Shown here: positions 1 through 63,724 of the stretch, in pieces
Position numbering within the stretch: position 1 is the first letter of the stretch
Layout: the number at the start of each line of letters is the position of its first letter
DNA from: Pseudovirgaria hyperparasitica
Taxonomy: Eukaryota
Direction: 5' to 3' (one strand)
Length of the DNA stretch: 63,724 nucleotides
NCBI GenBank assembly: GCA_010093815.1
Contig: ML996565.1
Notes under the pieces: model-generated
The model's database searches: none
What the model saw: only the letters and a program-made list of their open reading frames with translations
What the model was told of the DNA's origin: nothing
Made by a program: the position numbers and the translations under genes

Positions 1-1001
1 TGGTCTACAAGTTTCCTTCCTGGGCTTGGTCGAAGTCGCCTTCGTCTAAGCGTGACGATAAACTTCCGGAAGACAAGCAATTTTTGGTCACAAGAGGACT
101 GCCGTGCCATCGGAGAGCCGCAGATCTAGCTGGCCATGCGGGCAACGATGAGACCGTAGTTGGAGATGGTCTGGGTGGTGTTGATGGCGATGGGGATGGT
201 TGGCTGAGGACAGGTGGCATGGGAGACAGTGAGGTGCGCAAAGTGGGAGAGGTCAGGACGATGGACGACACTGGCAAGGTCGAAGATCACGTCGAAGAAG
301 AGGAGATTCCGGACATGGAAGACGAAGACGACGACGCCGCCATCATCAGAGATACCAGAGAATCGTAAGGCTCTCCTGGCAATGGAACGTTACAATGCTG
401 ACATGACTTGTGTTACAGCTCGACCCGAACCTACAATCTTTACATCACATATTCGCGTTACTACCACACCCCTCGAACCTGGCTCTCCGGCTATTCGTCT
501 TCTAACAAGCCTCTTGGTAAAGGTGAAATAGAAGAGGACATTATGGGCGACTACAGAAACAAGACTACTACCCCTGAAGACTTTCCATTCTTCGATAGCG
601 TCAAGATGCTTTCCATACACCCATGCGAACACGCCAATGTCATGAAGGTGTTGCTAGACCGTGCAGACGCTGCACTCAAATCGAAATTAGCTAAAATGAA
701 AAGAGGCGAAAGGCCAAAGGGGGAACATGGTCTCGAGGGACTCGTGGAAGACACCAAGAACCTGACCATCAAGGACAAGAGCAAAGGCCGTGAAGAAGGC
801 GACGAATGGGAAATTCTACAAGCAGAGGGCGGGACTGAGGAAGATGAAGATGAGGTCGCGATCCGTGTTGATCAATACCTCATTGTCTTCCTCAAGCTTA
901 TGGCCAGGTTCGCATATTCCTCAATTGAGAGGAGACTGCCAGCTAACATAGTGTCAAGTGTCACTCCAACCATCGAGCATGACTTCACCATGGCCGTGTG
1001 A
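1..1001 (+). CDS. ATG3: Autophagy E2-like conjugating enzyme Atg3, 5'-partial; exons <1-364, 419-907, 959-1001
   Basis: Spliced translation gives [44 protein letters not shown], catalytic SIHPCEHA and C-terminal [38 protein letters not shown] introns lie at 365-418 and 908-958. Confidence 0.95.
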
Positions 1002-4000
1002 TAAAGGACAGAGCGACCCCCAAGGTGGTTGATGAGGTTTGTTCTTCTATGGCATGTCAAGCGTGATGTAAGCGTTTACGTGAATGTAGATCAGAGGACC
1101 AAGATCAAATAAATATCAAACAATGGACAACATGCTTTGGCACCTGTATGGAGAAGCTGCTTCTGGCAAAGGCGTGTGAGATTAAGGCTGCAAGCTGCCA
1201 TCTAAGGTACGTTCTCCCTAGGTACCATGCACCTGTAGGCCGGGATCGGTGCCTCCCTGCCTGTGGTTAATTATGTACCTAGGAAGGTAGTAAACTAATT
1301 AGTTGTAGTACAGGTGCATCAATAATAATGAATCCATTCCAAATTAGCGCTTTAGCGAACTTAATATAAACACGTGATTCACCCACACTCTAGACATGCA
1401 TCGAAACTTAAACATCTGAGAACAAAGTAGTATTGTTCCCCTGTGCAACCAAGATTCCCCAAGGGTATGAACGAACAAGTACTCGACGAACAGGTGCGGT
1501 TGCGGTGTCAGATACGGCGGACTATTGCACAATGATACGCGATCTCACAACATTGCTCTGGAACGAGCTTCAAAGTAAGTCTCAAAGCCTGATACCAACA
1601 GAGATAGACCGGCAGTATGTGTTCGATGAAAGAAATTCTTGGCAGCTTTCCAGTCGCCGACAATGACTTCGAGTTTCTCTTACAGAACACAGATTCCCCG
1701 TTAACCTCTCGGAAGCATTGTGTCGCGGCATCGACAAAAAAGAAGAGACGAAGCGTCAGCGTGTCATTGCCAGAGCTATAGTCGGGGCGATCTCAACCGT
1801 CGACCATTTCAGGTATTCGGAACGTCAAGCGGTCCATGTGACCATGCCAGCGAGCAAGAAGGCATCAGATTCACATGCATCTATCGTGACTCGAAGCAGA
1901 ACCGAGAGCGTATATCGAACCGTCAGGAGCGTGAGGATAGGTCTGGGGCGAGGGGTGAGGATGAGACGCATGAGATGCATGAGACGCATCCGTACACCTG
2001 TAGAAGAAATATCAAAATTAAATTTCTTGGTGCAAGCGGCCAATGTCTTAGCGACCTATCAGCATACACCTACCTCTTCATCGCAACACCACAGGCGGAG
2101 AGCTTGCTACTGTCGTGAATACAATATTATCCACGGATACAGCGCCGCCAAAAATTGGGGATGTAAAGAGAAACGCCAATACCACCACCTGTTGCAGCCG
2201 TAACGTCGCCGAAGTCTGTGCAGAAAAAGAATCGAAAGCTATCCGGCGTGCAGTCTGTGGCGGCGCATCTGACTGTGGTACCTGTCCCAAAACGCCCGAC
2301 AAAGCAGAGGGTCGAGCTGTCCCTCGGTCTAGGGTGTGTGACGCGCAAGGTAAAGGTACGATTATTGCACATTCATGGCGCACTAGCACTCGCCTATTGA
2401 TGCCTCATAGTGTGATGTACTCAAGCCAGACTGCACACGATGCATGAAGGGAAGCGAGTTCTGTCATTATCCGCATAGTAATGGTACCATGAAAGCGCTA
2501 ACGATGACTGCCCTTACTTCGCTTCCCTGAGGGAAAGATCGATCTAACACAAACCTGGGTCGTGTTTACTCCCGATTCCATCGTGAAGTAGAGCAAAACC
2601 ATGATGGAAGAGTAGCGATATTGATGTGAAATTTGAGGCGCAGGCTCATACGACGTTGTAGGATTTGGGCATTAAAACAATGACGATATCCATAGACGGA
2701 TGTAAGTAATATTTGTCGATCTTAGTGGCTGGTCCGCTACTGCTCACCTGCAATACTGAAGGCTTTATAGATACTATGATCGTAGGATTGGTGGTATTAT
2801 GGACCTTAGCGAGTCACAACTTCGCACCAAAGAAATTACCCCAACAAAATAGGTCGAGCAGCCTTAGACTACACATTCGAGTAGAGCTTTCGACTGTTCC
2901 TCTCCATGAGTACTCCGGTAGCCAGATATAAGCACATACACATGCATATACATATACATATCGACGGCAACAATGCAATTCGGATCTCCACCTCTCACTG
3001 GTCTCTGTTTAATTCACTCACAATGGATCGAACCATCTAACCTGTCGCACTGTCGTTTCCCGGATCTTCCGGTACGAGAGTGATGGGATATAGCTGCAAT
3101 CTGACCTTATATCACATACGAACAGGGATCCAGGGTTTCTGTGAGATTAGACAATCTTGTGCTACCTCAGATGATACCTACACGCTGATTGGCTGTGAGA
3201 GCTGACATGCAGACAGTCTAGAAAACAAAAGAAGCTTTATGATATCTTAGGCGGGAGGTCGGGTGTACTGACATGACATCCATGTACCGATCGTTCGCAT
3301 GTATCAACACTAATCAATTATACGGCATCGCATACATCCATCCAAGCAAGCAGTCGCACCCGACCCCTGGCTATCCATGCTTACTTATCCACTGCCGACG
3401 GTGGTAAGTGCATGGGAGTACCTCTCGCGCGTAAGAATCCAAATCAAGCCAAACCGTGTTGAGTCTTGACGATCGACATGCGCTCGAATGATCATGCGCA
3501 CTGTAAAATTAATGCTTAGATCAGTCTTTGATTCTATGATACAATCTGCCAACTGCCACCAGCCGCCTTACAGCAGGATCTTGGGCAGCTATGCAGCTGC
3601 CGTGCGAGTCCACCATCATCTGACTATGGGAACTGCGAGAGTGGTTACTTGGCACCGCTAAAAGTCGGGAAGAAAGCCATTAAAGAGTGCGGGGAAAGAA
3701 GAGAAGAAGATTGTATGCCCATCCACCTGGAAATGGGCTTACGACTCTTAATATCGCCTCTGGCATGGTGAATGTTAATGGGAATTGAAGCAGGGGTCCC
3801 AGTATCATCCATTTGGTTCACGACAACAACGACGATCCAGCAAAGTAAGAGCTTAAACCCGAAGCCTAAATTACAGCCACTGCAAGACAGTGGCCGAAAC
3901 AGACACACATCATTGATAAAGTTGTAATAGCACTTAGTTTGCTACATCATCACAAAGTGTGGACGTCGACCACAATCCATCCATCTATGGCGACTGATTG

Positions 4001-4350
4001 GGCTCGATCGTTCCACCCTTGTATGCACTTCGACTTCCGTGAAAGCGACCCTGGCTTTCCGGCCCGCCAATCCATCTCTCTGATCCATGTGTGCCTCTTC
4101 CCATTGCACACTTTCTGGCCATGCCGTACCCACATGAACATGCTGTACAAGCACATTGTCACATTGGCTGAACATCTATTGCTGGTCACCTGCTTTTGTT
4201 TTAAGACAAACTTTCATTCTTGGCAGAGCATGAATTGCATGAGCCAAGCGACATGAGGTCTTGTGTATAAGGGGCATTTAAGAGGATGGATATTCCTACA
4301 TCACAACTTGACATGACCGCTGCTCATCCTGGCGACTCTCCACCTACGAT

Positions 4351-6691
4351 ATGTGGCAAAGGGTAGTCCCGCTGCTGGCTCTTGCCACGCTGTCACAGGC
4401 TCTCGACTGGGACGCTGCATACGCGAAAGCAAACGCTGCCCTCACGAAGCTCACACAAGATGAGAAGCTTGCCATAGTCACAGGCGTCGGTTGGACTAAA
4501 GGTCCCTGCGTCGGCAACACCGGAAGCGTAAACTCCATCGGATATCCATCTCTTTGTCTGCAGGATGGCCCACTTGGCATCCGTTTTGTCGAAAAGGTCA
4601 CGGCTTTCCCTGCCGGTGTCAATGCAGCCTCGACCTGGGACGTCGACTTGATTCATGAGCGAGGCGTGGCGCTCGGGGCCGAGTCAAAGGCTCTGGGGAT
4701 CAATGTCCACCTCGGTCCTGTGGCCGGAGCTCTGGGTAAGATCCCATTCGGAGGGCGTAACTGGGAGGGATTCTCGCCGGACCCGTACTTTGCGGGCATC
4801 GCCATGGCCGAGACGATCAAGGGAATGCAGGAGTCGGGCGTCCAGGCGTGTGCTAAGCACTTCCTCCTGAATGAGCAAGAGAAGAATAGGGAGACAATGG
4901 ACACGAGTGTAGACGACCGGACGTTGCATGAATTGTATCTCTGGCCGTTTGCAGATGCCGTCCATGCCGGCGTTGCGACCGTCATGTGTTCGTACAACAA
5001 GTTCAAGACCTTCTGGGCGTGCGAGAGTGAGGAACTGCTGAACCACACCTTGAAAGGCGAGCTTGGGTTCCGTGGTACCGTCATCAGTGACTGGAATGCA
5101 CAGCACTCAACCGCGCTGAGTGCCAACACTGGCCTAGACATGACCATGCCGGGCACCGACTTTAACAATCCACCCGGCAGCGTCTACTGGGGCGTAAAGC
5201 TAGGGCAAGCCATTACGACTGGTGAGGTACCGCAATCAAGGCTCGACGATATGGTGAGGAGGAATCTGGCTGGTTGGTATGGGCTTGGTCAGGACAAGAA
5301 CTATCCTCCAGTGACCTGGAACTCCTTTAACAACACTGGTGGAGGTCCGAACGTACAGGGTGACCACAAGAGAATCGCTCGCACCATTGCTAGGGATTCA
5401 ATAGTCCTGCTGAAAAACATAAACAACACCCTTCCGCTAATAAAACCAAAGAGCCTGGCCATAGTCGGCCAAGATGCTATTGTGAACCCGGCTGGTGCAA
5501 ATGCCTGCGCTGACCGTGGATGTAACATTGGTCATCTAGCCATGGGTTGGGGATCTGGCACGGCACAATTTCCCGTGAGTGTACCCCTTTGAATGTCGCG
5601 CCGTCATCTAACAGCCTACACAGTATCTCATCGCCCCTCTCGACGCTATTAGACCCCAAGCCATCGCCGACAATACAACACTTGCAACCAGTACGAGCGA
5701 CGACCCTGATGCCGGTGCCAACGCCGCCCGAGATACTGAGTTTGCTCTCGTCTTTATAACCTCCGATTCGGGCGAAGGCTACATCACCGTCGAAGGTAAC
5801 CAAGGCGACCGCCTTACACTCGACCCCTGGCACGACTGTAACGACCTTGTTGAGGCCGTCGCGGCTGTGAATAAGAAGACCATCGTCGTCGTCAACAGCG
5901 TCGGTCCAATCATCCTCGAGACAATCCTTGCCCAGCCCAATGTCCTCGCCATTGTATGGGCTGGCATCGCAGGCCAGGAAAGCGGAAACGCCCTGGTCGA
6001 CGTGCTATACGGCGGCACGTCGCCCAGCGGCAAACTCCCATATACAATAGCCAGACGCGCCGCGGACTACGGCACCACTATTTTGCCTGGCACAGATACG
6101 TTCGACGAAGGCCTCTTTGTGGATTACCGCCATTTCGACAAAGCCGCCATCGAGCCCCGCTATGAATTCGGCTTCGGTCTTTGTACGTCTTGATTCCCCT
6201 TCGTCTTTCTGCAACAAGCCCTGCGACTCACTGTTTAATTCCACTAACACATGTCTCCCCTGATAGCATACAGCAAATTCACATACTCTACCCTCATCCT
6301 CGATCTTGACACGACTCCCGGACCCGCGCCAGGCCCAACCGGCCCCGGCGGGCCCCTCTCGCTCTTCAGTTCCATCGGCCACATCAGCGCAACGATCACA
6401 AACACTGGCCGTGTCGCCGCCGCCGAGGTCGCCCAGCTCTACATCACACTGCCAGCGTCCACATCAGCCGGGGAGGGAGACATACCCGTGCGGCAGTTGC
6501 GCGGCTTTGCAAAAATCAGCCTTGCACCCGGCGAGAGTGGGGTTGTGAGTTTTGTGCTAAGACGGAGGGATGTCAGTTATTGGGAGGCGACCAGTATGGA
6601 ATGGGTTGTACCTCGGGGGGTATTTGGAGTAGTAGTTGGAGCGAGTTCGAGGGATCTGAGGTTGGAGGGTAGATTTTCAGTCGATGCGTAG
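4351..6691 (+). CDS. Secreted GH3 beta-glucosidase (Cel3A/BglL-like), 735 aa; exons 4351-5574, 5624-6182, 6267-6691
   Basis: Signal-peptide-like N-terminus, LCLQDGPLGIR, GGRNWEGFSPDP, ACAKH, nucleophile motif VISDW, SGEGYITVEG, YEFGFGLSY and an FnIII-like C-terminus (RQLRGF..VGASSRDLR). Canonical introns at 5575-5623 and 6183-6266 restore the frame. Confidence 0.95.
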
Positions 6692-7199
6692 GTAGGAATG
6701 AAAAAAATAGACTGGACTTCATAATTAATTATTCCTAGCTCTACTCTTACATAGTATAGAAGATAATCTAGAATCTCTGTTATACTATTCTTATTCATAA
6801 GATAACTTTGTCATATCTAGCTCATGTGAATTGTAACTATTATACCTGGTATATAGTATAGTATTACACTCTACTTCAATCTAACTTATTAGATATATAT
6901 ATCTAAAACCATATGTCTCTCTAAGAATACCCTAGAGAACTCTAGTTACTTAAACTTTATAACCTAGTAGAGAGGAATACGTAAGTATAAATTTATATAT
7001 GTTTTGCGGGCGGGGCGCTTATCTCTTCCTCGCTACTCTTTATCTTTAAGTATAGATAGATATTCTCTTCGTGAAATGTATATCTTTTAAGTATAATAAT
7101 AACTAAATACCGAATTTTCCTCTTTAGGACCTTAGGACCATTAACCCTACTCGGTTATCTCTCCTAATAGGACTAAGCTTGTAACCATGCTTAAAAAAT

Positions 7200-7868
7200 A
7201 GTACCATGGCGCAAAAGTATATAGTGCTATCTACGTTAAGGATCGTATACTTATAATCTTTCTAATAGATATTTACCTATCTAAACGCCGGCTTATTGTT
7301 ACCTAAGGAGAACGGGTGCGCCTATAGTAATAGTTGTAGTAAGCCATGGCTTTAATAACTATTTATAGAATCTATAAGAAACGTTAGGCCGAGATACCTA
7401 GTCCGCATAGATTGTATAATCGAAGGAACTCGGTCTAAGTAACATAACGTAATGGCTGTCCGGTATCTAGGCACGTTTAATAGGGCCTAGATAGAACGTA
7501 TTATATAAGTAGTTCCTTCCCTTCTATCGTCGTAGCTCGGTTTACCTTTAGTTATTAAATAATTCTAAAGGTCTTTATATATTATAGAATCTACGTCCCG
7601 CTAGGAGTTTTGGGGATATACTCGCGGATTATCCGGCTAGGGCCTCTAACGCTCCTTATTATCGTAGTAGATACGAACCTCTACTTATTAGAAGAGAGCG
7701 GGTTAAGTATTTTCTATAACTCTTAGTAGGGCTCCTATCCCGCTTACTCCGTTAATATCTAGAGGCTTATAAATATTATAGAATGGGGTTCTAAGATATA
7801 GATAGAGGATCTCAGGTTCTCGTAGATATTCTCCGCCTAGTATAGCCATTTGTAAAGCCTCGGCCATC
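7200..7868 (-). pseudogene. RIP-degenerate ORF remnant of unknown function
   Basis: The minus strand reads MAEALQMAILGGEYLREPEIL.. followed by a coding-like frame broken by TAG/TAA. No motif recognised; ends are approximate. Confidence 0.25.
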
Positions 7869-8431
7869 GCGTCCTAGAGGATTGGGAGTAGTCTAGGAAT
7901 TCGTGTACATAATAAATGAAAACCGAACGTATTAGCTATAGAGGCCTCGAATAGAAGTAAGGTTCTAAACAATAGAAGATGTAAGAGTATAACGAAACAG
8001 ACATAGAGCGTTAGAAAAGTACTATATATAAGTACTTATACGACGAACATCTCTTCTAATATATATTACTCTAAACTTAAACCTTATATACTCTCTAGTA
8101 CGAAAGTCCCGTATAAGTCCCCGTACGCTAATAGATTTTTACTATTAAGTATACGACCTTTACTATATATAGTAATCCAAGTAACATAGTAAATAACTTA
8201 AGCTTTTAAATAGAAAAAGCGCGTAGAGTAAGTAATATTTCATTAATAAATACACCCTAGCGTACGTTATAATTACAGCCTACCTAGCTATGTAGCATGG
8301 CCTAAATCTACCTATGCGATATACCTATACTATAGTAAAAAAGCGTGTGTATTACGCGTGTGACACGTACTAAGAGTTACGCCGAAAAAGTTACGGATAG
8401 ATATAGATAAGGACCCTATAGCGTCGATATA

Positions 8432-8669
8432 TGTAAAGAGTAAAGACGTAGAATAGTAGTCTAACAGTTCATAGAGAGACATAGGAATATATTTATAGAG
8501 TAATCTTACTCTTATACGAGGTTGATTCCTAACGAGTAGAAATTAGTTTATACGGTCTACTTATATAGTAACCTTACTTAACTTAGCTGACTTAACCTAG
8601 CTCTAGCCACTACGTGGCTATATGGATTAGAATAGTCCATATAGGTCTATTATAGTTCCCGTCCTAATA
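8432..8669 (-). repeat. 3' LTR of element A
   Basis: Direct repeat of 27706-27943. A polypurine tract (GAAGAAGGATAT on the minus strand) lies next to it. Confidence 0.95.
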
Positions 8670-9148
8670 ATATCCTTCTTCTTTTTATGCTTCGCCCCGA
8701 AGTACTTAAGTATATATAATTCTAAGTCTCTATAATCTATCGTGTACCTATATATCCGTAACTAAGTTTCTATAACGTTATAACCATCCTTAATATAGGT
8801 AAACTCGAGATTCTAGTTTACTTTTACTAGTTTATGCACGCGCTTATCCCTTACTTCGTGGCTACTACCTAGGATATATAATTACTACTTTAGTTAAGTA
8901 TATATTTAGCTTCGCTCGCCTTTAATTTTATTCTCTAGTATATCTACCTCGCTCTTAAGGTAAGTCGTTAATTTATATACTATCTTCCCTAGTTTAGGTT
9001 TAGAAGGGTCTATAGTAGTCTATTCTTATTAGAACCGGTCCTATATAACCTATTCGCATTATTATAGTTACTAATTTAGCTTCGTTAATCGCCGTTAAGG
9101 GTAGACGAATATTCCTTCCTTAGATCTCTAGCTAATATATATATATAG

Positions 9149-10461
9149 ATATCTAATACTAGTCCTATCTCTAAGCCTACCTTCTTCTCTCGTAAGACTC
9201 GCTCTAAAGGTATCGCCTTCTCCCTAGCCACGCCGGCTAAGAAGCCCACCTATTACGGTAGTATAAAGGCGCGCTCTAAGTCGGAGAAGAGAGTAGCTAG
9301 GGCTACTACTACTACTGCCTCTACTACTAATATAGCTACTAGTCGCTCTAATCTAGGTAATTCTAGTACTAAACTTATGGATAAAGTGGTCGTAGGTTCT
9401 CCTCTCGCTCTAAAGCGTACGCCGTCTACTCTACCTTCTCTAGAGGATAAAGAAGATCTCGTTATAGATAATAATCGCGAGCCCTTACGCTTACCTACGC
9501 CGCCGTCTTACCGCTCTTCCTTCCGGTCTAATATAGACTGATTTAGTTACTCTAGGTCCTTTTAGGACCTTAATATTCGCTCTAAACCCTAGTCTACTAA
9601 TAATAAGGCCTAGGTCGCCGAGGATACTAAACGTAGTTACGGTTTACGCTATAGAAAAACGGCGAACTACGGTTTAATATACTATAAGTATATTAAGGGC
9701 TATACGGCCGGCTCTAAATATCTCTTTCGCTCTAACTCTAGTATTAGCTACTACTCTACTAACCGCGACGGGCCTATACGCCCTATCTTTACTCTACCTA
9801 CCCGCTACCGCCGCTATACCATAACTAGTAAGACTTATCTATAGGTGAGTATAATAGGCTATCTTAATCTAGTATAATCTAAAGTAGTCCGCGCTAATAC
9901 ATTCTTAGGTTCCTATGTATATATAAGATATATATAACGACCTTCGCGTCCGCGAGACCCTTAGGGGTCCTTATAGCCGCCTACCTACTATATAGAGGGA
10001 GTTTAGGGAGCGCTATAAGCTCTTCCTAGAGGTTATTAAAGTATAAGTTACGAGCACGTTAATTATTTTTAACATCTATTAATTTTTCTAGCCGCCGCGA
10101 GATCCCTAGCGCCTAGATAGTCTATTCTAGAGAGTCTATTCTAGCTATAGAGGCCGTAGAGAGGATTCGCTCTATCCCTCTCTATCTATCTCGCGCTACT
10201 AATAGATCTTATAAGAGGTCTACTATTTCTCCCTCTAAGTCGCCTCATAAGAGGGTATATATTCCCTTCTAGATTATTCTAGATCGTATTAGCTAACTTT
10301 AGACCTAGTCGCTACGCTCCGGCGCTTAAGGCTCTTCCCTCTAGGCTCTAACGGATTAGGTTATTACTCTAGAGGCTAAGGTCGTCGTCCTCCGCCGCTA
10401 TATCGTACGGTTAGAGAGAACTATACTAGAGGTTAGGATAGATAATAAGATAGAGGAGTAG
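9149..10461 (+). pseudogene. Antisense accessory gene of element A (basic N-terminus, Cys-rich motif, probable introns)
   Basis: Colinear homolog of the less-mutated 56198-57502 ORF in element D; the start ATG has become ATA. Confidence 0.6.
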
Positions 10462-13400
10462 CTCTATGGTTCTGGCTCTATGGGTTTGGCTCTATGCCTA
10501 GCTCTATATGTTAGCTCTATGCCTAGCTCTATATGTTCTAGATCTACTATAGGTGGTGCGCGCCGGCTCTATTTACCTAGCTTTTATCCGTTTTAGTTCT
10601 TTTTAGACCGTTTAGATACCCGTCGGCCAGTTTCTAGTAATTTAATTCTTAACTTAACGATATTATATATGCGCTCGCTTAGCTTATAACTATTAGTTTC
10701 TATATTCTAATTTTCCTTAAGTCACCTAAGTATAGGCACCGTATATAAATTAGTTTATCTCTATGAATTCTATTAGAGTACCCGAACTAGTAGCCTAGTA
10801 GTTATTGGTTCGGGTACTCTAACCTTTTATATTTCGTGTTAAGAGTTTAATTCTATAGTAGGGTACCTTTTTTTAGGTTCTTAGTCCTATGTTTTTCTCG
10901 TGTATAATGGTCTATGTTAGTCTATTCTAGACTCTTCTATATTATTCTATTATAGTATATCGCGTCGCGTTCCTAAAATAGTTATTTATACTTTCTTTGC
11001 GTCTAGTAACCGTGTAACGCTTAAATTATAGGGCTACTATATAGAGTTTTCCTAGTGCGCGTCTAGATTTCCTAGTTTAGTACTTCGTTCTCTACGGTAT
11101 CCTTCTTCTTTTTACGATAACCGCGATGTCGCTATACTTATATTAATAATATACTATTCTATATCTTTTACTTATACGTAGCCATTATAGAACTTAAGAT
11201 ATATACTACTGGTTTCTAGGTGTCCTCGTCCTTAGTATAGTCCTTCTAACGGATTCTATATTTCTAAATACTATCTTTATTAATTCTATATTCGATAATA
11301 TAGTCCACTTCGAATACGTCTAGTCTATCTTAGGGTATAATAGAGTGTAACTACACGTTCGTACGGCTATACACGTTAGGTCGAAATCTTTCGAGTAGTA
11401 AGACGTGGAACACGTTATAGATTCTTATATCACTTCCTAAGTCGAGCTCGTAGACTCTTATACTAATACGACGTTTAATTCGGAAGGGACTAGCCATTTT
11501 ATAATTAAGCTTCTTATTTACTCGCGATGTTCGTATGTTACAGACGTTAAGAAGGACCTTGTTACCCTCCTTATACGTCTAATCCTTAGCTAACCTATTA
11601 TAGTACTTCGTATATAAGTCGTTTACTTATTAGATTATAGCGCGATAGTTACGTACGGTTTCAAAGATTTTAATCACTAATTCCTAAGCGTAGACGTTCA
11701 CGTCTATTATTCAATTAAATTAGACCGTCTAAGACTTAAAACCTATCCTTAGACTACGTCCGAGGTTCGCCTAGAAAGGTATAATACCTATTATACTATA
11801 ACGACTATTATTATATATAAACTCTACTATGCTTAGTAGGGAGGCCTAGTCGTCCTACTCGAAATTATAGAATACGCGTAGGTAGGCCTTAAGCATCTAG
11901 TTCTATCGCTCTATCTAGCCATCCGTCTAAGAATAAAATACTATAGATATGTTTCTATTTATACTTACTATTTCGTAGAATAACGTCTAGAATTTAGACG
12001 TGAAGGTACTTCCTCGGTCTATAACGATCCTTTTTAGTATACTATAGACCTTAATAATCTCGTTCTAGAATACCTACGCTAGTTCTTTAGATATAATCGT
12101 CTTCTATACCGGGATATACCTAGATATCTTTATAAGTCTATCCACGATAATAAGAATAGAATTATAACTTATTCTAAGCATCTCGCTTAGAGGTAAGTTA
12201 ACTATAAAGTCTATAGTAATATCTTCCTACATAAAGAGGGGGACTAAAAGAGGCTATAAATTCCTATATAGCTTATGCCTAGGGGCCTTTGTTCTTTAAT
12301 AAATCGGATAAGTAGCTATCTATTCTTTAATATACTTAGATATATCTTTCTAAAAATAGTACTAACGAATTAAGCTTAGGGTACGTACATACCTAAAGTA
12401 TTCTACTAGGTTAGCGTTATGGTATCGGCTAACTACGTTAAATCGCGCGTTACCCGTCGGTATATAGTACTTTCTATTATAGTAAAGTAAGCCGTCTATA
12501 AAGGTCTACTTATAGTCTACTTTAGTCCGTAATAACCTATCTTACTATATTTTACGTAACTTTAAAACTATCGGATCTATCTTCTATAGATCCACGATTA
12601 ACTAGACGAGGTTAATTAGATATTTATGCTGGGCATTATCGCCCTTCCCGATAGCGCTAATAAACGGTCTACTAGGGACTTCGGTACCGCGTCTTTAGTT
12701 ACCGGCTTTGGTCTTAGAGATTTAATTACCGGTATTAACGTTAGTATCTCGCTAATCGCCTAATAACTTAAAATCTAACCTCATCCTTAAGAGTTAGGCC
12801 TATAGCTATTCTAGGACCCTATGGCTACTATAATCCTAGGCGCCTTCTTTATAGTTAGGTCTTCTTAATATTCTATTAGCTAGGTTTATACTTCTAGGTT
12901 AATAGTAGATTATAAAGTAAAAGTTTATAAGCTACTTAGCCTATCGGACCTATTAACGGTTTAAAACCGTTATACTTATAAACCCCTTTAAGTTATAGTA
13001 ATTAGTTAGTAACTCGACGTTATATATAGTATCTTTAAGATAATATCGCCACTATTTAAATAACTCTACTATTACTAGTAGCTCTTAGTTATAGATAGTA
13101 TATCTAGTCTTAATATCGACCATTTTATATAAGAAGAACGTAACTAGATACTATTAGACCTTTTTAGACTTAGTTAGTCTAGGCTAGAAGAGAATACCTA
13201 AGATTATAAATCCTAACGCGTTAGTTTTAACGTGGATAGGTTTAGTCGGGTCGAAGTATACTAGTAATAGGGTAGTTATAAATGCCTCTTTGATTTTCTC
13301 GAAGGAGGCCCTTTCGCCTTCCGATAATTCTATAGACTATAATTTAATATTACGCTATTTCTATCTACCGCGGACCGTAATAGACGAATCTATAGTAGTA

Positions 13401-15543
13401 GTACGCGCGTTAAGTGGTGCTACTAGCCGGGAGAAATACTTAACGAATTTTCGGTAGTAATTAGCGAATCCGATAAAGATACGTATATCTTAAACTAATT
13501 TTAGTTTAGGCTAGTCTATAATAGTAGCGACCCTATCCCTTTCTATGGTTATACCTTAATTAGTAATAACGAAGCTAAGGAAGTTAACGTGGTTCTAGTG
13601 GAACTCGTATTTAGATAGCTTAATATATAGCTTATGTTTTTCTAGTCTATCTAGGACTACGTATACGTGCTAGATGTGTTCTTCTTTATTATTAGAGAAG
13701 ATAAGAATATTATCAAGGTATACAATACACGTCATGTCAAGTAGACCTACTAGCACGTTATTAATATACGCTTAGAAGGTTCCTAGCGCGTTAGTTAGTC
13801 TAAAAGGGACTACTATATACTCGAAGTGTCTATAACGGGTCCTAAACGCCGTTTTCTACTTATCGCCCTTCTTAATATGTAGGCGGTAGTAGACGTCGTA
13901 TAGATCGAGCTTAGTAAAGATCTTTACGCGCCCTAGTCTACTAATAGACTCGGAGATAAGAGGTAGTAGGTAACGATTCTTTCGTGTAATATTATTCAGG
14001 CTACGGTAGTTAATACATAGATAGAGACTTCTATCCTTCTTCTTTATAAAGAGGATTAGAGCTCTAGCTAGAGATATACTAGGTCTAATCTATTCTCGCG
14101 TAAGGTTCTTTTCGATGTATTCTTAGAGGACCTATAGCTCGGGTTCTAATAGAGGGTAGATAGGTCCGTATAGAGGTTATTAACCGTCTTCGAGGTTAAT
14201 AGTAAGGTTAGTAGATTAGTATTAAGGTAATTCGGACGAGTCGATCGCTGACACGACATGTTAGTATATTTTATACTAATATAGTAGGTTTTTATCTACT
14301 TTAATACTAAGCTCTCTATTTTAAGTAAGTAAGAGGATGTAGATAGCGGAGATTACCTTTTCGTAGTTCTTCTAGAATTATTCGTCGTCGACTAGCTATA
14401 CTAGGTTCTATTATAGTAGGTATATACGCTAGCCAGCTATTTTCTAGATAAAGTCTAGTTTCGGGTTATATTTTTCGAGCTACGGCATACTAAGAATTAT
14501 AATAAAGGGACTATCTACCACGATAAAGGTTAAGTAGTAGAGTTTCTACTTCCCCCCGCTATCCTAGATACTATATTTAATAGTATAGATACCCTACGAT
14601 TTAATAGGACTATCGATACCATAGAAGGTAGTATCTATTAGTACTTAAATATCGACGTTAAGTTCTCGTACTCGTTAAGTTAATATAACGTTAGTAGCTA
14701 AACCGCTATCGAGCATTACGGTCTAATGTTATCCATAAGGGACCTTAATAGGCCTAGCCTATAGTTCGATATACTAGTTGGCTGGTTATCCCTCTATTTT
14801 AGTTATATCTATAAGTCGCGAGGGTTCCTTATAGGTAGTTAGTTTTTTATATCGTATACCGGGTAGTTAGGCGCGATATGTCCTAGCTACTAGCACTTAT
14901 AGTATGTAACTAACTTAGTATCTATATTAGTATTTAGTGGTTTCTCTAAGCGGTACTCGGGTGCTATATAGTCTATTCTACTATAGGTATAGTAGGTGAC
15001 TTTAGGTCGTTTATATAAGTCGTTTCTCGCGTCTCGATATATCGACTAGTAGAAAGATCTATAGTATAGGCCTTGTCTTCTCGAGTTCGTAGAGTAGTAG
15101 CGCCTATAAGGTGTTCCGCGCGATCTATTACTAAACCGATCCTCTTTAGACGATTTCGTATTAAATTAGATTAATAGAGATAGTCATGTATCTATACGAC
15201 GTTAGTTATTTATTATACGCTAATATTATTCTATGAGATTCGCGAGTACCTAAAGGTCGGTAGAGATAGATATTATAAGGTTAATACGTTCCTTTATACT
15301 CGGGTTAAGGAATCTTTTAAAGTCGTCGTATTATTAAACTATACGATCTTTCTTAGCTTCTCTCTAAAGAGGTCGGAGATATTTAAGGAGTTATAACGGG
15401 GATTATCTCTCTCGCTATTAAGTCTTAAAGATATAGCTCTAAGCCTATTCGCGTCGCTCGGCTCTATCGCTAAAGTATTAAAGAAGGAATTCGGTAAACG
15501 TGTCCTAGTTATACGCATCCTTAGGGTGTTTAATTTAATATAC

Positions 15544-15915
15544 TATGGAAGGCCGCTCCTGCAGCCCCACATGTATATGTCCCTAGCTCGATTACATGGC
15601 TTTATTGTATATTTAAGGAGGGTGTTTTCCTTGGTCATTCTACTCGGCGCGCTTCCCCCATCACTAATATTCGACTATTCGACCTTTCCTTACGTTTATG
15701 GGCCTCTATAGGTATTGATTATTAGGCTTAGCTATTAAAGAATTGATTAAGAGTATTATATAGACCCGTTCTATTATAAAAGAGAACTAATAAGAAGTCG
15801 TGCGTTCAAAGAGAACTTATAATACCTAGGAGAGATACTTGTGAGTTCGTCGCGACTACTATACTAGAAACATAGCTATTTATAAAAGGGACACACGTGG
15901 CAATAGCTTACCATA
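15544..15915 (+). repeat. 5' LTR of element B
   Basis: Direct repeat of 26611-26982. Confidence 0.95.
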
Positions 15916-16371
15916 ATTTTAGAGGTCGTACCTAGACTATAAACTTATAGAGGGAGATTAGGACTCCGAAACTAGCTTAGAGGAAGTATATGGCGTGCCT
16001 AATAAGATAGTCTAGACTTACTAGATCGAAGCCACGAGTCTAGAAAACAGGGAGTCCGGAGTCGCTAGGGGCTAGCCTCTTAAAAGTAGCTATAAAAAGT
16101 ATACGCATACTAACACGGGTGATAGCACGACTCAAAAATATCTTAGGGGAATAGAATATAAAATAGGGCCAGATAAAGTAGTAAAGAAGAGTTCAAAAAC
16201 GATAAATATAACCTATTTAGTACTACCATAGCTGTTATTTATAAACACGGCCACACGAGTATACTACTTTAGAAACGCCTTACACGAAGATAATAATATA
16301 AGTAGAATACCGTGAACCTTATATCGATAAAGACGATAGTAATAGTTTACCTTATAAAGGGATTAGTTAAC

Positions 16372-19300
16372 ATGGAGAAGGGATAATAGGTGTTATAGGT
16401 AGACGTATTAGGCTAACCTTTAGTTAAGGTAATCCCTTAACTAATAACCTTACCCCTAGCGTCTCTACTAGCACACCTACTACTAGTAATAGTGCGATAG
16501 GAGCTTAAAATAACAACCTAGTAACTCGTAGAGAGATGCTTAACTTCTTCGTAGTATTTACGCGATAAGGAAGGATAGTACCTCTATCTACCCTAGCCCC
16601 TAAGCGCTTTAAAGGAATAAATATTACGGCCTTCCTTCGGAAGTACGAGGACATATATATAAACTACGAAGTTCCGCCTAATAAGAAGATAACCTCCCTA
16701 CCGTTATACTACGAGGACTATCTCCGTCCTACTATTAAAGGAATAAGTAGGTTTTAGAAATAGTAGTAGGCCACGCTACGTGAAGAATTATTAAAGGAAT
16801 TCTCTCTATTTAACTCTACCCTCGAGGAAGGTACCATCCACTTTATCCGAAAATACGTGGAAATGGTTAAAGTAGACCCATTCTACTCTCTCCCTATATA
16901 CTACTCCTGGTATTATATTATTACGGAGAAACTTACGGCTAAAGGAAGCCTAAGCTCGTATTCGCGAATAGAGCTCTTTCTAGAAGGGCTATCTAATAGT
17001 CTTAAGGCTCGGGCTATAGAGAAATGTTAACTCACGATAGAAGCACATAGTTACGACTAGGTAATTATCTATGGCTTTATATTACGAAAGGCTAGAGCAC
17101 TTAAGAAACTAGCTCGTATTAATAAGTACTTAGCCGCACAAGAGCTAGCTATAGCCATATACTATAAATTAAAGATAGGGAGTAAGAAGACCGGCTTAGA
17201 AGAGTAGTTATATAAAGAAAGAAGAACTAATAAATTTAACCATCTCTCTCTAGTCGTAGTACACGTCGCGCTAGAATCGGATAAGTTTAACGAGATAGTA
17301 GAGAGATTTAGTAAACTAGACCTTACGTTAATTAAGATAAAGTCCTACTTTACCTCTAATCTCTTATTCCCATCCCTTAAGAAGTACGAACCTAAGCTAC
17401 TTTCGGCTATTATTAACTAGTAGACGCGAAGGCTAAATCTTTTAGTATATCTCTAAGTATAAGGCATGCCTATAGAACTAACGCAAGTTTATCCATAGAA
17501 TTATATATAGAATAGAGAATACGTCTCTACCCGAGACTCCTAAGGAGACGTTATAGCCTAGGATAGGCCTCGAAGACCGATTATATATATCACGTATAGA
17601 GGAGATTACCTAATATATAGATGTGTAGAGATAGTAGGATACATTAGAGACGAATTACTAAATATTAACGGGGTACGAGTGTTCCGAGGGCGTTTCAGGG
17701 CGAACGGAGAAGAAATCCCATTACTATCCTCCTTAGTAGGGCTATAAGCTACTCTATAAGCTATCCGGAACTACGTAGTAATGGTTTAAAACGGCCTAAG
17801 CTAGTACGGAGGAGGAGTAAAGGTTTCTACGTCTATAGTAAACATTAACGCTTTATAGGGAGTGCCGGTATATAGTATTAGTATAAAACCTATAAAGGGT
17901 CCCTACTAGGCCTCGGCGGATAGTAATTCGGAAGAAGAAGTCATGTCGCCCGAGAGTAAGAAAGATAGATATATAGAATTCCACGAACGCTTCGACGTGG
18001 CTAGTAATAGATATATCCGCGAGGAGATAGCCCTAGAAGAGCCCGCTATACTCGTAATATCTAGAAGAGGGATCACGAAGAGTACACCTAATTATACTAA
18101 GGAAAGAAAGATCGCCTATCTCTACGGAATGCGTGAAGGGTAGTACGTAAGGATTATTAAGGAATAGAAGGACGGTAAGAAGAGTAGCGACTAGAAAACG
18201 TCTAAATAAGAGCCAACGGCGCTAGAGGATAAGATAGATAAAGGGGATAGCCTAAATCCTAGTTAAAAGGCACGTATCTAAGGCGTTAAGCTTAATAACT
18301 ATCTATGCGAAGGATAGCGGCTAAGCATAGAAGCTAGCGAAGCATAGCTAGTACGCGTTCTAGGGATAACTATAAACATTACTATTAGCGAACTATTAAG
18401 TCTTAATAGCGACTTATGTCGTGCGGTATTTAAGAAGGGCGCCCCCGACTTTATAGCTAGAGAGGTCTATAAGACTTAAGAAGAGAGAGCCGAGAAGAAA
18501 GGAAGAAACGACTATATAATGGCTCCCGAGATAAATAAACTTAATATATTAGCACCCCTCTATGCCACGGGGACGGCCATTATATAATAAGATATTAATT
18601 AGCTTAAGGAAGGGATAGTAAGGCTAGTAGCCGAGTGTCTAAGGTACCCCGTGGAAGTTAGTCCTAAAAGAGCGACTAGTATAGTACTATTCGATAGTAG
18701 CGCATAGGTAAATAGTATTCGACTAGATGCTATAAGGCGTCTTAGGCTAGCGATATCTTCGCTTCTACTATATATAAAGAACTCGAGTTTAGTTAGCGCT
18801 ACTTAGTATAGTACTCCATTCGTGGGAATAGTATAGTAATACCCTATCCGCATAGGTCGGATCGTTACGGCTACTTCGATATTCGTATATAGCGAACTTA
18901 ATTATAACCTTATCCTAGGGGAGCTATATACTAGACAGGCCTTACTTACGGTGTAGAGGTTAGCCTCCGGGTAAGTACTCTTAATAGTCTACTCCGTATA
19001 TAGATAAGAACGTATAACCTTCGAAACTAGTCCGGACGAGTATATTCTAGTCTTAGAGAAGGAGAGTAACTCCGTGGCTAGAGACTAACTATATAGTAGA
19101 GTATATCGCCGGAAGCTAGAGTTAAGCCGGATTATTAGTTAAGGGCTACCCTTAACTAATAATCCGCACTAAATGGGGTCTAGTAAACCTACTAACGAAG
19201 GGGATAGGCTATATTTTTATACGGATATAGAAATAAGTTATATAGAGTTACTTTCCGAGAAAATCCGGCCTAAAAATATTACTTGGTTATCGAGAAAAGA

Positions 19301-22300
19301 TAACTTAGCCGCCCTAGTTACGGCGGTAAGGTACGCTACCTTCGTATATAAATAAGGCACGATAATAGAACGGCTTATAGTAGGCTCTACCGGCCTCTAA
19401 AGACGGTATTTATCCGGGGTATTAAAGGGATTTAGTATAGCCATCATATATAAAAGAAAGGGAGTTAAAGTACACCCCGTAGATAACTCCGAAGCCCACC
19501 AAAAGGTTTCTAGGAATCTATTAGAGTATCTAGACTAGCGTAAACGAGTAATCGCATAGTAGGCACTTCTTCTAGCCGTCCACCTAGGCCTTAACGCGTT
19601 TAATAGGCTAATAGAGTCTCGAAGGGTAACTATCCCGCTAGGAACACGTCTAACGCCTCTACGTATAAGTTAGCTAAAGATTAGAATAGAGCTACGTCCT
19701 ACGGAACTCAAGTTACTATATATAATCTTATTATATCGCGAGGAAGTACTAGCATGGAAATTCTTATACCTTAGTAAATTTAACGAAGAGGTAGTACCTC
19801 CGTAGGAGATCCGAACGGTAGAATATAAGATATAGTAGGCTAAGAACTTTAATATTCCTAGAGCCCTTTATAGAAAGGTACTTATAATTCTAAAAGAGCG
19901 TCTTAATAGCGGAAGGCTCGAGCCCTATAGTAGTCCTTATTAAAACGCCTATTTTCTCGTGGAAAAGAAGAAGGAAGCTAATAAGGAACGAGATTATAGG
20001 TTAATTAATTCGGCGATAGAAATCAACCGAGTTACCATTCGTGATGCGGCCACGCCGCCCTCGTGTAAAGAGTTCTCGGAGCACTTTACGGGGATAGCCG
20101 TCTTAATATTTACCAACTTCTTCTTAGAATACAATTAGATTCCATTAGTAGAGTATTACCGAGACTTAACGGGGTTTATAACGCCCCTAGAATTACTACG
20201 TAGGATAATATTACCTTAAGGGGCTACTAATTTAGTAGCTTAGTTTATTAGAATTATATTAACTATTATATAAGAATATATCCCGGAGAGGGCTCTGCCA
20301 TTCCTAGATAACTTAGACATTAAAGGACCTATAACGAAATATAACTCTAAGGAGGCCCTGCCTAGAATTCGTAGATATATCCTAGAACATTTAATTAACG
20401 TGGATAAGGTTCTCGTAGATATAGAGTGCGCCGGATACGCCCTAAGTAGCAAGAAGACTTAGTGGTATATTAAAGCCGCTAACGTTATAGAATACGTCTA
20501 CGACATTAAAGGGAGGCGACTAAGTAATAAAAAGGTTACTACTATTAGGGACTAGAAACCCTATAAAAACACGACGAATATACGAGCCTTCCTTAGCGTT
20601 TATATATATTTCTAGATATGGATCCCTAGGTACACTATTATCGTATCGCCGCTATTTATACTATTAAAGAATAAATCGGCCTAGTAGTAGATAGCTAAGG
20701 AGTAGACCTCGATGGACGCGCTAAAGATAGCTCTAACTACTACTCCCGCACTAATAACGTTATAGTATAGAATAGGTATAGAAGATATAATTCTAGTAGT
20801 AGACTCTAGTAACGTTAGGTAGGGAGCTACGTTAATATAGGAGAACGAGAATCGTAAATGTTAGCTATCGCGGTATAATAGAGGAATATAGTTAAAAGCT
20901 AAGAGAAACTACGACACCGTGAAGCTAGAGTACTAAGCCCTTCTCCACGCGTTATAGAAGTTCCGGTAATACCTCTATAGTATATACTTTATTATAGAAA
21001 TAGACACGAATACTCTAGTCGCTTAAATTAACTATACCGTAACTAACTTACTAGGGGCGCTTATTACTAGGTGGCTCGCGTGGATTTAGCTATAGAACTT
21101 TATAGTTAGGCACGTACCTAGGAAGCGTAACGTAGTCGCCGATGGTATCTTACGGATATACGAAGGAGAAGAACTACTAGACGTCTCTACCTTTAACCTA
21201 GACGAGTTCGTGGACATGGCTCTATATATAGACGTGCTAGAGACGTCGTTAATCAAGCCCGTTAGCGGGAGAGATTATATAATAGGGATACTTAACTATG
21301 CCGCTATTAAGTCTCCCTTAATAGATAAATATAGCGATAAATAGTAGAGGATTATGAAATACCTTACTATACTTAAGAGGCTAACCGACCTAACTAACCG
21401 AGCGTATAAGGCCTTTATAACCGACTATCTAAAGTTTCTTATGCGTGACCGAATACTCTAGTAGAGAGGAGATAGGCATCGCTAACATATACGAGTAATT
21501 AAGGATCCGAATACTAGGGCGCGTATAATTACTACCACTTATAATGAGATAGATTATAGAGGTAGCGAAGGGACCCTCGGAAGGATTAAGGATAAGTATT
21601 AGTAGATAGGTATATATAGAGACGTGCGATAGCATGTAAAAACCTATAACGAATATTAACGACGAAGTAAACTCCTCGAAGGTCTTAATAAAGGGCTCTA
21701 CCACGTTATAACGTCTATTCTTTAGTAAAGAATATACTTAGACGTAACGACGCTACCACCTTCTATAGGGTATAGTAAAGTGGTATCTATACGAGAATAG
21801 CTAAGCGGATAGACTAAGGCGGAGGCATGTACGGCGGCCACGTCTATAGTTATTATAAAGTTCCTCTTTAAGAACGTAATCTATAGATATAGAATCATTC
21901 CTAAAATTACCTATAATGGTAGTAGAGAAAATATAGGTGCCATAGAGGAGCTCCTCCGACTCTATAGAATTTATTAGAAGGTTACGTCTATATATAATCC
22001 CCGAGTAAATAGGATTATTAAGAGAAGTTTTATACTACTCGCTAATGCTCTCGCGAAGATAACTAATGGCGGATTTAAGAACTAGCCCGGCCACCTCCAT
22101 GCGGTCGTCTAGGTAGATAGAATAATAATACGTGCTAGTATAGGGTATAGTACCGTATACCTCGTGCTTAGCCATAAACCAATCATGCCTATCGAAGTCG
22201 AATTCGAGTTACTCTAAATGCTCCCTTAGGACGAGGTATAATCGACGTCCGACTTACTCGCTCTTCGAGCTAGATAACTTAAGAGAAGATCCGAGGATCT

Positions 22301-22790
22301 TAAGAAGGTCTATATCCACGTAATATAAACGCGTAAGGAATCGAGAGAGGCATAGAATAACGACCATTACCTTCGTTAAGAGTCGTTACTAGTTAATACG
22401 ATTGTCCTTCTATACGACTCGTAGCGATAGAAGGATATAGGGCGGAAGCTAAGGTAGTATTAGAGGGGGCTATATAGAATCTAGTCCATGTTTAATTATA
22501 CTTATAAGCTCGCGGAGCTTAATAGAGCCATGCTTAGAGGGACGTTTCCTAGCTATAGGTTAAAGAAATATTTTATAAGAAATATAAGTAACGAGAGTCA
22601 CGATAAGCCCTCGCGACCACCAATCGGAAGAATTACTAAGGAAAATAAGGAGAGTAGCGATAAGGAAAACTATTATAAATAACTTACGGAACACCTCGAC
22701 GACGCCACACGAACCCGGGTGGAAGTAGTAATTCCTACTCTATAAGACTTTAATAGAGAAGAATATTTACGTTTCCCTAGAATTAACATC
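16372..22790 (+). pseudogene. gag/protease/RT/RNase H/integrase of element B (RIP-degenerate)
   Basis: Protease-like LFDS[S/G]A*VN ~18690, RT ~19800-20600, RNase H ~20790-21150 (HVP[R/G]KRNVVADG), integrase ~21540-22500. Ends are approximate. Confidence 0.85.
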
Positions 22791-23478
22791 TTCTTCTAGG
22801 GGATAGAAGTTTTTTTAAGGAGGGAAGGGATACTTATAAAAGTAGTCTTATAACGATAAACTCTATCATCGAAAAAGGACGATAAACTCTATCATTAAAA
22901 GAGGATGATAAACCCTATTATTACTATAAAATAATAAAACTTATTATTAAAGTAAGTAATGCTCGAAAGAAGACATAATGGCGTTTACGCGAATTCCACC
23001 TACTATATATTAAAGCCGGTCGTGTAATCGAAGCCTACCTATCGAAGGCCTATTTCGTTACTATAGAACGGGCCCCGTTAGAAACTAATAAGGAAGAAAA
23101 GAAGGAGGAGGTATAGGAGAAAAAGATACTTATAGAAAGTCTCATAAGGATAAGAATATACCTAGTATCTATTCATTTATAGATTCCGCTATATACCCGG
23201 TAGATACATTTATTCATAGATTTCCTATATACCTAGTATATATTCATTCATAGATTCGACACGTATACGGGCCTACGGCCGTTAGTAAGAATCATTTATA
23301 AAAATCACCATATACCCGGCATTCGAGGAGGTATAAAAAGAGAACTTAAGATAGTATATAACTCTTCTCTCTTATACCTCTCTATACCTCCTTAATTAAT
23401 AAAACCTCCTCCTCTACTTCCGCCTCGCTTAACTACCTCTTCTTAGAATGTAACTCGCCGATAGAACCGATAATAATA

Positions 23479-26410
23479 ATAGCCCCGCCGAAAAAGAAAA
23501 CGTCTACCCATAAAGAGTTATAAGATCGTTAAGCACTAATAAGATAGACGCGGTCCTAGTTAAGAGTTATAAGTACTAAAGTAGGGCTATCGACGGCTAT
23601 CGTGGTATTAAGACCATCTACTACTCCGTACAGATAGGCTATAGAAGCTACGGAAGTAAATAAGTCTACCATTAACCGAATTATCGCTATCTAGGACCCG
23701 TAAGAGCGATAGGACTATATTCTAGACACGTTTAATAATCTCCTCTATATTACTAGCCTCATAGAATAGCTCTTAAGTAGTATAGTTAACCTCTTCTAGG
23801 AAGTAGGAGCCGTAATAGAGTATAGTAAGGTAAAGATTAACTCCTCTATTCCGAAAGAAGTCCACGAGATAATTCGTCGTGGAAGAGATACTAACTCCCG
23901 CATCCTAAAAGCTAAAAATATAATCCTATAAAACTAGCGAAAAGACCTCCCTAATAACGACGGCTAGTTACTCTAATCCGCCCTCGGATAGCTCTAGTAA
24001 ACATAGAACTTCATGGAAAAGCTAGTAGCGCTCTCACGAATACGGACATGGGCGAGAGCGAGGAACTAGTTAAACGTATCCCTATAGTCCCGAATCGGCC
24101 AGGGATAGAAGGGAAGAGGAATTAAGGCATATCTTTAGAGCTCTAATATTAATGCCGCTCTAGCTAGTAATAGTAATAAGGACGGTCTATCTCTCTAGTA
24201 ACTCTCGAACTACCCTAGCTAATAAAATAAACTAACGTTCTATAATAAGACGGGACTTATTATCCCCGCTAGTTAATAGTCACGGATAAGTAGAATAGTT
24301 TATAGGCCCGTCGAATACTACCTATAAATTAAAGAGATAAGTATATCGCCTCCGCCTTAGACCTTACCGTCGCTAAAACTAGCGTAGGTAATACCTACGG
24401 TAAAGTCCCCTCTACGAAGCACGCCTTCTAGTTTAGTAGTACGTCGTCTCTTCGAAGCTAGTCGTCCGTTCGAAGTAAGTATTCCTTCTACTACTACTAG
24501 TATACGTCCCTTACCGGGCCATACGAGAACCTCTTTAGTATCTATTATAGCTATACCGATAAAACCTACTCGCGGACGTGCCTTATCTACCGGCCCTTAG
24601 TAATTACCAGGGGCGCCTACATGATAATCCCCGGTTGTTCTTAGTTCGTACTCTAAGATAATAGCATTGGTCGAGGAAGAGAATAAGCCTAAGAAGTATT
24701 AATACGCGCCTTTAGTAACGAAGACTTTTAAGGTAGCTATATTATTAAAGAAGAATTTCACGAGCATTAAGGGAATGGCCCTACTAGTACGCTAGAAAGT
24801 GTAGATAGGTAATATAGCTATTCCGTATAAAGTCTACTATAAGTATTACTAAGACGTGGCTAGAAAGAATAATATACTCGTTAGCGTGTCCTACTTAAAC
24901 CTAGTAGCGAGACTTAAAATAGTATATAAGTTTAGAGATAACGTAGGGGCCCTTAAAGTTTATAAGGACCGCTATACCTAGTTCACGAAGTACACGCGGC
25001 CACCTTATCCAATAGAGGTATTAGGTATCTATCATTACTAGGCCCTAGAGACCCCGAAGCAAGTTATTAATATTAAAACCATCCTTACTAGTATCGTATT
25101 TATAATTTAGAAGGAGGACGGTAGAATAGATAGGTAACTCTTCGACGAGTAGGAACGTACTAGAAGTATTAATATTAAAGGGCTCTTTAAGCCACTTAAA
25201 AAGACGACCTCTATACTTAATAAGAGTATCCTAGAACTCGCGAGGGATGAATTTAATATATATAAGTACCACCAGCGCATGTTTAATAAGAAATTAAACT
25301 ACGGCTGGCTACGAACTACATACTACTCCTATATCTAATAGTTTATTAGGTAATATCTACTTTACTAGCTCACCTATATCGCTCTTCGGCCCGATCTTAA
25401 CTACTATCTAATCTCGTACTCGTACTATGCGAAGTCCTAGGATAGGGGCGATAAGACGGGTTTCAAGCATCTTAATAACGCCATTAATCAAATCCTCGAT
25501 CCTAGTGATAGACACGGGTTTAATATAATCTAGGGAAGTATTAGTCTCGACGACGAACGAAGTAACGACTATACTATAATCGTTCCCCGCTCCTATAAGT
25601 TCTTAAACGAATAGTAGTCGAAGGCTAAGCTCCGCGAGGGGGTCAATCGAAATAGTATAATCACGGCTATTAATGATAAGATCTATAATACGGACGATAA
25701 GAAACGATTTAGTCCCTTCGTCCTAGTCCCCTACTAGTCCCTTAAAGTACGTATCTCTAGCCCACTAATAATACACGGCGTCTAGGGTCCCGCAAAGGGT
25801 GGAAGACGTACGATACTTCCATGGTATATCACGATTGGCCCTAATTATATAATAATGGAAGTGCCTAAAATAGGTACATGGGAATAACTCGTAGTAGCTC
25901 ATAGGAATTTAACTCCGGGACCCACGTCTCCGTTAGGATTTTCTAATAAATATAGCGCGATTCCTTTTGCCTTCCTAGCCGTAGTTTAACTTCCGAGTTT
26001 TAACGCCGTTAGTAACGCATTAGTCGGCTATAAAAGATGGGATAGCTAGAAGGTAAAAGAAGAGGCAGCTGCGTAGCTTAACGCAAGTCCTTAACAACTT
26101 AAAGCCAAGGTAGACGCCTGGTTTAAGGAGGGCTCAAGGGTATTCATGGAGACCTTTAAGAAAATAGTAAGGTAGGAAAGGCTAGTCTATGGGGATAGGT
26201 CGTTCTAGAAGGAATTTAATAAGGCGCGCGCCGCCAAGCGGCCAATTAATTTTAAGAAATTCGAGTCTAACGCGGGCCTAGATAACGTTAAAGAGAACTT
26301 CTATAGATAGAAGAGGCCTAACGAACTATCCGATAAGGAGGAATCTAACCTCTCTAAGATAAGCGACACGATTCTTTAGAAGCTAGCTCGCGACCTTAAG
26401 TACTAAGATT
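23479..26410 (+). pseudogene. Retrotransposon-borne ~977-codon ORF with a C-terminal 2OG-Fe(II) dioxygenase (PhyH-like DSBH) domain
   Basis: One frame from an ATA (likely RIP'd ATG; APPKKK) in which the stops I checked are TAA/TAG. Motifs: TGFKHL[N/D] (H-x-D, 25468-25476), I[Q]GSISLDDE, IIVPRS[Y/H]K, VRISSPLIIHG (His 25774) and RRTILPW. Confidence 0.7.
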
Positions 26411-26610
26411 AGGCGCCTAAAAACCTACCTAATTATTAGTTAAGGGCTGCCCTTAACTAATAATCCGGGCTAAGGTTTACCCGCACCGAGAGGTTTACTA
26501 GGGGCGCATTTTATTTATATTAAGGTCTTTCTTTTAGGCGTTCTTCACACGGTTTCTCATACGGTTACTATACTACTAAGGGTAGTAGTTCTATAGGCCG
26601 GGGAGGTATA

Positions 26611-26982
26611 TATGGAAGGCCGCTCCTATAGCCCTACATATATATATCCCTAGCTCGATTACATAGCTTCATTATATATTTAAGGAGAGCGTTTTCCTTG
26701 GTCATTCTACTTGGCGCGCTTCCCCCATTACTAATATTCGACTATTCGACCTTTCCTTACGTTCATAGGCCTCTATAGGTATTAATTATTAGGCTTAGCT
26801 ATTAAAGAATTGATTAAGAGTATTATATAGACCCGTCCTATCGTAAAAGAGAACTAATAAGAAGTCGTACGTTTAAAGAGAACTCATAATACCTAGGAGA
26901 GATACTTATGAGTTCGTCGCGACTACTATACTAGGAATACAGCCATTTACAAAAGGGATATACGTAGCGATGGCTCACCATA
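26611..26982 (+). repeat. 3' LTR of element B
   Basis: Direct repeat of 15544-15915, preceded by the purine tract GGGGAGG. Confidence 0.95.
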
Positions 26983-27705
26983 ATACCATCTAACGTTTAG
27001 ATGGTATTAGGTCTAGGTAGTTCTATACAAACCTAATCTTATTACTATCGTTCGTGAATAGGTGGAAGAATCGGCTATACTAGTAAGCCTATTTATAAAA
27101 GCTCCTCCTGGTTTTACCGTCAAAGTAAGGTAGTTTCTTAGACTAAGGTAACTAGAATAGTAATAGACTTAGTTAGACTATTTCGGCTTAAGTTAGTCTA
27201 TATTAGTATAGGTTAGTTACTACTAGTACTAAAGCGCGTAGTACGGCTTCGAGTCTAGCGGTTCGTCCTTACACTTCGTTAAGTTTATAAAGTTACTACT
27301 TAAGCTAAGTCTAATACTATCTCTCCGCGTGTAGCTTAGTATATATATTATCGTAAGGCGTAGTTAACGTTAGTTAGTTCTAACGAATTAATTCGTTAAC
27401 GTTAATAGGGTCTAGTCTTATAGTAAGGATGGGTCTAGTATAGTATGAACTAGACCGCGATAGAGTATAATAGACTCCTTTCTTATTATCTAGGTAATCT
27501 TCCACGGTTATACGGAATACCGTACTAGTTATTAGTACGATAGCCTATAGGGTATACTTATCGGTAGAGGTGGTCGTAGGGAGACTATTCTCTTCGTTTA
27601 GATTTAGAGAGAGTCTCTCGTGTAAGGTAGTACCACGGGTATTATAGCGCGTAGTAGGAGCTATCTCTATAAGCTACCGTCGTGCTATATAGAGAGGAAT
27701 TAAAA

Positions 27706-27943
27706 TATAAAGAGTAAAGACGTGGGATAGTAGTCTAATAGTTCATAGAGAGACATAGGAATGTATTTATAGAGTAATCTTACTCTTATACGAGGTTGAT
27801 TCCTAACGAGTAGAAATCGGTTTATATGGTCTACTTATATAGTAACCTCGCTTAACTTAGCTAACTTAACCTAGCTCTGGCCACTACGTGGCTACATGGA
27901 TTAGAATGGTCCATTGTGGTCCATTGTGGTTCCCGTTCTAACA
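27706..27943 (-). repeat. 5' LTR of element A
   Basis: Direct repeat of 8432-8669, followed on the plus strand by TSD ATATA. Confidence 0.95.
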
Positions 27944-30249
27944 ATATACGTGTACCGGCTACTAAGTTTTCTTATATAACTATAGATACAAGGATACGGT
28001 TTAGCATGGTTTAAACTAGCGACCTTTAACTAAAATTAGCATCCGCTACACGCTAGTTAGTATTAACTATCGCGCGGTAAGCTAATATCTAATACCTTAG
28101 GGGTATAGTATATACGTTAACTTAAGTACCGCGGGCTATTATCGAGTTAAAAGTCCATTTCTAGATGCCTAGTTAATAGAGCCTATAGACAGACGCTAAG
28201 GAATCTCCCTAGAATAGCTTAAGCGCTATATTTTACATAGAATCTAAAAACTAAGTCTATGCGGATCTACCAAGACGAAGAAAATAGTAAATAGTTAATA
28301 TTTATACTATAAATAAGACACGCTAAGATAAATGTATATCTACTCTAGATCCTATAACAAAGGAGTAGTAGCCTACGATTAATTATCTCTAAGTATACTT
28401 ACTACTCGAGGAGTATTTAGATTATAGCTTCCAAACCCTATTAATATTTATTCTCCTAAGGAGCAAAGCTTAAGAGTAAGGAATTATATATAGTTAACTA
28501 CGCTCGAGGTAGTAGGTATTTATAAGAGCTAGAGAGAGAACATCGATAATCACCGTACTTATATTATAAGTAGCGAGATATCCGTTTATTAGCGTAGTTT
28601 AGATTCTAGAGCTAATTAACGGTAGTAATACTAAGTTACCCGTACCGTATCTAAACCTACTTAAGCTAGCTAGCGAGAGAAATAATAGGAGGGGGCAACT
28701 ACTAGACGTCTACATGTTACGTTAGACTTGTTAGTAGAGAGTAAGTATATCCACGCCCCCCTTACATTATACGAATAGTATAGAGGTGGTAGTAACCGGC
28801 GGATAGAGACTCTAGGGAGCTAGGTTAGAATTTTAACGCCATCTACTTTACTAACGGCATTGTTAACCATGTCTAACACGTATAAGTCTTAGGGCATTTT
28901 CAAATTCCTATACCGAAGGTAGCCGGTACTACGTCCTAGAAGGTCTCGAATATTAAGAAATATAAAGGATTCTAACCCATAAGAAAATTCTCGAGTAAAC
29001 CTATCCCTTGGCCGTACTAGAGCATTATTTAGTTATTTATATCTACTATTATCTAAAGTCTTATACCGCCGCATATCGAGGTTGAACCTTATAAGATACT
29101 ATGTTTAACCATGGTATAGATATAATAGCTTGTATACTTTAGTTAAGCGACTACATCTATTTCCCGTTTATACTCCTTATGAAAAGTAGAGCTCTATTAG
29201 CGGCCTAAGGATCCTAAATAAAGTATATAAACTTCCAACTAATCGCCATTATAAAAGATATTTATCTAGTAGTATAGGCTATCTAGAGTCGATTTACCGC
29301 CTTAATATGATTCTCGATTAATAACCCATTACGGACCTCGAGGTATACTAGCGATTATAGGAAAATAAAGGTCGTAGATAGCCCCCTAATCTTACCATAC
29401 TATATCTTTATAACTATACTTAGAACCTTTGTAATATATTATTATAATCTTAGCGTATATAGTAGTACTCTCTTCCTAGAAGTAAGGGTATAGTTCTATA
29501 ACGCCATGTATAACGTTTTACTATAGCGCCGGCCTATCTATATATTAGCTAGAATATTCGATAGGATTTCCGTTTAGGCTTACGCTACTATTTTTTAATC
29601 TACTAACAATTAGGAGCCGTTCTTTCGATATACAAAAGAACGTTACACGGGCCTAGGTAGTAACCATATACAACTCTTAGTAGAAAAACTAGATAGTCGA
29701 AAGATACCATAAGGTAGAGTCGAAAGGCAGCCCTTCCCATGCCTATATCCGAATAATTTTTATATATTAAGAAATCGCATGGTTAAAAGTTATATCTAGC
29801 TAACTTATAATTATTATTTTCACGGAGGGGGTAGCGAAGAATATACATGAAAACTACGTATTTTTCGTGATTTTTACTTTAATTTTCCTAACCGTGCGCG
29901 ATCGGTACCTAGATATACTATACACCGACCTACGTATACGTCTAAGGACCTTAGTAATCCTTATAGAATCGCGTACTCTAAGATACCTCTAGAATCGCCG
30001 ATTCTAATCTATTCTACTACTTACGAACTTTATAAGCTATAGCACCCCCCTTAGTACCGCTTCCTAATATAGATAGTATACGTTAAGTATAGGATATTAT
30101 ATTTAAACTTTTCTCTATCGGCGGGAGCGATAGAGCTTAAGCCGCCTTCTTCCGACCGTTATCGTTTCCTAGCCCGCTACTATTTATCGTACGATTACTA
30201 GAGGTAGCGGCTCGTTAGCTAAACGAGTAATAGATTCTAGCCTATTTAT

Positions 30250-31400
30250 ACGTTACTAATATAAATAATAACTCGCCTAATAACGATAAAGAAGACGATT
30301 TCGTTCCTAATACATGCCTACCGCCTCCGATATCTCCTCTACCCTCTTAATAATCTTATATAACTTCTAGTACCACGGTAGCTCTTCGTATAGTACTAGC
30401 GTAACTAGAGATAATAGCCTATAATATTAATTAAGAGCGAGAAGAGGACGACGAAGAAGAGCGTTAGTCTATATATCCCCCTAGAAAGCGGCGCCGTAAC
30501 GATGTATCTAACTAGAATAAATAGTTAACTACGAGAACTCTACTAACAACTATAAGAGTAAGTAATAAAATCCGGGCTAAGTTAAGAGTAAAGTATAAGG
30601 CTATACTTAGGGAGGTTATGGAGCTATTTACTAACCCCGATAGCCCGTCGTTACGGAACGAACATAAAGTATAGCTCCGTATAAATATAAGTTATCTTCG
30701 TTAGATAGATATATTATAATACTTCCCTAAAGATATAAATATAGTTAGATAACTCCTTAATCGCGTATTAGAGATCGGTTTACCGTTAACGCTACTTTAC
30801 TTTAGATTACTACTATAAGAATAGTAAGACGGTAAGACGGTAGACATAGCGCCTTATAGCCTTAATCCCCTATAGATTATTATTAGAGATACGACGTTAA
30901 CTAGGGAACGCTTAGTATATATATTTATAGACTAGGCTAGTATACTCTACTTTAAGATCGTTAAGCTAGTATATATATCGCGTCTTATTAGGATTAGACG
31001 TCGCCTAGTACTCGCGGATATATATAAAGCTATAAACGCTACTAAGGAGGCACTGAAAATAGACCGCATATTCACCCTTAGTACTAGGTAAGGCATCTAG
31101 TTAATTATAAAGGCTCGTCTATATATCTATATTAATTAACTTATAGGAGATTATACGCCAAGTCTAGAATAACCGTAGAACCTAGATATTAATATATATA
31201 CATAGTAAGGGGAGGCCTTTAAGCGGATAAGATAGTGGAAATAAATAAATAATTAGTTAAGTTATAGCGCGTACTAGGCGTTAATCCGTAAGAGGTTTGG
31301 CGACGGGTTATTTATTCTACTACCACCTGAAATTACGGACTCTTTCTTCTAGAAGATAAGGGTTAGTATACTAGAGGACTTCCTAGGCCTTATAGACTAA
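30250..31400 (+). pseudogene. RIP-degenerate gene of unknown function
   Basis: Coding-like frame with an acidic patch and an NLS-like EREEDDEEER..PPRKRRR (~30440-30500), plus a probable intron ~31088-31147. Ends are approximate. Confidence 0.4.
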
Positions 31401-31859
31401 TATTATCCATGGCTTAGACGACTTTATTATGGTGTTAAGCTATATTTATATTAGATTTTAAATGGAGACATTATGCTACCTAGGTAGTTCCTAATTAAGA
31501 GAATAACCTCGGAAAATATTACGAATATAGCGCTAGAGTAGTTTATAAATCTAATTAACCTATAAGACTATAGCCTAGGGCTAAGTACGCCATAGGACAT
31601 GCGTACTATAGATAATAATAAGGTAGATTAGAGAATGAAATATACTAATTTAGTAGCGACTATACTAATAGTAGAACACCTTAGCTAAAGATCGGGGCTA
31701 GTAGTAGCTATTAATTTTCTACGGTACGGCCGTTAAAAACTAAAGGACCTAAAAACTCCTTACTCTAGAGCCGTCTAGAATCGCCGTTTCTACACCTATC
31801 TATAGGAATATAATTATATATATTATAGTCTACTCCCGACGCTAACCTACTAATACTAT

Positions 31860-34800
31860 ATAAATATATATAGATATCCGTAGATTTACTACTAGTCGTC
31901 GACCTTAATACCGGAGTAATTATCTATTAAGATTATAAGCGCGCTATTCTTCTATCCGCGCTAGACCGCCACCTCCTTTAAGAATACTAAGGAATAAGAC
32001 TAAAGTATTATAAGATTATTAAAAGCTATATTTACTTACTTAGTTATACCGCTACTATAATCGACGACCTTTAAATACCCGCTACCCTATCACGGCCTAT
32101 AAGGTATATTCCGGTTAAGAGAGGGTTCTAATATATTATTAAGAACTACGGATTAGTTCTTAGCCTTTTAAAGAATCTTAAATCATATATTAAAAATAAA
32201 TATATGGCGTTCTTTAATGGGCGTAGGGGGGCTCTACCTAGAGCGGACGATAAGACACGTGGATATAGAGATAATATACTATACTAATGCCTATAGAATA
32301 TAGGCCGGTTAAACCGCCTTATCCCGATTATAACACGTACTACTATATATACTCGTATACTAATTAATACTATACTCGATTAGCTCTAGTTAAATTAGTA
32401 GAACGTCCTTAGAGATAAAGATCGTATAGTATAAACCGGCGCTATTAACGAAGTTAATCCATAGCTAGAACGTATAAAATTTATTAACTACTTCTAAGGC
32501 ATGGATATCCTCGCACTTACTAATATTCTAGAGATACCTACTAAAGGGCCGCTAAAGATAGTATCGTCTAGTCTAAGAGTTCTATTCTACTAAGCCTATA
32601 AGATAGTAGGTACTTATGATAGACTACTATGCCTAGAAGTAGCGCGTTCTATAATAGAGCCCGGGCTATAGCGACCTCTCGCACGTTATCGGAACTAGAA
32701 AATATTCCGTGATTACTCGAAGCATCTTTAGCGTCTTATTATTAGGGCTATCTAAGCGTACTAGAATCCCTACTACCTCCCGGCTTTAGTCTTTAACGCT
32801 AAGACTAAGGCGTGTATTACTCGGCTTCTAGACTATATTACTACGGAATAGCTATCCGGCGAGAGTAATAGTAGCTCCGACTCTAAACCCGAGATAAGCG
32901 TGACTAACGACTATCGTAGAGTAGAAGGTAATCTTAGCGAGTAGGATCTAGAAACACGTCGGGCAAAACTATACGAGGTATTTAGTATCTAAACCCGCCC
33001 TCTTTCTCGCATCGCCTACCTTTATATATAGCTTATTATTATATTACTATAATAGACGCTATATATATACTTATTCGAGGCCGTACTAGTCCTATTATCT
33101 AGTCTACTATATATAGATTAAAACGGGGGCTTCCTTTTACCATAGAACTATACGTCTACTCTATTAGTACTTATTAAGTTCTCCCGCCTTATTATCCTTA
33201 AGTAGGCCATCTAGAAAGTCTTCTATAAGTAAGCGGGTAGTACTATAGATGTTCTCGGATATCTCTTACCATTTATTAACTAGTATCTCCTCCGTAGTAG
33301 TCGTAGTATAGTTAGATAGTAGATATAACTTAGAGCTTACGGTCTTAAAATCGTAGGTAACATAGCTATAGACGTAAAGATATAGTGGGTTAATAATATA
33401 CTTACGTATAATGTATATACAATTCTAATAAATACATTTAGAGGGATAGTCTCTAGCTTAATAAATCGAATAGCGCGAATATTATATACTAATATTCTTC
33501 TACTATCTTCTATAGAGGGAGTACTAGTAATCCTATAGTAGTTACTTATAGATAATACGGCTAATAACATAATCGGGTATAGCTTCCTTTAGTTAGCGTG
33601 CCTCTAGAAGTAGTTCTTATAGTTTAGAAGGCGAGTTAAAAAGGACTAGAATATATAGTTAGCGTTCTTTACTAGAGGAGAGTTAGATATATAAAAAGCA
33701 TAAGACTAGCTCGAATAGATTCGAGTCTTTCTTAGTTAGCCACTTATCCTTATCTATATAATAGCTAGATAGCCTACACGTGGACTAGAAATCCTAAGTA
33801 TACGGTACTATAATACGCGATAGGGTAATATACGTAATATTATTCTTTATAGTAATAAGCTTTATATTATAATAAAGTACTATAAAGGGTATATACGTAA
33901 AGGAGATATCCGCCTAATTCTTCGATATCTACCGCTAGTTATATATAATATTCTAATATAGTATCTTTAGTTAGTCATCCCGTGGAAGAAACAACTCGAG
34001 AGATTCATGGATCTAATATAGATAGTCGTCCCTATATATATATGGCTATTGCCGTACTAGACTAGCGAGTATATAAGCCATGCAATAAGAGAATAGATAT
34101 ATCTTAGTATAGAAGTAGTTAACGTAGGTATCGTAGACTATTATTAAGTTGCGATTATAATTATAAAGCGTAAGCTTTAGAAGTACGAGATTAACTATAT
34201 AGACGAGGCCGATAAGAATAGTCTATAGAATAAGGACTAGAATCCGGGTACCCGAGATAATAGTCTAACCGCTATCCTTAATAAGTAAGCTAGTTATAGT
34301 ATAAAGATTATCTAGATCGCGTATAGTCGTAATATAAGTAGCCCGTTTAGTATGGTAAAGACGGTAATAGAGAGGTACTTCTAGGTTAGTCGCGTATAGT
34401 AGTACGAGATTAGGGTGCCTATATTTAATAAGATTACGCCTAGCTAGACGTGAATTTTATAAGTACGGGCTTACCGCTAGGCTATACTCTAGAAGAAGGA
34501 CCCGTATAAGGCTATTAAGGTTATACTCCGTAACGAAAACGCTAGAATATAACTCTAATAAGAAAAGGTATTTACCGGGCTAGTCGAAGACTATAGTCTA
34601 ATACTAGTTATATAGCCGACTATCTTAGATAAAAGTCTACCTTTTATATTAGCTACGTTAATAGTACTAGATAGAGTAATACTAGTTATTATCCCGCTAA
34701 AGGCCCTTCGAGATAACCTTATCTACCGTTATTATAATAGTAGTATTACTATAGAAGTATTTAACCCTACGCACCCCCCTTACGGAACGTCTATTATTAT

Positions 34801-37110
34801 TATTATACCCGAGTCTATAAAAGGCGAACCGTTTATATAGTTTATAAACTATATAAATAGCCTAGGTGTTAGGCACGTGCCTACTAGTTAATTATACATG
34901 TATATAGTAGTCGTATATAAGTAGTGTGCTCCACCCTTAAAGTAGTAGCTTTAAGATTCGGTCCTTTTGGTATAGTTGGTTGGTGCGTGGAGCCCGCCTC
35001 CTTATATAATCTTAAAGCTACTACGGGGTCACGGGTTCAACTCTCGGTCTAGTTAACCGTTATTGAATTTCGCACGATTCCGTTTAGCTTACCACGTTAC
35101 GTGTACTTTATGCATGTAACGGATAACATGGTAGTAACGTTACTACGGTAAGTTAGCGTGTCTAGTACTAGAGACGGCATTATAAGTATTGGTTATGTGT
35201 ACACATCGTTTATACTAGGCCCGTTACGGCTAGTTTAGTTCATCTTTTATAAGGTAGCATGCCCACGACGCGTAAGGACACGCGCCTTCGAAAAGGGGAG
35301 ATATTATTAGGCACGTGCCTGCTAGTTAATTATACATGTATATAGTAGTCGTATATAAGTAGTGTACTCCACCCTTGAAGTAGTAGCTTCAAGATTCGGT
35401 CCTTTTAGTATAGTTGGTTAGTACGTGGAGCCCGCCTCCTTATACTAGGACTACTCGACCGTGTAATTATTAATAAGTACTACTATATTATTAATAACGA
35501 CTAGTTCCGGCCGGCCTTTCGCGATATCTAAATAATAGTCGACCTAGAGGTATAGATTATACTTCTAAGTATAACCCTACTACCCGATAATAAAGTAGGG
35601 CTATAGAAAGCTATACGTATAAACGCTAGAGATGTATTTATCTACCGCGAAGCTATAACTCGGCCTAATATTACGTATATACTTAGGAGCCTATCTAAGA
35701 AGGCTCGAGGTACCTATAGTTAAGCGGAATACGTACGATGTGTTAGATAGGGTATTACCGGTAGATATCTCGTCTTTACGCCTATAGTTATATAAGCTAT
35801 TAGCCTCGTAGGGGAGCTTGGTTACGATATATACTATTAAGAGAGTATAGCTAAGGAGTAGGTCCTTAACGGATTTATCGCCGAAGAAGAAGGTATTATA
35901 GTTACTATAAACGCTCTTAGCCTAGGTATTAACCTAGCTACCATTCGCGTCGTGATACACTTAGGCGCTCCTTCTTTATTCCTAGACTATATATAAGAAA
36001 GCGGCTAGGCCGGTCGCGACCATCTAACGAGAAGCCTCGCTATCTTCGTAAAGATAGGAGAAGCTACTACTAAGGACGCGATAATACTTACTTATATAAA
36101 CTAGATAGGGTGTCGTAGGGTGTTCCTAGACGAGTATCTTAATAGGTCGTTTAGTAGAAAGAGCTGTAATAGGGTTAAAGAGAAGTGCGATATATACGAT
36201 CCTACCCTATTAATATTCCTACTATATTTAGAGACCCTCTAGGAGGATCTAGAATTGGCGATTCTAGACCTTTCTAGTAGCTCGCCCGTGGGTTCCTTAA
36301 ATAGTTAACCTAACCTACCCTAGACTAATTAACCGTCGCGCTAGCCGCCTTATATATAGAATAAGATAAAACGAGTACGTGTATATAGTAATAGTATAGG
36401 CGAGGTAGGAAGACTAGTAAAAGGGCGGGTATTAGAACTTCCTAGTGCGCGTCCGGACGAAGATTACGTAGGTAAGAATACTTATAATTAACGAATGTTT
36501 ATATAATAATAGTCCATGAAACTAGTAGTATAAGAACGTCGTCTATAAAATAGATAATATATAAGTCTCGTCTAGTTATTATCCGAGTAGAGATAATAGT
36601 AGGCTAGTTATTATAATATATATGGTACTAATAGTAGAGTCTATACTACGTACTACTTAGATAATAGACGACTTATAGACATGGTTAAGCGTGTACTAGC
36701 CGACTAAATGCGAAAGAGTAATATCATGCCTAAACACGTGTACTACTTTACCTATTACTAGCTATAAATTCTATGTCTATAGTAGGAGCCTAGACCGGAG
36801 GGATAACTAGGGTTCCGTCGGCTCCCGGGAAATATTAAGTATATATAGAAATTTAGTTTATATCGAGCTCTTAGTATAATAGTAGTCTATCTATCTAGAC
36901 GATAGGCTACCCGGTTAGAAGGGTTTAGAATTTCGAAAACGGGCTAACTACTAATAGTAATAAGAGAAGGTGCATGGGACTCTAGTAAATTAGCCCGTTA
37001 GCTATAGTGTAAGCGGCGAGAGGGGGCGTATAAAATTACGAATACTATTCTAGAATTTAATTAGAGTACTCTACTAATTATAGATGTTAGTCGATAGGGT
37101 CGGTAGAATT
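31860..37110 (+). pseudogene. DUF3505(OrsD-like)-RecQ-type helicase (telomere-linked-helicase-like), interrupted by TRIM 1
   Basis: De-RIP'd motifs: VIIC.DCKRAI..LDRHL..EH, EVNP[W]LER, RGLEILSIRY.N..RNI, KY[H]KG, [Q]A[G][H]S, VIIPLKAL, LDRVII[DECH], NAL[G]LGI[D]..IRVVIH and DYI[Q]ESG[R]AGRD (~35985-36020), plus a Cys-rich C-terminus. Confidence 0.8.
34867..35444 (+). mobile_element. TRIM (non-autonomous mini LTR element) copy 1, 578 bp
   Basis: 140-bp LTRs at 34867-35006 and 35305-35444, TSD CTAGG (34862-34866 / 35445-35449), PPT GAAAAGGGGAGA and no ORF. Confidence 0.93.
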
Positions 37111-37669
37111 TATAGTTATTATAGTTTAAGTCTAGAAGTATATAAAGTCTATAGAGTATCTTAATGCCCATAGGTAATGTCTGTAAGTTAGTACTCTTAA
37201 TCTATATTACTCTATATTAAATAGAATATAAAGAGAGAGACGTGAAAAGGATTCTTCTAGTAATGTAGTTACGTATTTAGTATAAGAGTATAAGAACTAG
37301 AATCTACGACCTTAACTATAGGGCACCCTATAAATAGCGATTTCTAGAGTAGGGGCTGGAATTTCTAATAAAACCGATAGGTTAATTTACTTTACTTATA
37401 ACACGTTATAACGTAACGTAAGGAGGTTATATAACAACACGTAATAAGACCTAAAATATATATTTATATATATTATTTCCGTTAACTCTCTCTATCTCTT
37501 CTATATCATTTTACTATTTTCTTACGTAATCTTATTTTTTCGACATATATATATTTAACCCACCGATCGCCGTTTACAGACCCTTCTAGAGATTATAGCT
37601 CCTTTTCTTCTAGTTAATATTCAAGTATAAGAGGAAGAAGATAATGATTTTCTTAATCCGTTTTTAGAT

Positions 37670-40600
37670 ATAGCTACTAAAGAGATTCGCGAAACTAGAG
37701 TAGCGTTATAGAAGAAATATACTACCTTATCCGCTCTTATCGTAGGTAGTAGCTTAATAGACTACGATTCTAAAGCTATAGAGCGATTTCTTAAGGTCGC
37801 TACTATAGAGAAGGAAGTAGGCGAAGTAGAAAAAGGCGCATCTATTAAGTTAAAGCCGGGAAAAGAGGCTAGATAGGAGTATAAAAAGGAACCTAGGCTG
37901 GAAAAGAACCGTCGCCTTAGTAAGATTACCTCTAACCTTGGAATTAGCGTGGTTAAAGTAGCTATTTTATTCTAGGATTCTAAAGTTAACGCCTTACTTA
38001 ATAAATACTATATAGAGTTCTTTAACCCGCGGATTCTAGAAGGTTCGCATCCGTTTAGCTAGTTTACTTTAGCTATAGAACTTATTAAAGAAGACCGTAC
38101 CTATTACCTTATAGTAATAGCCGCTAGTCGTAGTAAATAGGAAGATTACTAGTAGTACGCGTCTCTTATTCTCTGGATAGATCTTAAGCTATCTTCTAAT
38201 TATATAAATCCTCTTTCGCGAATATATATATTAGAGAATAATAAATATCTTGTATTTAATAATATACTTAAATACCGACGCCATGCCCGTAACCAAGGGT
38301 AAGAATACAAGGATAACTTTCGTATAAAAATTATCTATGCTAACGCGAAGTAGATGTCTATAATACCTTAGAAAGTTTCTACTAACTAGGTTCCCCCTAC
38401 TTATCTACTAATCACTCTATAGGCCCGTCTAGAATCGACGATTATAGGCCCTTCTAAGAAAAAAGCTAGAAGGCGTTTAGATTAATACTAAGCTACCGAT
38501 AGTAACTCTACTACTAACCGGAATAGAGAACTTAGTAAGAATACTAGCGATACTATAGATTAGGACCCGATGGAAGATATCTAAGCGATAGATCCAAACT
38601 CGCTCCTTAACGCACCCATGCTAGACGTACTAGCTATACTAGATACTACTATAAAAGAAGGACCTATAGCTACCCTAGTAAAACTAAAACGTTCCTTAAA
38701 GCCTATAAAGGCACTAAGAAAAAAATTACCCGAGTACTATACTAAGACGTGGACTAATATATAGAAACGCGGTCTAAATCCATTGGGAGTATTAATAGAT
38801 ATCTATAACAATCTAGAATTTATAGTCGAAGATAAGGGTATTAATATAGACGATCGGCGTATATTTACTAGATTATATCTTAAGAGTCTCCCCTCCGAAG
38901 AAGAGCTCTAGGCCACGCTTATAGTAACTTATAAGGATTATAACGTCATTAATCCGGATTATCTTAAACTAGGAACGTGTCTATACTACTCTTATCTTAC
39001 TATTAAGAATCTTATAAAGGGCTTAAGCGGTACTTAAAAGATCTCCGAGATTAAAACTAACGAGGTTATTTAAGTAAATAATAATAAGATAGTAATTACC
39101 GTACGTATTAATACGGATCTTAGTAATATAGTACTAATTATAGATTAGTTAAAGTCGGGTAGCGAGAAGAGAAGTAAACTATAGGATTAGTTAAATAACT
39201 AGAGTAATAACGGCGCCGCCTAACTATAAGACTATATTATAGCCGCGGTGGGTCTCCGAGTTACTAGTACCTAAAAACCTTAGATTCTTAATATAAATTC
39301 TAGCGTTACTCTATATTAGTAGTAACTTATAGAAGCTTAGTAGCTCCGAAAGAGTATAGATAGTTTAGTTTCACGGGGTGTAGTATTAGTAGATGGTATT
39401 GGACTAGGTAAAATATTTATACTTTTAGCGCACTAGCTGCATGTAAGTTTCTTCCCCTAGTGGCCTCTAGAATCGCCGATTCTAGACGCGCCTATATATA
39501 TCTAACTAAAATATAGTTAATTAACGAGCGTATCGCTAATCGCGAGAAGGGTATCCTAGTATCTCCTCCGAAGCCTACCCTACTATTAGTATCTATAAAT
39601 CTTCTTATCTAAACCGCCGAGTAGATTACGGACTTTTCCTTACTCTTCTATATTATTACTAGTTACGGCGATAGTAGGGTCGGGAAATCAGCTACTAGTA
39701 CTATATATTTAGTAGGTATCTTAATATAGAAGAGTTAGTACTTTAGACCGGAGAAGATTAATACCCGTACTATTATCTTAATATTCTATGTAACGTTTAA
39801 CGCCTATTATAGCCTTACTAGATAGAGGGAGAAAATACGAGGGTACGCGGAGTTCTAGAATATTAAATCTAGAAATTAGGACGCTATTATATTAGTAGAA
39901 ACGAAATATATAGAGAAGTAGCATTTTCTATATAATGCCCCTTAGAACCTTACTTAGTACTTTAACTATACGGTAGCTAACGAAGTACACGGCTTCCGGA
40001 ATATTAACTCTATGACTAACCGGTCCATCTACGAGCTTAATATTAAATACTATGTTCTTATAACTAGTACTCCCGTCTATAACTTCGCTAGTAATATATA
40101 GGGTCTTCTTAAAGTTATATAATAGAGCGCATCCCTCGACGATTATTTTAACGGTATTTCCGGTATATAGCCGCCATTTAAGGCGAAGTCTAACCTATAT
40201 AAGTTGCTATTAATGATAGTAAGACTATATCCGGACGTTTTATAGGAAAAACTAGATCGCGTCCTAGGTATATATCTAACTTCTCCGGCCTTTAAGTACT
40301 AGTACCTAGGTTCCGGCCGTAATAATTCTAAGCCGCTATTAGAGCTAGTATAAGGCTAGTACTTAAGTATAATATACGGAGTATTTATACTTCGCTATAT
40401 AAACGACTTACGGTATAGCGATAATAATACTACTTTAATCCGTAACTATATTCCGCGGGCCGAAAGGGTATAGATTAAAGTAGCGTATCTACTAGAGGTA
40501 TAGGCTAAGTATAATAAGATTAGTAAGGAGACCTAAAAGAAGCTTATTTAGCCGAATCCTTACCGACCCTTAGAATTAAGTCTAAACTCCCGTATATAGT

Positions 40601-42081
40601 GGAACTTAGTGCTAATATCTACTATTATCTATATTAGGTATTTATACTTTTTCATGCGTAGGGACATAGTAGCGTTAAGGAAAGATAATGAATAGAAGCT
40701 AAAATTCCCTCGTTCTAGCTCTAAGAACGAGAGCCCGTATTAGATATACGCTTTCCTACTAAATATCGCCTAAGCTTATAATCGAAGCCATTCTAAGGGT
40801 AGACTTACTAAGCTAGTTAACGAAGTAGAGAACGTGCTAGTAGCACTACTAGATATTCTATTTAACTAGTCCCCTCGGCTTATAGTACTCGCTATATAAG
40901 CTATAACGTAGTACTTTAAGTACTAGGAGAAGGGCATTATATAGGTGTAATATCCTATTAAGCGTAAGTTAGTATATTATATATTACGGCTAATAGACTT
41001 TAAGTATATCGGACGCGTCTTTACCGAAGACGACGCGCTAACTAGATAATAAAAGTATAGACTATTTAACTAGAAGATAGACTCTACCTTTAATAAGACT
41101 ACGCCTAATAATATTACCGGTAATAAGGACGACCTACTAGAGGCGCCTAGAATCGCCGATTCTAGTGCGTTCTTAGACGGTGATAATACCTATTAGGACG
41201 ACATTAATACAGTTCCCTCCCGGATCGATTAGTTTGTTAATATATATAGAATTATAGGGGTTGGTTTTAATTTATAGAAGGCGAATAGAAATGTTTATTT
41301 CTTTTCTTATCCAGCTAATCTCGCTCTCCTACGGTAGCTCTTAGGTCATATATTTTAACTTAAATAGCTCTTACCGACCCTGCTTTCTAAGTACTATATA
41401 CTAAACATATAGGCATCTAAAATGTCCATGGCCATGACTCGCCGAGCATTACCTAAGATATTTACTACTCTATCTAGTCTTATGGATGGTACCCTCGATA
41501 CTACTCTCGATATTATCGTTCCGCCTATCCTTAAGGGCTAGTATCCTATAATTAGAGATGTATACTACGATTTCGGTCTAATTATCTATAAAGACGATCC
41601 GGAGTTTAAGAAGCTATATAAACCGGAATCCACGGCTATTCCCGTGCTTAAAGTTATAAAACACCTTCTAATATTTAACTATAATATTATTATTAACTAA
41701 AGCGAGAGGCTAGGTATTACTAATCTAACGGAGAGGGCTACTAGTATATTTAATATTATTAGTAATACTATGCGCCGCCCTAATAACCGCCTAGATAAGG
41801 ACCCTACTAAGCGTAGTACCTATAGTTATGGTAAGGACGAGGTAGATAGTAGAGATAGAATCCATTTACTACGAGAAGCCAGCGAGAAAATAACATTATT
41901 AAGATCTATATTAGAGTCTACGATCCGTATAATATAGTTAATTAAAGACTATAAAGACCTCTTCCTAATAGAACACGCTACTAAATAATTCGTTAATAAG
42001 GACTAGACTACTTATATAGTAGAGTAGTTTATAATAGATAAGATACTAATAAACATAGGTAGAGATAATAATAAGGCTTAA
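37670..42081 (+). pseudogene. SNF2-family ATPase (RIP-degenerate); probable introns 38299-38353 and 39443-39516
   Basis: Motif I GVVLVDGIGLGK (~39380-39412), Ia KPTLLV, II VA[D]E[V/A]HGFRN (~39975), III LIT[G]TPVYN, V GVGFNL[Q]KAN (~41258) and VI-like [Q]LLG.IF.L (~41335). Confidence 0.8.
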
Positions 42082-42772
42082 CTATCTTCTAGAAGGGATT
42101 GGAATCGGCGTTTCTAGTCGCGTCTATAGTTAGTACTTTTCTTTAACAGCGTGTATTTATATTCTACTAGTTATTTTATTATATTTATAGCTACTAGTAT
42201 CTTTCCTTTAATAGTCTATATAAGGATAGTCGTCCTTATAGCTTATTATATCTCCTTACTTTTATAATTAACGCCTAGTTAAATATTATTATAATTTCTA
42301 ATACTGTCTTACACGCTCTGTTAAGTATTCCTATACTCGTTTTCTATACCTTTAAAACGTGGTTCTACTCTATACTAGAGGCGTCTAGAAACGTCGAGCG
42401 CCGATAGCCTTTTACTCCTAGTAACATCTTAGTATACGTAACTATAGGCTTCGAACTAGTATTATATTATTCCGACTTACGCAATATAAGGGAGAGTTCA
42501 TTTTATTTACTTAGTATTACTTTACTTTACTACTTATCTATATTATATCCGGTTTATTAACCTCTATTTACTTTTATAATATTACTATCTAAACGAGACT
42601 AGCTTAGTATTTGCATAAAGGTATATAAATATATACTACCTTATAATTTCCTCTCTTCTATATTAACTTACTTACTCTTGTATACGTTAATAAGTCTTAT
42701 AATTCGTTCATTTATCTTATTAGTAATTACAATTTATAGACGCCTCTAAATAGATTATATAGATTTAATAAA

Positions 42773-45700
42773 ATGGTAGGCGATTAGAGCCTTCTAACTA
42801 AGCTAAGTAAAGGAAAATGGAAGGCGGTATAATTAGCTCCGCCACCCGTAGAAGATACTAGACCTTTAGAACCGGCTAAAACTTCTAGATCTATACGCTA
42901 TACCTAATAGATACTTTAAGACCTAAATAATCTAGTAGGGAATGATTGTTTCTATTAATCTTATAAAAAACTAATACCGTTACGTATGAATAGCGTAAAG
43001 TTCATGGTTAGTAATATTATATAGATACTAGAGAAGGACGTCTATTTGGTAAACGCTACGTAGAGGTAATTAGATACTAAGCGTTTTAGTAGTATTAACG
43101 TAGTTATCCGTAAAGGAGCCGGTCTAGAACTCGTGGCCGCCCTTACGGATTATAAGATTTTAGAATCCGAGGAAATTCTAGTAATGGAGCCATATAATCT
43201 TAATGTAAAAATTATTATATACGTGGCTATACTAATATATATAAAGACGAAGTTAGATATAAAAAAACGTCGTAACGTTCTAAGAGATTTATATAAAAGC
43301 ATCGTTAAAACTACGGTTAATTATTAGAACCTAGATATTAGTAGCGTCGCTCGGATTCTTTATTCTATTCTTAGAATATCGAAGTATAGATAGGCTATAG
43401 ACGCTAGAGCCTATTCTACCCTTCTCGGTATACGAATGGCTTTCAAGGACTCTAATAATAATAAAATACTATTTAATATCTTACTCGTCGTGCCATTAGC
43501 GGAGGATATACTTAATATTATACCTATTATCTAGTGGGTTTCCAATTCTACGAATTACTATTATCTACTAATATTCTTTAGTATTATATTCCCGTCGATT
43601 AAAACGCGCGCCATTAAGTTTCTAGGTATATTAAATCCCGGCTTTAGTAATCCTTAGGATTAGCGATTCCAATACCCGCGCATTTATTATTATATATACT
43701 CTATAGTCTTTCCCTATAACCGTCTAGGATCGACGATTCTAGACCTCTCTTAAGATATACATGTTCCCTATAACCGTCTATAATTAACGATTCTAGGCCC
43801 TTCTTAAGATATATATATTCTATACTAACCGTCTACCGTAGAACTACCTATCTAATATATACCGATAACACCTCGTGTATATATAGCTCGCGCCGCTAGT
43901 ATTAAGTTAGCTCTATCTTAGGAAGTTTATACTAACCGTATACGTTTCGTTAAGAATATAATTAGGGATAACGTTATATATAGTCGAGCCGTAGTAGCCC
44001 GTTCTCTAATAACTAATAAACTATCCCCCGCGAAGAAGAAGAAGAAGGGTTCTAAGACTAAAAATACCGCCGATTCTATTATAAGTAAGACTAGTAAAAC
44101 GTCTAAGACCGCACTACTACTTAAGAATAGTATAGTAGTAAAAGAGCCGACTATAGAAACGCTATACCCTACTACGGAACTATCTTTGGTAAAGGAACCC
44201 GAAGATAATACTAATAATTTAGATTCTATATCTCCATCTATAGATAGCGAACTTTCTAATAATCTAGACTCTAAACCTAATACCTCTAACTTACTACTAC
44301 CCCGAATACCGTTAAAATCCAAAGCCCGGAAAGTAGTTAGAACGCTATTAAAAAGATTAAAGGTAAACTAAACTAACACCGTAAAGCCGACTAGTACTAC
44401 TCTAGTTATAGCCGTAGCTATAAAAAAGGCTAAAGCGCTAAAGCGTAAAAAAACGATAGTAACTTTATAATCTCTAACGACCTAAAGCTTCCTAGTAGGT
44501 GTCTACGACCTTAGATAATAGCTTTCTTTATTAATCGACTAGTAATAGGTAAACCTATTATCTACCGCTTAGTTAGATACTACTACGTTACGTAGTTCTA
44601 GTTAGCTATAGCGGAGAGAATTTCGCGTCTTAAGAATTAAGGCAAGCTCTATACTAGATTTACTTTTATTGTGAAGATTATATATATACTAGGTGGCGCT
44701 AGAGCGGGCGGCTATGGACCTAATACCTACATCGATCTATACTTCTATAGCTCTAAGGAATACTACCATTTAATTCTACTCTATAAGCGGCTTAAGAGAC
44801 TTACGTAGAGCCCTAAAATTCTCGTAGAGGGTCTTCGTCTTCGGCTCGCCTAGCCTATATATAAAGAATCTAGATTCGAGACTCCTACTAATTATTAGGA
44901 GCGATAACTCGCCGTACTTCGCCAACTTAGGGAGTTGCTTAGTCGTCTAATTTTCTATGATTATTAGTCTAATATTAGCTTTATATATTAGCTTGCTATA
45001 TAGTAAGTTTGGGATAAGCTAAAGTATAACGATCCTAATCTTAACCCGTCTAAGGAAGTTAATAAGAGTAATAAAGAGAATTTATTACGTTATATAAAGC
45101 CGCTAGCCGATACTACTAAAAAGTCTTCTATAGCCGAAGTAACTATAAGGAAGAAGCGTATAGCGTCGTATAGCGATTTAAGTAAGGCCGTTAAGCGCGT
45201 TAAACTTAGTAACGAGATACTAGAGAAGGCACTAGAATCGGCGATTATAGACGCCTCTAAGGTTTTAGATGATATGCCCGATAATACTATACGGATAAAC
45301 CCCCTAGACCCCCTCGTAGACTCTAGTACTATTTCTAAGAAACGTATGGAATCGTCGATTCTAGGACCTTCTACGGACCTTAACCCTCCTCCTATTTTTC
45401 CTTTAATTACGCTAACTATACCGACTATTACTACCACGTTATTATATATATCTCTTAAGGGTACCGATACTATCGTATCGGATAGTAAGGGTAATTCTAG
45501 GTCGCGGATCTTAGATCTATCTAAATAGCCAACGATCGATATATAGCCTAGCATGCCTAATAGTAGCATTATTATTAACTAAGACCGGCCACTTACTACC
45601 TAGGTATAGTATCTCGCTAATTATGGCCCTTTTAAGGATAAGCACGTAGTTTAAGAACTTTACTATAATATAGCGTTCTCTAGATCTAACCTAGATTTCC

Positions 45701-45852
45701 TACCGCCCTTATTAGTAGATTCGACCGACCCTAATAATATTAATATAGACTTAAGTAGTTAAAGGGTTAGGTTTTTCTTAAGTATAGACATGCGTATAAG
45801 ATTTAAGTAGTTATTAGTAAATTATAATCTAGTACTAGGGTAGGTCTATAAC
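42773..45852 (+). pseudogene. Large RIP-degenerate gene of unknown function, 3' end split by element C (continues ~53693-53750)
   Basis: Long coding-like frames (ORF-track fragments 43133, 44186, 45274) and Lys-rich NLS-like SPAKKKKKGSK. No domain recognised. Confidence 0.4.
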
Positions 45853-46080
45853 TATTAGAACTTAGTCTTAGATAGAACCTAACCTACACGTTCCTTAGCT
45901 AATAGGGTTAGAAGGTAACGTAAAGGGCGGTAAACAGTCACGTGCTAGATAGATCGGCGTCCCTTTATATATATACTCTTAGATTCCTACTAAAAGGGTT
46001 CGGTAGTAATTCGTTCTATAATAGAATATACCCTATTATTCTATCTAACTATACTACTATCTAATAACCCTATTCTTATA
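45853..46080 (+). repeat. 5' LTR of element C
   Basis: Direct repeat of 53460-53687. Confidence 0.95.
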
Positions 46081-46273
46081 TTCGAATTACTCCCTATATA
46101 GTACTATAGTTAAGATAGTCTAACTAGAACCGAGAAGGTCGACACGATCTACTATAGGGATAAGTAATACTATATTAAATAATAGAGATTCTCTATAATT
46201 AGCATTAATCCCGGCCATTTCTAACCGAGAAGTAGAAATATTAGACCGAATCGCGGAGCTTTTAGACGAAGAA

Positions 46274-49200
46274 ATGGTAGATACGCCGAGTAACTTCTAA
46301 TAACATAAAGCCGGATAACGAGTCGTAGCGGAGCCACGTGAGGTATTATAATAAACCATCGCCGAACTTTAGGAATACGTCGCGAATTAGGCTTAATAGA
46401 TTTAAACCCTTAAAGAATAGATAGAACGCGCGAAACTCCTCGCAAAGAGACGAGAACTTAAGGAGTCTCTTAAAGAACTACGCCGAACGATAGTAGGTAG
46501 ACGACTTCCTATACTAATTTAGGCGGAATTAGTTTACCTACTATTAGAGTTATGATAATCTACTATATACCCGGCCGCTTCGTTACCGATTTACCCTACT
46601 CCTTCCCTAGATATACTAAAACCTAAAGACCCGACTATATTTATAGAGAAGAACTAAAAGGAGTAGAAAGACTAGAAGAGAGACTACGAAAAGTACTTCC
46701 TCGATAACCCTCTACTCTTTTCTACTAAAGTATAATATATTTCGTTCGGAGAACGATACCTAGGCTTATAATCCCGCGATTAATAGGATAGATAGAAGGA
46801 AGTACAGCCACTATCTACGACAACCTAGAAATATTTAGCTATATTTATACTAAATACCCTCGGAACGGATGGAGAACGTGAAAGAAAGGCACTATCTAAG
46901 TTAAGAAGCGTAGCATAACGACCGAACTAGACACCTACTTAACTACTATAATACCTCTAAAACCTATAGAATAATATCCCTACGCTATAGAAAAATATTC
47001 GTATATTCTAGTTTCGCGAAGTACTACTTCCGTTAATCCGCGAAAGACTAGAAATAGTATTATTAAGTTTTAACTATCTATATAAATTAGAGGAGAAAGC
47101 TAATAAATACTACCGCATCCTTAAGGAACGCGGCTCTCTAGGTAAAACCGACGAACCCTATACGGGTTAGAAACGAGGTCAATCGAATACGTTCGATTAA
47201 GAGTAACCTTACCACAATTAGCGCTAGAAGAGCGTAAATCGGGGTAGAAACGCGTTAAGAGGATACTAAAATAATTAAGGCGGTACTTCTTAACACGGAA
47301 AAGGATAAGATATAGGCTTAAATATAACGCCTATCGTAAAATAGTAGGATTATAGCGTACTTTGTTACTATAAGTATAGAGAAATAGGATATATTTCGCC
47401 TAACTATAAGAATCCGAAAAAAGAATAGGCTAGTACACGAGATCTAACCGCGTTCTTAGCTAAATTATATATACTTAGAAGGAGCCGTAGCGCCTTCCGG
47501 CGAGTAAAGACCTAATATTACTAAAAGTATCGTTACCTATAGTAAATAGTAATAAAACTATATAGGCCCTCGTGGATACTAGTATAGAAGATAACTATAT
47601 TTCGTCGATTCTTATAAAGGAGTATAGATTATCGTACGATCTTAGTAAAGTTAGCTAAACTATCGTAGTTAGTAGATATAAAGTTAGAACTTTAGGTAAA
47701 GCTATAACGAATTACGAAGTTCATAACTCGAAGATAATAAAATAGTAGATGTCTAATAAATTTATCGTGGCTAATATTAGCTAATAGAATATAATTCTAG
47801 GGATACCTTAGCTTAGACGCCTAAACTCTATCCTTGATTTTTAGAAGGAGACATTAACGTTCTAACGATACCGTAGTAAATTATACTAGTAAGTCGTAAC
47901 TATTAGTAAGGAGGCATGGAACCTTACCATGCGGACCCGATTATCGCTACCCTATCTTATATTCTTATTGATCGTTAATAAAGATAAGGACGATAGTAAT
48001 AATTAGGGCGAAGACACGCTACCCGACGTATATTCGTAGTATATAGATATATTTTTAGTAGGAGATACGTTACTTCTCCCTAATCACGGGCTATATAAGC
48101 TAAAGACTAAGCTTAAAGAGGGAGTAGACGTCCCTTATAGTCTACTTTATCTACTTTTAAGACTAGAACTTGAAGTTCTTCGTAAATATATTAAAGAATA
48201 CCTTAAAAGAGGCTAGATACGTCGTAGTACGTTATTGGCCGGCGCATCTATTCTCTTCGTAAAGAAGAAAGACGGAAGTTTACGTCTATACGTCGACTAT
48301 TAGGTACTAAATACGGTAACTAAGAAGAATCGTCACCTATTACCGCTAGTTAGTAAATCTTTAGACTAATTAATAAAGGTAAAGTACTTTATAAAGCTAG
48401 ATTTACGAGATATATATTACCGGCTTTAAATTCGTTGCGGAGATAAGTAGAAAACCGCATTTCGGACTAGATATAGTCATTTTAAGTATACTATTATACT
48501 ATTCGGGCTAATAAATACGCTAGGAGCGTTCTAAGGATATATTAATACTATACTCGTAGGATTACTTAACGTGATTTACGTAGTTTATCTCGATAATATA
48601 CTAATTTACTCCGATAGTATGTAGAATTATAAAGAATACGTGAAATTAGTACTAAATCGTCTAAGGTAGTATAAACTCTACGTAAAATTATCTAAATATA
48701 AGTTTCACTAATAAGAAGTTAGGTTTCTCGGCTTTATTATAATATATGGCGGCCTAAAAATAGAGCCGGAGCGTATAAAGACCATTATAGAATGGCTAGA
48801 ACCTACTACTATACGTTAAATTAGAACATTTATAGGTTTTGTAAACTATTATCGTAAATTCATTATAGGCTTCTTACGAATTACGGCGCCGCTTAATAAA
48901 CTCATAGAGAATAGCGGTAAAATCTCTATAGGTAGGTAAGCATAGCGTAAAGCTAAGTCGGTCGAGATATAGTTAACGCTGGAAGCGCGAGATACGTTTC
49001 AATCATTAAAGAATTACTTTATAACTACGCCGATTCTTAGGTATTTCGATCCTAAGAAGTATATTTAGGTTAAAACTAACGCGTTAGAATTCGTAATTAC
49101 TAGAATCATTAGTTAACCGTATAAAGATGCGAAAGATAAGGTGTAATAGTACCCGGTCGCTTTCTTTTCCTATAAAATGGCGGATATAGAGACGCGTTAT

Positions 49201-51790
49201 AACACGCACGACTAGAAACTACTTATAATTATTAAGAGTTTTAAGTAATAGCGATATTATTTAGAAGGCTCTATATATTAGATCGAATTATTATTAGATT
49301 ACGTAAATCTATATTACTTTATATCGACCAAGGTCCTTAATCGCCGATAAGTACGTTAGGCTAAGTAGATATTAATATTTAACTTTAAAATCTTATATAA
49401 AGCTAGAAGAGAGAATAAAGCTAATCCTCTATCGCGGCGTAAAGATTATAAGAAATCGTTATAGAATGACGTAGATAGTTAGTATAAGTTAGACTATACT
49501 ATACTTTAGATACTATAAGACTAGTTATCTAATAGAATACTAGAAGCTAGGACACTTTCGGCGATTCTCCGCGGGAATTAGAGCGGGTATTAAGTAATCT
49601 AAATAAACGTCTAAGAAACTAAGAAAACCCTCAAAGACTTAATTAAATCTACCTAGAATTCCGATATATTAGTAAAGAAAGTTATAAGTATAAAAGGAAG
49701 CGCTATAGATCCGCCGTGGTTATTAAGGTAGAAACGATAATCCAACGCGATTGTTAGGCACATGCCTACTAGTTAATTATATATATATATAGTAGTCGTA
49801 TATAAGTAGTGTACTCTACCCTTGAAGTAGTAGCTTTAAGATTCGGTCCTTTAGGTATAGTTGGTTAGTGCGTAGAGCCCGCCTCCTTATATAATCTTAA
49901 AGCTACTATAGGGTCACGGGTTTAACTCTCGGTCTAGTTAACCGTTATTAAATTTCGTACGATTCCGTTTAGCTTACCACGTTACGTATACTTTATATAC
50001 GTGATAGATAACATGGTAGTAACGTTATTACGGTAAGTTAGCGTGTCTAGTACTAGAGGCGGCATTACAAGTATTAGTTATGTGTGTACATCGTTTATAC
50101 TAGGCCTATTACGGCTAGTTTAGTTCATCTTTCGTAAGGTAGTATACCCACGACGCGTAAGGACACGCGCCTTTAAAAAGGGGAGATATTATTAGGTACG
50201 TGCCTACTAGTTAATTATACATGTATGTAGTAGTTATATATAAGTAGTGTACTCCACCCTTAAAGTAGTAGCTTTAAGATTCGGTCCTTTTAGTATAGTT
50301 GGTTAGTGCGTGGAGCCCGCCTCCTTATAGTAATCTACTTCTAAGACCGACTCTACGTGCCGGAAGGCGGCTTATAAATTAATATTTTAAGGGAATAGTA
50401 CGATTACGCGTTAGTAGGGCACTTTAGCGTTATAAGGACGGTCGATTTAATCCGAAGGACGTACGACTAGCCGGGTCTTTATAAATATATAAAAGACTAC
50501 GTAAAAACGTGTAACGTTTGCTAGTATACGAAAGTATATAGATACTTACTATATGGCGAATTAAGGCCATTACCTATGCTAAAGGAGGCATGGAAGGAAT
50601 TATTAATGGATTTTATTATAGATCTGCCCCTAAGTAAGTATTCTAGGTATATTTATAATAGTTTACTTATAGTTCTAGATAGATTTATAAAGATATTATA
50701 CTACATCCCTATAAGGAAGATAATCTAAGCACCGGATCTTATAGATATACTACTCCGTGATATAGTCCGGCTCTATAGTATACCGAACGGTATAGTTTTG
50801 GATAGAGGTCCGTAGATAACGTCTAAATTTTAGAAGAATTTCTACTATACGCTAGGAATTAAGCGGAAACTTAGTACTACGTTCCATCTATAAATAGATA
50901 GATAGACGGAGCGGTAGAATTAGATAGTCGAGGCGTATTTACGTGTATATTATAACTATAAGTAGAATAACTAGATAAGGTTAGTCTATATCGTGGAATT
51001 TGCGTATAATAATAGCCGATATATATTAACCCACGTAAGTCTATTCGAAGTAAACTTCGGTCGGAACCATAATATATAGTTCTTAGGGACCTAGTTTAAA
51101 GTAGAACGACCCAACGTTAAAGTAATAGAAATTACTATAGAACTATTCTAAACGTAAAGAAGCATTATAAAGTTACTATAAGATACTACGAATTATAGTA
51201 AATCGCACTATAACAAGGGTAGAAAACCTATAATCTTTAATATTAGGGATAAAGTTTTACTAAATAGTAAGAATATTTATAGTATTAGGCTAAAGAAGAA
51301 GCTTAACTATATAATAATAGATCTATATAAGATTACTCGTGTAATTAATGACTAGGTGTACGAGTTATAACTCCCTCCTACGTTAAAGATATATAATATA
51401 TTCTATATTACGCTTCTCGAGCCATTTTATACCTTATTATTACTAGATTATTCTAAATAGATACTATATAAAGTAGTTATATAAGAAGGTATAGATATCT
51501 ACGAAGTTAAGTAGATACTTAGCTAGTAACATACCGAAGATAGCACGTAGCTATATAAAATTCGTTAGAAAGGATATAATTCTAATAAAGATACTTAGGA
51601 ATCTATAATAAACATTAGTAAAGTAGCGATATTAGTATATAAGTAGCGATTAGCAAAGGAAGCCGCGGAATCATAGAGAATTATACTAAAGTACAGCAAT
51701 TCAACGTTTTTTAGTATAGTTCGGCGCCAAGGACGGCCGCCTAAAAGGAAGAAGGTAAAAGAGATATAGATCTTTAAAACATTCTAAGGA
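46274..51790 (+). pseudogene. gag-pol of element C (interrupted by TRIM 2)
   Basis: CCHC remnant ~47365-47410, protease ALVDT[S/G], RT, RNase H, integrase and chromodomain. Ends are approximate. Confidence 0.85.
49752..50329 (+). mobile_element. TRIM copy 2, 578 bp, inserted in pol of element C
   Basis: Same length as copy 1, differing almost only by transitions. TSD GCGAT/GTAAT differs by two RIP-type transitions. Confidence 0.93.
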
Positions 51791-51834
51791 ATTAAGGAAC
51801 TTCCTTAGAAAGTTCGAACTTAGAACTTTAAAAA

Positions 51835-51929
51835 NNNNNNNNNNNNNNNNNNNNNNNNNNNNNNNNNNNNNNNNNNNNNNNNNNNNNNNNNNNNNNNNNN
51901 NNNNNNNNNNNNNNNNNNNNNNNNNNNNN
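51835..51929. other. Assembly gap (95 N)
   Basis: N run. Confidence 1.
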
Positions 51930-52019
51930 CGAAAAACTAAAAACGCTAGATAAAAGAGATATATTAGTACTAATTAGTATAGATCTAAACCGATTAAGTC
52001 GGAGTAGAAGTAGAAGTAC

Positions 52020-52888
52020 TAATTACCGCGATAGTTATATCTAATTCCTTCCGCTAGTTCTTATTTAGTATAGTATAGAGCTTTATAATATAAGTCTCTA
52101 GCCTTTCGTTCCGACGCTATAAATTCTATATAGCGCGCCTTATAGCTATAAACTCCTCTATAGAAACCTATAGAGCGGTAGGACCCGGGACGGAGAGGGA
52201 CGGACCGGCGTAGGCACGCTAAGAATTATATAAATTAGCGAAAAGATTTAATAATCGGTATAGAACTATATACCTTTAGTATAGAAACTTCTAGATTAGA
52301 GCTATCTTCCCTAAATTTATAGCTCTTTAACACGCGCGAGGAAGGAACCTTAGCCTTTTTACTAGAACCTTTTCTAGAAATTTTAATATCACTAGTATAT
52401 AGAAAGAAGTCCGAAGTAGTAGAGATTTTAGTACTATTATAGAGATTAATATATATTAGTAAGAATCTATAACGATTTAAGAAAAACGATATTATCTAGT
52501 AATTATAGTAATAATAGCTATAGTAGATTCTAATAAATTCTTATAGATCTTATTAGAATCGTACTCCTAGACGTAACCCTTACCTTAGGTATATAGCTCG
52601 TAGAAAGCCTTCTCTAAGGCGTTACGATCGGTAGTACCACGCTCCTTATTAGTAGAGGTTACTAGAGGCCTAGTAGTAATCTATACTAATATAAGTAAAT
52701 CTACGTAAAGTTCTTCGAACTTACTTAAATATCTATAAGTAATAACGCTTCTTAGTTATATAAGTACCGTATATTATAGATTTAGTACCGCCGTAAGTAA
52801 TATACGACGGAAAGTAATAACTATAATAATATATAGCTAGATTATTAGAGCCCGGCCTAGGTCGGGGTAGATCGATAGCTTTTGACAT
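52020..52888 (-). pseudogene. Putative antisense accessory gene of element C
   Basis: ATG at 52888 (MSKAIDLPRPRPG..) is followed by a Tyr-rich stretch compatible with RIP'd Cys codons, then a GTAAGT donor. The end is approximate. Confidence 0.4.
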
Positions 52889-53459
52889 GTCGGTAATGTA
52901 TACGAGATAGGGATTATTCGAAGGCGCCTATTTCCACGCTAATTACTTTAGAGCGTTAAGATTTCGGGAAACTATATTATAATTATTATTAATTTATACG
53001 GACCATTATAAATTATATTATTACTAGCTAAGGACGGTATAAAAATTAGTAAATTACGTAAATCGTACTAAATTATAGTAAATCTATATAAATCTATATC
53101 TATAAGGATCGGGTAATATATCTAATAATCTAAAAAACTCTATAAAGAGTTAAGAAGTTTTTTAAAGAAAGGAATATTTCTAAGAAAAGATTTTAATATA
53201 GGTAGCACCCGGGCTTACCTAATTATATCACGTGATATACTAGGCCTAATTAGGTAATCTCACCTATATAAGAAGTTAAGATGGATAAAATCTAGTTTAT
53301 TAGGAAAATACTTATATAAATCTTAGATCGGTAAATATTAGTAAGTATCTAAGACAAAGCGTAGAGAACGACTAAGGTCTTATAAGACTTAGAATAGGGA
53401 TATAGGGATAGGTAACGATCTAGGTTACTAAGGGCAGCTTCCTAGAGGGAAGGGATAAT

Positions 53460-53687
53460 TATTAGGACTTAGCCTTAGGTAGGACCCGACCTATATATAC
53501 CTTAGCTAATAGGGTTAGGAGGTAACGTGAAGGGCGGTAAATAGTTACGTGCTAGATAGATCGGCGTCCCTTTATATATATACTCTTGGATTCCTACCGA
53601 AAGGGTTCGGTAGTAATTCATTCTATAATAGAATACACCCTATTGTTCTATCTAACTATACTACTATCCAATAACCCTATTCTTACA
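53460..53687 (+). repeat. 3' LTR of element C
   Basis: Direct repeat of 45853-46080; ends TTACA, followed by TSD ATAAC. Confidence 0.95.
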
Positions 53688-54118
53688 ATAACTATAATAC
53701 TATAGCCGTAGACTAATAGCTAGACTATAATACTAAAAGAGTGGGTATTTAGCCGTCTTATTAATTCTTAGTTCTTTATATTTTTATACGTATCTATGAA
53801 CTTTATTACTTAATATAAATAAGTACCTAGAATCGCCGATTCTAGACGCTTCTATAACCTTTAAATACCCTAAGATTTAATATACTATAAACGCTACTCT
53901 TATAGGTCTGTACGTTAGCGTATATAGAACGGTAAACCTTCTAGATATATTATCTAGAATAGTATATAACGAACTATATAATAGTCTTAACTTTAGTAGT
54001 ATAGGGTTAAGCTATAAGCGGACCGCTTATAAGTAAGCGTTATCCGATCTATTTCTACTAGGCTTATAGGAAACTATTTCTTAATGCTAGGCTTCCCTAA
54101 CCACCTATCATAGTAATA

Positions 54119-54743
54119 ATTATTATCGTTCCGTAGTAATAGTTATTATTATTATCGTGTATATTACCCCCCCTTCCCTAATAGGCCTTCGTAACTAGAC
54201 TTAACGCACGCTATTAGGTTATAGATTATATACCCTTTATAATTAACGATTTTAAAGAGAATCCGCCTATTTAACCTATTATAGGTTATTTATAGAGGAT
54301 AGTTTAATTCCTTAGTTAATAGCTCCCTTTATACCTATGCCCTTAGTACCGGGTAGATAACTACTATACTATGAATAAGCCCCGTCGTAGTAATAATAAT
54401 TACTACCGTAGTAGTAGTAATCCTTATCCCCTAATCTATTATTATCGTTCCGTAGTAATAGTTATTATTATTATTATATACATTACCCCCCCCCCTAATA
54501 GGCCTTTATAACTAGACTTAACGCACGCTATTAAATCGTGGATTATATAATCTTTATACTAACGATTTTAAAGAGAATCCGCCTATTTAATCTATTATAG
54601 GTTGTTTACGGAGGATAGTTTAATTCCTTAGTTAATAGCTCCCTTTATACCTATGCCCTTAGTACTAGGTAGATAACTACTATACTATAAATAAGCCCCG
54701 TCGTGGTGATAATAATTACTACTATAGTAGTAGTAATCCTTAT
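54119..54743. repeat. Tandem duplication, period ~319 bp (2 copies)
   Basis: TATTATCGTTCCGTAGTAATAG at 54121 and 54440, with colinear sequence through GTAGTAATCCTTAT. Confidence 0.9.
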
Positions 54744-55169
54744 TATCTTATAGTAGTAATCTTTATTATTACCTTATAGTAGTAATTATTATTATTTTAG
54801 ACTAGACGCGATATATATAATTGTATAGTAAGTTAGGTACTATTCTCTAGTCTATTATTACGGTTTATACGTTAACTTCTATCTATCTCTATACCTTCTT
54901 AGATATTAGATTTATAGTCGAGTATATAGAAGAGATAGTTTAGTCTACTAGTTAGTATATTATTTATACCCCTCTAGGACCGGTATATCCCTAGTTAATT
55001 AGATAGCTATATACTAGGTATTTACTTACTTATTAATAGGGCGTGAATAGACTATATATATATTATTAAATCCCTATTTATACTTATAAGATATAAATAG
55101 TATATAAATAGCTTAGTACTAAATTTAGAGTCTATACTAGTTAACTTTATATAGAATACTACTACTTTT

Positions 55170-55470
55170 TATATAAGATAAGCTATATATAGCTATTAGT
55201 AATAGCTATACTCTCTTAAAATTTTAGAATAATACCCTTTATAGAATTCTACTATAGATTTATTAAGAAAGATAAAGAATATTTCTTCTAGTTCTATCTA
55301 TAAGAGGTATTAAAGTTTAAATACTTTTAATTTAATAAGGTACTATCTCTATAGACTACTAGATTCTAGATAAAAGATAATCTATATATAGCTATTAATA
55401 ATAGCTATACTTATATAAAACTTTAGAATAATACTCTTCTTAGAATTCTACTATAGGTCTACTAAGAAAG
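55170..55470. repeat. Degenerate ~199-bp tandem repeat, interrupted by element D and resuming at 63592
   Basis: CTATATATAGCTATTA at 55183 and 55382. The sequence after 63591 continues the second unit (GAAAGATAAA..TACTATCT.TATAGACTACTAGA). Confidence 0.75.
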
Positions 55471-56197
55471 TGTAAGGATTATAGACGTAGGATAGTAGTC
55501 TAACAGGTCATAGGAGGATTCGGGAATATATTTAAAAGGGTAGTCTACTCTCCTAACGAGGTTGATTCCTAAAGAGTAGGAATTAAGTATGTGCGGCCTA
55601 CTTATATAGTGGTCTCGCTTATTCTAGCTAGCTTAACCTGGGTCCACCTGTTACGGACCGTACTGGACCATAGTGGTCTAGTTGAGTCCATCCTAGTGTT
55701 AGCCCTAATAATATCCTTCTTCTTTTTATGCTTCGCCCCGAAGTACTTAGCTACACGTAAATCCGTAATTCTAAAAGCGTCATGTTTATGCGCGCATCCA
55801 ATTGAATCTATGTAACGTTATTGATAGTCTTTGCATTAGTAAACTTAAGCTCTAGTTTACTTTTATTTATGTACGCGCTTATCCCTTACTTTATAGCTAC
55901 TACCTTAGAGGTAGCTCCGTGGGTTATATAACCGCCACATTAACTAAGCTTATATTTAGTTTTCTTATTCTGAATTTTCTTCTCTAGTACATCCACCTTA
56001 CTCTTAAGGTAAGTCGTTAATTTGTATACTATCTCCTTTAGTTTAGATCCGTTCGGGTCTAGAGTGGTCCATTTTCGTTAGAGCTAGTCCTATATAATCC
56101 ATTCGCGTTGTTGCGGTTACTAATTTAGCTTCTTCAATCGCCTTTAAGGCTGAACGAGTATTCTACTCTTAGATCTCTAGCTAACGTGTGTGTATAG

Positions 56198-57502
56198 ATG
56201 TCTAATACTAGTCCTATTCCTAAGCCTGCCTCCTCCTCTCGCAAGACCCGCTCTAAAGGGATTGCCTCTACCCCGGCCATACTAGCTAAAAAATCCACTT
56301 ATCGTAGTGGTATAAAGGCGCGCTCTAAGTTAGAGAAGAAGGTAGCTAAGGCTACTACTACTATTACTACTAACGTGGCCACTAGTCGCTCTAATCCAGG
56401 TGATCCTAGTACTGGTGTTGCGGAAGAGGTGGCTATAAAGCCTACCTACACCTACTCGCGCTACCTATCTACTCTACCTCCTTTGGAGGATGAAGAAGAT
56501 CTCGTCGTAGACGATAATCGAGAGTTCACGCCTTCGCCGCCTCGCTCTAAACGCCGTTCCTCTTTTTGGTCTAACATGGACCGACTTAGTCGCTCTAGGT
56601 TCTTTTAGGACCTTAATATTCGCTCTAAACCTAGCCCTAGTAATAATAAGGCCTAGGTCGCCGAAGATACTAAACGTGGTCGCGGTTTACGCTATAGGAA
56701 AACGGCGAACTACGGTTTAATATGCTTTAAGTGTATTAAGGCTCACGCTACCGGCTCTAAATATCTCTTCCGCTCTAACTCTAGTATTAGCTGCTGCTCT
56801 ACTAACCGCGACGGGCCTATGCGCCTAATCTTTAAGCTCCCTACCTACTGCCGCCGCTATACCGTCCTCGGTAAAGTTTATCTTTAGGTAAGTCTATTAG
56901 GCTGTTTTAGTCTAGGGTAATCTAAAGTCGTCCATGATAATGCGTTTTTAGGTTCCTATTTATATATAAGATGCATATAACGATCTTCGCGTCCGCGAGA
57001 CTCTCGGCGGTTCTAGCGGTTACCTAGCTTCTATGCGCAGGGAGTTTAGGGAGCGCTATAAGCTCTTCCTAGAGGTTATTAAAGTATAAGTTTAGAAACC
57101 GTTAATTGTCATTGACCTTAGCTTATAATTTTTAGTCGCCGCGAGATTCCTAGCGCTTAGGCTACCCATTCTAGGGAGTCGGTTTTAGCTACTAAGGCCG
57201 TAGAAGAGATTCGTGCTATTCCTTCCCGCCCACCTCGTGCTACTAACGGGTCTCGCAAGAGATCTACTAGTTCTCCTTCTAAGTTACCTCGTAAGAGGGT
57301 ATATATTCTATTCTAGATTATTCTAGACCGCGTTAGCTAACTTTGGGTCTAGTTGCTCCGCTCTAGCGCTTAGTCGTTATCTTACTAGACTCTAACCGAG
57401 CGCGTGGTTACTCTGGAGGATAAGGTCTCTAACCTCCGTCGCTCTATTACTCGGTTAGTTCATTCGCTGCGCTCTAAGAGTGATAATAAGATGGAGGAGT
57501 AG
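56198..57502 (+). pseudogene. Antisense accessory gene of element D (Ser/Lys/Arg-rich N-terminus, Cys-cluster motif)
   Basis: ORF MSNTSPIPKP.. continues through RIP-type stops to LICFKCIKAH..SCCS..YCRR[C]TVLGKV[C]L, followed by a GTAAGT donor. Confidence 0.65.
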
Positions 57503-57809
57503 CTCTGTAGCTCTGTTTGCTAGGGTTTCTATGTGGTGTGTGTTGGCTCTGTCTGCCTGGTTTCTATCCGTTTTGGTCCTTTTTGGACCGTTTAGATACC
57601 CGTCTACTAGTTTTCTAGTAATTTAATTCTTAACTTAATGATATTATATGCGTTCTTGTTTATTCTATGACTATTGAATTTTAGGTTCTGATTTCCTTTA
57701 AGTTACTTAAGTATGGGCATCGTATATAAATTGGTTTATCTCTCTAAATTATATTAGAGCACCCGAACCAGTGGCCTAGTAGTTATCGGTTCGGGTACTC
57801 TAACCTTTT

Positions 57810-60800
57810 GTATTATATATCACGAGTTCAATTCCGTAGTAGGGTACCTTTTTGGTTTCTTGGTCCCATGTTCTTCTCGTGTACAATGGTCCATGTTGGT
57901 CCATTCTGGACTTCTCCATGTTATTCTATTGTAATATGTCGCGTCGCGTGCCTATAATGGTTGTTTACGTTTTCTTCGCGTTTGGTAACCGTGCATCACT
58001 TAAATTGTGGGGCTGCCTTGCAGAGTTTTCCTAGTATACGTTTAGGATTCGTGATTCGACACTTCGTTTTCCACGGTATCCTTCTTCTTTTTACGACGGC
58101 CCCGACGGCGCTAGGTTTACGGTAGTAACGTATTATCCTATAACCTCTGTTTATATATAGCTATCGCGGTACTTAAGATATGCACCGTAGGTTCCTAGGT
58201 GTCCTTATCCTCGGTGTAGTTCTTCTAACGGATTCGATACTTTTAGACACCGTTCTCGTCGAGTCTATATTCGATAATATAGTCCACTTCGTACACGTCT
58301 AGTCTATCTTAGGGTATAATAGAGTGTAATTACACGTTTGTGCGTTTATACACGTTAGGTCGAAACCTTTCAAGCAATAAGACGTGGAATACGTTATGGA
58401 CTTTTATATCGTTTCCTAGGTCGAGCTCGTAGGCTCTTATACTAATGCGACGTTTGATTCGGAAGGGACTAGCCATTTTATAATCGAGCTTTTTGTTCAC
58501 TCGCGACGTTCGTATATTACGGACGTTAAGGAGGACTTCGTCTCCCTCCTCGTACGCTTGATCTTTAACTAACCTATTATAGTACTTTATATATAACTTA
58601 TTCGCTTGCTAGATTATTACGCGATAGTTGTGTACGGTTTCAAAGATTTTAATCGCTAGTTCCTACGTGTGGACGTTAACATCTATCGTTCGGTCGAACT
58701 AGACCGTGTAAGGTTTGAAACCTATCCTTAGACTACGTCCTAGGTTCGCCTAGAAGGGCGTAACACCTGTTATACTATAACGACTATTATTATACGCGAA
58801 TTCTACTATGCTTAGTAGAGAGGCCTAGTCGTCTTATTCAAAATTATAGAATACACGAAGGTAGGCCTCGAGCGTTTGGTTCTGTCGCTCTGTCTAACCA
58901 TCTGTTTATAGATAGAATACTATTGACATGTTTCTGTTCATGCCGGCCATTTCGCAGAATAACGTCTAGAATTTGGACGTGAATATACTCCCTCGGTCCG
59001 TAACGATCCTTTTTGGTACACTATGGACCTTAATAATCTTATTCTAGAATACTTATGCTAGTTCTTTTAATGTGATCGTCTTCCATATAGGGACGTACCT
59101 AGACATCTTTATAAGTCTATCCACGATAATAAGAATTGAATCATAACTTATTCTAAGCATCTCGCTTGGAGGCAAGTTAACTATGAAATCCATAGTAATA
59201 TCTTCCTATATAAAGAGGGGGACTGGTAGAGGCTGCAAGTTCCTATATGGCTTGTGCCTAGGTGCCTTTGTTCTTTGACAAATCGGACAAGTAGCTATCC
59301 ATTCTTCGATGTACTTAGGCATATCTTCCTAAAAATAGTACTAACGAATCGAGCTTAGGGTGCGTATATACCCGAAATGTCCTACTAGGTTAGCGTTATG
59401 GTATCGGCTAACTACGGTAAATCGTGCGTTGCCTGTCGGTATATAGTACTTTCTATTATAGTGGAGCAAGCCGTCTACAAAGGTCTACTTACAGTCTACT
59501 TCGGTCCGTAATAACCTATCTTACTATATTTTACGTAACTTCAAAACTATCGGGTCTGTCTTTTATAGATCCACGATTAACTAGGCGAGGTCTACTTAAC
59601 ATACACGCCGGGCACCATCGCCCTCCCTAACAGCGCCGATAAATGGCTCGCTAGGGACTTCGGTACCGCGTCTTTAGTCACCGGCTTCGGTCTTATAAAT
59701 TCGATTACCGGTATCGGCGTTAGCATCTCACTAATCGTCGGATAACTTATTATCTAACCTCGTCCTTAAGAGTTAGGCCTACAGCTACTCCAGGACCCTA
59801 TGGCCACTATGATCCTAGGCGCCTTCTTCATAGTTAGGTCTTCTTAACATCCCATTAGCTAGGTTTATACTTCTAGGTCGATGGTAGATTATAAAGTAGA
59901 AATTTACAAGCTACTTAGCCCATTAAACCTATTAACGATTTAAAACCATCGTGCTTATGAATCCCTTTAAGTTATGGTGATTAGTTAGTAACTTAACGTC
60001 ATGCATGGCACCTTTAAGATAATGTCGCCACTACTTAAACGACTCTACTATTGCTAGTAGCTCTTGGTTATGAATAGTGTATCTAGTCTCGACGTCGGCC
60101 ATCTTGCGCGAGAAGAACGTAACTAGATACCATTGGACCTTTTTAGACTCTGTTGGTCCAGGCTAGGAGAGTATACCCGAGATTGTAAATCCTAATACAT
60201 TAGTTTCGACGCGAATAGGTTTGGTCGGGTCGAAGTACACTAGTAATAGGGCGGTTAGGAATGCTTCTTTAATCTTCTCGAAGGATGTTCTTTCGACCTT
60301 AGTTAATTTAATAGGTTATAATTCGATATTGCGCTGTTTCTATCCACCACGGACCGTAATAGACGAGTCGGTGGTAGTAGTGCGCGCATTGAGTGGTGCG
60401 GCTAAACGGGAGAAGTGTTTGATAAATTTTTGGTAGTAGTTGGCGAAGCTAATGAAGACACGTATATCTCGAACGGATTTTGGTTTAGGCTAGTCTATAA
60501 TAGTAGTAACTCTATCTCTCTCTATGGTTATACCTTGATTAGTGATGACGAAGCTAAGAAAGTTAACATAGTCCTAATAGAACTAGCATTTGGATAGCTT
60601 AATGTATAGCTTATGCTTTTCTAGCCTATCTAGGACTGCACGTATATGCTGGATATGCTCCTCCTCGTTATCTAAGAAGATAAGGATGTTATCTAGGTAC
60701 ACGATACATGTCGTGTCGAGTAGGCCTGCTAGCGCGTTATTAATGTACGCTTAGAAGGTGCCTAGCGCGTTGGTTAGTCCAAAAGGGACCACGGTATACT

Positions 60801-63200
60801 TAAAGTGTCTATAACGGGTCCTAAAAGCCGTTTTCCATTCGTCGCCTTCCTTAATACGAAGGCGATGGTAGGCGTTATATAGATCGAGCTTGGTAAAGAT
60901 CTTTGCGCGCCCTAGTCTATCGATAGACTCAGAGATAAGAGGTAGTAGGTAACGATTCTTTCGCGTGATATTATTCAGGCTACGGTAGTCGATATACAGA
61001 CGGAGGCTCCTATTCTTCTTCTTTACAAAGAGGATTAGAGCTCCGGCTAGGGATATACTAGGCCTAATCCACCCTCGCGTAAGGTTCTTTTCGATGTATT
61101 CTCGAAGGGCTTATAACTTAGGTTCTAAAAGAGGGTAGATAGGTCTATATAGAGGTTGCTAGCCGTCTTCGAGATTAATAGCAAGGTCGGTAGATTAGTA
61201 TTAAGGTAGTTCGGAGGAATCGATCGCTAACGCGACATGTTAGTACATTTTATACCAATGTGGTAGGTTTTCGTCTACTTTAATATTAAGCTTACTATTT
61301 TACGTAAGTAAGAGCACGTAGATAGTAGAGATCGCCTTTTCGTAATCTTTCTGGAATTATTCGTCGTCGACAAGCTATACTAGTTCCTATTAAGATAGGT
61401 TCATACGCTAGCCAGCTATCTTCTTAAGGAAGTCTAGTTTTAGGTTATATTTCTTAAGCTACGGTATACCTAGGATCATGTCGAAGGGACTATCTACCAC
61501 GATAAAGGTTGAGTAGTAGAGTTTCCATTTCCCTCCGCTATCCTAGATGCCGTATTTAATGGTGCAGGTGCCGTGTAACTTAATAGGACCGTCGATGCCA
61601 TGGAATATAGCACTTATTAGAGCTTGGATATCGGCGTTAAGTTCTCGTGCTCGTTAGGTCGACATAACGTTAGTGGCCGACCTACTATCGAGTATTATAG
61701 TCTAATATTGTCCACGAGGGACCTCGATAGGTCTAGCCTATAGTTCGATATACTATTTAGAGGATTGCCCCTCTATTATGGTCGCGTCTATAAGTCGCGA
61801 GGGTTTCTCGTAGGCTATTAGTTTTTTATGTTCTATGCTAGGTAGTTAGGCGTGATGTGTCCTGGCTGCTGGCACTTATAGTATATAACTAGTTAGTTAG
61901 TTGTATTAGCACTCGGTGGCTTCCCCGAACGGTACTTAGGTACTATATAGCCTATTCTACCATAGGTATAGTAAGTGACTTTAGATCGTTTATGCGAGTC
62001 GGTCCTCGTATCTTAATGTGTTAATTGGTAGAGAGATCCACGATACGATCCGCGTGGTTTTGAATTCGAGACGTAGTAGTGGCCTCGTAACATCCCGCGA
62101 GATCTGTTACTAAATCGGTTTTGGTTGGACGATTTTACGTTAGATTGGATTATTAGGGATAGTCGTGCACTAGCGCGGCGTTAATTATTTATTATACGCT
62201 AGTGTCGCTCCGCGAGGTTTATAAGAGCTTAGAGGTCTATAGAGATTATTATTATAAGGTCGAGACGGTCCTTTATATTTAGGGCGAGGGACCGTTTAAA
62301 GTCGTCGTACTATCGAATTATATAATCTTCTTCGGCTTCTCTCTAGAGGGGCCGAAGGTATTTAAGGAGTTGTAACGGTGACTAATTATCTCGTTATCGA
62401 GTCTCGAAGATATGGCCCTAGGCCTAGTCGCGTCGTTTAGCCCTATCGCTAAAACATTAGAGGAGAAATTCGGTGAACGTGTCCTAGTTATAGGTATCCT
62501 TAGGATGTTCGATTTGGTATGCCATCTAACGTTCTAAAGGCGTCGGGTCGAGGTAGTTCTAGGCGAATCTAATTTTATCGCTGTCGTTCGTGAATAGATA
62601 GAAGAATCGGCTACATTAGTAAGCCTATACGTGGAAACTCTTTCTACTTTTACCATCGAAGTGAGGTGGTTTCTTAGGTCGGGGTAATTGGGATAGTAGT
62701 GGACTAGGATAGATCGTTTTAGTTGGTGTGGGTCCATATAAATGTAGATTGGTCGTTACTAGAACTAAAGCGCGTAATATAGCTTTAAGTCTCGTAGTGC
62801 GTCCTCGAGCTTCGTCGAGTTCGCGTAGTTATTACTCGAGTTAAACCTATTATTACCTCTCTTCGTGTAGTCTAGTATACACGTCGTCATAAGGTGTGGT
62901 TAACGTTAGGCGATTCTAATAGATTAACTCGTTAACGTCAATAAGGTCTGGCCTCGTGTTAAGGTTAGGTCTAGTATAGTTCGAACTAGACCGAGATGGA
63001 GTGTGATAGACTCCATCCTCGTGTTCTATAACATCTTCTATAGTTACACGGAATGTCGTACGAGTTATTAGTGCGATAGCCTATAAGGTATAGTTATCGG
63101 TAGGGGTAGTTGTAGGTAGACTATTCTCCTTATTTAGGTTAGGAGAAGGTCTACCATAAGAGGCGGTGCCACGAGTGTTATGATAAGTGGTTGGAGCCAT
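57810..63200 (-). pseudogene. gag-pol of element D
   Basis: ATG at 63200, CCHC knuckle [C]YKCQQPGHITPN[C] (~61845-61885), RT CIVYLD[N/D]IL (~60690), integrase and chromodomain (~58190-58300). The pol end is approximate. Confidence 0.88.
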
Positions 63201-63354
63201 TCCTATAAACTACCGTCGTGCTATATAAAGAGGAATCAAAATGTAAGGATTATAGACGTAGGATAGTAGTCTAACAGGTCATAGGAGGATTCGGGAATAT
63301 ATTTAAAAGGGTAGTCTACTCTCCTAACGAGGTTGATTCCTAAAGAGTAGGAAT

Positions 63355-63364
63355 NNNNNNNNNN
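63355..63364. other. Assembly gap (10 N) with a 95-bp overlap duplication
   Basis: 63260-63354 is repeated exactly from 63365. Confidence 0.95.
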
Positions 63365-63724
63365 AGGATAGTAGTCTAACAGGTCATAGGAGGATTCGGG
63401 AATATATTTAAAAGGGTAGTCTACTCTCCTAACGAGGTTGATTCCTAAAGAGTAGGAATCAAGTATATGCGGCCTACTTATATAGTAGTCTCGCTTATTC
63501 TAGCTGGCTTAACCTGGGTCCACCTGTCACGGACCGTACTGGACCATAGTGGTCTAGTTGAGTCCATCCTGGTGTCAGCCCTGACAGAAAGATAAAAGAT
63601 ATTTTCTCTCTCTCTATTAATAAAGAGATATTAATATTAAAAATAGTCTTATACTCTAATTTTAATAGAGTACTATCTATATAGACTACTAGAATCTCTA
63701 TAATAATATAAGCTATATATATAT

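Follow-up and report, generated by a model that had tools for sequence, protein, structure and literature searches.

A predicted PhyH-type dioxygenase gene in the third-ORF position of divergent Ty3/gypsy retrotransposons of filamentous ascomycetes

The window analyzed here is a 63,724-nucleotide stretch of Pseudovirgaria hyperparasitica contig ML996565.1, and all coordinates refer to it. It contains element B, an 11.4-kb LTR retrotransposon of the Ty3/gypsy type, carried by a filamentous ascomycete and inactivated by RIP, whose genes are arranged as LTR, gag-PR, RT-RNaseH-IN, spacer, X, LTR, where X is the protein encoded by ORF3; its LTRs, genes, and motifs lie on the plus strand. The 5' LTR (15546 to 15917) begins with TG, with its last 2 nt perhaps belonging to the flank, and comparison of the LTR pair places the 3' LTR at 26613 to 26984. 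When 15539 to 15917 was aligned with 26607 to 26984 by blastn, the identity was 91%, and all 33 differences over the 372 positions of the LTR pair were transitions. In agreement with the earlier note, which had described the element as bounded by a target-site duplication, we found ATACTA on the left (15540 to 15545) and ATACCA on the right (26983 to 26988, overlapping the last 2 nt of LTR similarity). Element B is nested in host element A, and another copy of A preserves the empty site, ATGCCA (62470 to 62570), with which both junctions align. Element B thus has the direct-orientation LTR pair and short target-site duplication of an LTR retrotransposon, and a purine-rich tract directly before the 3' LTR (26600 to 26612), read from the sequence, is likely its polypurine tract.

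The pol region of element B is degraded but recognizable by comparison with L010, an intact relative. The gag-PR ORF ends in an aspartic protease remnant (18354 to 18995; tblastn E 6e-11 with residues 826 to 1025 of L010 ORF1, an ORF that matches Pfam Asp_protease_2), followed by RT-RNaseH-integrase (19428 to 22592), which is colinear with L010 pol residues 125 to 1155 at 36% identity (tblastn, E 1e-175) and carries 58 stops in 1055 codons. Pfam detects RT_RNaseH in the window pol at 3.6e-11 and Integrase_H2C2 weakly. The Ty3/gypsy domain order of PR, RT, RNaseH, and integrase is read by colinearity with L010, whose ORFs encode the aspartic protease and then RVT_1 (332 to 472), RT_RNaseH (536 to 669), and Integrase_H2C2 (794 to 849); the rve core was absent from the Pfam matches at E ≤ 1e-5. 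Between pol and ORF3 lies an AT-rich spacer (22593 to 23478) without a protein match in Pfam scans of the window frames, and in intact relatives the distance from the pol stop to the first ATG of ORF3 is 359 to 858 nt. A pattern search also revealed a palindromic hairpin motif at 16420 to 16444 (3 mismatches), at the PR/pol junction (19128 to 19166, 18-nt arms, 100% complementary), and just 3' of ORF3 (26432 to 26464, 16-nt arms, 100% complementary). These are the only three matches in the whole window, all are within element B, and 0 are expected by chance.

ORF3 is a pseudogene that occupies a single frame from 23479 to 26298, as defined by a family profile and phmmer homologues; its first codon, ATA at 23479, may have been an ATG before RIP. 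The frame holds 61 stops in 940 codons (39 TAG, 21 TAA, and 1 TGA). The earlier note had proposed that a sense frame stays in register between the integrase and the 3' LTR despite RIP-type stops, and this was borne out by profile A2, which was built from 25 full-length homologues and tested on the six frames of 22600 to 26700: it matched only one frame, with positions 23 to 828 of 856 falling on 23644 to 26223 in a single alignment without a frameshift (E 2.1e-128; envelope about 23590 to 26298). The RIP indices of element B are 1.70 for TpA/ApT and 0.30 for (CpA+TpG)/(ApC+GpT), whereas the left end of the window, which is GC-rich, gives 0.69 and 1.23. In the catalytic domain, all 17 stops are TAA or TAG, and 7 of them fall where the commonest residue among homologues is Gln or Trp. 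The density of RIP stops is the same in X and pol, and the window copy of ORF3 is dead, like the remainder of element B. A minus-strand gene at 24900 to 26400 was considered, since this strand has equally few stops, but it has no profile match and was rejected as an antisense shadow of ORF3. Direct searches were less informative: Pfam scans of the window frames, with stops read through as the symbol X, returned no match for ORF3, a PDB sequence search with the ORF3 frame gave a chance match only, and the family profile reached no better than E 0.57 and 1.7 against PDB sequences.

From N to C terminus, protein X comprises a helical domain, a disordered linker rich in Ser and Pro, a small CxC...CxxH domain, and a PhyH-type dioxygenase domain. 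The helical domain corresponds to 23644 to 24219 (profile positions 23 to about 200), and residues 5 to 210 of L010 X are helical in an AF2 model with a pLDDT of 75 to 98. For the N-terminal half, modeled as 505 residues in two domains, Foldseek gave no match at E ≤ 0.001, and the best match of a wide VIA-align search had a Z of 5.5 over 41 residues; for a two-domain model of this size, these negatives carry no weight either way. Alignment with homologues places the CxC of the conserved Cys/His cluster at 24697 to 24705, where the window reads YxY (a TGT to TAT type of change); in alignment A4, C361 and C407 of this cluster are invariant, while C363 and H410 are nearly so. The earlier note had called a sequence at the start of the frame, APPKKK, NLS-like; the sequence is present, but the label is unsupported because the N-terminal motif is not conserved among homologues.

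The predicted Fe(II)/2-oxoglutarate dioxygenase domain spans 25153 to 26223, as aligned to the folded domain of L010 X. Its metal motif, His-x-Asp, appears in the window as His-Leu-Asn (25468 to 25476), with the His at 25468 to 25470 and the Asn at 25474 to 25476, where homologues have Asp; the change is GAT to AAT after a T, which is a RIP context. The predicted distal metal-binding His is at 25774 to 25776 (invariant column H766), and an Arg-Arg pair lies at 25804 to 25809 (invariant R776 and R777). Its first Arg, which corresponds to the Arg predicted to bind 2-oxoglutarate, follows the distal His by 10 residues, a spacing that we take to equal that of human PhyH. All of these residues lie exactly where the earlier note had put them, and its expectation that the Asn would be Asp in other copies holds in the undamaged ones. 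Of 72 copies compared, 53 retain the whole H-D-H-R quartet. In-frame stops interrupt 18 of the remaining 19, whose changes are all of the RIP type: Tyr for His, Asn for Asp, and Gln, Trp, or a stop for Arg. Judged by sequence, the predicted catalytic residues are intact in undamaged X copies.

The fold was assessed on an intact relative, residues 542 to 893 of L010 X, rather than on the window copy. The AF2 model of this domain (pLDDT 95.2, pTM 0.92) is predicted to form a double-stranded beta-helix (DSBH), as the earlier note had suspected from the ligand residues, and Foldseek returned 230 PDB matches at E ≤ 0.001 (best E 5.8e-7), with the top matches listed all being PhyH-clan 2OG oxygenases. 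Among the VIA-align matches listed, the highest-scoring structures were YbiU (4rgk; Z 19.4, rmsd 2.9, 261 aligned) and Gig2 (6akz; Z 19.1); EvdO1, GriE, SnoN, EctD, and FtmOx1 reached Z 13 to 14, as did a subunit of an RNA-editing complex (8fni chain 14, Z 13.4). Structures of AlkB, TET/JBP, or JmjC proteins were not among the Foldseek or VIA-align matches listed, and none of the TET/JBP, AlkB, or JmjC Pfam families matched any of eight X members at E ≤ 10. Of 43 members scanned, 15 matched Pfam PhyH (PF05721) at E ≤ 0.01, the best at 5.9e-10. Its gathering score of 22 bits was passed by the LTR-borne L050 X (25.1), P0226 (28.2), and P0044 (34.9), but not by L010 X (17 to 19), L049 X (12.2), or P0001. 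X shares with PF05721 the DSBH fold, the His-x-Asp...His motif, and the Arg about 10 residues past the distal His; on the other hand, the majority of members score under the threshold, L010 X and the window copy among them, and the N-terminal side of X adds about 500 residues that belong to no known family. The YbiU/DUF1479/Gig2 proteins (4rgk, 7twe, 2csg, 2dbn, and 6akz) resemble the X domain more closely in structure (Z 17 to 19.4, rmsd 2.9 to 3.4, 251 to 264 residues aligned), but their sequence identity to it is 12 to 14%, and, unlike X, they are single-domain bacterial or yeast proteins of about 400 aa that do not reside on mobile elements. Despite this closest fold, the DUF1479/Gig2-like family PF07350 did not match any of eight X members at E ≤ 10, and a PhyH/Gig2-like cluster appears in the Atlas at 0.89, under its 0.9 line. 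In the DUF1479 papers listed, titles and abstract openings name no defined substrate.

A phmmer search identified 647 homologues of X, 118 of them at E ≤ 1e-30 (best E 4.7e-77), and the family comprises fungal (Pezizomycotina) proteins of about 850 to 1200 aa, whose full-length alignment takes in both the Cys/His cluster and the catalytic residues. In the sequencing runs searched, each holder has just 6 to 11% of the sampled words. Genomic context was counted on metagenome contigs at the 28 loci with at least 4 kb of DNA upstream of X. Full pol lies directly upstream of X on the same strand in 12 of the 28, with X between the integrase and the 3' LTR; integrase remnants are found in 4 and no pol in the other 12. 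The remnants, directly upstream of X, belong to four more clades (L020-23, L024-26, L037, and L065). LTR pairs with a spacing of 10.0 to 10.6 kb surround gag-pol-X in L010, L011, L022, L045, L055, L066, L076, and L077, and two further contigs are circular permutations of gag-pol-X. No fused pol-X protein was found among proteins of 1664 to 4750 aa, which is a weak test. The earlier note had asked whether homologues are consistently flanked by pol and LTRs; with 12 of the 28 loci lacking pol, the X family extends beyond LTR elements. That many members reside outside such elements had not been foreseen in the note; some of these adjoin Helitrons, helicase genes, or a Plavaka transposase.

Since 9 of the 12 full pol-linked loci represent one element family from related samples, the independent X-bearing element lineages number about four, and at least four, plus the four known by remnants only. 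The pol proteins of these lineages are just 46 to 50% identical, and the position and orientation of X are the same in all of them. Between L010 and L011, dN/dS was 0.071 for X (dS 0.33), similar to pol (0.086), and 0.20 for gag. Synonymous sites were saturated in the L049/L050 and L043/L049 pairs, which precludes a dN/dS estimate, and X ORFs of 1097 to 1240 codons remain open despite this saturation. L049 and L050 are 41% identical in X and 77% in pol, indicating that parts of X evolve fast. Several mutually divergent Gypsy lineages have conserved X, which purifying selection keeps open. Together, the same slot in at least four lineages and a dN/dS of 0.07 argue for a stably carried accessory gene, as the earlier note had supposed, rather than a one-off capture. 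We put the probability at roughly 0.8 that ORF3 in the window is what we describe, that it is carried by the element, and that its intact relatives are catalytically competent, as predicted.

How X came to reside in these elements bears on this reading. In the tree of X, the pol-linked copies are distributed over at least four clades, among which lie clades lacking pol (fewest label changes, 5), and some of the pol-less loci have ordinary-looking neighbors, such as the TPR and Sel1 proteins beside L008. It is possible, though we consider it the less probable course, that LTR elements captured a host gene family several times, the gene in the window being one such capture; under the alternative, X was acquired once, long ago, and later escaped or was domesticated. 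The shared position and orientation, the same groupings of X and pol within lineages, and the integrase remnants of the four further clades, which fit decay of the element around X, speak against repeated capture, but the backbone of the X tree is weakly supported, and with its deep branches unresolved it does not decide for a single acquisition. A gene transduced into this element alone, or an unrelated gene made internal by nested insertions, would agree with the nested state of element B and with the finding that blastn and tblastx detect no second copy of the ORF3 region elsewhere in the window. Given the same architecture within LTR pairs on many independent contigs, the equal density of RIP stops in X and pol, and purifying selection on X in intact elements, we regard such an event as extremely improbable. 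It is also very unlikely that X lacks catalysis and retains the DSBH fold only as a pseudo-enzyme or as a structural protein akin to env: although the RNA-editing complex subunit is among its structural neighbors, the His-x-Asp, His, and Arg are intact in most copies, and the damaged copies nearly all carry in-frame stops and are changed in the manner of RIP.

Two known systems resemble the one described here. In Phalaenopsis orchids, large Ty3/gypsy LTR retrotransposons likewise carry an additional Fe(II)/2-oxoglutarate dioxygenase ORF, and its product is reported to be an AlkB-type m6A RNA demethylase with demonstrated activity, acquired recently (PMC9289625). By comparison, X is PhyH/DUF1479-like, comes from a different host kingdom, is common to lineages with divergent pol proteins, and is known here from sequence and a model. 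In fungi, TET/JBP dioxygenase genes are carried by DNA transposons (the KDZ group and Helitrons), and they are likewise thought to serve the element; a recent survey states that TET/JBP dioxygenases are encoded by none of the retrotransposons of fungi (PMC12730594). The X relatives near Plavaka transposase or Helitron genes resemble these settings, but X gives no TET/JBP match in Pfam or among the structural neighbors listed, and its carriers are Pezizomycotina LTR retrotransposons rather than DNA transposons. We found no description of the X gene in a fungal LTR element in PMC and bioRxiv full text.

In live elements, X would be translated from its own ATG, 360 to 860 nt past the pol stop, and would bind iron and 2-oxoglutarate and oxidize a substrate to the element's benefit. 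The long non-catalytic N-terminal part suggests a macromolecular target (protein, RNA, DNA, or chromatin), while the nearest folds, which belong to substrate-undefined or small-molecule enzymes, weigh against one; on balance, we rate a macromolecular target at somewhat short of even odds. A narrower proposal, which builds on the earlier note, has X working in the nucleus as a demethylase or oxidase of methyl marks on nucleic acids or chromatin (5mC, m6A, or methyl-lysine) and thereby shielding the element from silencing or RIP. It draws on the transposon-borne precedents in orchids and fungi, on the large non-catalytic domains and Cys/His cluster that X has in common with many chromatin enzymes, on the relatives that adjoin Helitrons, Plavaka transposase, and helicase genes, and on the use of RIP, which acts on repeats, by the hosts. 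However, the structural matches listed lead to YbiU/DUF1479/Gig2 and small-molecule PhyH-clan enzymes rather than to AlkB, TET/JBP, or JmjC, the supposed NLS is not conserved, and the window copy and seven metagenome X loci were RIP-mutated nonetheless, and we hold the proposal to be doubtful. A small molecule, metabolite, or cofactor affecting the element or host cell is a slightly less favored substrate. Most PhyH-clan enzymes act on small molecules, including the neighbors at Z 13 to 14, which hydroxylate amino acids, ectoine, and secondary metabolites, but X has a conserved N-terminal extension of 500 aa, a disordered linker, and a Cys/His cluster, which are unusual for metabolic PhyH enzymes, and the element contains no metabolic partner genes. 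The most far-reaching version of a macromolecular target is speculative and, in our judgment, unlikely: X would be the first retrotransposon-borne dioxygenase in fungi, from a family that is associated with mobile elements across Pezizomycotina (in LTR elements and beside Helitrons, KDZ/Plavaka, and helicase genes), and it would oxidize a DNA, RNA, or chromatin mark or a host defense protein to blunt genome defense, be it RIP, methylation, heterochromatin, or RNA silencing. If true, X would be the ascomycete counterpart of the TET/JBP enzymes on basidiomycete DNA transposons.

Few LTR retrotransposons have an additional enzyme fixed in them, and such enzymes tend to show by what means a host combats its elements; in orchids, AlkB pointed to m6A control. 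With X, a third gene is under selection in several old Gypsy lineages within fungi that use RIP, and it represents a different dioxygenase in a niche where the survey saw no TET/JBP (PMC12730594). For an uncharacterized, widespread fungal family of about 900-aa proteins, our findings also supply a predicted fold together with a catalytic motif and a biological context, and intact copies, such as L010, L011, L043, L049, and L050, are material for substrate and transposition tests. Altogether, X points to an enzymatic side to the life of these elements in their fungal hosts.

The window is GC-rich at its left end and AT-rich over its long remainder. Element B, a Ty3/gypsy LTR retrotransposon, is framed by direct repeats (15539-15917 and 26607-26984) with 91% identity, and its LTR pair (15546-15917 and 26613-26984) differs at 33 of 372 aligned positions, every difference being a transition. 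Each repeat starts with TG, and the left flank of the pair reads ATACTA and the right flank ATACCA. Element B interrupts one copy of element A (8428-15545 and 26985-27947), a retroelement degraded by repeat-induced point mutation (RIP). The second copy of element A (55467-63582) runs through the corresponding position without a break and shows the empty site ATGCCA, which confirms the claim of an earlier note that element B is bounded by a target-site duplication; the insertion is ~11.4 kb long. The two copies of element A are 72-85% identical, and each has an RT-like minus-strand match (13412-14065 and 60391-61032, respectively). Thresholds for reading RIP indices are in established use, and the values for element B (1.70 and 0.30), compared to the GC-rich end of the window (0.69 and 1.23), read as the signature of RIP. 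Elsewhere in the window, further long direct repeats (34867-35604 and 49752-50329) lie 14.4 kb apart and each contain an internal 438-nt duplication; they are probably the LTRs of another large element.

From ~16500 to 22500, the low-stop frame of element B is coordinate mod 3 = 0, and this frame gave a Pfam RT_RNaseH match and a weak integrase zinc-finger match. Positions 19428-22592 align colinearly (E 1e-175) with an intact pol encoded on a metagenome contig, over its residues 125-1155, and a protease remnant lies at 18354-18995. Intact relatives have an exceptionally long ORF1 (1014-1059 aa; L010:1501-4677 in the intact LTR-borne reference locus); Pfam recognizes only its C-terminal protease, and the gag part (~850 aa) had no family match. 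A palindromic hairpin motif with arms of 16-18 nt occurs three times, each time within element B and with none expected by chance: near the gag start (16420-16444), at the PR/pol junction (19128-19166), and directly after ORF3, the third gene (26432-26464). In two of these copies, the arms are perfectly complementary.

From ~24300 onward, the low-stop frame moves to mod 3 = 1, the frame read in the earlier note; ORF3 spans 23479-26298 on the plus strand. A minus-strand frame over the same region has equally few stops, so the coding strand is not decided by stop counts alone. We searched the window frame, with X at every stop, against 1.84 billion representative proteins and found 647 matches at E <= 0.001, of which 118 reached E <= 1e-30; the top match (E 4.7e-77) covered query residues 413-910, and one match aligned from residue 186. 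A profile of 25 full-length homologues fits exactly one of the six frames, with positions 23-828 of 856 falling on 23644-26223 (E 2e-128) in one continuous stretch of 2580 bases without a frameshift. A minus-strand gene was rejected, as it did not match this profile. Stops number 61 in the 940 codons of the ORF3 frame (TAA or TAG in all but one) and 58 in the 1055 codons of the pol frame, so the two genes decayed together. Within the catalytic domain, 7 of 17 stops fall at columns in which homologues most often have Gln or Trp, in most of these columns nearly without exception.

The window reads F-K-H-L-N-N opposite F-R-H-I-D-x-N in homologues. The first metal His is at 25468, the distal His at 25774, and Arg-Arg at 25804-25809, while the Asn at 25474, which is Asp in homologues, is encoded by AAT preceded by T, as RIP would produce from GAT. 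All four residues of the quartet (His, Asp, His, Arg) are preserved in 53 of 72 copies, which comprise the window and those 71 of the 80 metagenome loci that have 280 or more aligned residues. In the remaining 19, the changes are H to Y, D to N, or R to Q, W or stop, and all of these copies except L075 carry in-frame stops.

Pfam found no match for the window copy and many relatives; 15 of the 43 members searched matched its PhyH family at E <= 0.01 (best 5.9e-10), and some members, including LTR-borne L050, passed the gathering score. We predicted the fold of the C-terminal 352 residues of L010 (L010:10261-11316) from a 43-row alignment, which gave a model with pLDDT 95.2 and pTM 0.92. Foldseek returned 230 PDB matches at E <= 0.001, and those listed were without exception PhyH-clan 2-oxoglutarate oxygenases or DUF1479 proteins. 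By VIA-align, YbiU (4rgk; Z 19.4, rmsd 2.9, 261 aligned), 7twe (Z 19.2) and Candida Gig2 (6akz; Z 19.1) formed the top group, clearly above a second tier at Z 13-14 (ColD, GriE, EvdO1, SnoN, OkaE, EctD, FtmOx1, PrhA, and KanJ). AlkB, TET and JmjC were absent from the matches listed by either program, which is still compatible with a distant relation. In a language-model atlas, the clusters indicated were likewise PhyH and Gig2-like, at 0.89, below the atlas confidence line. The N-terminal 505 residues of L010 ORF3 were modelled as a helical domain (5-210), a disordered stretch (211-358), and a compact domain (359-505; pLDDT about 90), and a structure search with this multi-domain model matched no known fold. 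In the compact domain, C361 and C407 are invariant and C363 and H410 nearly so, forming a putative zinc site; their window counterparts are Tyr, through changes of the TGT-to-TAT and CAT-to-TAT type.

Scanning metagenome contigs with the family alignment yielded 80 ORF3 loci, whose context we called with Pfam on neighbouring ORFs, tblastn with intact pol and gag-PR, and a pol profile. Among the 28 loci in which 4 kb or more of sequence precedes the projected ORF3 start, 12 had a full gag-PR and RT-RNaseH-IN directly upstream on the same strand (L010, L011, L022, L043, L045, L050, L055, L064, L066, L068, L076, and L077). Four had integrase remnants in this position (L020, L021, and L023, one sequence found three times, and L026, weak at E 5e-4), and 12 had no pol upstream (L008, L009, L017, L029, L030, L031, L040, L047, L056, L057, L070, and L075). 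In addition, the short contigs L037, L065, and L069 open with the integrase C-terminus immediately before ORF3, and the terminally overlapping contigs L042 and L049 can be read as circular permutations of gag-pol-ORF3. LTR pairs enclose gag-pol-ORF3 in L010, L011, L022, L045, L055, L066, L076, and L077, with a spacing of 10.0-10.6 kb, compared to 11.07 kb in the window. Nine of the 12 full cases represent one element family from related samples, and seven of these nine are stop-ridden. This leaves as independent lineages the L010 group, L043/L049/L050, L042, L022, and the window, with pol 46-50% identical to that of L010. The ORF3 tree pairs the window with L042 (SH-aLRT 96), although the long window branch makes this placement unsure; the pol tree reproduces the grouping and the order inside each group.

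The loci without pol are spread over several clades of the ORF3 tree. Helitron Rep/PIF1 helicase genes adjoin ORF3 at L029:7610-10642, L031:11998-17121, and L040:1442-4159 (all minus), a Plavaka (KDZ-type) transposase lies near it at L047:1016-2281 (minus) and a DUF6589 protein at L030:13015-14523, and its neighbours in L008 are TPR and Sel1 proteins. Homologous DEAD/ResIII helicase genes, 24-38% identical, adjoin ORF3 in two clades (L057:500-4921, also with an OrsD-like zinc finger; L006:4884-6917, minus; L004:6629-8501; L005:3319-4176), and may form a conserved pair with ORF3 or belong to a mobile element of another kind. The L020 contig holds three ORF3-like genes (4938-8069, 9764-12721, and 21414-22628, minus), two of them distant paralogues with 23-25% identity to L010 ORF3; the integrase remnant of this contig (8588-9461) immediately precedes the middle gene.

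In the comparison of L010 with L011, ORF3 had a dN/dS of 0.071 (dS 0.33), pol of 0.086, and gag of 0.20. Synonymous sites have reached saturation in the L043/L049/L050 lineage, yet ORF3 frames of 1097-1240 codons are still open; identity there is 41% for ORF3 but 77% for pol, so ORF3 is under less overall constraint than pol in this lineage. Intact copies have 359-858 nt from the pol stop to the first ORF3 ATG, so ORF3 is likely expressed separately from pol. RNA-library contigs 90-95% identical to L010 span pol through ORF3 into the LTR (run X1, 7988 nt, L010 positions 3963-11727; run X3, 3825 nt, 7960-11771), a weak hint that relatives of L010 are transcribed, since RNA libraries may contain DNA and a contig across two genes does not prove a single transcript. 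These contigs break in the L010 pol-ORF3 spacer at a hairpin whose arms are 21 nt long (L010:8531-8573), with loose ends piling up at 8525-8527 and 8574-8581 and a short 79-nt contig of very high depth at the same site; this signal may come from repetition of the motif or from an abundant short RNA.

Named family members belong to Eurotiomycetes, Leotiomycetes, Xylonomycetes, and various groups of lichen-forming fungi, and all carry the label hypothetical or, in a few cases, PhyH. Orchid Ty3/gypsy elements are described as carrying an AlkB ORF with demonstrated m6A demethylase activity (PMC9289625), whereas the ORF3 family is PhyH-like in predicted fold. The consulted part of a fungal LTR element survey does not mention an oxygenase (PMC3248453), and full-text searches of PMC and bioRxiv turned up no account of ORF3 in a fungal LTR element. 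The finding is real, and the core interpretation of a dioxygenase gene stably carried by a Gypsy element was right. The window copy itself is dead, and the value of the finding lies in the family that it brings to light rather than in this copy.

Follow-up and report, generated by a model that had tools for sequence, protein, structure and literature searches.

A phased composite palindrome recurs in a RIP-mutated RecQ-SNF2-macro repeat block of Pseudovirgaria hyperparasitica and may be a protein recognition site

Dothideomycete genomes commonly contain large helicase-bearing repeats, which are also common near fungal chromosome ends. A stretch of 63,724 nucleotides from Pseudovirgaria hyperparasitica (contig ML996565.1; hereafter, the window) raises the question of why a 17-bp palindrome, TRGAATCGNCGATTCYA, recurs in DNA of this type, an earlier note having listed 13 copies scattered through its helicase/SNF2 region. 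The scatter was confirmed: at up to 2 mismatches, 11 matches were found in the window compared to a mean of 0.08 expected (largest value among the shuffles, 2), and 5 exact matches (starts 29990, 39468, 41148, 45347, and 53828) compared to 0.00 expected from 100 dinucleotide shuffles. All 11 fall within 29990-53844 and correspond to 11 of the 13 starts listed earlier, the other 2 (43655 and 43779) requiring 3 mismatches. The proposed extension to (GT)CTAGAATCG.CGATTCTAG(AC) is real and reaches further still, to about +/-20 bp. When copies were scored leave-one-out with a symmetrised matrix of 41 columns, 12 of the 13 reached 31.7-48.9 bits compared to a maximum of 15.5 in a null of 200 Markov simulations of 18 kb, and copy 43655 was marginal at 4.4 bits.

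To which DNA do these sites belong? The segment 27948-29632 is matched by one contig with 0 differences at a depth of 342, and from ~29.7 kb the contig depths add up to 1700-3200, and 2914 contig pieces match at 80-99% likeness. Differences between the block and these pieces comprise 518 A>G and 560 T>C, compared to 125 C>T and 123 G>A. By contig depth and differences, the left and main part of the motif-bearing block (29633..45847) is apparently multi-copy and RIP-mutated, its left end at ~29633 being placed where the 0-difference contig stops. Past an LTR element without sites (element C, 45848..53685; LTRs 45848-46078 and 53455-53685), the block apparently continues within 53686..55466; the next LTR retroelement starts at 55467. 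A miniature LTR-type element of 576 bp (34867..35444; 138-bp terminal direct repeats, TSD CTAGG) is likewise nested in the block and is outside the motif system. The DNA from ~29.6 to 45.8 kb and that from 53.7 kb onward apparently constitute one repeat block, apparently multi-copy and split by later insertions; read depth and the nested-element structure thereby support the suggestion that the sites mark the region as one unit. The reported halt at element C and subsequent resumption also stand, the last copies before it being 45233 and 45347 and the next 53828. Neither terminal inverted repeats of the block nor a recombinase or transposase within it were detected, and Pfam searches of read-through frames revealed no DNA-binding domain or transcription factor-like gene in the block, a search whose sensitivity is lowered by RIP.

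At up to 2 mismatches, sites occur only in the ~18.0 kb of block DNA and not in the remaining 45.6 kb of the window, which contains merely strings with 3-4 mismatches (e.g., at 27066 and 61584) and one 21-bit matrix match, at 10921, that is TCTA-rich and without the CG core. By our own arithmetic, the chance of such confinement is (18.0/63.6)^11, ~1e-6, for a single 64-kb window in which non-block DNA is mostly retroelement. The claimed absence from retroelements and host genes holds at this threshold. However, the retroelements are a weak control, as they may be younger than the sites: element C sits inside the block, and the flanking LTR copies could likewise have inserted later. Little of the window is truly independent DNA, namely ~7 kb of host genes and 27948-29632.

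The sites lie in and between 3 genes as well as beyond them. The first 2 are found at 29978..30018 (core 29990-30006; 31.7 bits), where a half copy adjoins upstream (29964-29980), and at 31764..31804 (core 31776-31792; 40.6 bits). A RIP-broken gene on the plus strand, whose N-terminal half is interrupted by the 576-bp element, encodes RecA-like domain 2 and the Zn-binding region of a RecQ-family helicase (35634..36188; Helicase_C, E 2.3e-4; RECQ1 7a8r_A, E 4.1e-6, query 28-212 aligned to chain 213-417). With this RecQ fold match, the several-fold higher summed contig depth, and the many diverged contig pieces, the block shows one feature of a telomere-linked RecQ helicase (TLH) repeat, a RecQ-family helicase gene in an apparently multi-copy block. 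The site at 36238..36278 (core 36250-36266; 43.8 bits) lies in the RecQ-like reading frame, 21 codons past the last aligned Zn-domain cysteine. The site at 38418..38458 (core 38430-38446; 45.4 bits) is upstream of the ATPase core of a RIP-broken SNF2-family gene (39350..42003, +), in which motif I (DGIGLGK) precedes an intron of 74 nt (39443..39516, +; GTAAGT...CTAAC...TAG) and the N-lobe and C-lobe follow it; excision fuses the motif I exon with the motif Ia exon in frame. Within this intron lies 39456..39496 (core 39468-39484; 47.1 bits), and the C-lobe carries 41136..41176 (core 41148-41164; 48.9 bits) in frame in an extra loop (~41083-41202). The intergenic site 42088..42128 (core 42100-42116; 43.0 bits) is flanked by the end of the SNF2 gene and by a RIP-broken macro-domain protein gene (43094..45600, +), for which the paralogues P0018 and P0019 show 68-81% identity per aligned stretch.

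The macro-domain gene contains a weak, marginal copy with 3 mismatches (43643..43683; core 43655-43671) and 2 composite palindromes at 43713..43807 (cores 43725-43741 and 43779-43795; 43.5 and 37.1 bits) that form a 54-bp tandem duplication, with direct repeats of 15-26 bp at a 54-bp offset. Its predicted tail holds 45221..45261 (core 45233-45249, within ...ALESAIID...; 46.7 bits) and 45335..45375 (core 45347-45363; 37.5 bits), and the first site after element C is 53816..53856 (core 53828-53844; 42.7 bits). The TGGAAT form at 42100 and 45347 and the ATTCCA form at 43655 are all present in the sequence, and the range of contexts described earlier (intron, coding frames, and DNA between genes) holds, with 39468 intronic and 41148, 45233, and 45347 in predicted coding sequence. 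It should be noted that a position in predicted coding sequence and in a conserved helicase domain is unusual for regulatory sites and counts against such a role.

What is conserved within a copy? The 17-mer is the core of a composite palindrome of ~41 bp, in which ATCGNCGAT is surrounded by four TAGA/TCTA half-sites at 10-bp spacing. An arm lies on either side of ATCG-N-CGAT, the two in inverted orientation, and each contains a pair of TAGA(A) half-sites (GGAA-type before RIP) separated by one helical turn, a spacing that places all four on the same DNA face. In 8 of 13 copies, the outer TCTA begins exactly at +15 (background 0.015 per position; P = 3e-12), the inner TCTA being 10 bp away at +5; on the other side, 3 of 13 copies have a TAGA that ends exactly at -15 and others show RIP-type variants, and copy 45347 has a left-arm spacing of 9 bp rather than 10 bp. 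In the stack of 13 copies, half-sites are conserved and spacers have drifted to near-random: transversion-class deviations amount to 7/234 (3%) in the core (centre excluded), 14/78 and 15/78 (18-19%) in the outer half-sites, 38/117 and 47/117 beyond these, and 13/52 (25%) in each spacer, where 1-bp indels between copies could inflate divergence in this ungapped stack. Beyond +/-20, conservation declines gradually, and the copies are neither sharply ended nor alike over their full length. This uneven decay favours recognition sites, since neutral decay from one source would be even across positions.

Does the symmetry serve a protein or a fold? Palindromes acting as DNA cruciforms or hairpins, or as RNA hairpins, might be hot spots for recombination or replication, sites of helicase loading, or signals for transcript ends; RecQ-family helicases act on cruciform- and hairpin-type structures, the core can form a stem of 8-9 bp with a 1-3-nt loop, and folded DNA windows of 49 nt reach -3 to -10 kcal/mol, which is mostly 1-4 kcal lower than for mononucleotide shuffles. 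However, no hairpin covariation was found in the spacers (complementarity 0.54 within a copy vs 0.59 between copies; permutation p = 0.95), so that no stem extending past the core is being preserved, the core stem itself being invariant and hence uninformative on compensatory change. Moreover, site positions are independent of gene ends (intron, mid-domain, and coding tails), no Rfam family was detected in 27900-55500, and the outer half-sites are kept as sequence in a fixed 10-bp register, for which a stem has no need. We consider a structural role quite improbable; the symmetry is a property of the sequence and not of nucleic-acid structure.

Dyad symmetry, 10-bp phasing, conserved half-sites, and the lack of hairpin covariation are, at the level of sequence, consistent with sites for a dimeric protein. 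Our best reading, to which we give somewhat less than an even chance, is that these are candidate recognition sites for a symmetric, oligomeric DNA-binding protein. The putative binder would be a dimer, or a dimer of dimers, contacting the phased half-sites, and could be encoded by the host or by the block; it would mark the entire RecQ-SNF2-macro block at ~1.3-kb intervals, with chromatin marking, silencing or anti-silencing, insulation, or recombination control as possible outcomes. Because point mutation cannot produce a site of 17-41 bp repeatedly, some form of copying and pasting must be involved; the copies probably spread inside the block by local duplication or insertion, as the 54-bp tandem pair illustrates, and were then kept.

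Since copying is needed in any case, the boundary with the main rival is blurred. According to this rival, the palindromes, functionless now, are what is left of a tiny palindromic sequence, either mobile or insertional (a TIR-only micro-MITE or foldback), with which the ancestral block was peppered before duplication and RIP, in the manner of in-frame palindromic elements. Site 41148 lies where the SNF2 C-lobe has ~47 extra residues in frame (67-73 residues compared to 20-26 in the homologues P0002, P0003, P0004, and P0013; P0005 shows a 48-residue excess across a longer interval), of the 74 nt in the SNF2 intron about 41 belong to the palindrome, and 3 copies, including the tandem pair, lie in a stretch of ~294 nt (43625-43918) that the macro paralogue gene models skip. 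The tandem 54-bp unit and the diversity of contexts (intron, coding, and intergenic) likewise fit insertion, and the absence from retroelements does not speak against it, since element C, and perhaps also the flanking LTR copies, came later.

However, the earlier note had named micro-insertions with their own target-site duplications as a finding that would overturn it, and the flanks of the 11 non-tandem copies show no such signal above control: their best direct repeats are 5-9 bp, and among 400 centres chosen at random in this DNA, 82 are flanked by repeats of at least 8 bp, although RIP may mask short duplications. Furthermore, the copies lack sharp ends, their decay is strongly position-specific rather than even, and described MITEs are, to our knowledge, longer than 41 bp. 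The ~8.7 kb of host and single-copy DNA in the window contains 0 sites. A metagenome scan returned 40 loci with one site each and unrelated flanks, none of the 40 (208,710 bases) having a second site at up to 2 mismatches, and two viral scans returned 0. We therefore regard insertion relics as unlikely, though still a serious contender. If this is nevertheless what they are, they would represent an unusually small palindromic insert, settling in frame in a conserved helicase domain and in introns.

Selection on the protein could also keep such a sequence, if it encoded a repeated linker peptide (LES-x-ILD, pre-RIP VESPIPG-like) and the DNA palindromy were secondary. The register is indeed the same in 6 of the 9 copies with a homology-inferred frame (36250, 39468, 43725, 43779, 45233, and 45347; the exceptions are 41148, 42100, and 43655), and the gene models P0018 and P0019 translate two copies. 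However, with a chance of 1/3 per copy, P for 6 of 9 is ~0.04, or ~0.09 with the tandem pair counted once, which is not significant; among the 6, 39468 is intronic and 43725 and 43779 lie in the model-skipped stretch, site 41148 is read in a different frame, and the paralogue gene models are automatic predictions on mutated copies. Moreover, a peptide cannot account for dyad symmetry at the nucleotide level, for conservation at third codon positions, or for the phasing of the outer half-sites, which renders this explanation highly improbable.

The paralogues also bear on the age and original form of the candidate recognition sites. Paralogues with fewer mutations, which carry names as Pseudovirgaria hyperparasitica proteins, support TGGAATCGCCGATTCCA as the pre-RIP form: where site 45347 translates as MESSILG in the window, the paralogues have VESPIPG, in agreement with the TGGAAT...ATTCCA form proposed earlier. 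Site 41148 is kept in the less mutated P0001 (LLEAPRIAD), and sites 45233 and 45347 are found in P0018 and P0019 too; the sites are therefore older than the block duplication.

Does any known system resemble this arrangement? In CACTA (En/Spm, with its TnpA 12-mers) and Ac/Ds elements, transposase-binding motifs are subterminal and clustered within a few hundred bp of the ends. They are likewise short, repeated, partly in inverted pairs, and specific to one element, there bound by an element protein; here, however, the sites extend over ~18 kb of a block with neither terminal inverted repeats nor a transposase detected. Rickettsia palindromic elements and the introner-like elements of Dothideomycetes, at 100-150 bp, are short structured repeats inside genes, comparable to one site in frame in a domain and another filling an intron, but the present palindrome is much shorter, has its splice signals outside the repeated unit, and, within the window, shows no sign of spread beyond one block. 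An introner-like element was rejected as a candidate: a shared splice signal is absent, only 39468(+) of the 13 copies having the full GTAAGT...CTAAC...TAG setting, and GTRNGY occurs within 90 nt upstream on 4 of 26 strand-sides.

The earlier note had drawn an analogy with the VANC system, which is a loose one. As described in the relevant passages of PMC5735166, the VANC21 motif of Arabidopsis VANDAL21 is a non-palindromic 9-mer, YAGTATTAY, in dense arrays of one orientation, mainly in non-coding DNA, and its binding by VANC21 was demonstrated by ChIP-seq and EMSA. According to the same passages, that motif is also short, strongly enriched in a single mobile or repeat family but scarce outside it (here, within one window), found throughout the element, in introns and upstream regions as well, multiplied by tandem duplication (here, 43725/43779), and proposed as a route to recognition of the whole element by a protein (PMC5735166). 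In contrast, the present sites are 41-bp dyads with four phased half-sites, occur about once per 1.3 kb and also in predicted coding sequence, and are mostly solitary, with one tandem pair and no same-orientation arrays; no VANC-like gene was detected in the block. In a stronger version, the palindromes would be a self-recognition array and a fungal counterpart of VANC, a factor encoded in or co-evolving with the block binding the four-half-site operators and recruiting the block's remodeller, helicase, or ADP-ribose reader to every copy. This seems improbable, and the specific proposals of an element-encoded factor, SNF2/RecQ recruitment, and helicase or recombinase loading are unsupported in a block without a detected DNA-binding domain or recombinase; were it true, recruitment would shape the chromatin state, recombination, or copy number of the block.

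By description rather than by sequence, the block also resembles the large, RIP-degraded helicase repeats of Dothideomycetes. The passages of PMC3017866 on Parastagonospora nodorum describe X3X3R8, a repeat of 26 kb with Rad5/SNF2-like helicases, a Rad6-like enzyme, and unknown ORFs, as well as X26, a sub-telomeric RecQ repeat; RecQ families also appear in passages on Zymoseptoria (PMC4522978) and, in one table note, on Leptosphaeria (PMC3105345). Like these, the present block is ~18 kb or more, apparently multi-copy and RIP-mutated, carries cellular-type DNA-repair and chromatin genes (RecQ-like and SNF2-like) with no recognisable transposase, and has some less mutated copies still annotated as genes (PMC3017866). 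In contrast, the present block has a macro-domain gene, and its window is without telomere repeats, no TTAGGG dimer being found there at up to 1 mismatch. The passages of PMC3017866, PMC4522978, and PMC3105345 on these repeats describe no internal palindromic motif, and the string 'palindrom' is absent from all three papers.

A long, phased, repeat-specific operator would provide a concrete handle on the recognition, silencing, and sequence likeness of helicase repeats. The pre-RIP 41-mer could be used directly as bait for the putative binding protein, and the presence or absence of the palindrome across copies would tell whether such repeats are mobile elements, recombining segmental repeats, or regulated gene clusters.

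Furthermore, single arms were found alone at 42394 and 37570, which also favours recognition sites. The former belongs to a half copy that retains the left arm with both half-sites (42374..42414; 12.3 bits), and the latter to a degenerate copy with the right arm kept (37550..37590), which, at 14.2 bits, scores above the 95th percentile of the null (11.5).

Occurrences of the 17-bp palindrome represent a real and statistically strong feature of the block of RIP-mutated repeat DNA, and one that is more elaborate than the earlier note described. The pattern TRGAATCGNCGATTCYA has 5 exact matches in the window (0.00 expected from 100 dinucleotide-preserving shuffles), and at up to 2 mismatches the number rises to 11, as compared to an expected mean of 0.08 and a largest value of 2; all 11 of these matches fall within 29990-53844. 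Of the 13 copies originally listed, 11 are therefore recovered at this threshold, while those at 43655 and 43779 match only at 3 mismatches. Leave-one-out scoring with a symmetrised matrix of 41 columns placed 12 of the 13 copies at 31.7-48.9 bits, with a maximum of 15.5 bits in the null (200 Markov simulations of 18 kb); the copy at 43655 reached only 4.4 bits. Furthermore, scanning with this matrix added 2 partial copies, both within the block: a right arm at 37570 and a left arm at 42394. The sole match noted outside the block, at 10921 (21 bits), is rich in TCTA and lacks the CG core.

When the 13 copies were stacked on their centre, conservation was found to reach about +/-20 bp, with the consensus ctcTAGAa.cgtCTAGAATCG.CGATTCTAG.CcctTCTA. 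In 8 of the 13 copies, an outer TCTA begins exactly at +15 (background frequency 0.015, P = 3e-12), at a distance of 10 bp from its inner counterpart at +5, and the mirror TAGA ends exactly at -15 in 3 copies, with RIP-type variants in others. Since outer and inner half-sites are 10 bp apart, the site consists of two inverted arms, each of two half-sites one helical turn apart. Decay was counted only as deviations in purine/pyrimidine class, i.e., as changes that RIP transitions cannot make. These amounted to 7/234 in the core (free centre base left out), 13/52 in each spacer, 14/78 and 15/78 in the outer half-sites, and 38/117 and 47/117 in the DNA beyond the site. Thus, divergence in the spacers is close to that of unrelated sequence, which is not the case for the half-sites. 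A structural role of the palindromes as hairpins is very unlikely: covariation was absent from the spacers, with a self-complementarity of 0.54 within a copy versus 0.59 between copies (permutation p = 0.95), and it is the symmetric sequence that has been retained rather than a long stem. Moreover, predicted DNA hairpins are modest (-3 to -10 kcal/mol in 49-nt windows), and no Rfam family was found in 27900-55500.

For the analysis of the genes in the block, reading frames were translated through stops, with stops read as X. In the read-through frames of 27-47.4 kb, only 2 Pfam families were detected, both below their cut-offs, namely Helicase_C at about 35847-36017 and SNF2-rel_dom at about 39961-40125, and 9 further candidate frames gave no Pfam match at E <= 0.1. 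No transposase, recombinase, or DNA-binding domain was detected in the scanned frames, which is a weak negative owing to RIP. The segment 35634-36188 matches human RECQ1 (7a8r_A, E 4.1e-6) over a region that starts at RecA-like domain 2 and includes the zinc-binding cysteines; a word-based homologue search with the RecQ stretch returned 4669 candidates, none of them at E <= 0.001. A full HMMER search with 39451-42120 against 1.84 billion representatives yielded 17 proteins at E <= 0.001, and SNF2-rel_dom was found in 9 of the 10 homologues that were scanned. The tenth, P0001, is without a Pfam family; this protein (157 aa, 77% identity) maps to 41077-42003. A search with 44500-45846 led to P0018 and P0019 (81% and 78% identity, respectively), both named as Pseudovirgaria hyperparasitica hypothetical proteins, the latter of which carries the Pfam macro domain PF01661. 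Both map to a RIP-broken gene for a macro-domain protein on the + strand (43094-45600), which adjoins the SNF2-like and RecQ-like genes, and a homologue search with P0019 among proteins of 260-830 residues returned only P0019 and P0018. P0001, P0018, and P0019 are gene models from a less mutated copy of the block. It is worth adding that open reading frames survive on both strands of the heavily RIP-mutated DNA, at 45007-45525 (+, 173 codons) and 45093-45578 (-, 159-162 codons), each of which spans 2 palindromes.

These paralogues allow several sites to be compared with a less mutated state. The sites at 45233 and 45347 are translated in P0018 and P0019, as ALESAITD or ALELAIID and as VESPIPG, respectively. 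At 45347, the window reads ATGGAATCGTCGATTCTAGG (MESSILG), whereas VESPIPG, given the window bases, requires GTGGAATCGCCGATTCCAGG; all differences between the two are transitions in the RIP direction, which supports TGGAAT...ATTCCA as the pre-RIP form, as had been proposed from the window. P0001 reads LLEAPRIAD at the position of 41148, and the R (AGA) retained there means that this copy is TAGAAT in the paralogue also. At 45233, P0018 has T (ACA) and the window I (ATA), and the right arm was therefore already imperfect there. The site at 42100 falls between two gene matches, with P0001 ending about 100 bp ahead of it and the macro-domain match following after about 1 kb. Those at 43655, 43725, and 43779 lie within 43625-43918, which both paralogue models (P0018 and P0019) skip; 43725 and 43779 form a 54-bp tandem duplication. 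The site at 36250 follows the final aligned cysteine of RecQ by 21 codons and is in the same frame, and no gene context was assigned to 29990, 31776, 38430, and 53828.

Of the 9 copies whose frame is inferable, 6 (36250, 39468, 43725, 43779, 45233, and 45347) have the palindrome in the register of the upstream reading frame, which yields L-E-S-x-I-L-D-like peptides (pre-RIP V-E-S-P-I-P-G at 45347). While this speaks for a repeat at the peptide level, the probability for 6 of 9 is about 0.04, rising to 0.09 if the tandem pair is treated as a single copy, which is not significant and represents a tendency only; we consider this explanation extremely unlikely.

The main rival, itself unlikely and partly compatible with the reading that we prefer, is that the palindromes are tiny inserts from an old burst and have no role today. 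Among its best support is the site at 41148, which lies in frame in an extra loop of ~47 residues in the C-lobe of SNF2, a conserved helicase domain, where it is preceded by the 'FN..DS' segment and followed by the GxGFNL strand: the interval comprises 67-73 residues in the window versus 20-26 in the homologous proteins P0002, P0003, P0004, and P0013. A further homologue, P0005, has a 48-residue excess, over a longer interval than in this comparison. The palindrome-filled intron at 39468 also belongs to this support, as the palindrome makes up about 41 of the 74 nt of 39443-39516 (GTAAGT...CTAAC...TAG), removal of which joins the SNF2 motif I exon (DGIGLGK) in frame to the motif Ia exon. However, neither target site duplications nor sharp ends were found, and decay is uneven across the site. 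An independent micro-insertion of each copy with its own target site duplication, which the earlier note had considered, found no support in flanking direct repeats, which are 5-9 bp at the 11 non-tandem copies and within the control (among 400 random centres in this DNA, 82 show repeats of at least 8 bp). An 8-bp AGGACGAC direct repeat around 41148 was rejected as a target site duplication, being within the control distribution. Shared splice signals were not found either, the canonical set being present at only 1 of the 13 copies. Searches with the RIP and pre-RIP forms gave no match in viral contigs and 40 loci in metagenome contigs, each with a single site and unrelated, mostly GC-rich flanks; no second site at up to 2 mismatches was found at any of the 40 loci in 208,710 bases, and we read these loci as chance level.

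We tentatively favor recognition of the sites by a symmetric oligomeric DNA-binding protein, which would fit their dyad symmetry, the placement of all four half-sites on the same helical face, the conservation of half-sites against drifted spacers, the lone arms, the same places in paralogues, and the confinement to one block within the window. A protein recognition site is the most likely role; binding, the identity of the protein, and the consequence are what we infer. The copies must have multiplied via some copy-and-paste step, one route of which is evident from the tandem pair.

According to repeat analysis, host genes extend up to about 7 kb, followed by an LTR retroelement (8428-27947) carrying a nested LTR element of ~11.4 kb (15544-26910), with a second copy of the same family at 55467-63582. 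These two copies, which share one orientation, lie on either side of the block with an offset of ~47.0 kb. Element C, an LTR element nested in the block, has LTRs at 45848-46078 and 53455-53685, and the motif-bearing DNA is the remainder, from about 29.6 to 45.8 kb and from 53.7 kb onward. N runs, which are assembly gaps, occur at 51835-51929 (95 bases) in element C and at 63355-63364 (10 bases) in the 3' LTR region of the second retroelement. Two tandem duplications, one of ~316 bp (54169-54743) and one of ~199 bp (55171-55479), occur in the part of the block that remains to the right. The former holds two degenerate strings resembling the core, each with 4 mismatches (54238 and 54531); a TATAATTAACGATT variant is common to the 54238 string and the copy at 43779.

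Contigs of two runs from one sample were placed on 27948-45847 for depth and likeness. One perfect contig (depth 342) covers 27948-29632, an AT-rich segment (GC ~0.35) that separates the retroelement LTR from the block, behaves as single-copy, and may represent RIP leakage or an older relic. From about 29.7 kb, 2914 pieces of 80-99% likeness bring the summed contig depth to 1700-3200; they differ from the window by 518 A>G and 560 T>C changes, compared with 125 C>T and 123 G>A. We read this as several diverged copies, with extra RIP-type transitions in the window copy, the summed depth not being a copy number, and place the left boundary near 29633, about 350 bp outside the first site (29964/29990). 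Comparison of 29300-30400 with 53686-55466 in the purine/pyrimidine alphabet revealed no terminal inverted repeats beyond one weak 34-bp match, and no telomere repeats (TTAGGG dimer, up to 1 mismatch) were found in the window. The window block is a dead copy of an apparently multi-copy RecQ-SNF2-macro repeat block.

The block resembles large helicase repeats degraded by RIP in Parastagonospora nodorum, namely the 26-kb X3X3R8, which carries Rad5/SNF2-like helicases, and X26, which carries a RecQ helicase, as described in the available text of PMC3017866, as well as RecQ families of Zymoseptoria (PMC4522978) and Leptosphaeria (PMC3105345). The string 'palindrom' occurs 0 times in the available text of these three papers, supplementary files apart. 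The analogy drawn previously to the VANC system holds in part: judging from the accessible portion of PMC5735166, the common ground is the notion of an element-specific motif that is spread through the element and multiplied by tandem duplication, but the two differ in motif type, density, orientation, and location.

Finally, a 576-bp miniature LTR-type element interrupts the RecQ-like gene at 34867-35444 and recurs inside element C at 49752-50329. It has 138-bp terminal direct repeats, TG...TA ends, and, at the first copy, a 5-bp CTAGG target duplication, and its summed contig depth is ~40,000 versus ~340 for single-copy DNA. Two further runs that carry this species label contained next to none of the block apart from this element; within the stretch, it alone was present in them as well.

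Follow-up and report, generated by a model that had tools for sequence, protein, structure and literature searches.

The window analysed here is a 63,724-nucleotide stretch of contig ML996565.1 of Pseudovirgaria hyperparasitica, which from position 6720 to its end is made up entirely of repeats. The composite RIP index exceeds 1 from about position 6700 to the end of the window, against values of -0.5 to -0.65 in the flank carrying ATG3 and GH3, confirming the heavy RIP that had been proposed from the sequence, and the GC content of the region is 0.31-0.40. Within these repeats we delimited a block between positions 29955 and 53846 (Table 1), across which the index is uniform (1.3-1.8 over 15 kb). 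Two retroelements are nested in it. The first is a TRIM with a 5-bp target duplication (CTAGG), and the second (element C) is a Ty3/gypsy LTR retrotransposon with two LTRs of 231 bp (45848-46078 and 53455-53685), a run of N (51835-51929) and a further copy of the TRIM inside it (49752-50332); a target duplication was sought for element C and none was identified. The initial annotation expected about 15 kb to remain after excision of the first TRIM and element C, and the arithmetic agrees with it (23,901 - 581 - 7,838 = 15,482 bp), leaving about 15.5 kb of RIP-mutated DNA.

Table 1. Features of the repeat block, with positions counted from the first nucleotide of the window.
Feature	Position	Strand	Remarks
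Leftmost palindrome pair, provisional left edge	29955-30008	+	Weak copy 29963-29981, good copy 29989-30007
Stretch without significant homology, RIP-degraded	30009-32974	+	No open stretch of at least 60 aa; palindrome 31775-31793
ORF1 middle domain, frame 2	32975-34369	+	HMM A1 positions 465-934, E 3.2e-13
ORF1 RecQ motifs I-Ia, frame 2	34601-34852	+	HMM A1 positions 1075-1156, E 2.2e-6; PTILDKS at 34616
TRIM	34867-35447	+	576 bp, terminal direct repeats of ~140 bp; span includes second CTAGG copy; splits the RecQ helicase
ORF1 RecQ motifs II-VI and start of Zn/C-terminal region, frame 3	35448-36194	+	HMM A1 positions 1161-1422, E 6.4e-27
SNF2 exon 1, frame 2	37400-39442	+	Low stop density; palindrome 38429
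Spliceosomal intron	39443-39516	+	74 nt, GTAAGT..CTAAC..AG, phase 0; perfect palindrome 39467-39485
SNF2 exon 2, frame 1	39517-42003	+	Snf2 ATPase core and helicase-C lobe
Coding-like stretches	42200-45528	+	Frame 3 42200-42800; frame 2 43070-44368; frame 1 44600-45525
Element C, Ty3/gypsy LTR retrotransposon	45848-53685	+	7.8 kb; RT, RNase H, integrase and SH3_Tf2 matches
Unit tail, provisional right edge	53686-53846	+	Last palindrome 53827-53845

The first gene is a pseudogene of a RecQ-type helicase (ORF1; 32975-36194, + strand). The matches of the family HMM are collinear and contiguous across the TRIM. Once the TRIM is removed, the reading frame of the helicase is off by 1 nt, which we take as an indel in a pseudogene. 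A tyrosine-recombinase-like core lies at about 33740-34345 ('PTRGLEILSIRYYN', 'KYYKGY', 'IAYSR'), and residues 713-794 of the relative P0001 match the middle domain by tblastn with 37% identity. In the helicase part we recognized the motifs FRP (35505) and SGxAGRD (36000), Pfam Helicase_C fell below the cut-off (E 2.4e-4 on 35448-36194), and a word-based protein search with the RecQ part retrieved P0001 as the sole match. Read through RIP-damaged sequence, ORF1 is distant from its relatives (23-37% identity); judged from these similarities, it belongs to the telomere-linked OrsD/DUF3505-RecQ helicase family. The OrsD/DUF3505 finger itself had no Pfam match in the window, where RIP damage may hide it. 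A sub-HMM of the family N-terminus reached only E=6, at 32453-32593 in the same frame, and neither N-terminal nor far C-terminal sub-HMMs gave anything significant in the window beyond 36075-36194. The region 29950-32975 is probably the promoter and the N-terminal (zinc-finger) part of ORF1.

A Snf2-family ATPase pseudogene (~37400-42000, + strand) follows ORF1 in the same orientation, 1.2 kb apart. Exon 1 encodes a long N-terminal region without known homologues and then ATPase motif I (GIGLGK at 39395), and the spliceosomal intron accounts for the shift from frame 2 to frame 1 in continuity with the homologues. An HMM built from 11 distant homologues (A3) matches 39553-41478 with E 7.9e-41 and, searched against the PDB, finds ISWI (1.6e-54) as well as Snf2, Fft3, Swr1, DDM1 and Rad5. 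The ORF unites the SNF2 N-lobe motifs I-III with the helicase-C lobe. On the RIP-damaged frame Pfam SNF2-rel_dom remains below the cut-off (E 4.3e-4), and the SNF2 core retrieved nothing when used in a word-based search of proteins. The proteins P0003-P0019 are relatives of this ATPase, the tblastn match of P0002 extends to 42003, and exon 2 contains a 43-aa insertion around a palindrome at 41147. Several introns had been announced: the one at 39443-39516 could be validated, but matches to a generic intron pattern are no more frequent on the + strand (3) than on the - strand (5). A further intron candidate at 40964-41060 was rejected, as it contradicts the homology frame.

Downstream of the ATPase, positions 42200-45528 contain open stretches of 85, 149 and 173 aa and no Pfam match. 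Thus, from the four co-oriented genes of the initial annotation, we could verify two (RecQ and SNF2), the stretch 29950-32975 having no detectable homology and the third region being coding-like only. What the three parts have in common is a palindrome of 19-40 nt, composed of two inverted arms and a 5-7-nt spacer, which is present in 12 copies confined, within the window, to the block; matches with at most three mismatches numbered 10, for 0.02 expected. Copies occur in the RecQ and SNF2 parts as well as in the third region (43724, 43778, 45232 and 45346, with another at 42099 just upstream). As regards a comparison with introner-like elements, one of the 12 copies sits in the validated intron and others are in frame or in an insertion. 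The palindrome is absent from 53 related loci. No Pfam match was found in 6720-8431, 27948-29950 or 53686-55472, and the leftward extension suggested earlier, through 27949-29950 and 6720-8431, was not sustained, since neither segment has a Pfam match or the unit-specific palindrome.

Copy number was estimated from the unitigs of two runs (X1 and X2) of one sample, possibly the one behind the window assembly, placed at a likeness of at least 80%. Over 35448-45464 the summed unitig depth is 1262-3350, compared to ~332 for the exact unitig (X1), i.e., about 4-10 times the single-copy depth in both runs, the summed contig depth not being a true copy count. Variable sites are covered by 2-6 contigs. 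Transitions make up almost all of the differences from the window (414 A>G, 403 T>C, 134 C>T, 134 G>A), no kind of transversion being seen more than three times. In addition, the 157-aa protein P0002 is 72% identical and has D, G, H or W where the window has N, S, Y or a stop, which are RIP-type differences; from its sequence, it derives from another, less mutated copy or from an orthologue. The block is multicopy in the sequenced sample, as proposed in the initial annotation, and does not correspond to RIP leaking into single-copy genes. RIP-mutated LTR elements do flank and interrupt it, as expected if a single-copy cellular RecQ paralogue and an SNF2 gene had been destroyed by leakage from neighbouring retrotransposons, but the uniformity of the RIP index, the several diverged unitigs per site at such depth and the origin of P0002 make this already disfavoured scenario highly improbable.

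We could gather 40 proteins of the ORF1 family, mostly of ~1600 aa with an OrsD+DEAD+Helicase_C composition, which are called RecQ by their sources. Their architecture runs from an OrsD/DUF3505 zinc finger, found in all 23 aligned relatives, through a domain with a predicted tyrosine-recombinase fold to the RecQ helicase, whose model in P0025 matches BLM, RECQL5 and WRN (E ~1e-20). A (TTAGGG)n array terminates eight of the 53 related metagenome loci, 0.35-7.3 kb downstream of the gene, which faces the array in all eight. Similarly, ORF1 faces the side of the window that consists of repeats only, the orientation seen in telomere-linked helicases. The window contains no telomere repeat array, whether intact or degraded by RIP. 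In one metagenome group, the family copies consist of common blocks with varying ends (4.2-6.9 kb), and these ragged ends resemble the mosaic structure of subtelomeres more than a discrete element. An SNF2 gene of this type was encountered at none of the 53 loci, 14 of which are informative in having at least 5 kb downstream; the RecQ-SNF2 linkage put forward earlier, once looked for elsewhere, was thus not recovered.

The absence of an SNF2 neighbour in the 14 informative relatives implies that RecQ and SNF2 may be two juxtaposed repeats, a RecQ repeat and an SNF2 cluster lying side by side by chance of accumulation in AT-rich DNA. There is a precedent in Parastagonospora nodorum, in which X26, a subtelomeric RecQ repeat, and X3, an SNF2 repeat, are described as separate families in the available part of the source (PMC3017866). 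The depth also falls from ~1700-3350 over RecQ and SNF2 to 1262-1845 over 43557-45464, so that copy number is not equal for all parts. Nevertheless, we regard such a juxtaposition of X26-like and X3/X3X3R8-like repeats as quite improbable: the same palindrome is common to the three parts and found nowhere else in the window, the depth over the RecQ C-terminus (1779-2930) is similar to that over SNF2 (1741-3350), and the two genes are co-oriented at a short distance. A loose contig end at 37202 suggested that a RecQ unit and an SNF2 unit meet there, but this was rejected, the apparent break being a local divergence of 9-10 nt after which agreement resumes.

The middle domain of the ORF1 family is predicted to adopt a tyrosine-recombinase fold. 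The search was run, unfiltered, against 48,161 chains with a model of P0029 (pLDDT 80-95 over residues 500-780), and the best 22 of these chains were all tyrosine recombinases, type IB topoisomerases or Ndc10 (Z 10.2 to 5.3). The top match was an archaeal Xer (Z 10.2, rmsd 3.3, 167 aligned residues); XerH (8.9), XerA (8.8), XerD (8.3), Cre (7.9), Flp (5.7) and lambda Int (5.5) were also retrieved. The best 10 matches of a second structure comparison all belonged to the tyrosine recombinase/type IB topoisomerase superfamily. Foldseek by itself returned nothing at E<=0.001, its best match being Cre (E 0.39, with an intermediate match probability). In the 23 aligned sequences (P0001 numbering), R725, R849, H890 and Y899 are invariant and K761 is 90% conserved, the His of the HxxR motif is replaced (Gln846/Tyr848), and His and Tyr are spaced by 9, which is also the spacing in lambda Int. 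The window copy aligns over this domain. It retains R, K and Y, and its substitutions of H by Y and of R by Y are of the RIP type.

Of the 23 family members, none was matched by a Pfam integrase model (E<=5, best 25 of 40 families listed), and an atlas search with the middle domain of P0001 returned unnamed fungal clusters and a weak lead to bacterial integrases (a fairly high score, for 17% of one bacterial cluster). DUF3435 was not matched in P0001 (E<=10) or in the six frames of 6720-8431 and 27948-55472. The initial annotation had recognized no RT, DDE transposase or DUF3435. This holds for Pfam matches outside element C (six frames, E<=0.01), but the fold together with the conserved R..K..R..H..Y set provides a candidate recombinase which had escaped that first reading. 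The accessible parts of the literature searched contained no description of a recombinase-fold domain in telomere-linked helicases.

Such a domain brings to mind an autonomous giant DNA transposon of the Crypton or Starship type, inserted interstitially downstream of GH3, in which the recombinase-RecQ protein would be the transposase, SNF2 and the coding-like region would be accessory genes or cargo, and recombination would take place at the palindromes of the two edges. As in Cryptons and Starships, one end of the repeated DNA unit encodes a protein with a predicted tyrosine-recombinase fold. Starships carry cargo genes, and their captain, situated at the 5' end, is read inward; ORF1 has the same place and orientation. 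The conserved catalytic-type residues, the multicopy status with RIP and the restriction of the 12 palindromes to the unit, with the outermost at 29989 and 53827, would also fit. The multigene repeat X3X3R8 of P. nodorum provides a precedent for an SNF2-bearing dispersed repeat (~23.5 kb, RIP-affected, over 25 nearly complete copies spread across many scaffolds; Hane & Oliver 2010, PMC3017866). Against this, the window copy, taken alone, revealed no termini, TIRs or target-site duplications of the unit, and 10 of the 12 palindromes lie inside the unit, where active recombination sites would make it prone to deleting parts of itself. Moreover, unlike in Cryptons and Starships, neither DUF3435 nor another transposase Pfam match is present, the recombinase is fused to RecQ, and the relatives are telomere-linked, without SNF2 and with ragged homology ends. 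We thus consider a giant transposon rather unlikely.

The telomere-linked helicase (TLH) repeats offer a closer comparison. Those of Magnaporthe oryzae (TLH1), Zymoseptoria tritici, Leptosphaeria maculans and Aspergillus fumigatus are multicopy, encode a RecQ helicase in a long ORF and are very AT-rich or RIP-affected, as here, and share with the ORF1 relatives the OrsD/DUF3505 finger and the proximity to TTAGGG arrays. In the available text of the sources, the subtelomeric RecQ of Z. tritici has 13 copies with a GC content of 34.7% (PMC4522978) and the 'RecQ telomere-linked helicase' of L. maculans is placed among telomeric repeats (PMC3105345). The window differs from TLH repeats in having no telomere array and an SNF2 gene directly downstream. 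The SNF2 part rather recalls X3X3R8, whose genes include Rad5/SNF2-like helicases, unknown ORFs and a Rad6-like E2 enzyme (PMC3017866); both are multigene, RIP-affected and SNF2-bearing, a likeness drawn from its description. Unlike in the P. nodorum repeats, RecQ and SNF2 are in one block here, and no Pfam match to UQ_con was found in it.

Taken together, the block appears to be the relic of a TLH-type repeat unit linked to SNF2, for which mobility is plausible. On balance we favour, at slightly better than an even chance, a RIP-inactivated copy of a multicopy unit of ~15.5 kb uniting a TLH-family gene and SNF2, into which two retroelements were inserted later. The unit would have multiplied as DNA among chromosome ends in the manner of TLH blocks, most likely through recombination promoted by its own recombinase-helicase protein, or alternatively through ordinary homologous recombination. 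RIP would have killed the copies once they were repeated, and the TRIM and the gypsy element would have arrived afterwards. The present copy may be truly interstitial, or it may lie in an old subtelomere that retrotransposons have enlarged.

Fungal chromosome ends typically carry TLH genes, whose spread has, to our knowledge, so far been attributed to recombination between ends alone. The presence in TLHs of a conserved domain with a recombinase fold and catalytic-type residues provides a concrete, testable mechanism for this spread. It may also connect subtelomeric helicase repeats with transposons of the tyrosine-recombinase kind (Cryptons, Starships). One may go further and suppose, although we deem it unlikely, that fungal TLHs are active tyrosine recombinase-helicase fusions and that TLH blocks are, or descend from, Crypton-like elements homing to chromosome ends, including this unit with its SNF2 remodeller and lox-like palindromes; the window would then contain a copy, stranded and killed by RIP, of a larger variant that carried cargo. 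The yeast Y' element (Y'-Help1) is also a subtelomeric helicase-encoding repeat, long suspected of a mobile-element origin, and resembles the unit in this respect. No recombinase domain is known in Y', whose helicase would be of a different lineage. Y' is mentioned in the available part of the work on Z. tritici (PMC4522978).

The window adds to the known TLHs a variant linked to an SNF2 ATPase, with a private palindrome strewn through the unit. For annotation, it indicates that 'unknown' RIP-degraded AT-rich blocks may hide multigene repeats, which profiles from distant intact relatives can still name. Separately, a different palindrome (9-7-9) was observed at the related locus L033, where it forms 10 repeats downstream of the gene.

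The block at 29955-53846 is a real multicopy repeat unit that was killed by RIP, and its lead gene, a RecQ-type pseudogene (ORF1) predicted to have encoded a telomere-linked-type recombinase-helicase, is joined to an SNF2 ATPase pseudogene (gene 2, at about 37400-42000). The flank carrying ATG3 and the GH3 gene had a GC content of 0.47-0.55 and a negative composite RIP index; from about 6700 to the end of the window the index was 1.0-1.8 and the GC content 0.31-0.43. The nested elements were mapped by self-comparison and by Pfam searches on frames read through stop codons (see table). Of the two TRIM-like copies, which are 92% identical, one interrupts the RecQ helicase and the other lies in the integrase region of the Ty3/gypsy element, so that TRIM was active later than both. 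Removing TRIM and the gypsy element from 29950-53850 left 15,482 bp, in agreement with the remainder of about 15 kb proposed in the initial annotation.

Coordinates of the features discussed (window positions, except for the protein P0001)
Feature	Position	Strand	Remarks
ATG3 (Autophagy_act_C)	3-1001	+	ordinary gene
GH3 beta-glucosidase	3870-6691	+	ordinary gene
Large LTR retrotransposon, outer	8432-27947		self-comparison/Pfam
Second LTR element	15539-26984		nested within the 8432-27947 element
Family HMM match	32975-34369		profile 465-934; E 3.2e-13
Family HMM match	34601-34852		profile 1075-1156
TRIM-like element, copy 1	34867-35447		576 bp; terminal direct repeats of about 140 bp; 5-bp CTAGG target duplication
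Family HMM match	35448-36194		profile 1161-1422; E 6.4e-27
Intron of gene 2	39443-39516		74 nt, GTAAGT..CTAAC..AG; joins motif I in phase to the frame 1 SNF2 core
Ty3/gypsy element	45848-53685		RT, RNase H, integrase zinc domain, SH3_Tf2
TRIM-like element, copy 2	49752-50332		target duplication GCGAT/GTAAT, halves differing by RIP-type transitions
Outer-type LTR copy	55471-63354		75-81% identical; right end of window; broken by N run 63355-63364
Palindrome, 12 good copies	29989, 31775, 36249, 38429, 39467, 41147, 42099, 43724, 43778, 45232, 45346, 53827		looser scan
P0001 domains	4-115; 1050-1185; 1241-1336		OrsD/DUF3505; DEAD; Helicase_C (Pfam, protein positions)

The sole Pfam match of the window RecQ ORF was a sub-threshold Helicase_C at about 35847-36018. 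A word-based search with its RecQ part returned one relative, P0001 (1582 aa), whose middle part retrieved 40 proteins; most are about 1600 aa long and have the three Pfam domains of P0001, and the source records label them RecQ (for instance in Hyaloscypha and Pseudogymnoascus). The helicase half of another relative, P0025, matched BLM, RECQL5 and WRN (E about 1e-20). The three matches of a family HMM built from 23 of the 40 proteins are collinear in the window and continuous across the TRIM insertion. Since the first 465 profile positions were not detected upstream of 32975 in the window, the separate unknown gene initially annotated at 29950-33000 is most simply read as the degraded N-terminal half of ORF1.

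Invariant positions in the family alignment are GLPLRGTE (R725), R849, N889-H890, Y899 and R901, and K761 is 90%-conserved; these residues give the order R..K..R..H-x8-Y, which is the signature of tyrosine recombinases. The structure of P0029, a family member of 915 aa without helicase, was predicted from 40 aligned sequences with a mean pLDDT of 76 (80-95 across residues 500-780). Foldseek alone gave no match at E<=0.001 with this model, and no rows other than Cre, Tre and XerH exceeded a probability of 0.15. In a structural second look the top ten were tyrosine recombinases (Z 9.3-6.6); for that region, the unrelated row that came next had a Z of 3.9. A Foldseek-independent search of 48,161 representative chains placed members of the tyrosine-recombinase/type IB topoisomerase superfamily in the top 22 positions, led by an archaeal Xer (Z 10.2, rmsd 3.3, 167 aligned) and followed by XerH (8.9), XerA (8.8), XerD (8.3 and 8.1), a staphylococcal integrase (8.0) and Cre (7.9), with topoisomerases IB, the Tn1549 integrase, Ndc10, Flp and the SSV1 and lambda integrases below Cre. 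Two results count against a recombinase: Pfam integrase models matched none of the 23 family members among the matches listed, and the HxxR His is replaced in the family. The window copy aligns across this domain with the Arg, Lys and Tyr positions kept, and its remaining differences there are of RIP type. The structural model indicates that the family carries a tyrosine-recombinase fold in its middle domain, which makes this domain a candidate recombinase. We found no description of a fusion between a telomere-linked helicase and a tyrosine recombinase in the searchable literature. Residues 16-174 of the P0029 model, in the OrsD/DUF3505 N-terminal region, showed a weak likeness to the Sir1 ORC-interaction domain (Z 5.3-5.7) and weak matches to small viral and Kaiso zinc fingers (Z 4.2-5.3).

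The family of ORF1 is telomere-linked. Scanning metagenomes with the family alignment recovered 53 related loci; eight of them terminate in a (TTAGGG)n array, located downstream of the gene at a distance of 0.35-7.3 kb, and in all eight the gene is oriented toward the array. The loci have a GC content of 0.18-0.45 and many contain an intact 1600-aa ORF, the ORF1-type genes staying open despite extremely AT-rich, repeat-like surroundings. In one group, blocks of 4.2-6.9 kb are common between copies at 90-97% identity with differing ends, which is the pattern of a subtelomere mosaic and not that of a discrete element. This picture of the relatives agrees with published accounts of Z. tritici (PMC4522978), L. 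maculans (PMC3105345) and P. nodorum (PMC3017866), where RecQ genes are described as RIP-affected, AT-rich, multicopy and subtelomeric. Intact 1600-codon frames are kept among the relatives at a GC content of 18-34%, and their 10-kb flanks contain hardly any further long ORF; one locus (L002) has a GC content of 0.18 and an open frame of 1613 codons.

For gene 2, a phmmer search of 1.84 billion representatives with the SNF2 read-through frame found P0002 (157 aa, 72% identical), which differs in the RIP direction and would therefore be a gene model of an orthologue or of a copy with fewer mutations, together with 17 distant Snf2 proteins (23-31% identity). An HMM of 11 distant Snf2 proteins matched 39553-41478 in a single frame (E 7.9e-41). 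Against the PDB, the SNF2 profile matched ISWI, Snf2, Fft3, Swr1, DDM1 and Rad5, favouring no subfamily. Motif I, GIGLGK, lies at 39395 in frame 2, just ahead of the intron, and follows about 660 codons in which stops are sparse and for which no homologue is known. The coding-like stretches from 42000 to 45528 received no identity from any search.

Two sequencing runs of one sample (X1 and X2), possibly the sample from which the window was assembled, contained 0.64 and 0.59 of the sampled words, and their contigs were aligned at a likeness of at least 80% to 35448-49751. An exact 342-nt unitig had a depth of 332 (X1) and 183 (X2); the summed depth over the RecQ C-terminus, SNF2 and third region, which does not equal copy number, was 1262-3350 (X1) and 599-1935 (X2), and that of the gypsy element reached 166,000-401,000 across its full bins. 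Variable sites were covered by 2-6 contigs each, and the X1 differences from the window comprised 414 A>G, 403 T>C, 134 C>T and 134 G>A, with at most three of any transversion. With several diverged contigs per site and a summed depth above that of the exact unitig, the multicopy state claimed in the initial annotation was borne out; the pattern is that expected of several independently RIP-mutated paralogues, estimated at roughly 4-10 copies. The RecQ-SNF2 linkage elsewhere, which the initial annotation suggested testing, was not seen: none of the 53 metagenome loci, 14 of which had at least 5 kb of downstream sequence to check, carried this SNF2 type at E<=1e-5. Since these loci are only distant relatives, linkage in the window's own lineage is still compatible with this result. 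Depth was similar across the two genes. A break at 37202 was considered as the RecQ/SNF2 junction and rejected as local divergence only. The similar depth, the lack of a true break and a private palindrome in common indirectly argue that RecQ and SNF2 belong to one unit.

This palindrome, TCTAGAATCGnCGATTCTAGA, occurs 10 times in the window at <=3 mismatches (0.02 expected), and the looser scan detected no good copy in the other ~48 kb. It cannot be altered by RIP because it contains neither CA nor TG. Together with its flanks it extends to a palindrome of about 40 nt, whose folding as DNA is weak. The first and last copies match the limits of the block as initially annotated; one copy lies inside the validated SNF2 intron, one inside an insertion of 43 aa in the SNF2 core, an insertion also present in P0002, and two fall in frame within an open stretch of 173 codons. 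The copies may be candidate recombinase binding sites, an introner- or MITE-like insert, or regulatory hairpins. A different, 9-7-9 palindrome (AGATACCTC, 7 nt, GAGGTATCT), with a layout like that of a recombinase core site, is present ten times in metagenome locus L033 (7007-9219), just downstream of a telomere-linked-type ORF, most neighbours being separated by about 142-144 nt and some by more.

The initial annotation took the site of the block to be interstitial. Genes are found only at the left of the window, with repeats to the right up to the last base, and ORF1 points right, resembling telomere-linked helicases, which point to their telomere. The all-repeat right side and this orientation suggest that the block could be an old subtelomere enlarged by retrotransposons. 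It is also plausible that the unit was once a self-mobilising giant transposon, as first proposed, with the recombinase domain as the candidate enzyme. The RIP-mutated DNA to the right of the unit includes, at 54119-54743, a 316-bp tandem repeat (two copies, 90% matches) followed by minisatellite-like repeats of 23-26 nt.

Follow-up and report, generated by a model that had tools for sequence, protein, structure and literature searches.

The window analysed here, a 63,724-nucleotide stretch of contig ML996565.1 from Pseudovirgaria hyperparasitica (assembly GCA_010093815.1), contains at positions 34867-35444 a non-coding element of 578 bp with 140-bp long terminal repeats (LTRs). TRIMs are defined by two direct terminal repeats of about 100-250 bp and a short internal domain, for a total length well below 1 kb, and the locus agrees with this description in the sizes of its LTRs and of the whole, in the placement of its primer-binding site (PBS) and its polypurine tract (PPT), and in its target-site duplications (TSDs). 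With these features, TSDs of 5 bp and no coding room, the element is a TRIM, as an earlier, sequence-only reading of the locus had recognised; the strings quoted by that reading all lie where it had placed them. The features are the following, with strand in parentheses.

34862..34866 (+), TSD of copy 1, CTAGG, with the identical five bases at the other flank (35445-35449)
34867..35006 (+), 5' LTR of TRIM copy 1, a direct repeat of 140 bp, TGTTAGG...CCTTATA
34914..34921 (+), TATA box TATATAAG in the 5' LTR, with the self-primer 28 nt downstream
34936..34955 (+), 7-bp LTR hairpin, CTTAAAG / CTTTAAG with loop TAGTAG, read from the sequence and overlapping the self-primer
34942..34958 (+), self-primer segment in the 5' LTR, 17/17 complementary to the PBS
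34965..34968 (+), T4 run in the 5' LTR
34968..34979 (+), A-box-like motif TGGTATAGTTGG in the 3' part of the 5' LTR, between the self-primer and the LTR end (putative U5)
35007..35304 (+), internal region, 298 bp, non-coding
35008..35024 (+), PBS, starting 2 nt past the 5' LTR
35032..35046 (+), small hairpin (CGGG 35032-35035, loop 35036-35042, CTCG 35043-35046) with the B-box-like motif
35034..35044 (+), B-box-like motif GGTTCAACTCT in the internal region
35290..35301 (+), PPT GAAAAGGGGAGA, followed by TAT and then the 3' LTR
35305..35444 (+), 3' LTR of copy 1, 140 bp, 95 % identical to the 5' LTR
49752..50329 (+), TRIM copy 2, with 92.5 % identity to copy 1 and TSD GCGAT/GTAAT (matching apart from RIP-type transitions), inside the pol gene of gypsy element C
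55471..63586 (-), element B, a complete Ty3/gypsy chromovirus identified by its Pfam domains, self-priming, TSD GAAAG, about 8.1 kb with its LTRs

Copy 2 has the layout of copy 1, with the first A-box base changed from T to A and a B-box C changed to T, in agreement with the sequence-only reading, and excising 583 nt (copy 2 plus one TSD) restores the pol frame of element C. The four LTRs of the two copies differ at 18 columns (17 transitions and one A/T), all 26 differences between the two internal regions are transitions, and the TpA/ApT ratio is 2.07 in one copy and 2.21 in the other. The family rose to high copy number and RIP came afterwards. Variants and solo LTRs were drawn from four sequencing runs, used as contigs, of which two are guessed to be of DNA and two are of unrecorded kind. 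A solo LTR of the TRIM, with TSD CTTTT, lies in non-RIP DNA of another sample (runs X3/X4) and reads CA after 35004; the RIP-affected 5' LTR ends in TA. A degenerate 32-nt pattern covering the stretch upstream of the LTR end had no loci in a scan of metagenomes.

The segment at 34942-34958, which the sequence-only reading had called the self-primer, is complementary to the PBS at 35008-35024 over 17 of 17 positions in copy 1; in copy 2 the figure is 16 of 17. The resulting 17-bp stem dominates the RNA fold (z -2.3 and -2.6). Less mutated copies have C at 34943 and 34952, consistent with C>T changes of RIP type in that arm of the pairing which lies in the LTR, and matching changes in the PBS would have preserved the pairing through RIP. 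Lying 28 nt downstream of the TATA box, the segment would represent the 5' end of the element RNA. Judged by this arrangement, the TRIM would prime its own reverse transcription in the Tf1/sushi manner, a mode of priming described for that group, fungal elements included, in passages of PMC6317226, PMC4600332 and PMC6934838.

The same organisation recurs in the autonomous elements of the window. The minus strand of element B, on which its genes lie, encodes RVT_1 (1.1e-29), RNase H, Integrase_H2C2 and SH3_Tf2-1 domains, together with a weak Chromo match under Pfam's cut-off; its plus-strand translation has no Pfam matches. Elements B and C both have a hairpin followed by a 9-nt self-primer, and a PBS 3 nt past the LTR, the 9-bp hairpin of the B LTR being analogous to the 7-bp LTR hairpin of the TRIM. 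Element B is a co-resident autonomous chromovirus with matching LTR ends: its LTR termini read TGTCAGG...TCCTTACA, against TGTTAGG...TCCTTA(T/C)A in the TRIM. The window has four occurrences of the 12-nt PPT/LTR junction GATAT/TRTYAGG (the stroke marks the boundary), all at 3'-LTR junctions, two of the TRIM and two of B, and the 11-mer TATATAAGTAG at the TATA box occurs 11 times, in the four TRIM LTRs, in four B LTRs and at three other places. Local alignment of the TRIM and B LTRs does not reach significance (a score as high is obtained by 29 of 500 shuffles), nor does that of the TRIM internal region with the last 600 nt of B (38/100 shuffles). The first 600 nt of B give a weak match to the internal region (1/100 shuffles), which is built on a 13-nt identity, positions 35042-35054 being found, 13 bases out of 13, in the gag region of B. 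Because overall LTR similarity is not significant, the case for a partnership is built on the termini, the junction, the TATA motif and the layout. On these grounds element B is a candidate autonomous partner, and the TRIM was probably copied by a B-like neighbouring gypsy element.

These observations lead us to favour, as reasonably probable, a self-priming, non-autonomous TRIM that is transcribed from its LTR promoter, depends on a chromovirus and is functionally of Tf1/sushi type, its A-box-like and B-box-like motifs being due to chance or unproven as promoter elements. Transcription would begin about 28 nt downstream of the LTR TATA box, at or near 34942, most probably from a promoter of the LTR type used by the co-resident chromovirus and by RNA polymerase II (Pol II). 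The RNA 5' end (34942-34958) would then fold onto the PBS and prime minus-strand DNA, the PPT would prime the plus strand, and reverse transcriptase and integrase would come in trans from a B-like element. The TATA box is placed 28 nt upstream of the self-primer, a layout that agrees with that of element B, so that an ordinary LTR promoter explains it and would be a simpler promoter model than a split, tRNA-like one. The TATA box itself cannot tell Pol II from Pol III, because fission yeast Pol III genes also use a TATA box near -30.

The main alternative, which builds on the sequence-only reading, is a master copy with a working type-2 Pol III promoter, TRIMp3-like and complete only at the 5' LTR: a TATA box upstream, an A-box within the LTR and, 55 nt beyond it in the internal region, a B-box, with a start inside or at the self-primer. 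We regard this model as unlikely. The B-box-like motif does sit outside the LTR, in the internal region, and only the 5' LTR has one after it, because the direct repeats are 34867-35006 and 35305-35444. Both motifs fit the loose consensus forms and retain every position that we take to be invariant in tRNAs. The less mutated letters make the fit better, not worse: at position 34972, in the A-box, G accounts for 36 % of depth in run X1 and is also the letter of the non-RIP solo LTR, and at position 35038, a C of the B-box, T accounts for 95 % of the depth of run X1 and C is kept in 5 %, a frequency comparable to that of other presumed ancestral CpA cytosines (2-15 % of depth).

Each motif singly occurs at chance frequency, and only their pairing is unusual. 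The consensus forms compared here were picked after the sequence had been seen, which counts against the Pol III model, as do the single-motif numbers: on both strands of the window the loose A-box TRGYNNARNNGG has 17 matches against 18.5 expected and the loose B-box GWTCRANNC 12 against 10.7, and the strict forms TRGCNNAGTGG and GGTTCGANNCC have none. An A-box with a loose B-box 30-100 nt behind it is observed once against 0.135 expected, and among 200 simulated windows 12.5 % had at least one such pair; for the tighter B-box GGTTCRANNC the corresponding values are 0.015 expected and 1.5 % of simulated windows. By our scaling, 0.135 per 127 kb of strand corresponds to about 0.0006 for the 578 nt of the element's sense strand, so that in so short an element a pair in the right order and spacing would seldom arise by chance, which counts against the favoured reading.

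At the level of the tRNA, the comparison turns against that model. The proposed resemblance of the LTR end to a tRNA 5' half, and with it a derivation from a tRNA, is not supported: beyond the boxes no tRNA similarity was detected, ARAGORN finding no tRNA in the window and Rfam (4227 families, tRNA included) giving no match at E<=10 on 34700-35600 or on 34955-35060. With introns allowed and thresholds of 90/80/70/60 %, ARAGORN returned 12/138/196/207 matches in the window, none of them over 34960-35050. That stretch has no acceptor stem or cloverleaf that could be found, and it folds at -17.7 kcal/mol, worse than its shuffles (-23.3; z +2.0), 196 of 200 of which fold at least as well. An isolated 254-nt fragment gave a sub-threshold 'tRNA-Ile(tat)' at 34973-35058, in copy 1 only, but its cloverleaf is poor, with part of the proposed A-box serving as acceptor stem. 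The same sub-threshold call came back with nine observed less mutated letters inserted; adding two further inferred letters left it unchanged, and only then did it reach the 90 % threshold. A hand-drawn cloverleaf, with CCCGC and an inferred GCGGG on the two sides of an 'intron' made up of the LTR end and the PBS, was also rejected, having 6-7 extra bases from the D-arm to the stem and unpaired acceptor arms, and being invisible to ARAGORN in intron mode. A copied primer as the source of the tRNA-like half was set aside, since that half is sense-oriented and upstream of the PBS.

Other properties fall on both sides. A scan of both copies for internal terminators, a check that the sequence-only reading had suggested, found no T run of five or more anywhere in the element, which is on the side of the Pol III model. 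The longest runs are T4: that of the 5' LTR lies between the proposed start and the A-box, which tells against the model, and others recur in the 3' LTR of both copies (35403-35406 and 50288-50291) and, in copy 1, in the internal region (35245-35248). The LTR layout is common to the autonomous element B, whose length of about 8.1 kb would be more typical of a Pol II product. The length of 578 bp is within the range given for Cassandra and Helenus, and fungal TRIMs with tRNA-like LTRs provide a precedent, although in Helenus the tRNA-like unit lies wholly in the LTR and is found by tRNA similarity, which is not the case here (PMC10886601 for Cassandra and Helenus). The A-box/B-box likeness is best described as a short motif match, due to chance or unproven, which leaves a tRNA-derived promoter unproven as well. 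The fuller proposition, a Pol III-transcribed, self-priming master TRIM whose split promoter is complete, as an A plus B unit, only across the 5' LTR and the first 40 nt of the internal region, appears distinctly unlikely.

It is very unlikely that the motifs are instead cis-acting RNA structures for reverse transcription or packaging, with one hairpin from the self-primer to the LTR end and another directly behind the PBS, and a D-arm and T-arm likeness acquired from serving an enzyme with tRNA-primed ancestors: Tf1 self-priming does require extra RNA structure around the primer, the motifs lie to either side of the primer/PBS duplex, and copies 1 and 2 both form the post-PBS hairpin, but the stems are of only 4 bp, the inner fold differs between copies 1 and 2, and B and C are without similar motifs at the same places.

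Read as a self-priming TRIM with an LTR promoter, the locus shows clearly, in one window, a self-priming TRIM of high copy number beside the element that is likely to be its autonomous partner, and can help with the annotation of fungal genome compartments that are rich in repeats and mutated by RIP. It also carries a warning, namely that box A and box B look-alikes in AT-rich, mutated DNA need a test at the level of the tRNA before a Pol III claim is made. Since TRIMs with tRNA-derived promoters have already been published as Helenus/TRIMp3 (Kojima 2024; PMC10886601), a Pol III version at this locus would belong to a type already described. Should the Pol III model hold, the recently proposed TRIMp3 class would gain a new fungal group, partner superfamily and promoter layout; this family would become the first of TRIMp3-like kind from a fungus affected by RIP (presumably an ascomycete) as well as the first to be gypsy-dependent and self-primed, and the split promoter would avoid promoter duplication at the 3' LTR.

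Among the systems with which the element can be compared, Cassandra, the 5S-derived TRIM, shares with the Pol III model the idea of a small LTR element with an internal Pol III promoter; no 5S rRNA-derived LTR sequence was detected here by Rfam (4227 families). The sequence-only reading had named Cassandra and SINEs as precedents, but its list lacked the tRNA-headed TRIMs of the Helenus type, which include fungal ones (PMC10886601). The whole tRNA-like unit of Helenus lies in the LTR and is recognisable as a tRNA, with both boxes, A (TRGCY...YGG) and B (GGTTC), conserved inside the LTR; fungal Helenus elements belong to Pucciniales and a few Agaricomycetes (the supplementary family lists may add fungal groups), have PBSs that match either the anticodon loop or the 3' end of tRNAs, and are partnered by Copia elements (PMC10886601). 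The TRIM resembles them in its sense-oriented box A-like and B-like motifs, its 5-bp TSDs (as in fungal Helenus) and its similar size. It differs in that its LTR has no detectable tRNA-derived sequence, its box A has the letters TGGTA, or TGGTG where copies are less mutated, and misfits TRGCY at positions 4-5, its GGTTC is present but in the internal region rather than the LTR, and it is probably self-primed, with a likely gypsy chromovirus partner.

TRIMs in general are matched by the 140-bp LTRs, the 298-bp non-coding internal region, the PPT, the 5-bp TSDs, the probable dependence on an autonomous LTR element and the solo LTRs; unlike in these, the PBS is complementary to the element's own LTR rather than to a tRNA, and the host DNA is RIP-mutated and fungal. 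With the self-priming chromoviruses of the Tf1/sushi group (Tf1, Tj1, Maggy, Skippy, Cft-1 and others), the TRIM shares a PBS complementary to an LTR segment downstream of the TATA box, and its co-resident elements, with reverse transcriptase, RNase H, integrase and a Tf2-type SH3 domain, have the same layout. The self-primer complementarity is 11 nt in Tf1. Unlike those chromoviruses the TRIM encodes nothing, and its primer complementarity extends over 17 nt, a length that in both autonomous elements of the window is 9 nt.

The sequence-only reading of this DNA as a TRIM holds up, and the repeat is a real LTR element: it has short LTRs, target-site duplications (TSDs) and a polypurine tract, and its excision restores the pol frame of its host. 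The features considered here are the following.

34867-35444, plus strand: TRIM copy 1, 578 bp
34867-35006 and 35305-35444: 5' and 3' direct repeats (LTRs) of copy 1, 140 bp each, 95 % identical
34914-34921: TATA box TATATAAG, 28 nt upstream of the self-primer
34936-34955: 7-bp LTR hairpin overlapping the self-primer, read from the sequence
34942-34958: self-primer segment of the LTR
34968-34979: A-box-like motif TGGTATAGTTGG
35008-35024: primer-binding site (PBS)
35034-35044: B-box-like motif GGTTCAACTCT, inside a 4-bp hairpin (CGGG/CTCG) at 35032-35046
35290-35301: polypurine tract GAAAAGGGGAGA, 3 nt upstream of the 3' LTR
45848-53685, plus strand: gypsy element C, with RVT_1 (2.4e-20), RNase H, Integrase_H2C2 and SH3_Tf2-1
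49752-50329, plus strand: TRIM copy 2, 92.5 % identical to copy 1
about 63449-63475, plus-strand coordinates: hairpin with the self-primer in the LTR of chromovirus element B

The TRIM LTRs start with TGTTAGG, or TATTAGG in the 3' LTRs, and end with CCTTATA. The TSD of copy 1 is CTAGG at both ends, and that of copy 2 reads GCGAT and GTAAT, with C>T and G>A as the sole differences; the sequences flanking the two copies are unrelated. Copy 2 is inserted in the pol gene of element C, between the RNase H and integrase regions, and removing 583 nt (the TRIM plus one TSD) restores the reading frame.

The DNA around the TRIM is RIP-mutated, with a TpA/ApT ratio of 1.71 in 7-55 kb versus 0.69 in the initial 6.5 kb, where GC is normal, and the ratio is 2.07 and 2.21 in the TRIM copies. 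Transitions are found in 17 of the 18 variable LTR columns and in all 26 internal differences between the two copies. The shift in GC is sharp: positions 1-7000 of the window have 47-55 % GC and normal RIP indices, while 7000-56000 form an AT-rich, RIP-type compartment (30-41 % GC, TpA/ApT 1.71). Isochore-like GC structure of this kind is known in some plant-associated ascomycetes.

The TRIM was also compared with contigs of four public sequencing runs, X1 and X2 from one sample, X3 and X4 from another. Contig pieces matching it at at least 80 % identity number 1581 in X1 and 725 in X2, so the family is very abundant in that sample. X3/X4, whose sample has the same species label, contain a solo LTR (over 34867-35004) with CTTTT on both sides and flanking DNA without visible RIP mutation; a nearly unmutated LTR copy therefore exists, and since it reads CA after 35004, the canonical ends of the TRIM are TG...CA. 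Among the variants listed, this solo LTR, like a minority of the copies in X1/X2, differs from the window in having G or C instead of A or T at 34902, 34904, 34905, 34908, 34922, 34939, 34943, 34952 and 34972, and the A-box-like motif thus had a G at 34972 before mutation. In the B-box-like motif, the C at 35038 is retained in only 5 % of X1 depth, a level comparable to that of other CpA cytosines inferred to be ancestral among the variants listed (2-15 %).

That the LTR contains a self-primer had likewise been proposed, and this is supported by complementarity of 17/17 in copy 1 (16/17 in copy 2) between the segment and the PBS, which starts 2 nt past the 5' LTR. The primer/PBS stem dominates RNA folds that include the primer segment (-35.9 and -33.9 kcal/mol, z -2.3 and -2.6). 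Within the self-primer arm, less mutated copies have C at both 34943 and 34952; we infer that RIP probably hit the primer and PBS arms at mirror positions, so that pairing was kept. The TRIM and element B each have their self-primer as the 3' arm of a hairpin, with a 5' arm that repeats part of the PBS sequence, and the hairpin and the primer/PBS duplex are consequently alternative pairings; a switch between them could gate priming in both elements.

Element B (55471-63586, minus strand) is a complete Ty3/gypsy chromovirus with 240-bp LTRs and the TSD GAAAG at both ends. Its minus strand, translated with stops as X, yields RVT_1 (1.1e-29), RT_RNaseH_2, RT_RNaseH, Integrase_H2C2 and SH3_Tf2-1, together with a sub-threshold Chromo match. 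In its own orientation, the B LTR starts with TGTCAGG and ends with TCCTTACA, which are the TRIM ends with one C/T difference. The 12-nt junction of polypurine tract and LTR, GATAT|TRTYAGG, has four occurrences in the window, all of them at the two TRIM and two B-family junctions, and the 11-mer TATATAAGTAG occurs 11 times, in four TRIM LTRs, four B-family LTRs and three places elsewhere. B also carries a hairpin of 9 bp; its 3' arm, AGGAATCAA, is the complement of a PBS located 3 nt beyond the LTR, and element C shares the design, AGTAATTCG at 46005-46013 being complementary to 46083-46091 (9 nt). Overall, the TRIM and B LTRs are not significantly similar (29 of 500 shuffles reach the same score), and all that the TRIM internal region has in common with the B gag region is a run of 13 identical nt (35042-35054), a score reached by 1 of 100 shuffles. 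We propose a B-like element as the putative source of enzymes for the TRIM because of the ends, junction, TATA motif and layout, not of homology in the LTR body.

Several further observations concern the B family. Element B is less RIP-mutated than the DNA around it. Its LTR at 63242-63586, upstream on the plus strand, has a 10-N gap (63355-63364) with a duplicated stretch on either side, apparently an artefact of assembly. The window also contains a more heavily mutated second copy of the family (8431-27947, LTR-like repeats at 8431-8673 and 27705-27947), which is broken by an element with 379-bp LTRs (15539-15917 and 26607-26984), indicating nested insertions. Just upstream of element B, 54119-54802 holds a tandem pair of units, each about 319 bp long, that are 87 % identical to each other.

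The TRIM is probably driven by an ordinary LTR promoter, a reading favoured by a layout common to two autonomous elements several kilobases long, by the absence of tRNA similarity, and by a T4 run (34965-34968) downstream of the proposed Pol III start and ahead of the A-box. The TATA box, which precedes the presumed start by some 28-30 nt, is compatible with both Pol II and Pol III, as Pol III genes in fission yeast also have an upstream TATA box. The element has no run of T5 or longer, and this too is compatible with either polymerase.

A working Pol III promoter split over the LTR/internal boundary, the central claim of the sequence-only reading, is unlikely. The quoted A-box and B-box strings are present and match at string level, both motifs retain the positions that are invariant in tRNAs, and the element size fits; the main point in favour is the rarity of the pair. 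With consensus forms picked with the sequence already in view, the loose A-box TRGYNNARNNGG was observed 17 times on both strands (18.5 expected) and the loose B-box GWTCRANNC 12 times (10.7 expected), so that only the pairing is unusual: an A-box followed by a B-box 30-100 nt away occurs once against 0.135 expected on both strands (about 0.0006 when scaled to a single 578-nt sense strand), or 0.015 with the tighter GGTTCRANNC. The tRNA-headed reading itself found no support. ARAGORN detected no tRNA in the whole window and, with introns allowed, none of its 12, 138, 196 and 207 window matches at thresholds of 90, 80, 70 and 60 % lay over 34960-35050. Rfam returned nothing at E<=10 for stretches of 901 and 106 bases, the 91-nt stretch claimed as tRNA-like folds worse than its own shuffles (z +2.0), and the 5' and 3' 'acceptor' strands, judged by eye, do not pair. 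An isolated fragment gave a sub-threshold 'tRNA-Ile(tat)' (34973-35058, copy 1 only), a weak cloverleaf with an acceptor stem made from part of the supposed A-box; inserting the observed less-mutated letters left the result unchanged. It is more doubtful still that the two hairpins would have a structural role in reverse transcription.

In our view the locus is a TRIM that primes itself and probably depends on a chromovirus, lies in RIP-mutated DNA of a fungus and belongs to kinds already known. Self-priming is reported for Tf1, Tj1 and the Tf1/sushi group, fungal elements included (PMC4600332, PMC6317226, PMC6934838); a self-priming TRIM in fungi was not described among the matches listed for TRIM, self-priming and chromovirus and for the Helenus/TRIMp3 literature from 2024. 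TRIMs with Pol III promoters derived from small RNAs, namely Cassandra (5S), Helenus (tRNA) and Ajax (5S), are jointly named TRIMp3 by Kojima (2024, PMC10886601), and a tRNA-headed Pol III TRIM is thus not new as a concept. According to that paper, fungal Helenus elements occur in Pucciniales and a few Agaricomycetes, have 5-bp TSDs and Copia partners, and carry PBSs matching tRNA anticodon loops or 3' ends, the author having found that this PBS is not complementary to the tRNA-like part (PMC10886601). The present TRIM is not classed as Helenus because the recognisable tRNA-derived LTR sequence that defines the latter is absent. The present TRIM and fungal Helenus share TSDs of 5 bp, whereas fungal Helenus combines a tRNA-type PBS and a Copia partner with a tRNA-like unit lying entirely within the LTR, and the present TRIM combines self-priming and a likely gypsy chromovirus partner with a B-box-like motif beyond the LTR end at 35006.
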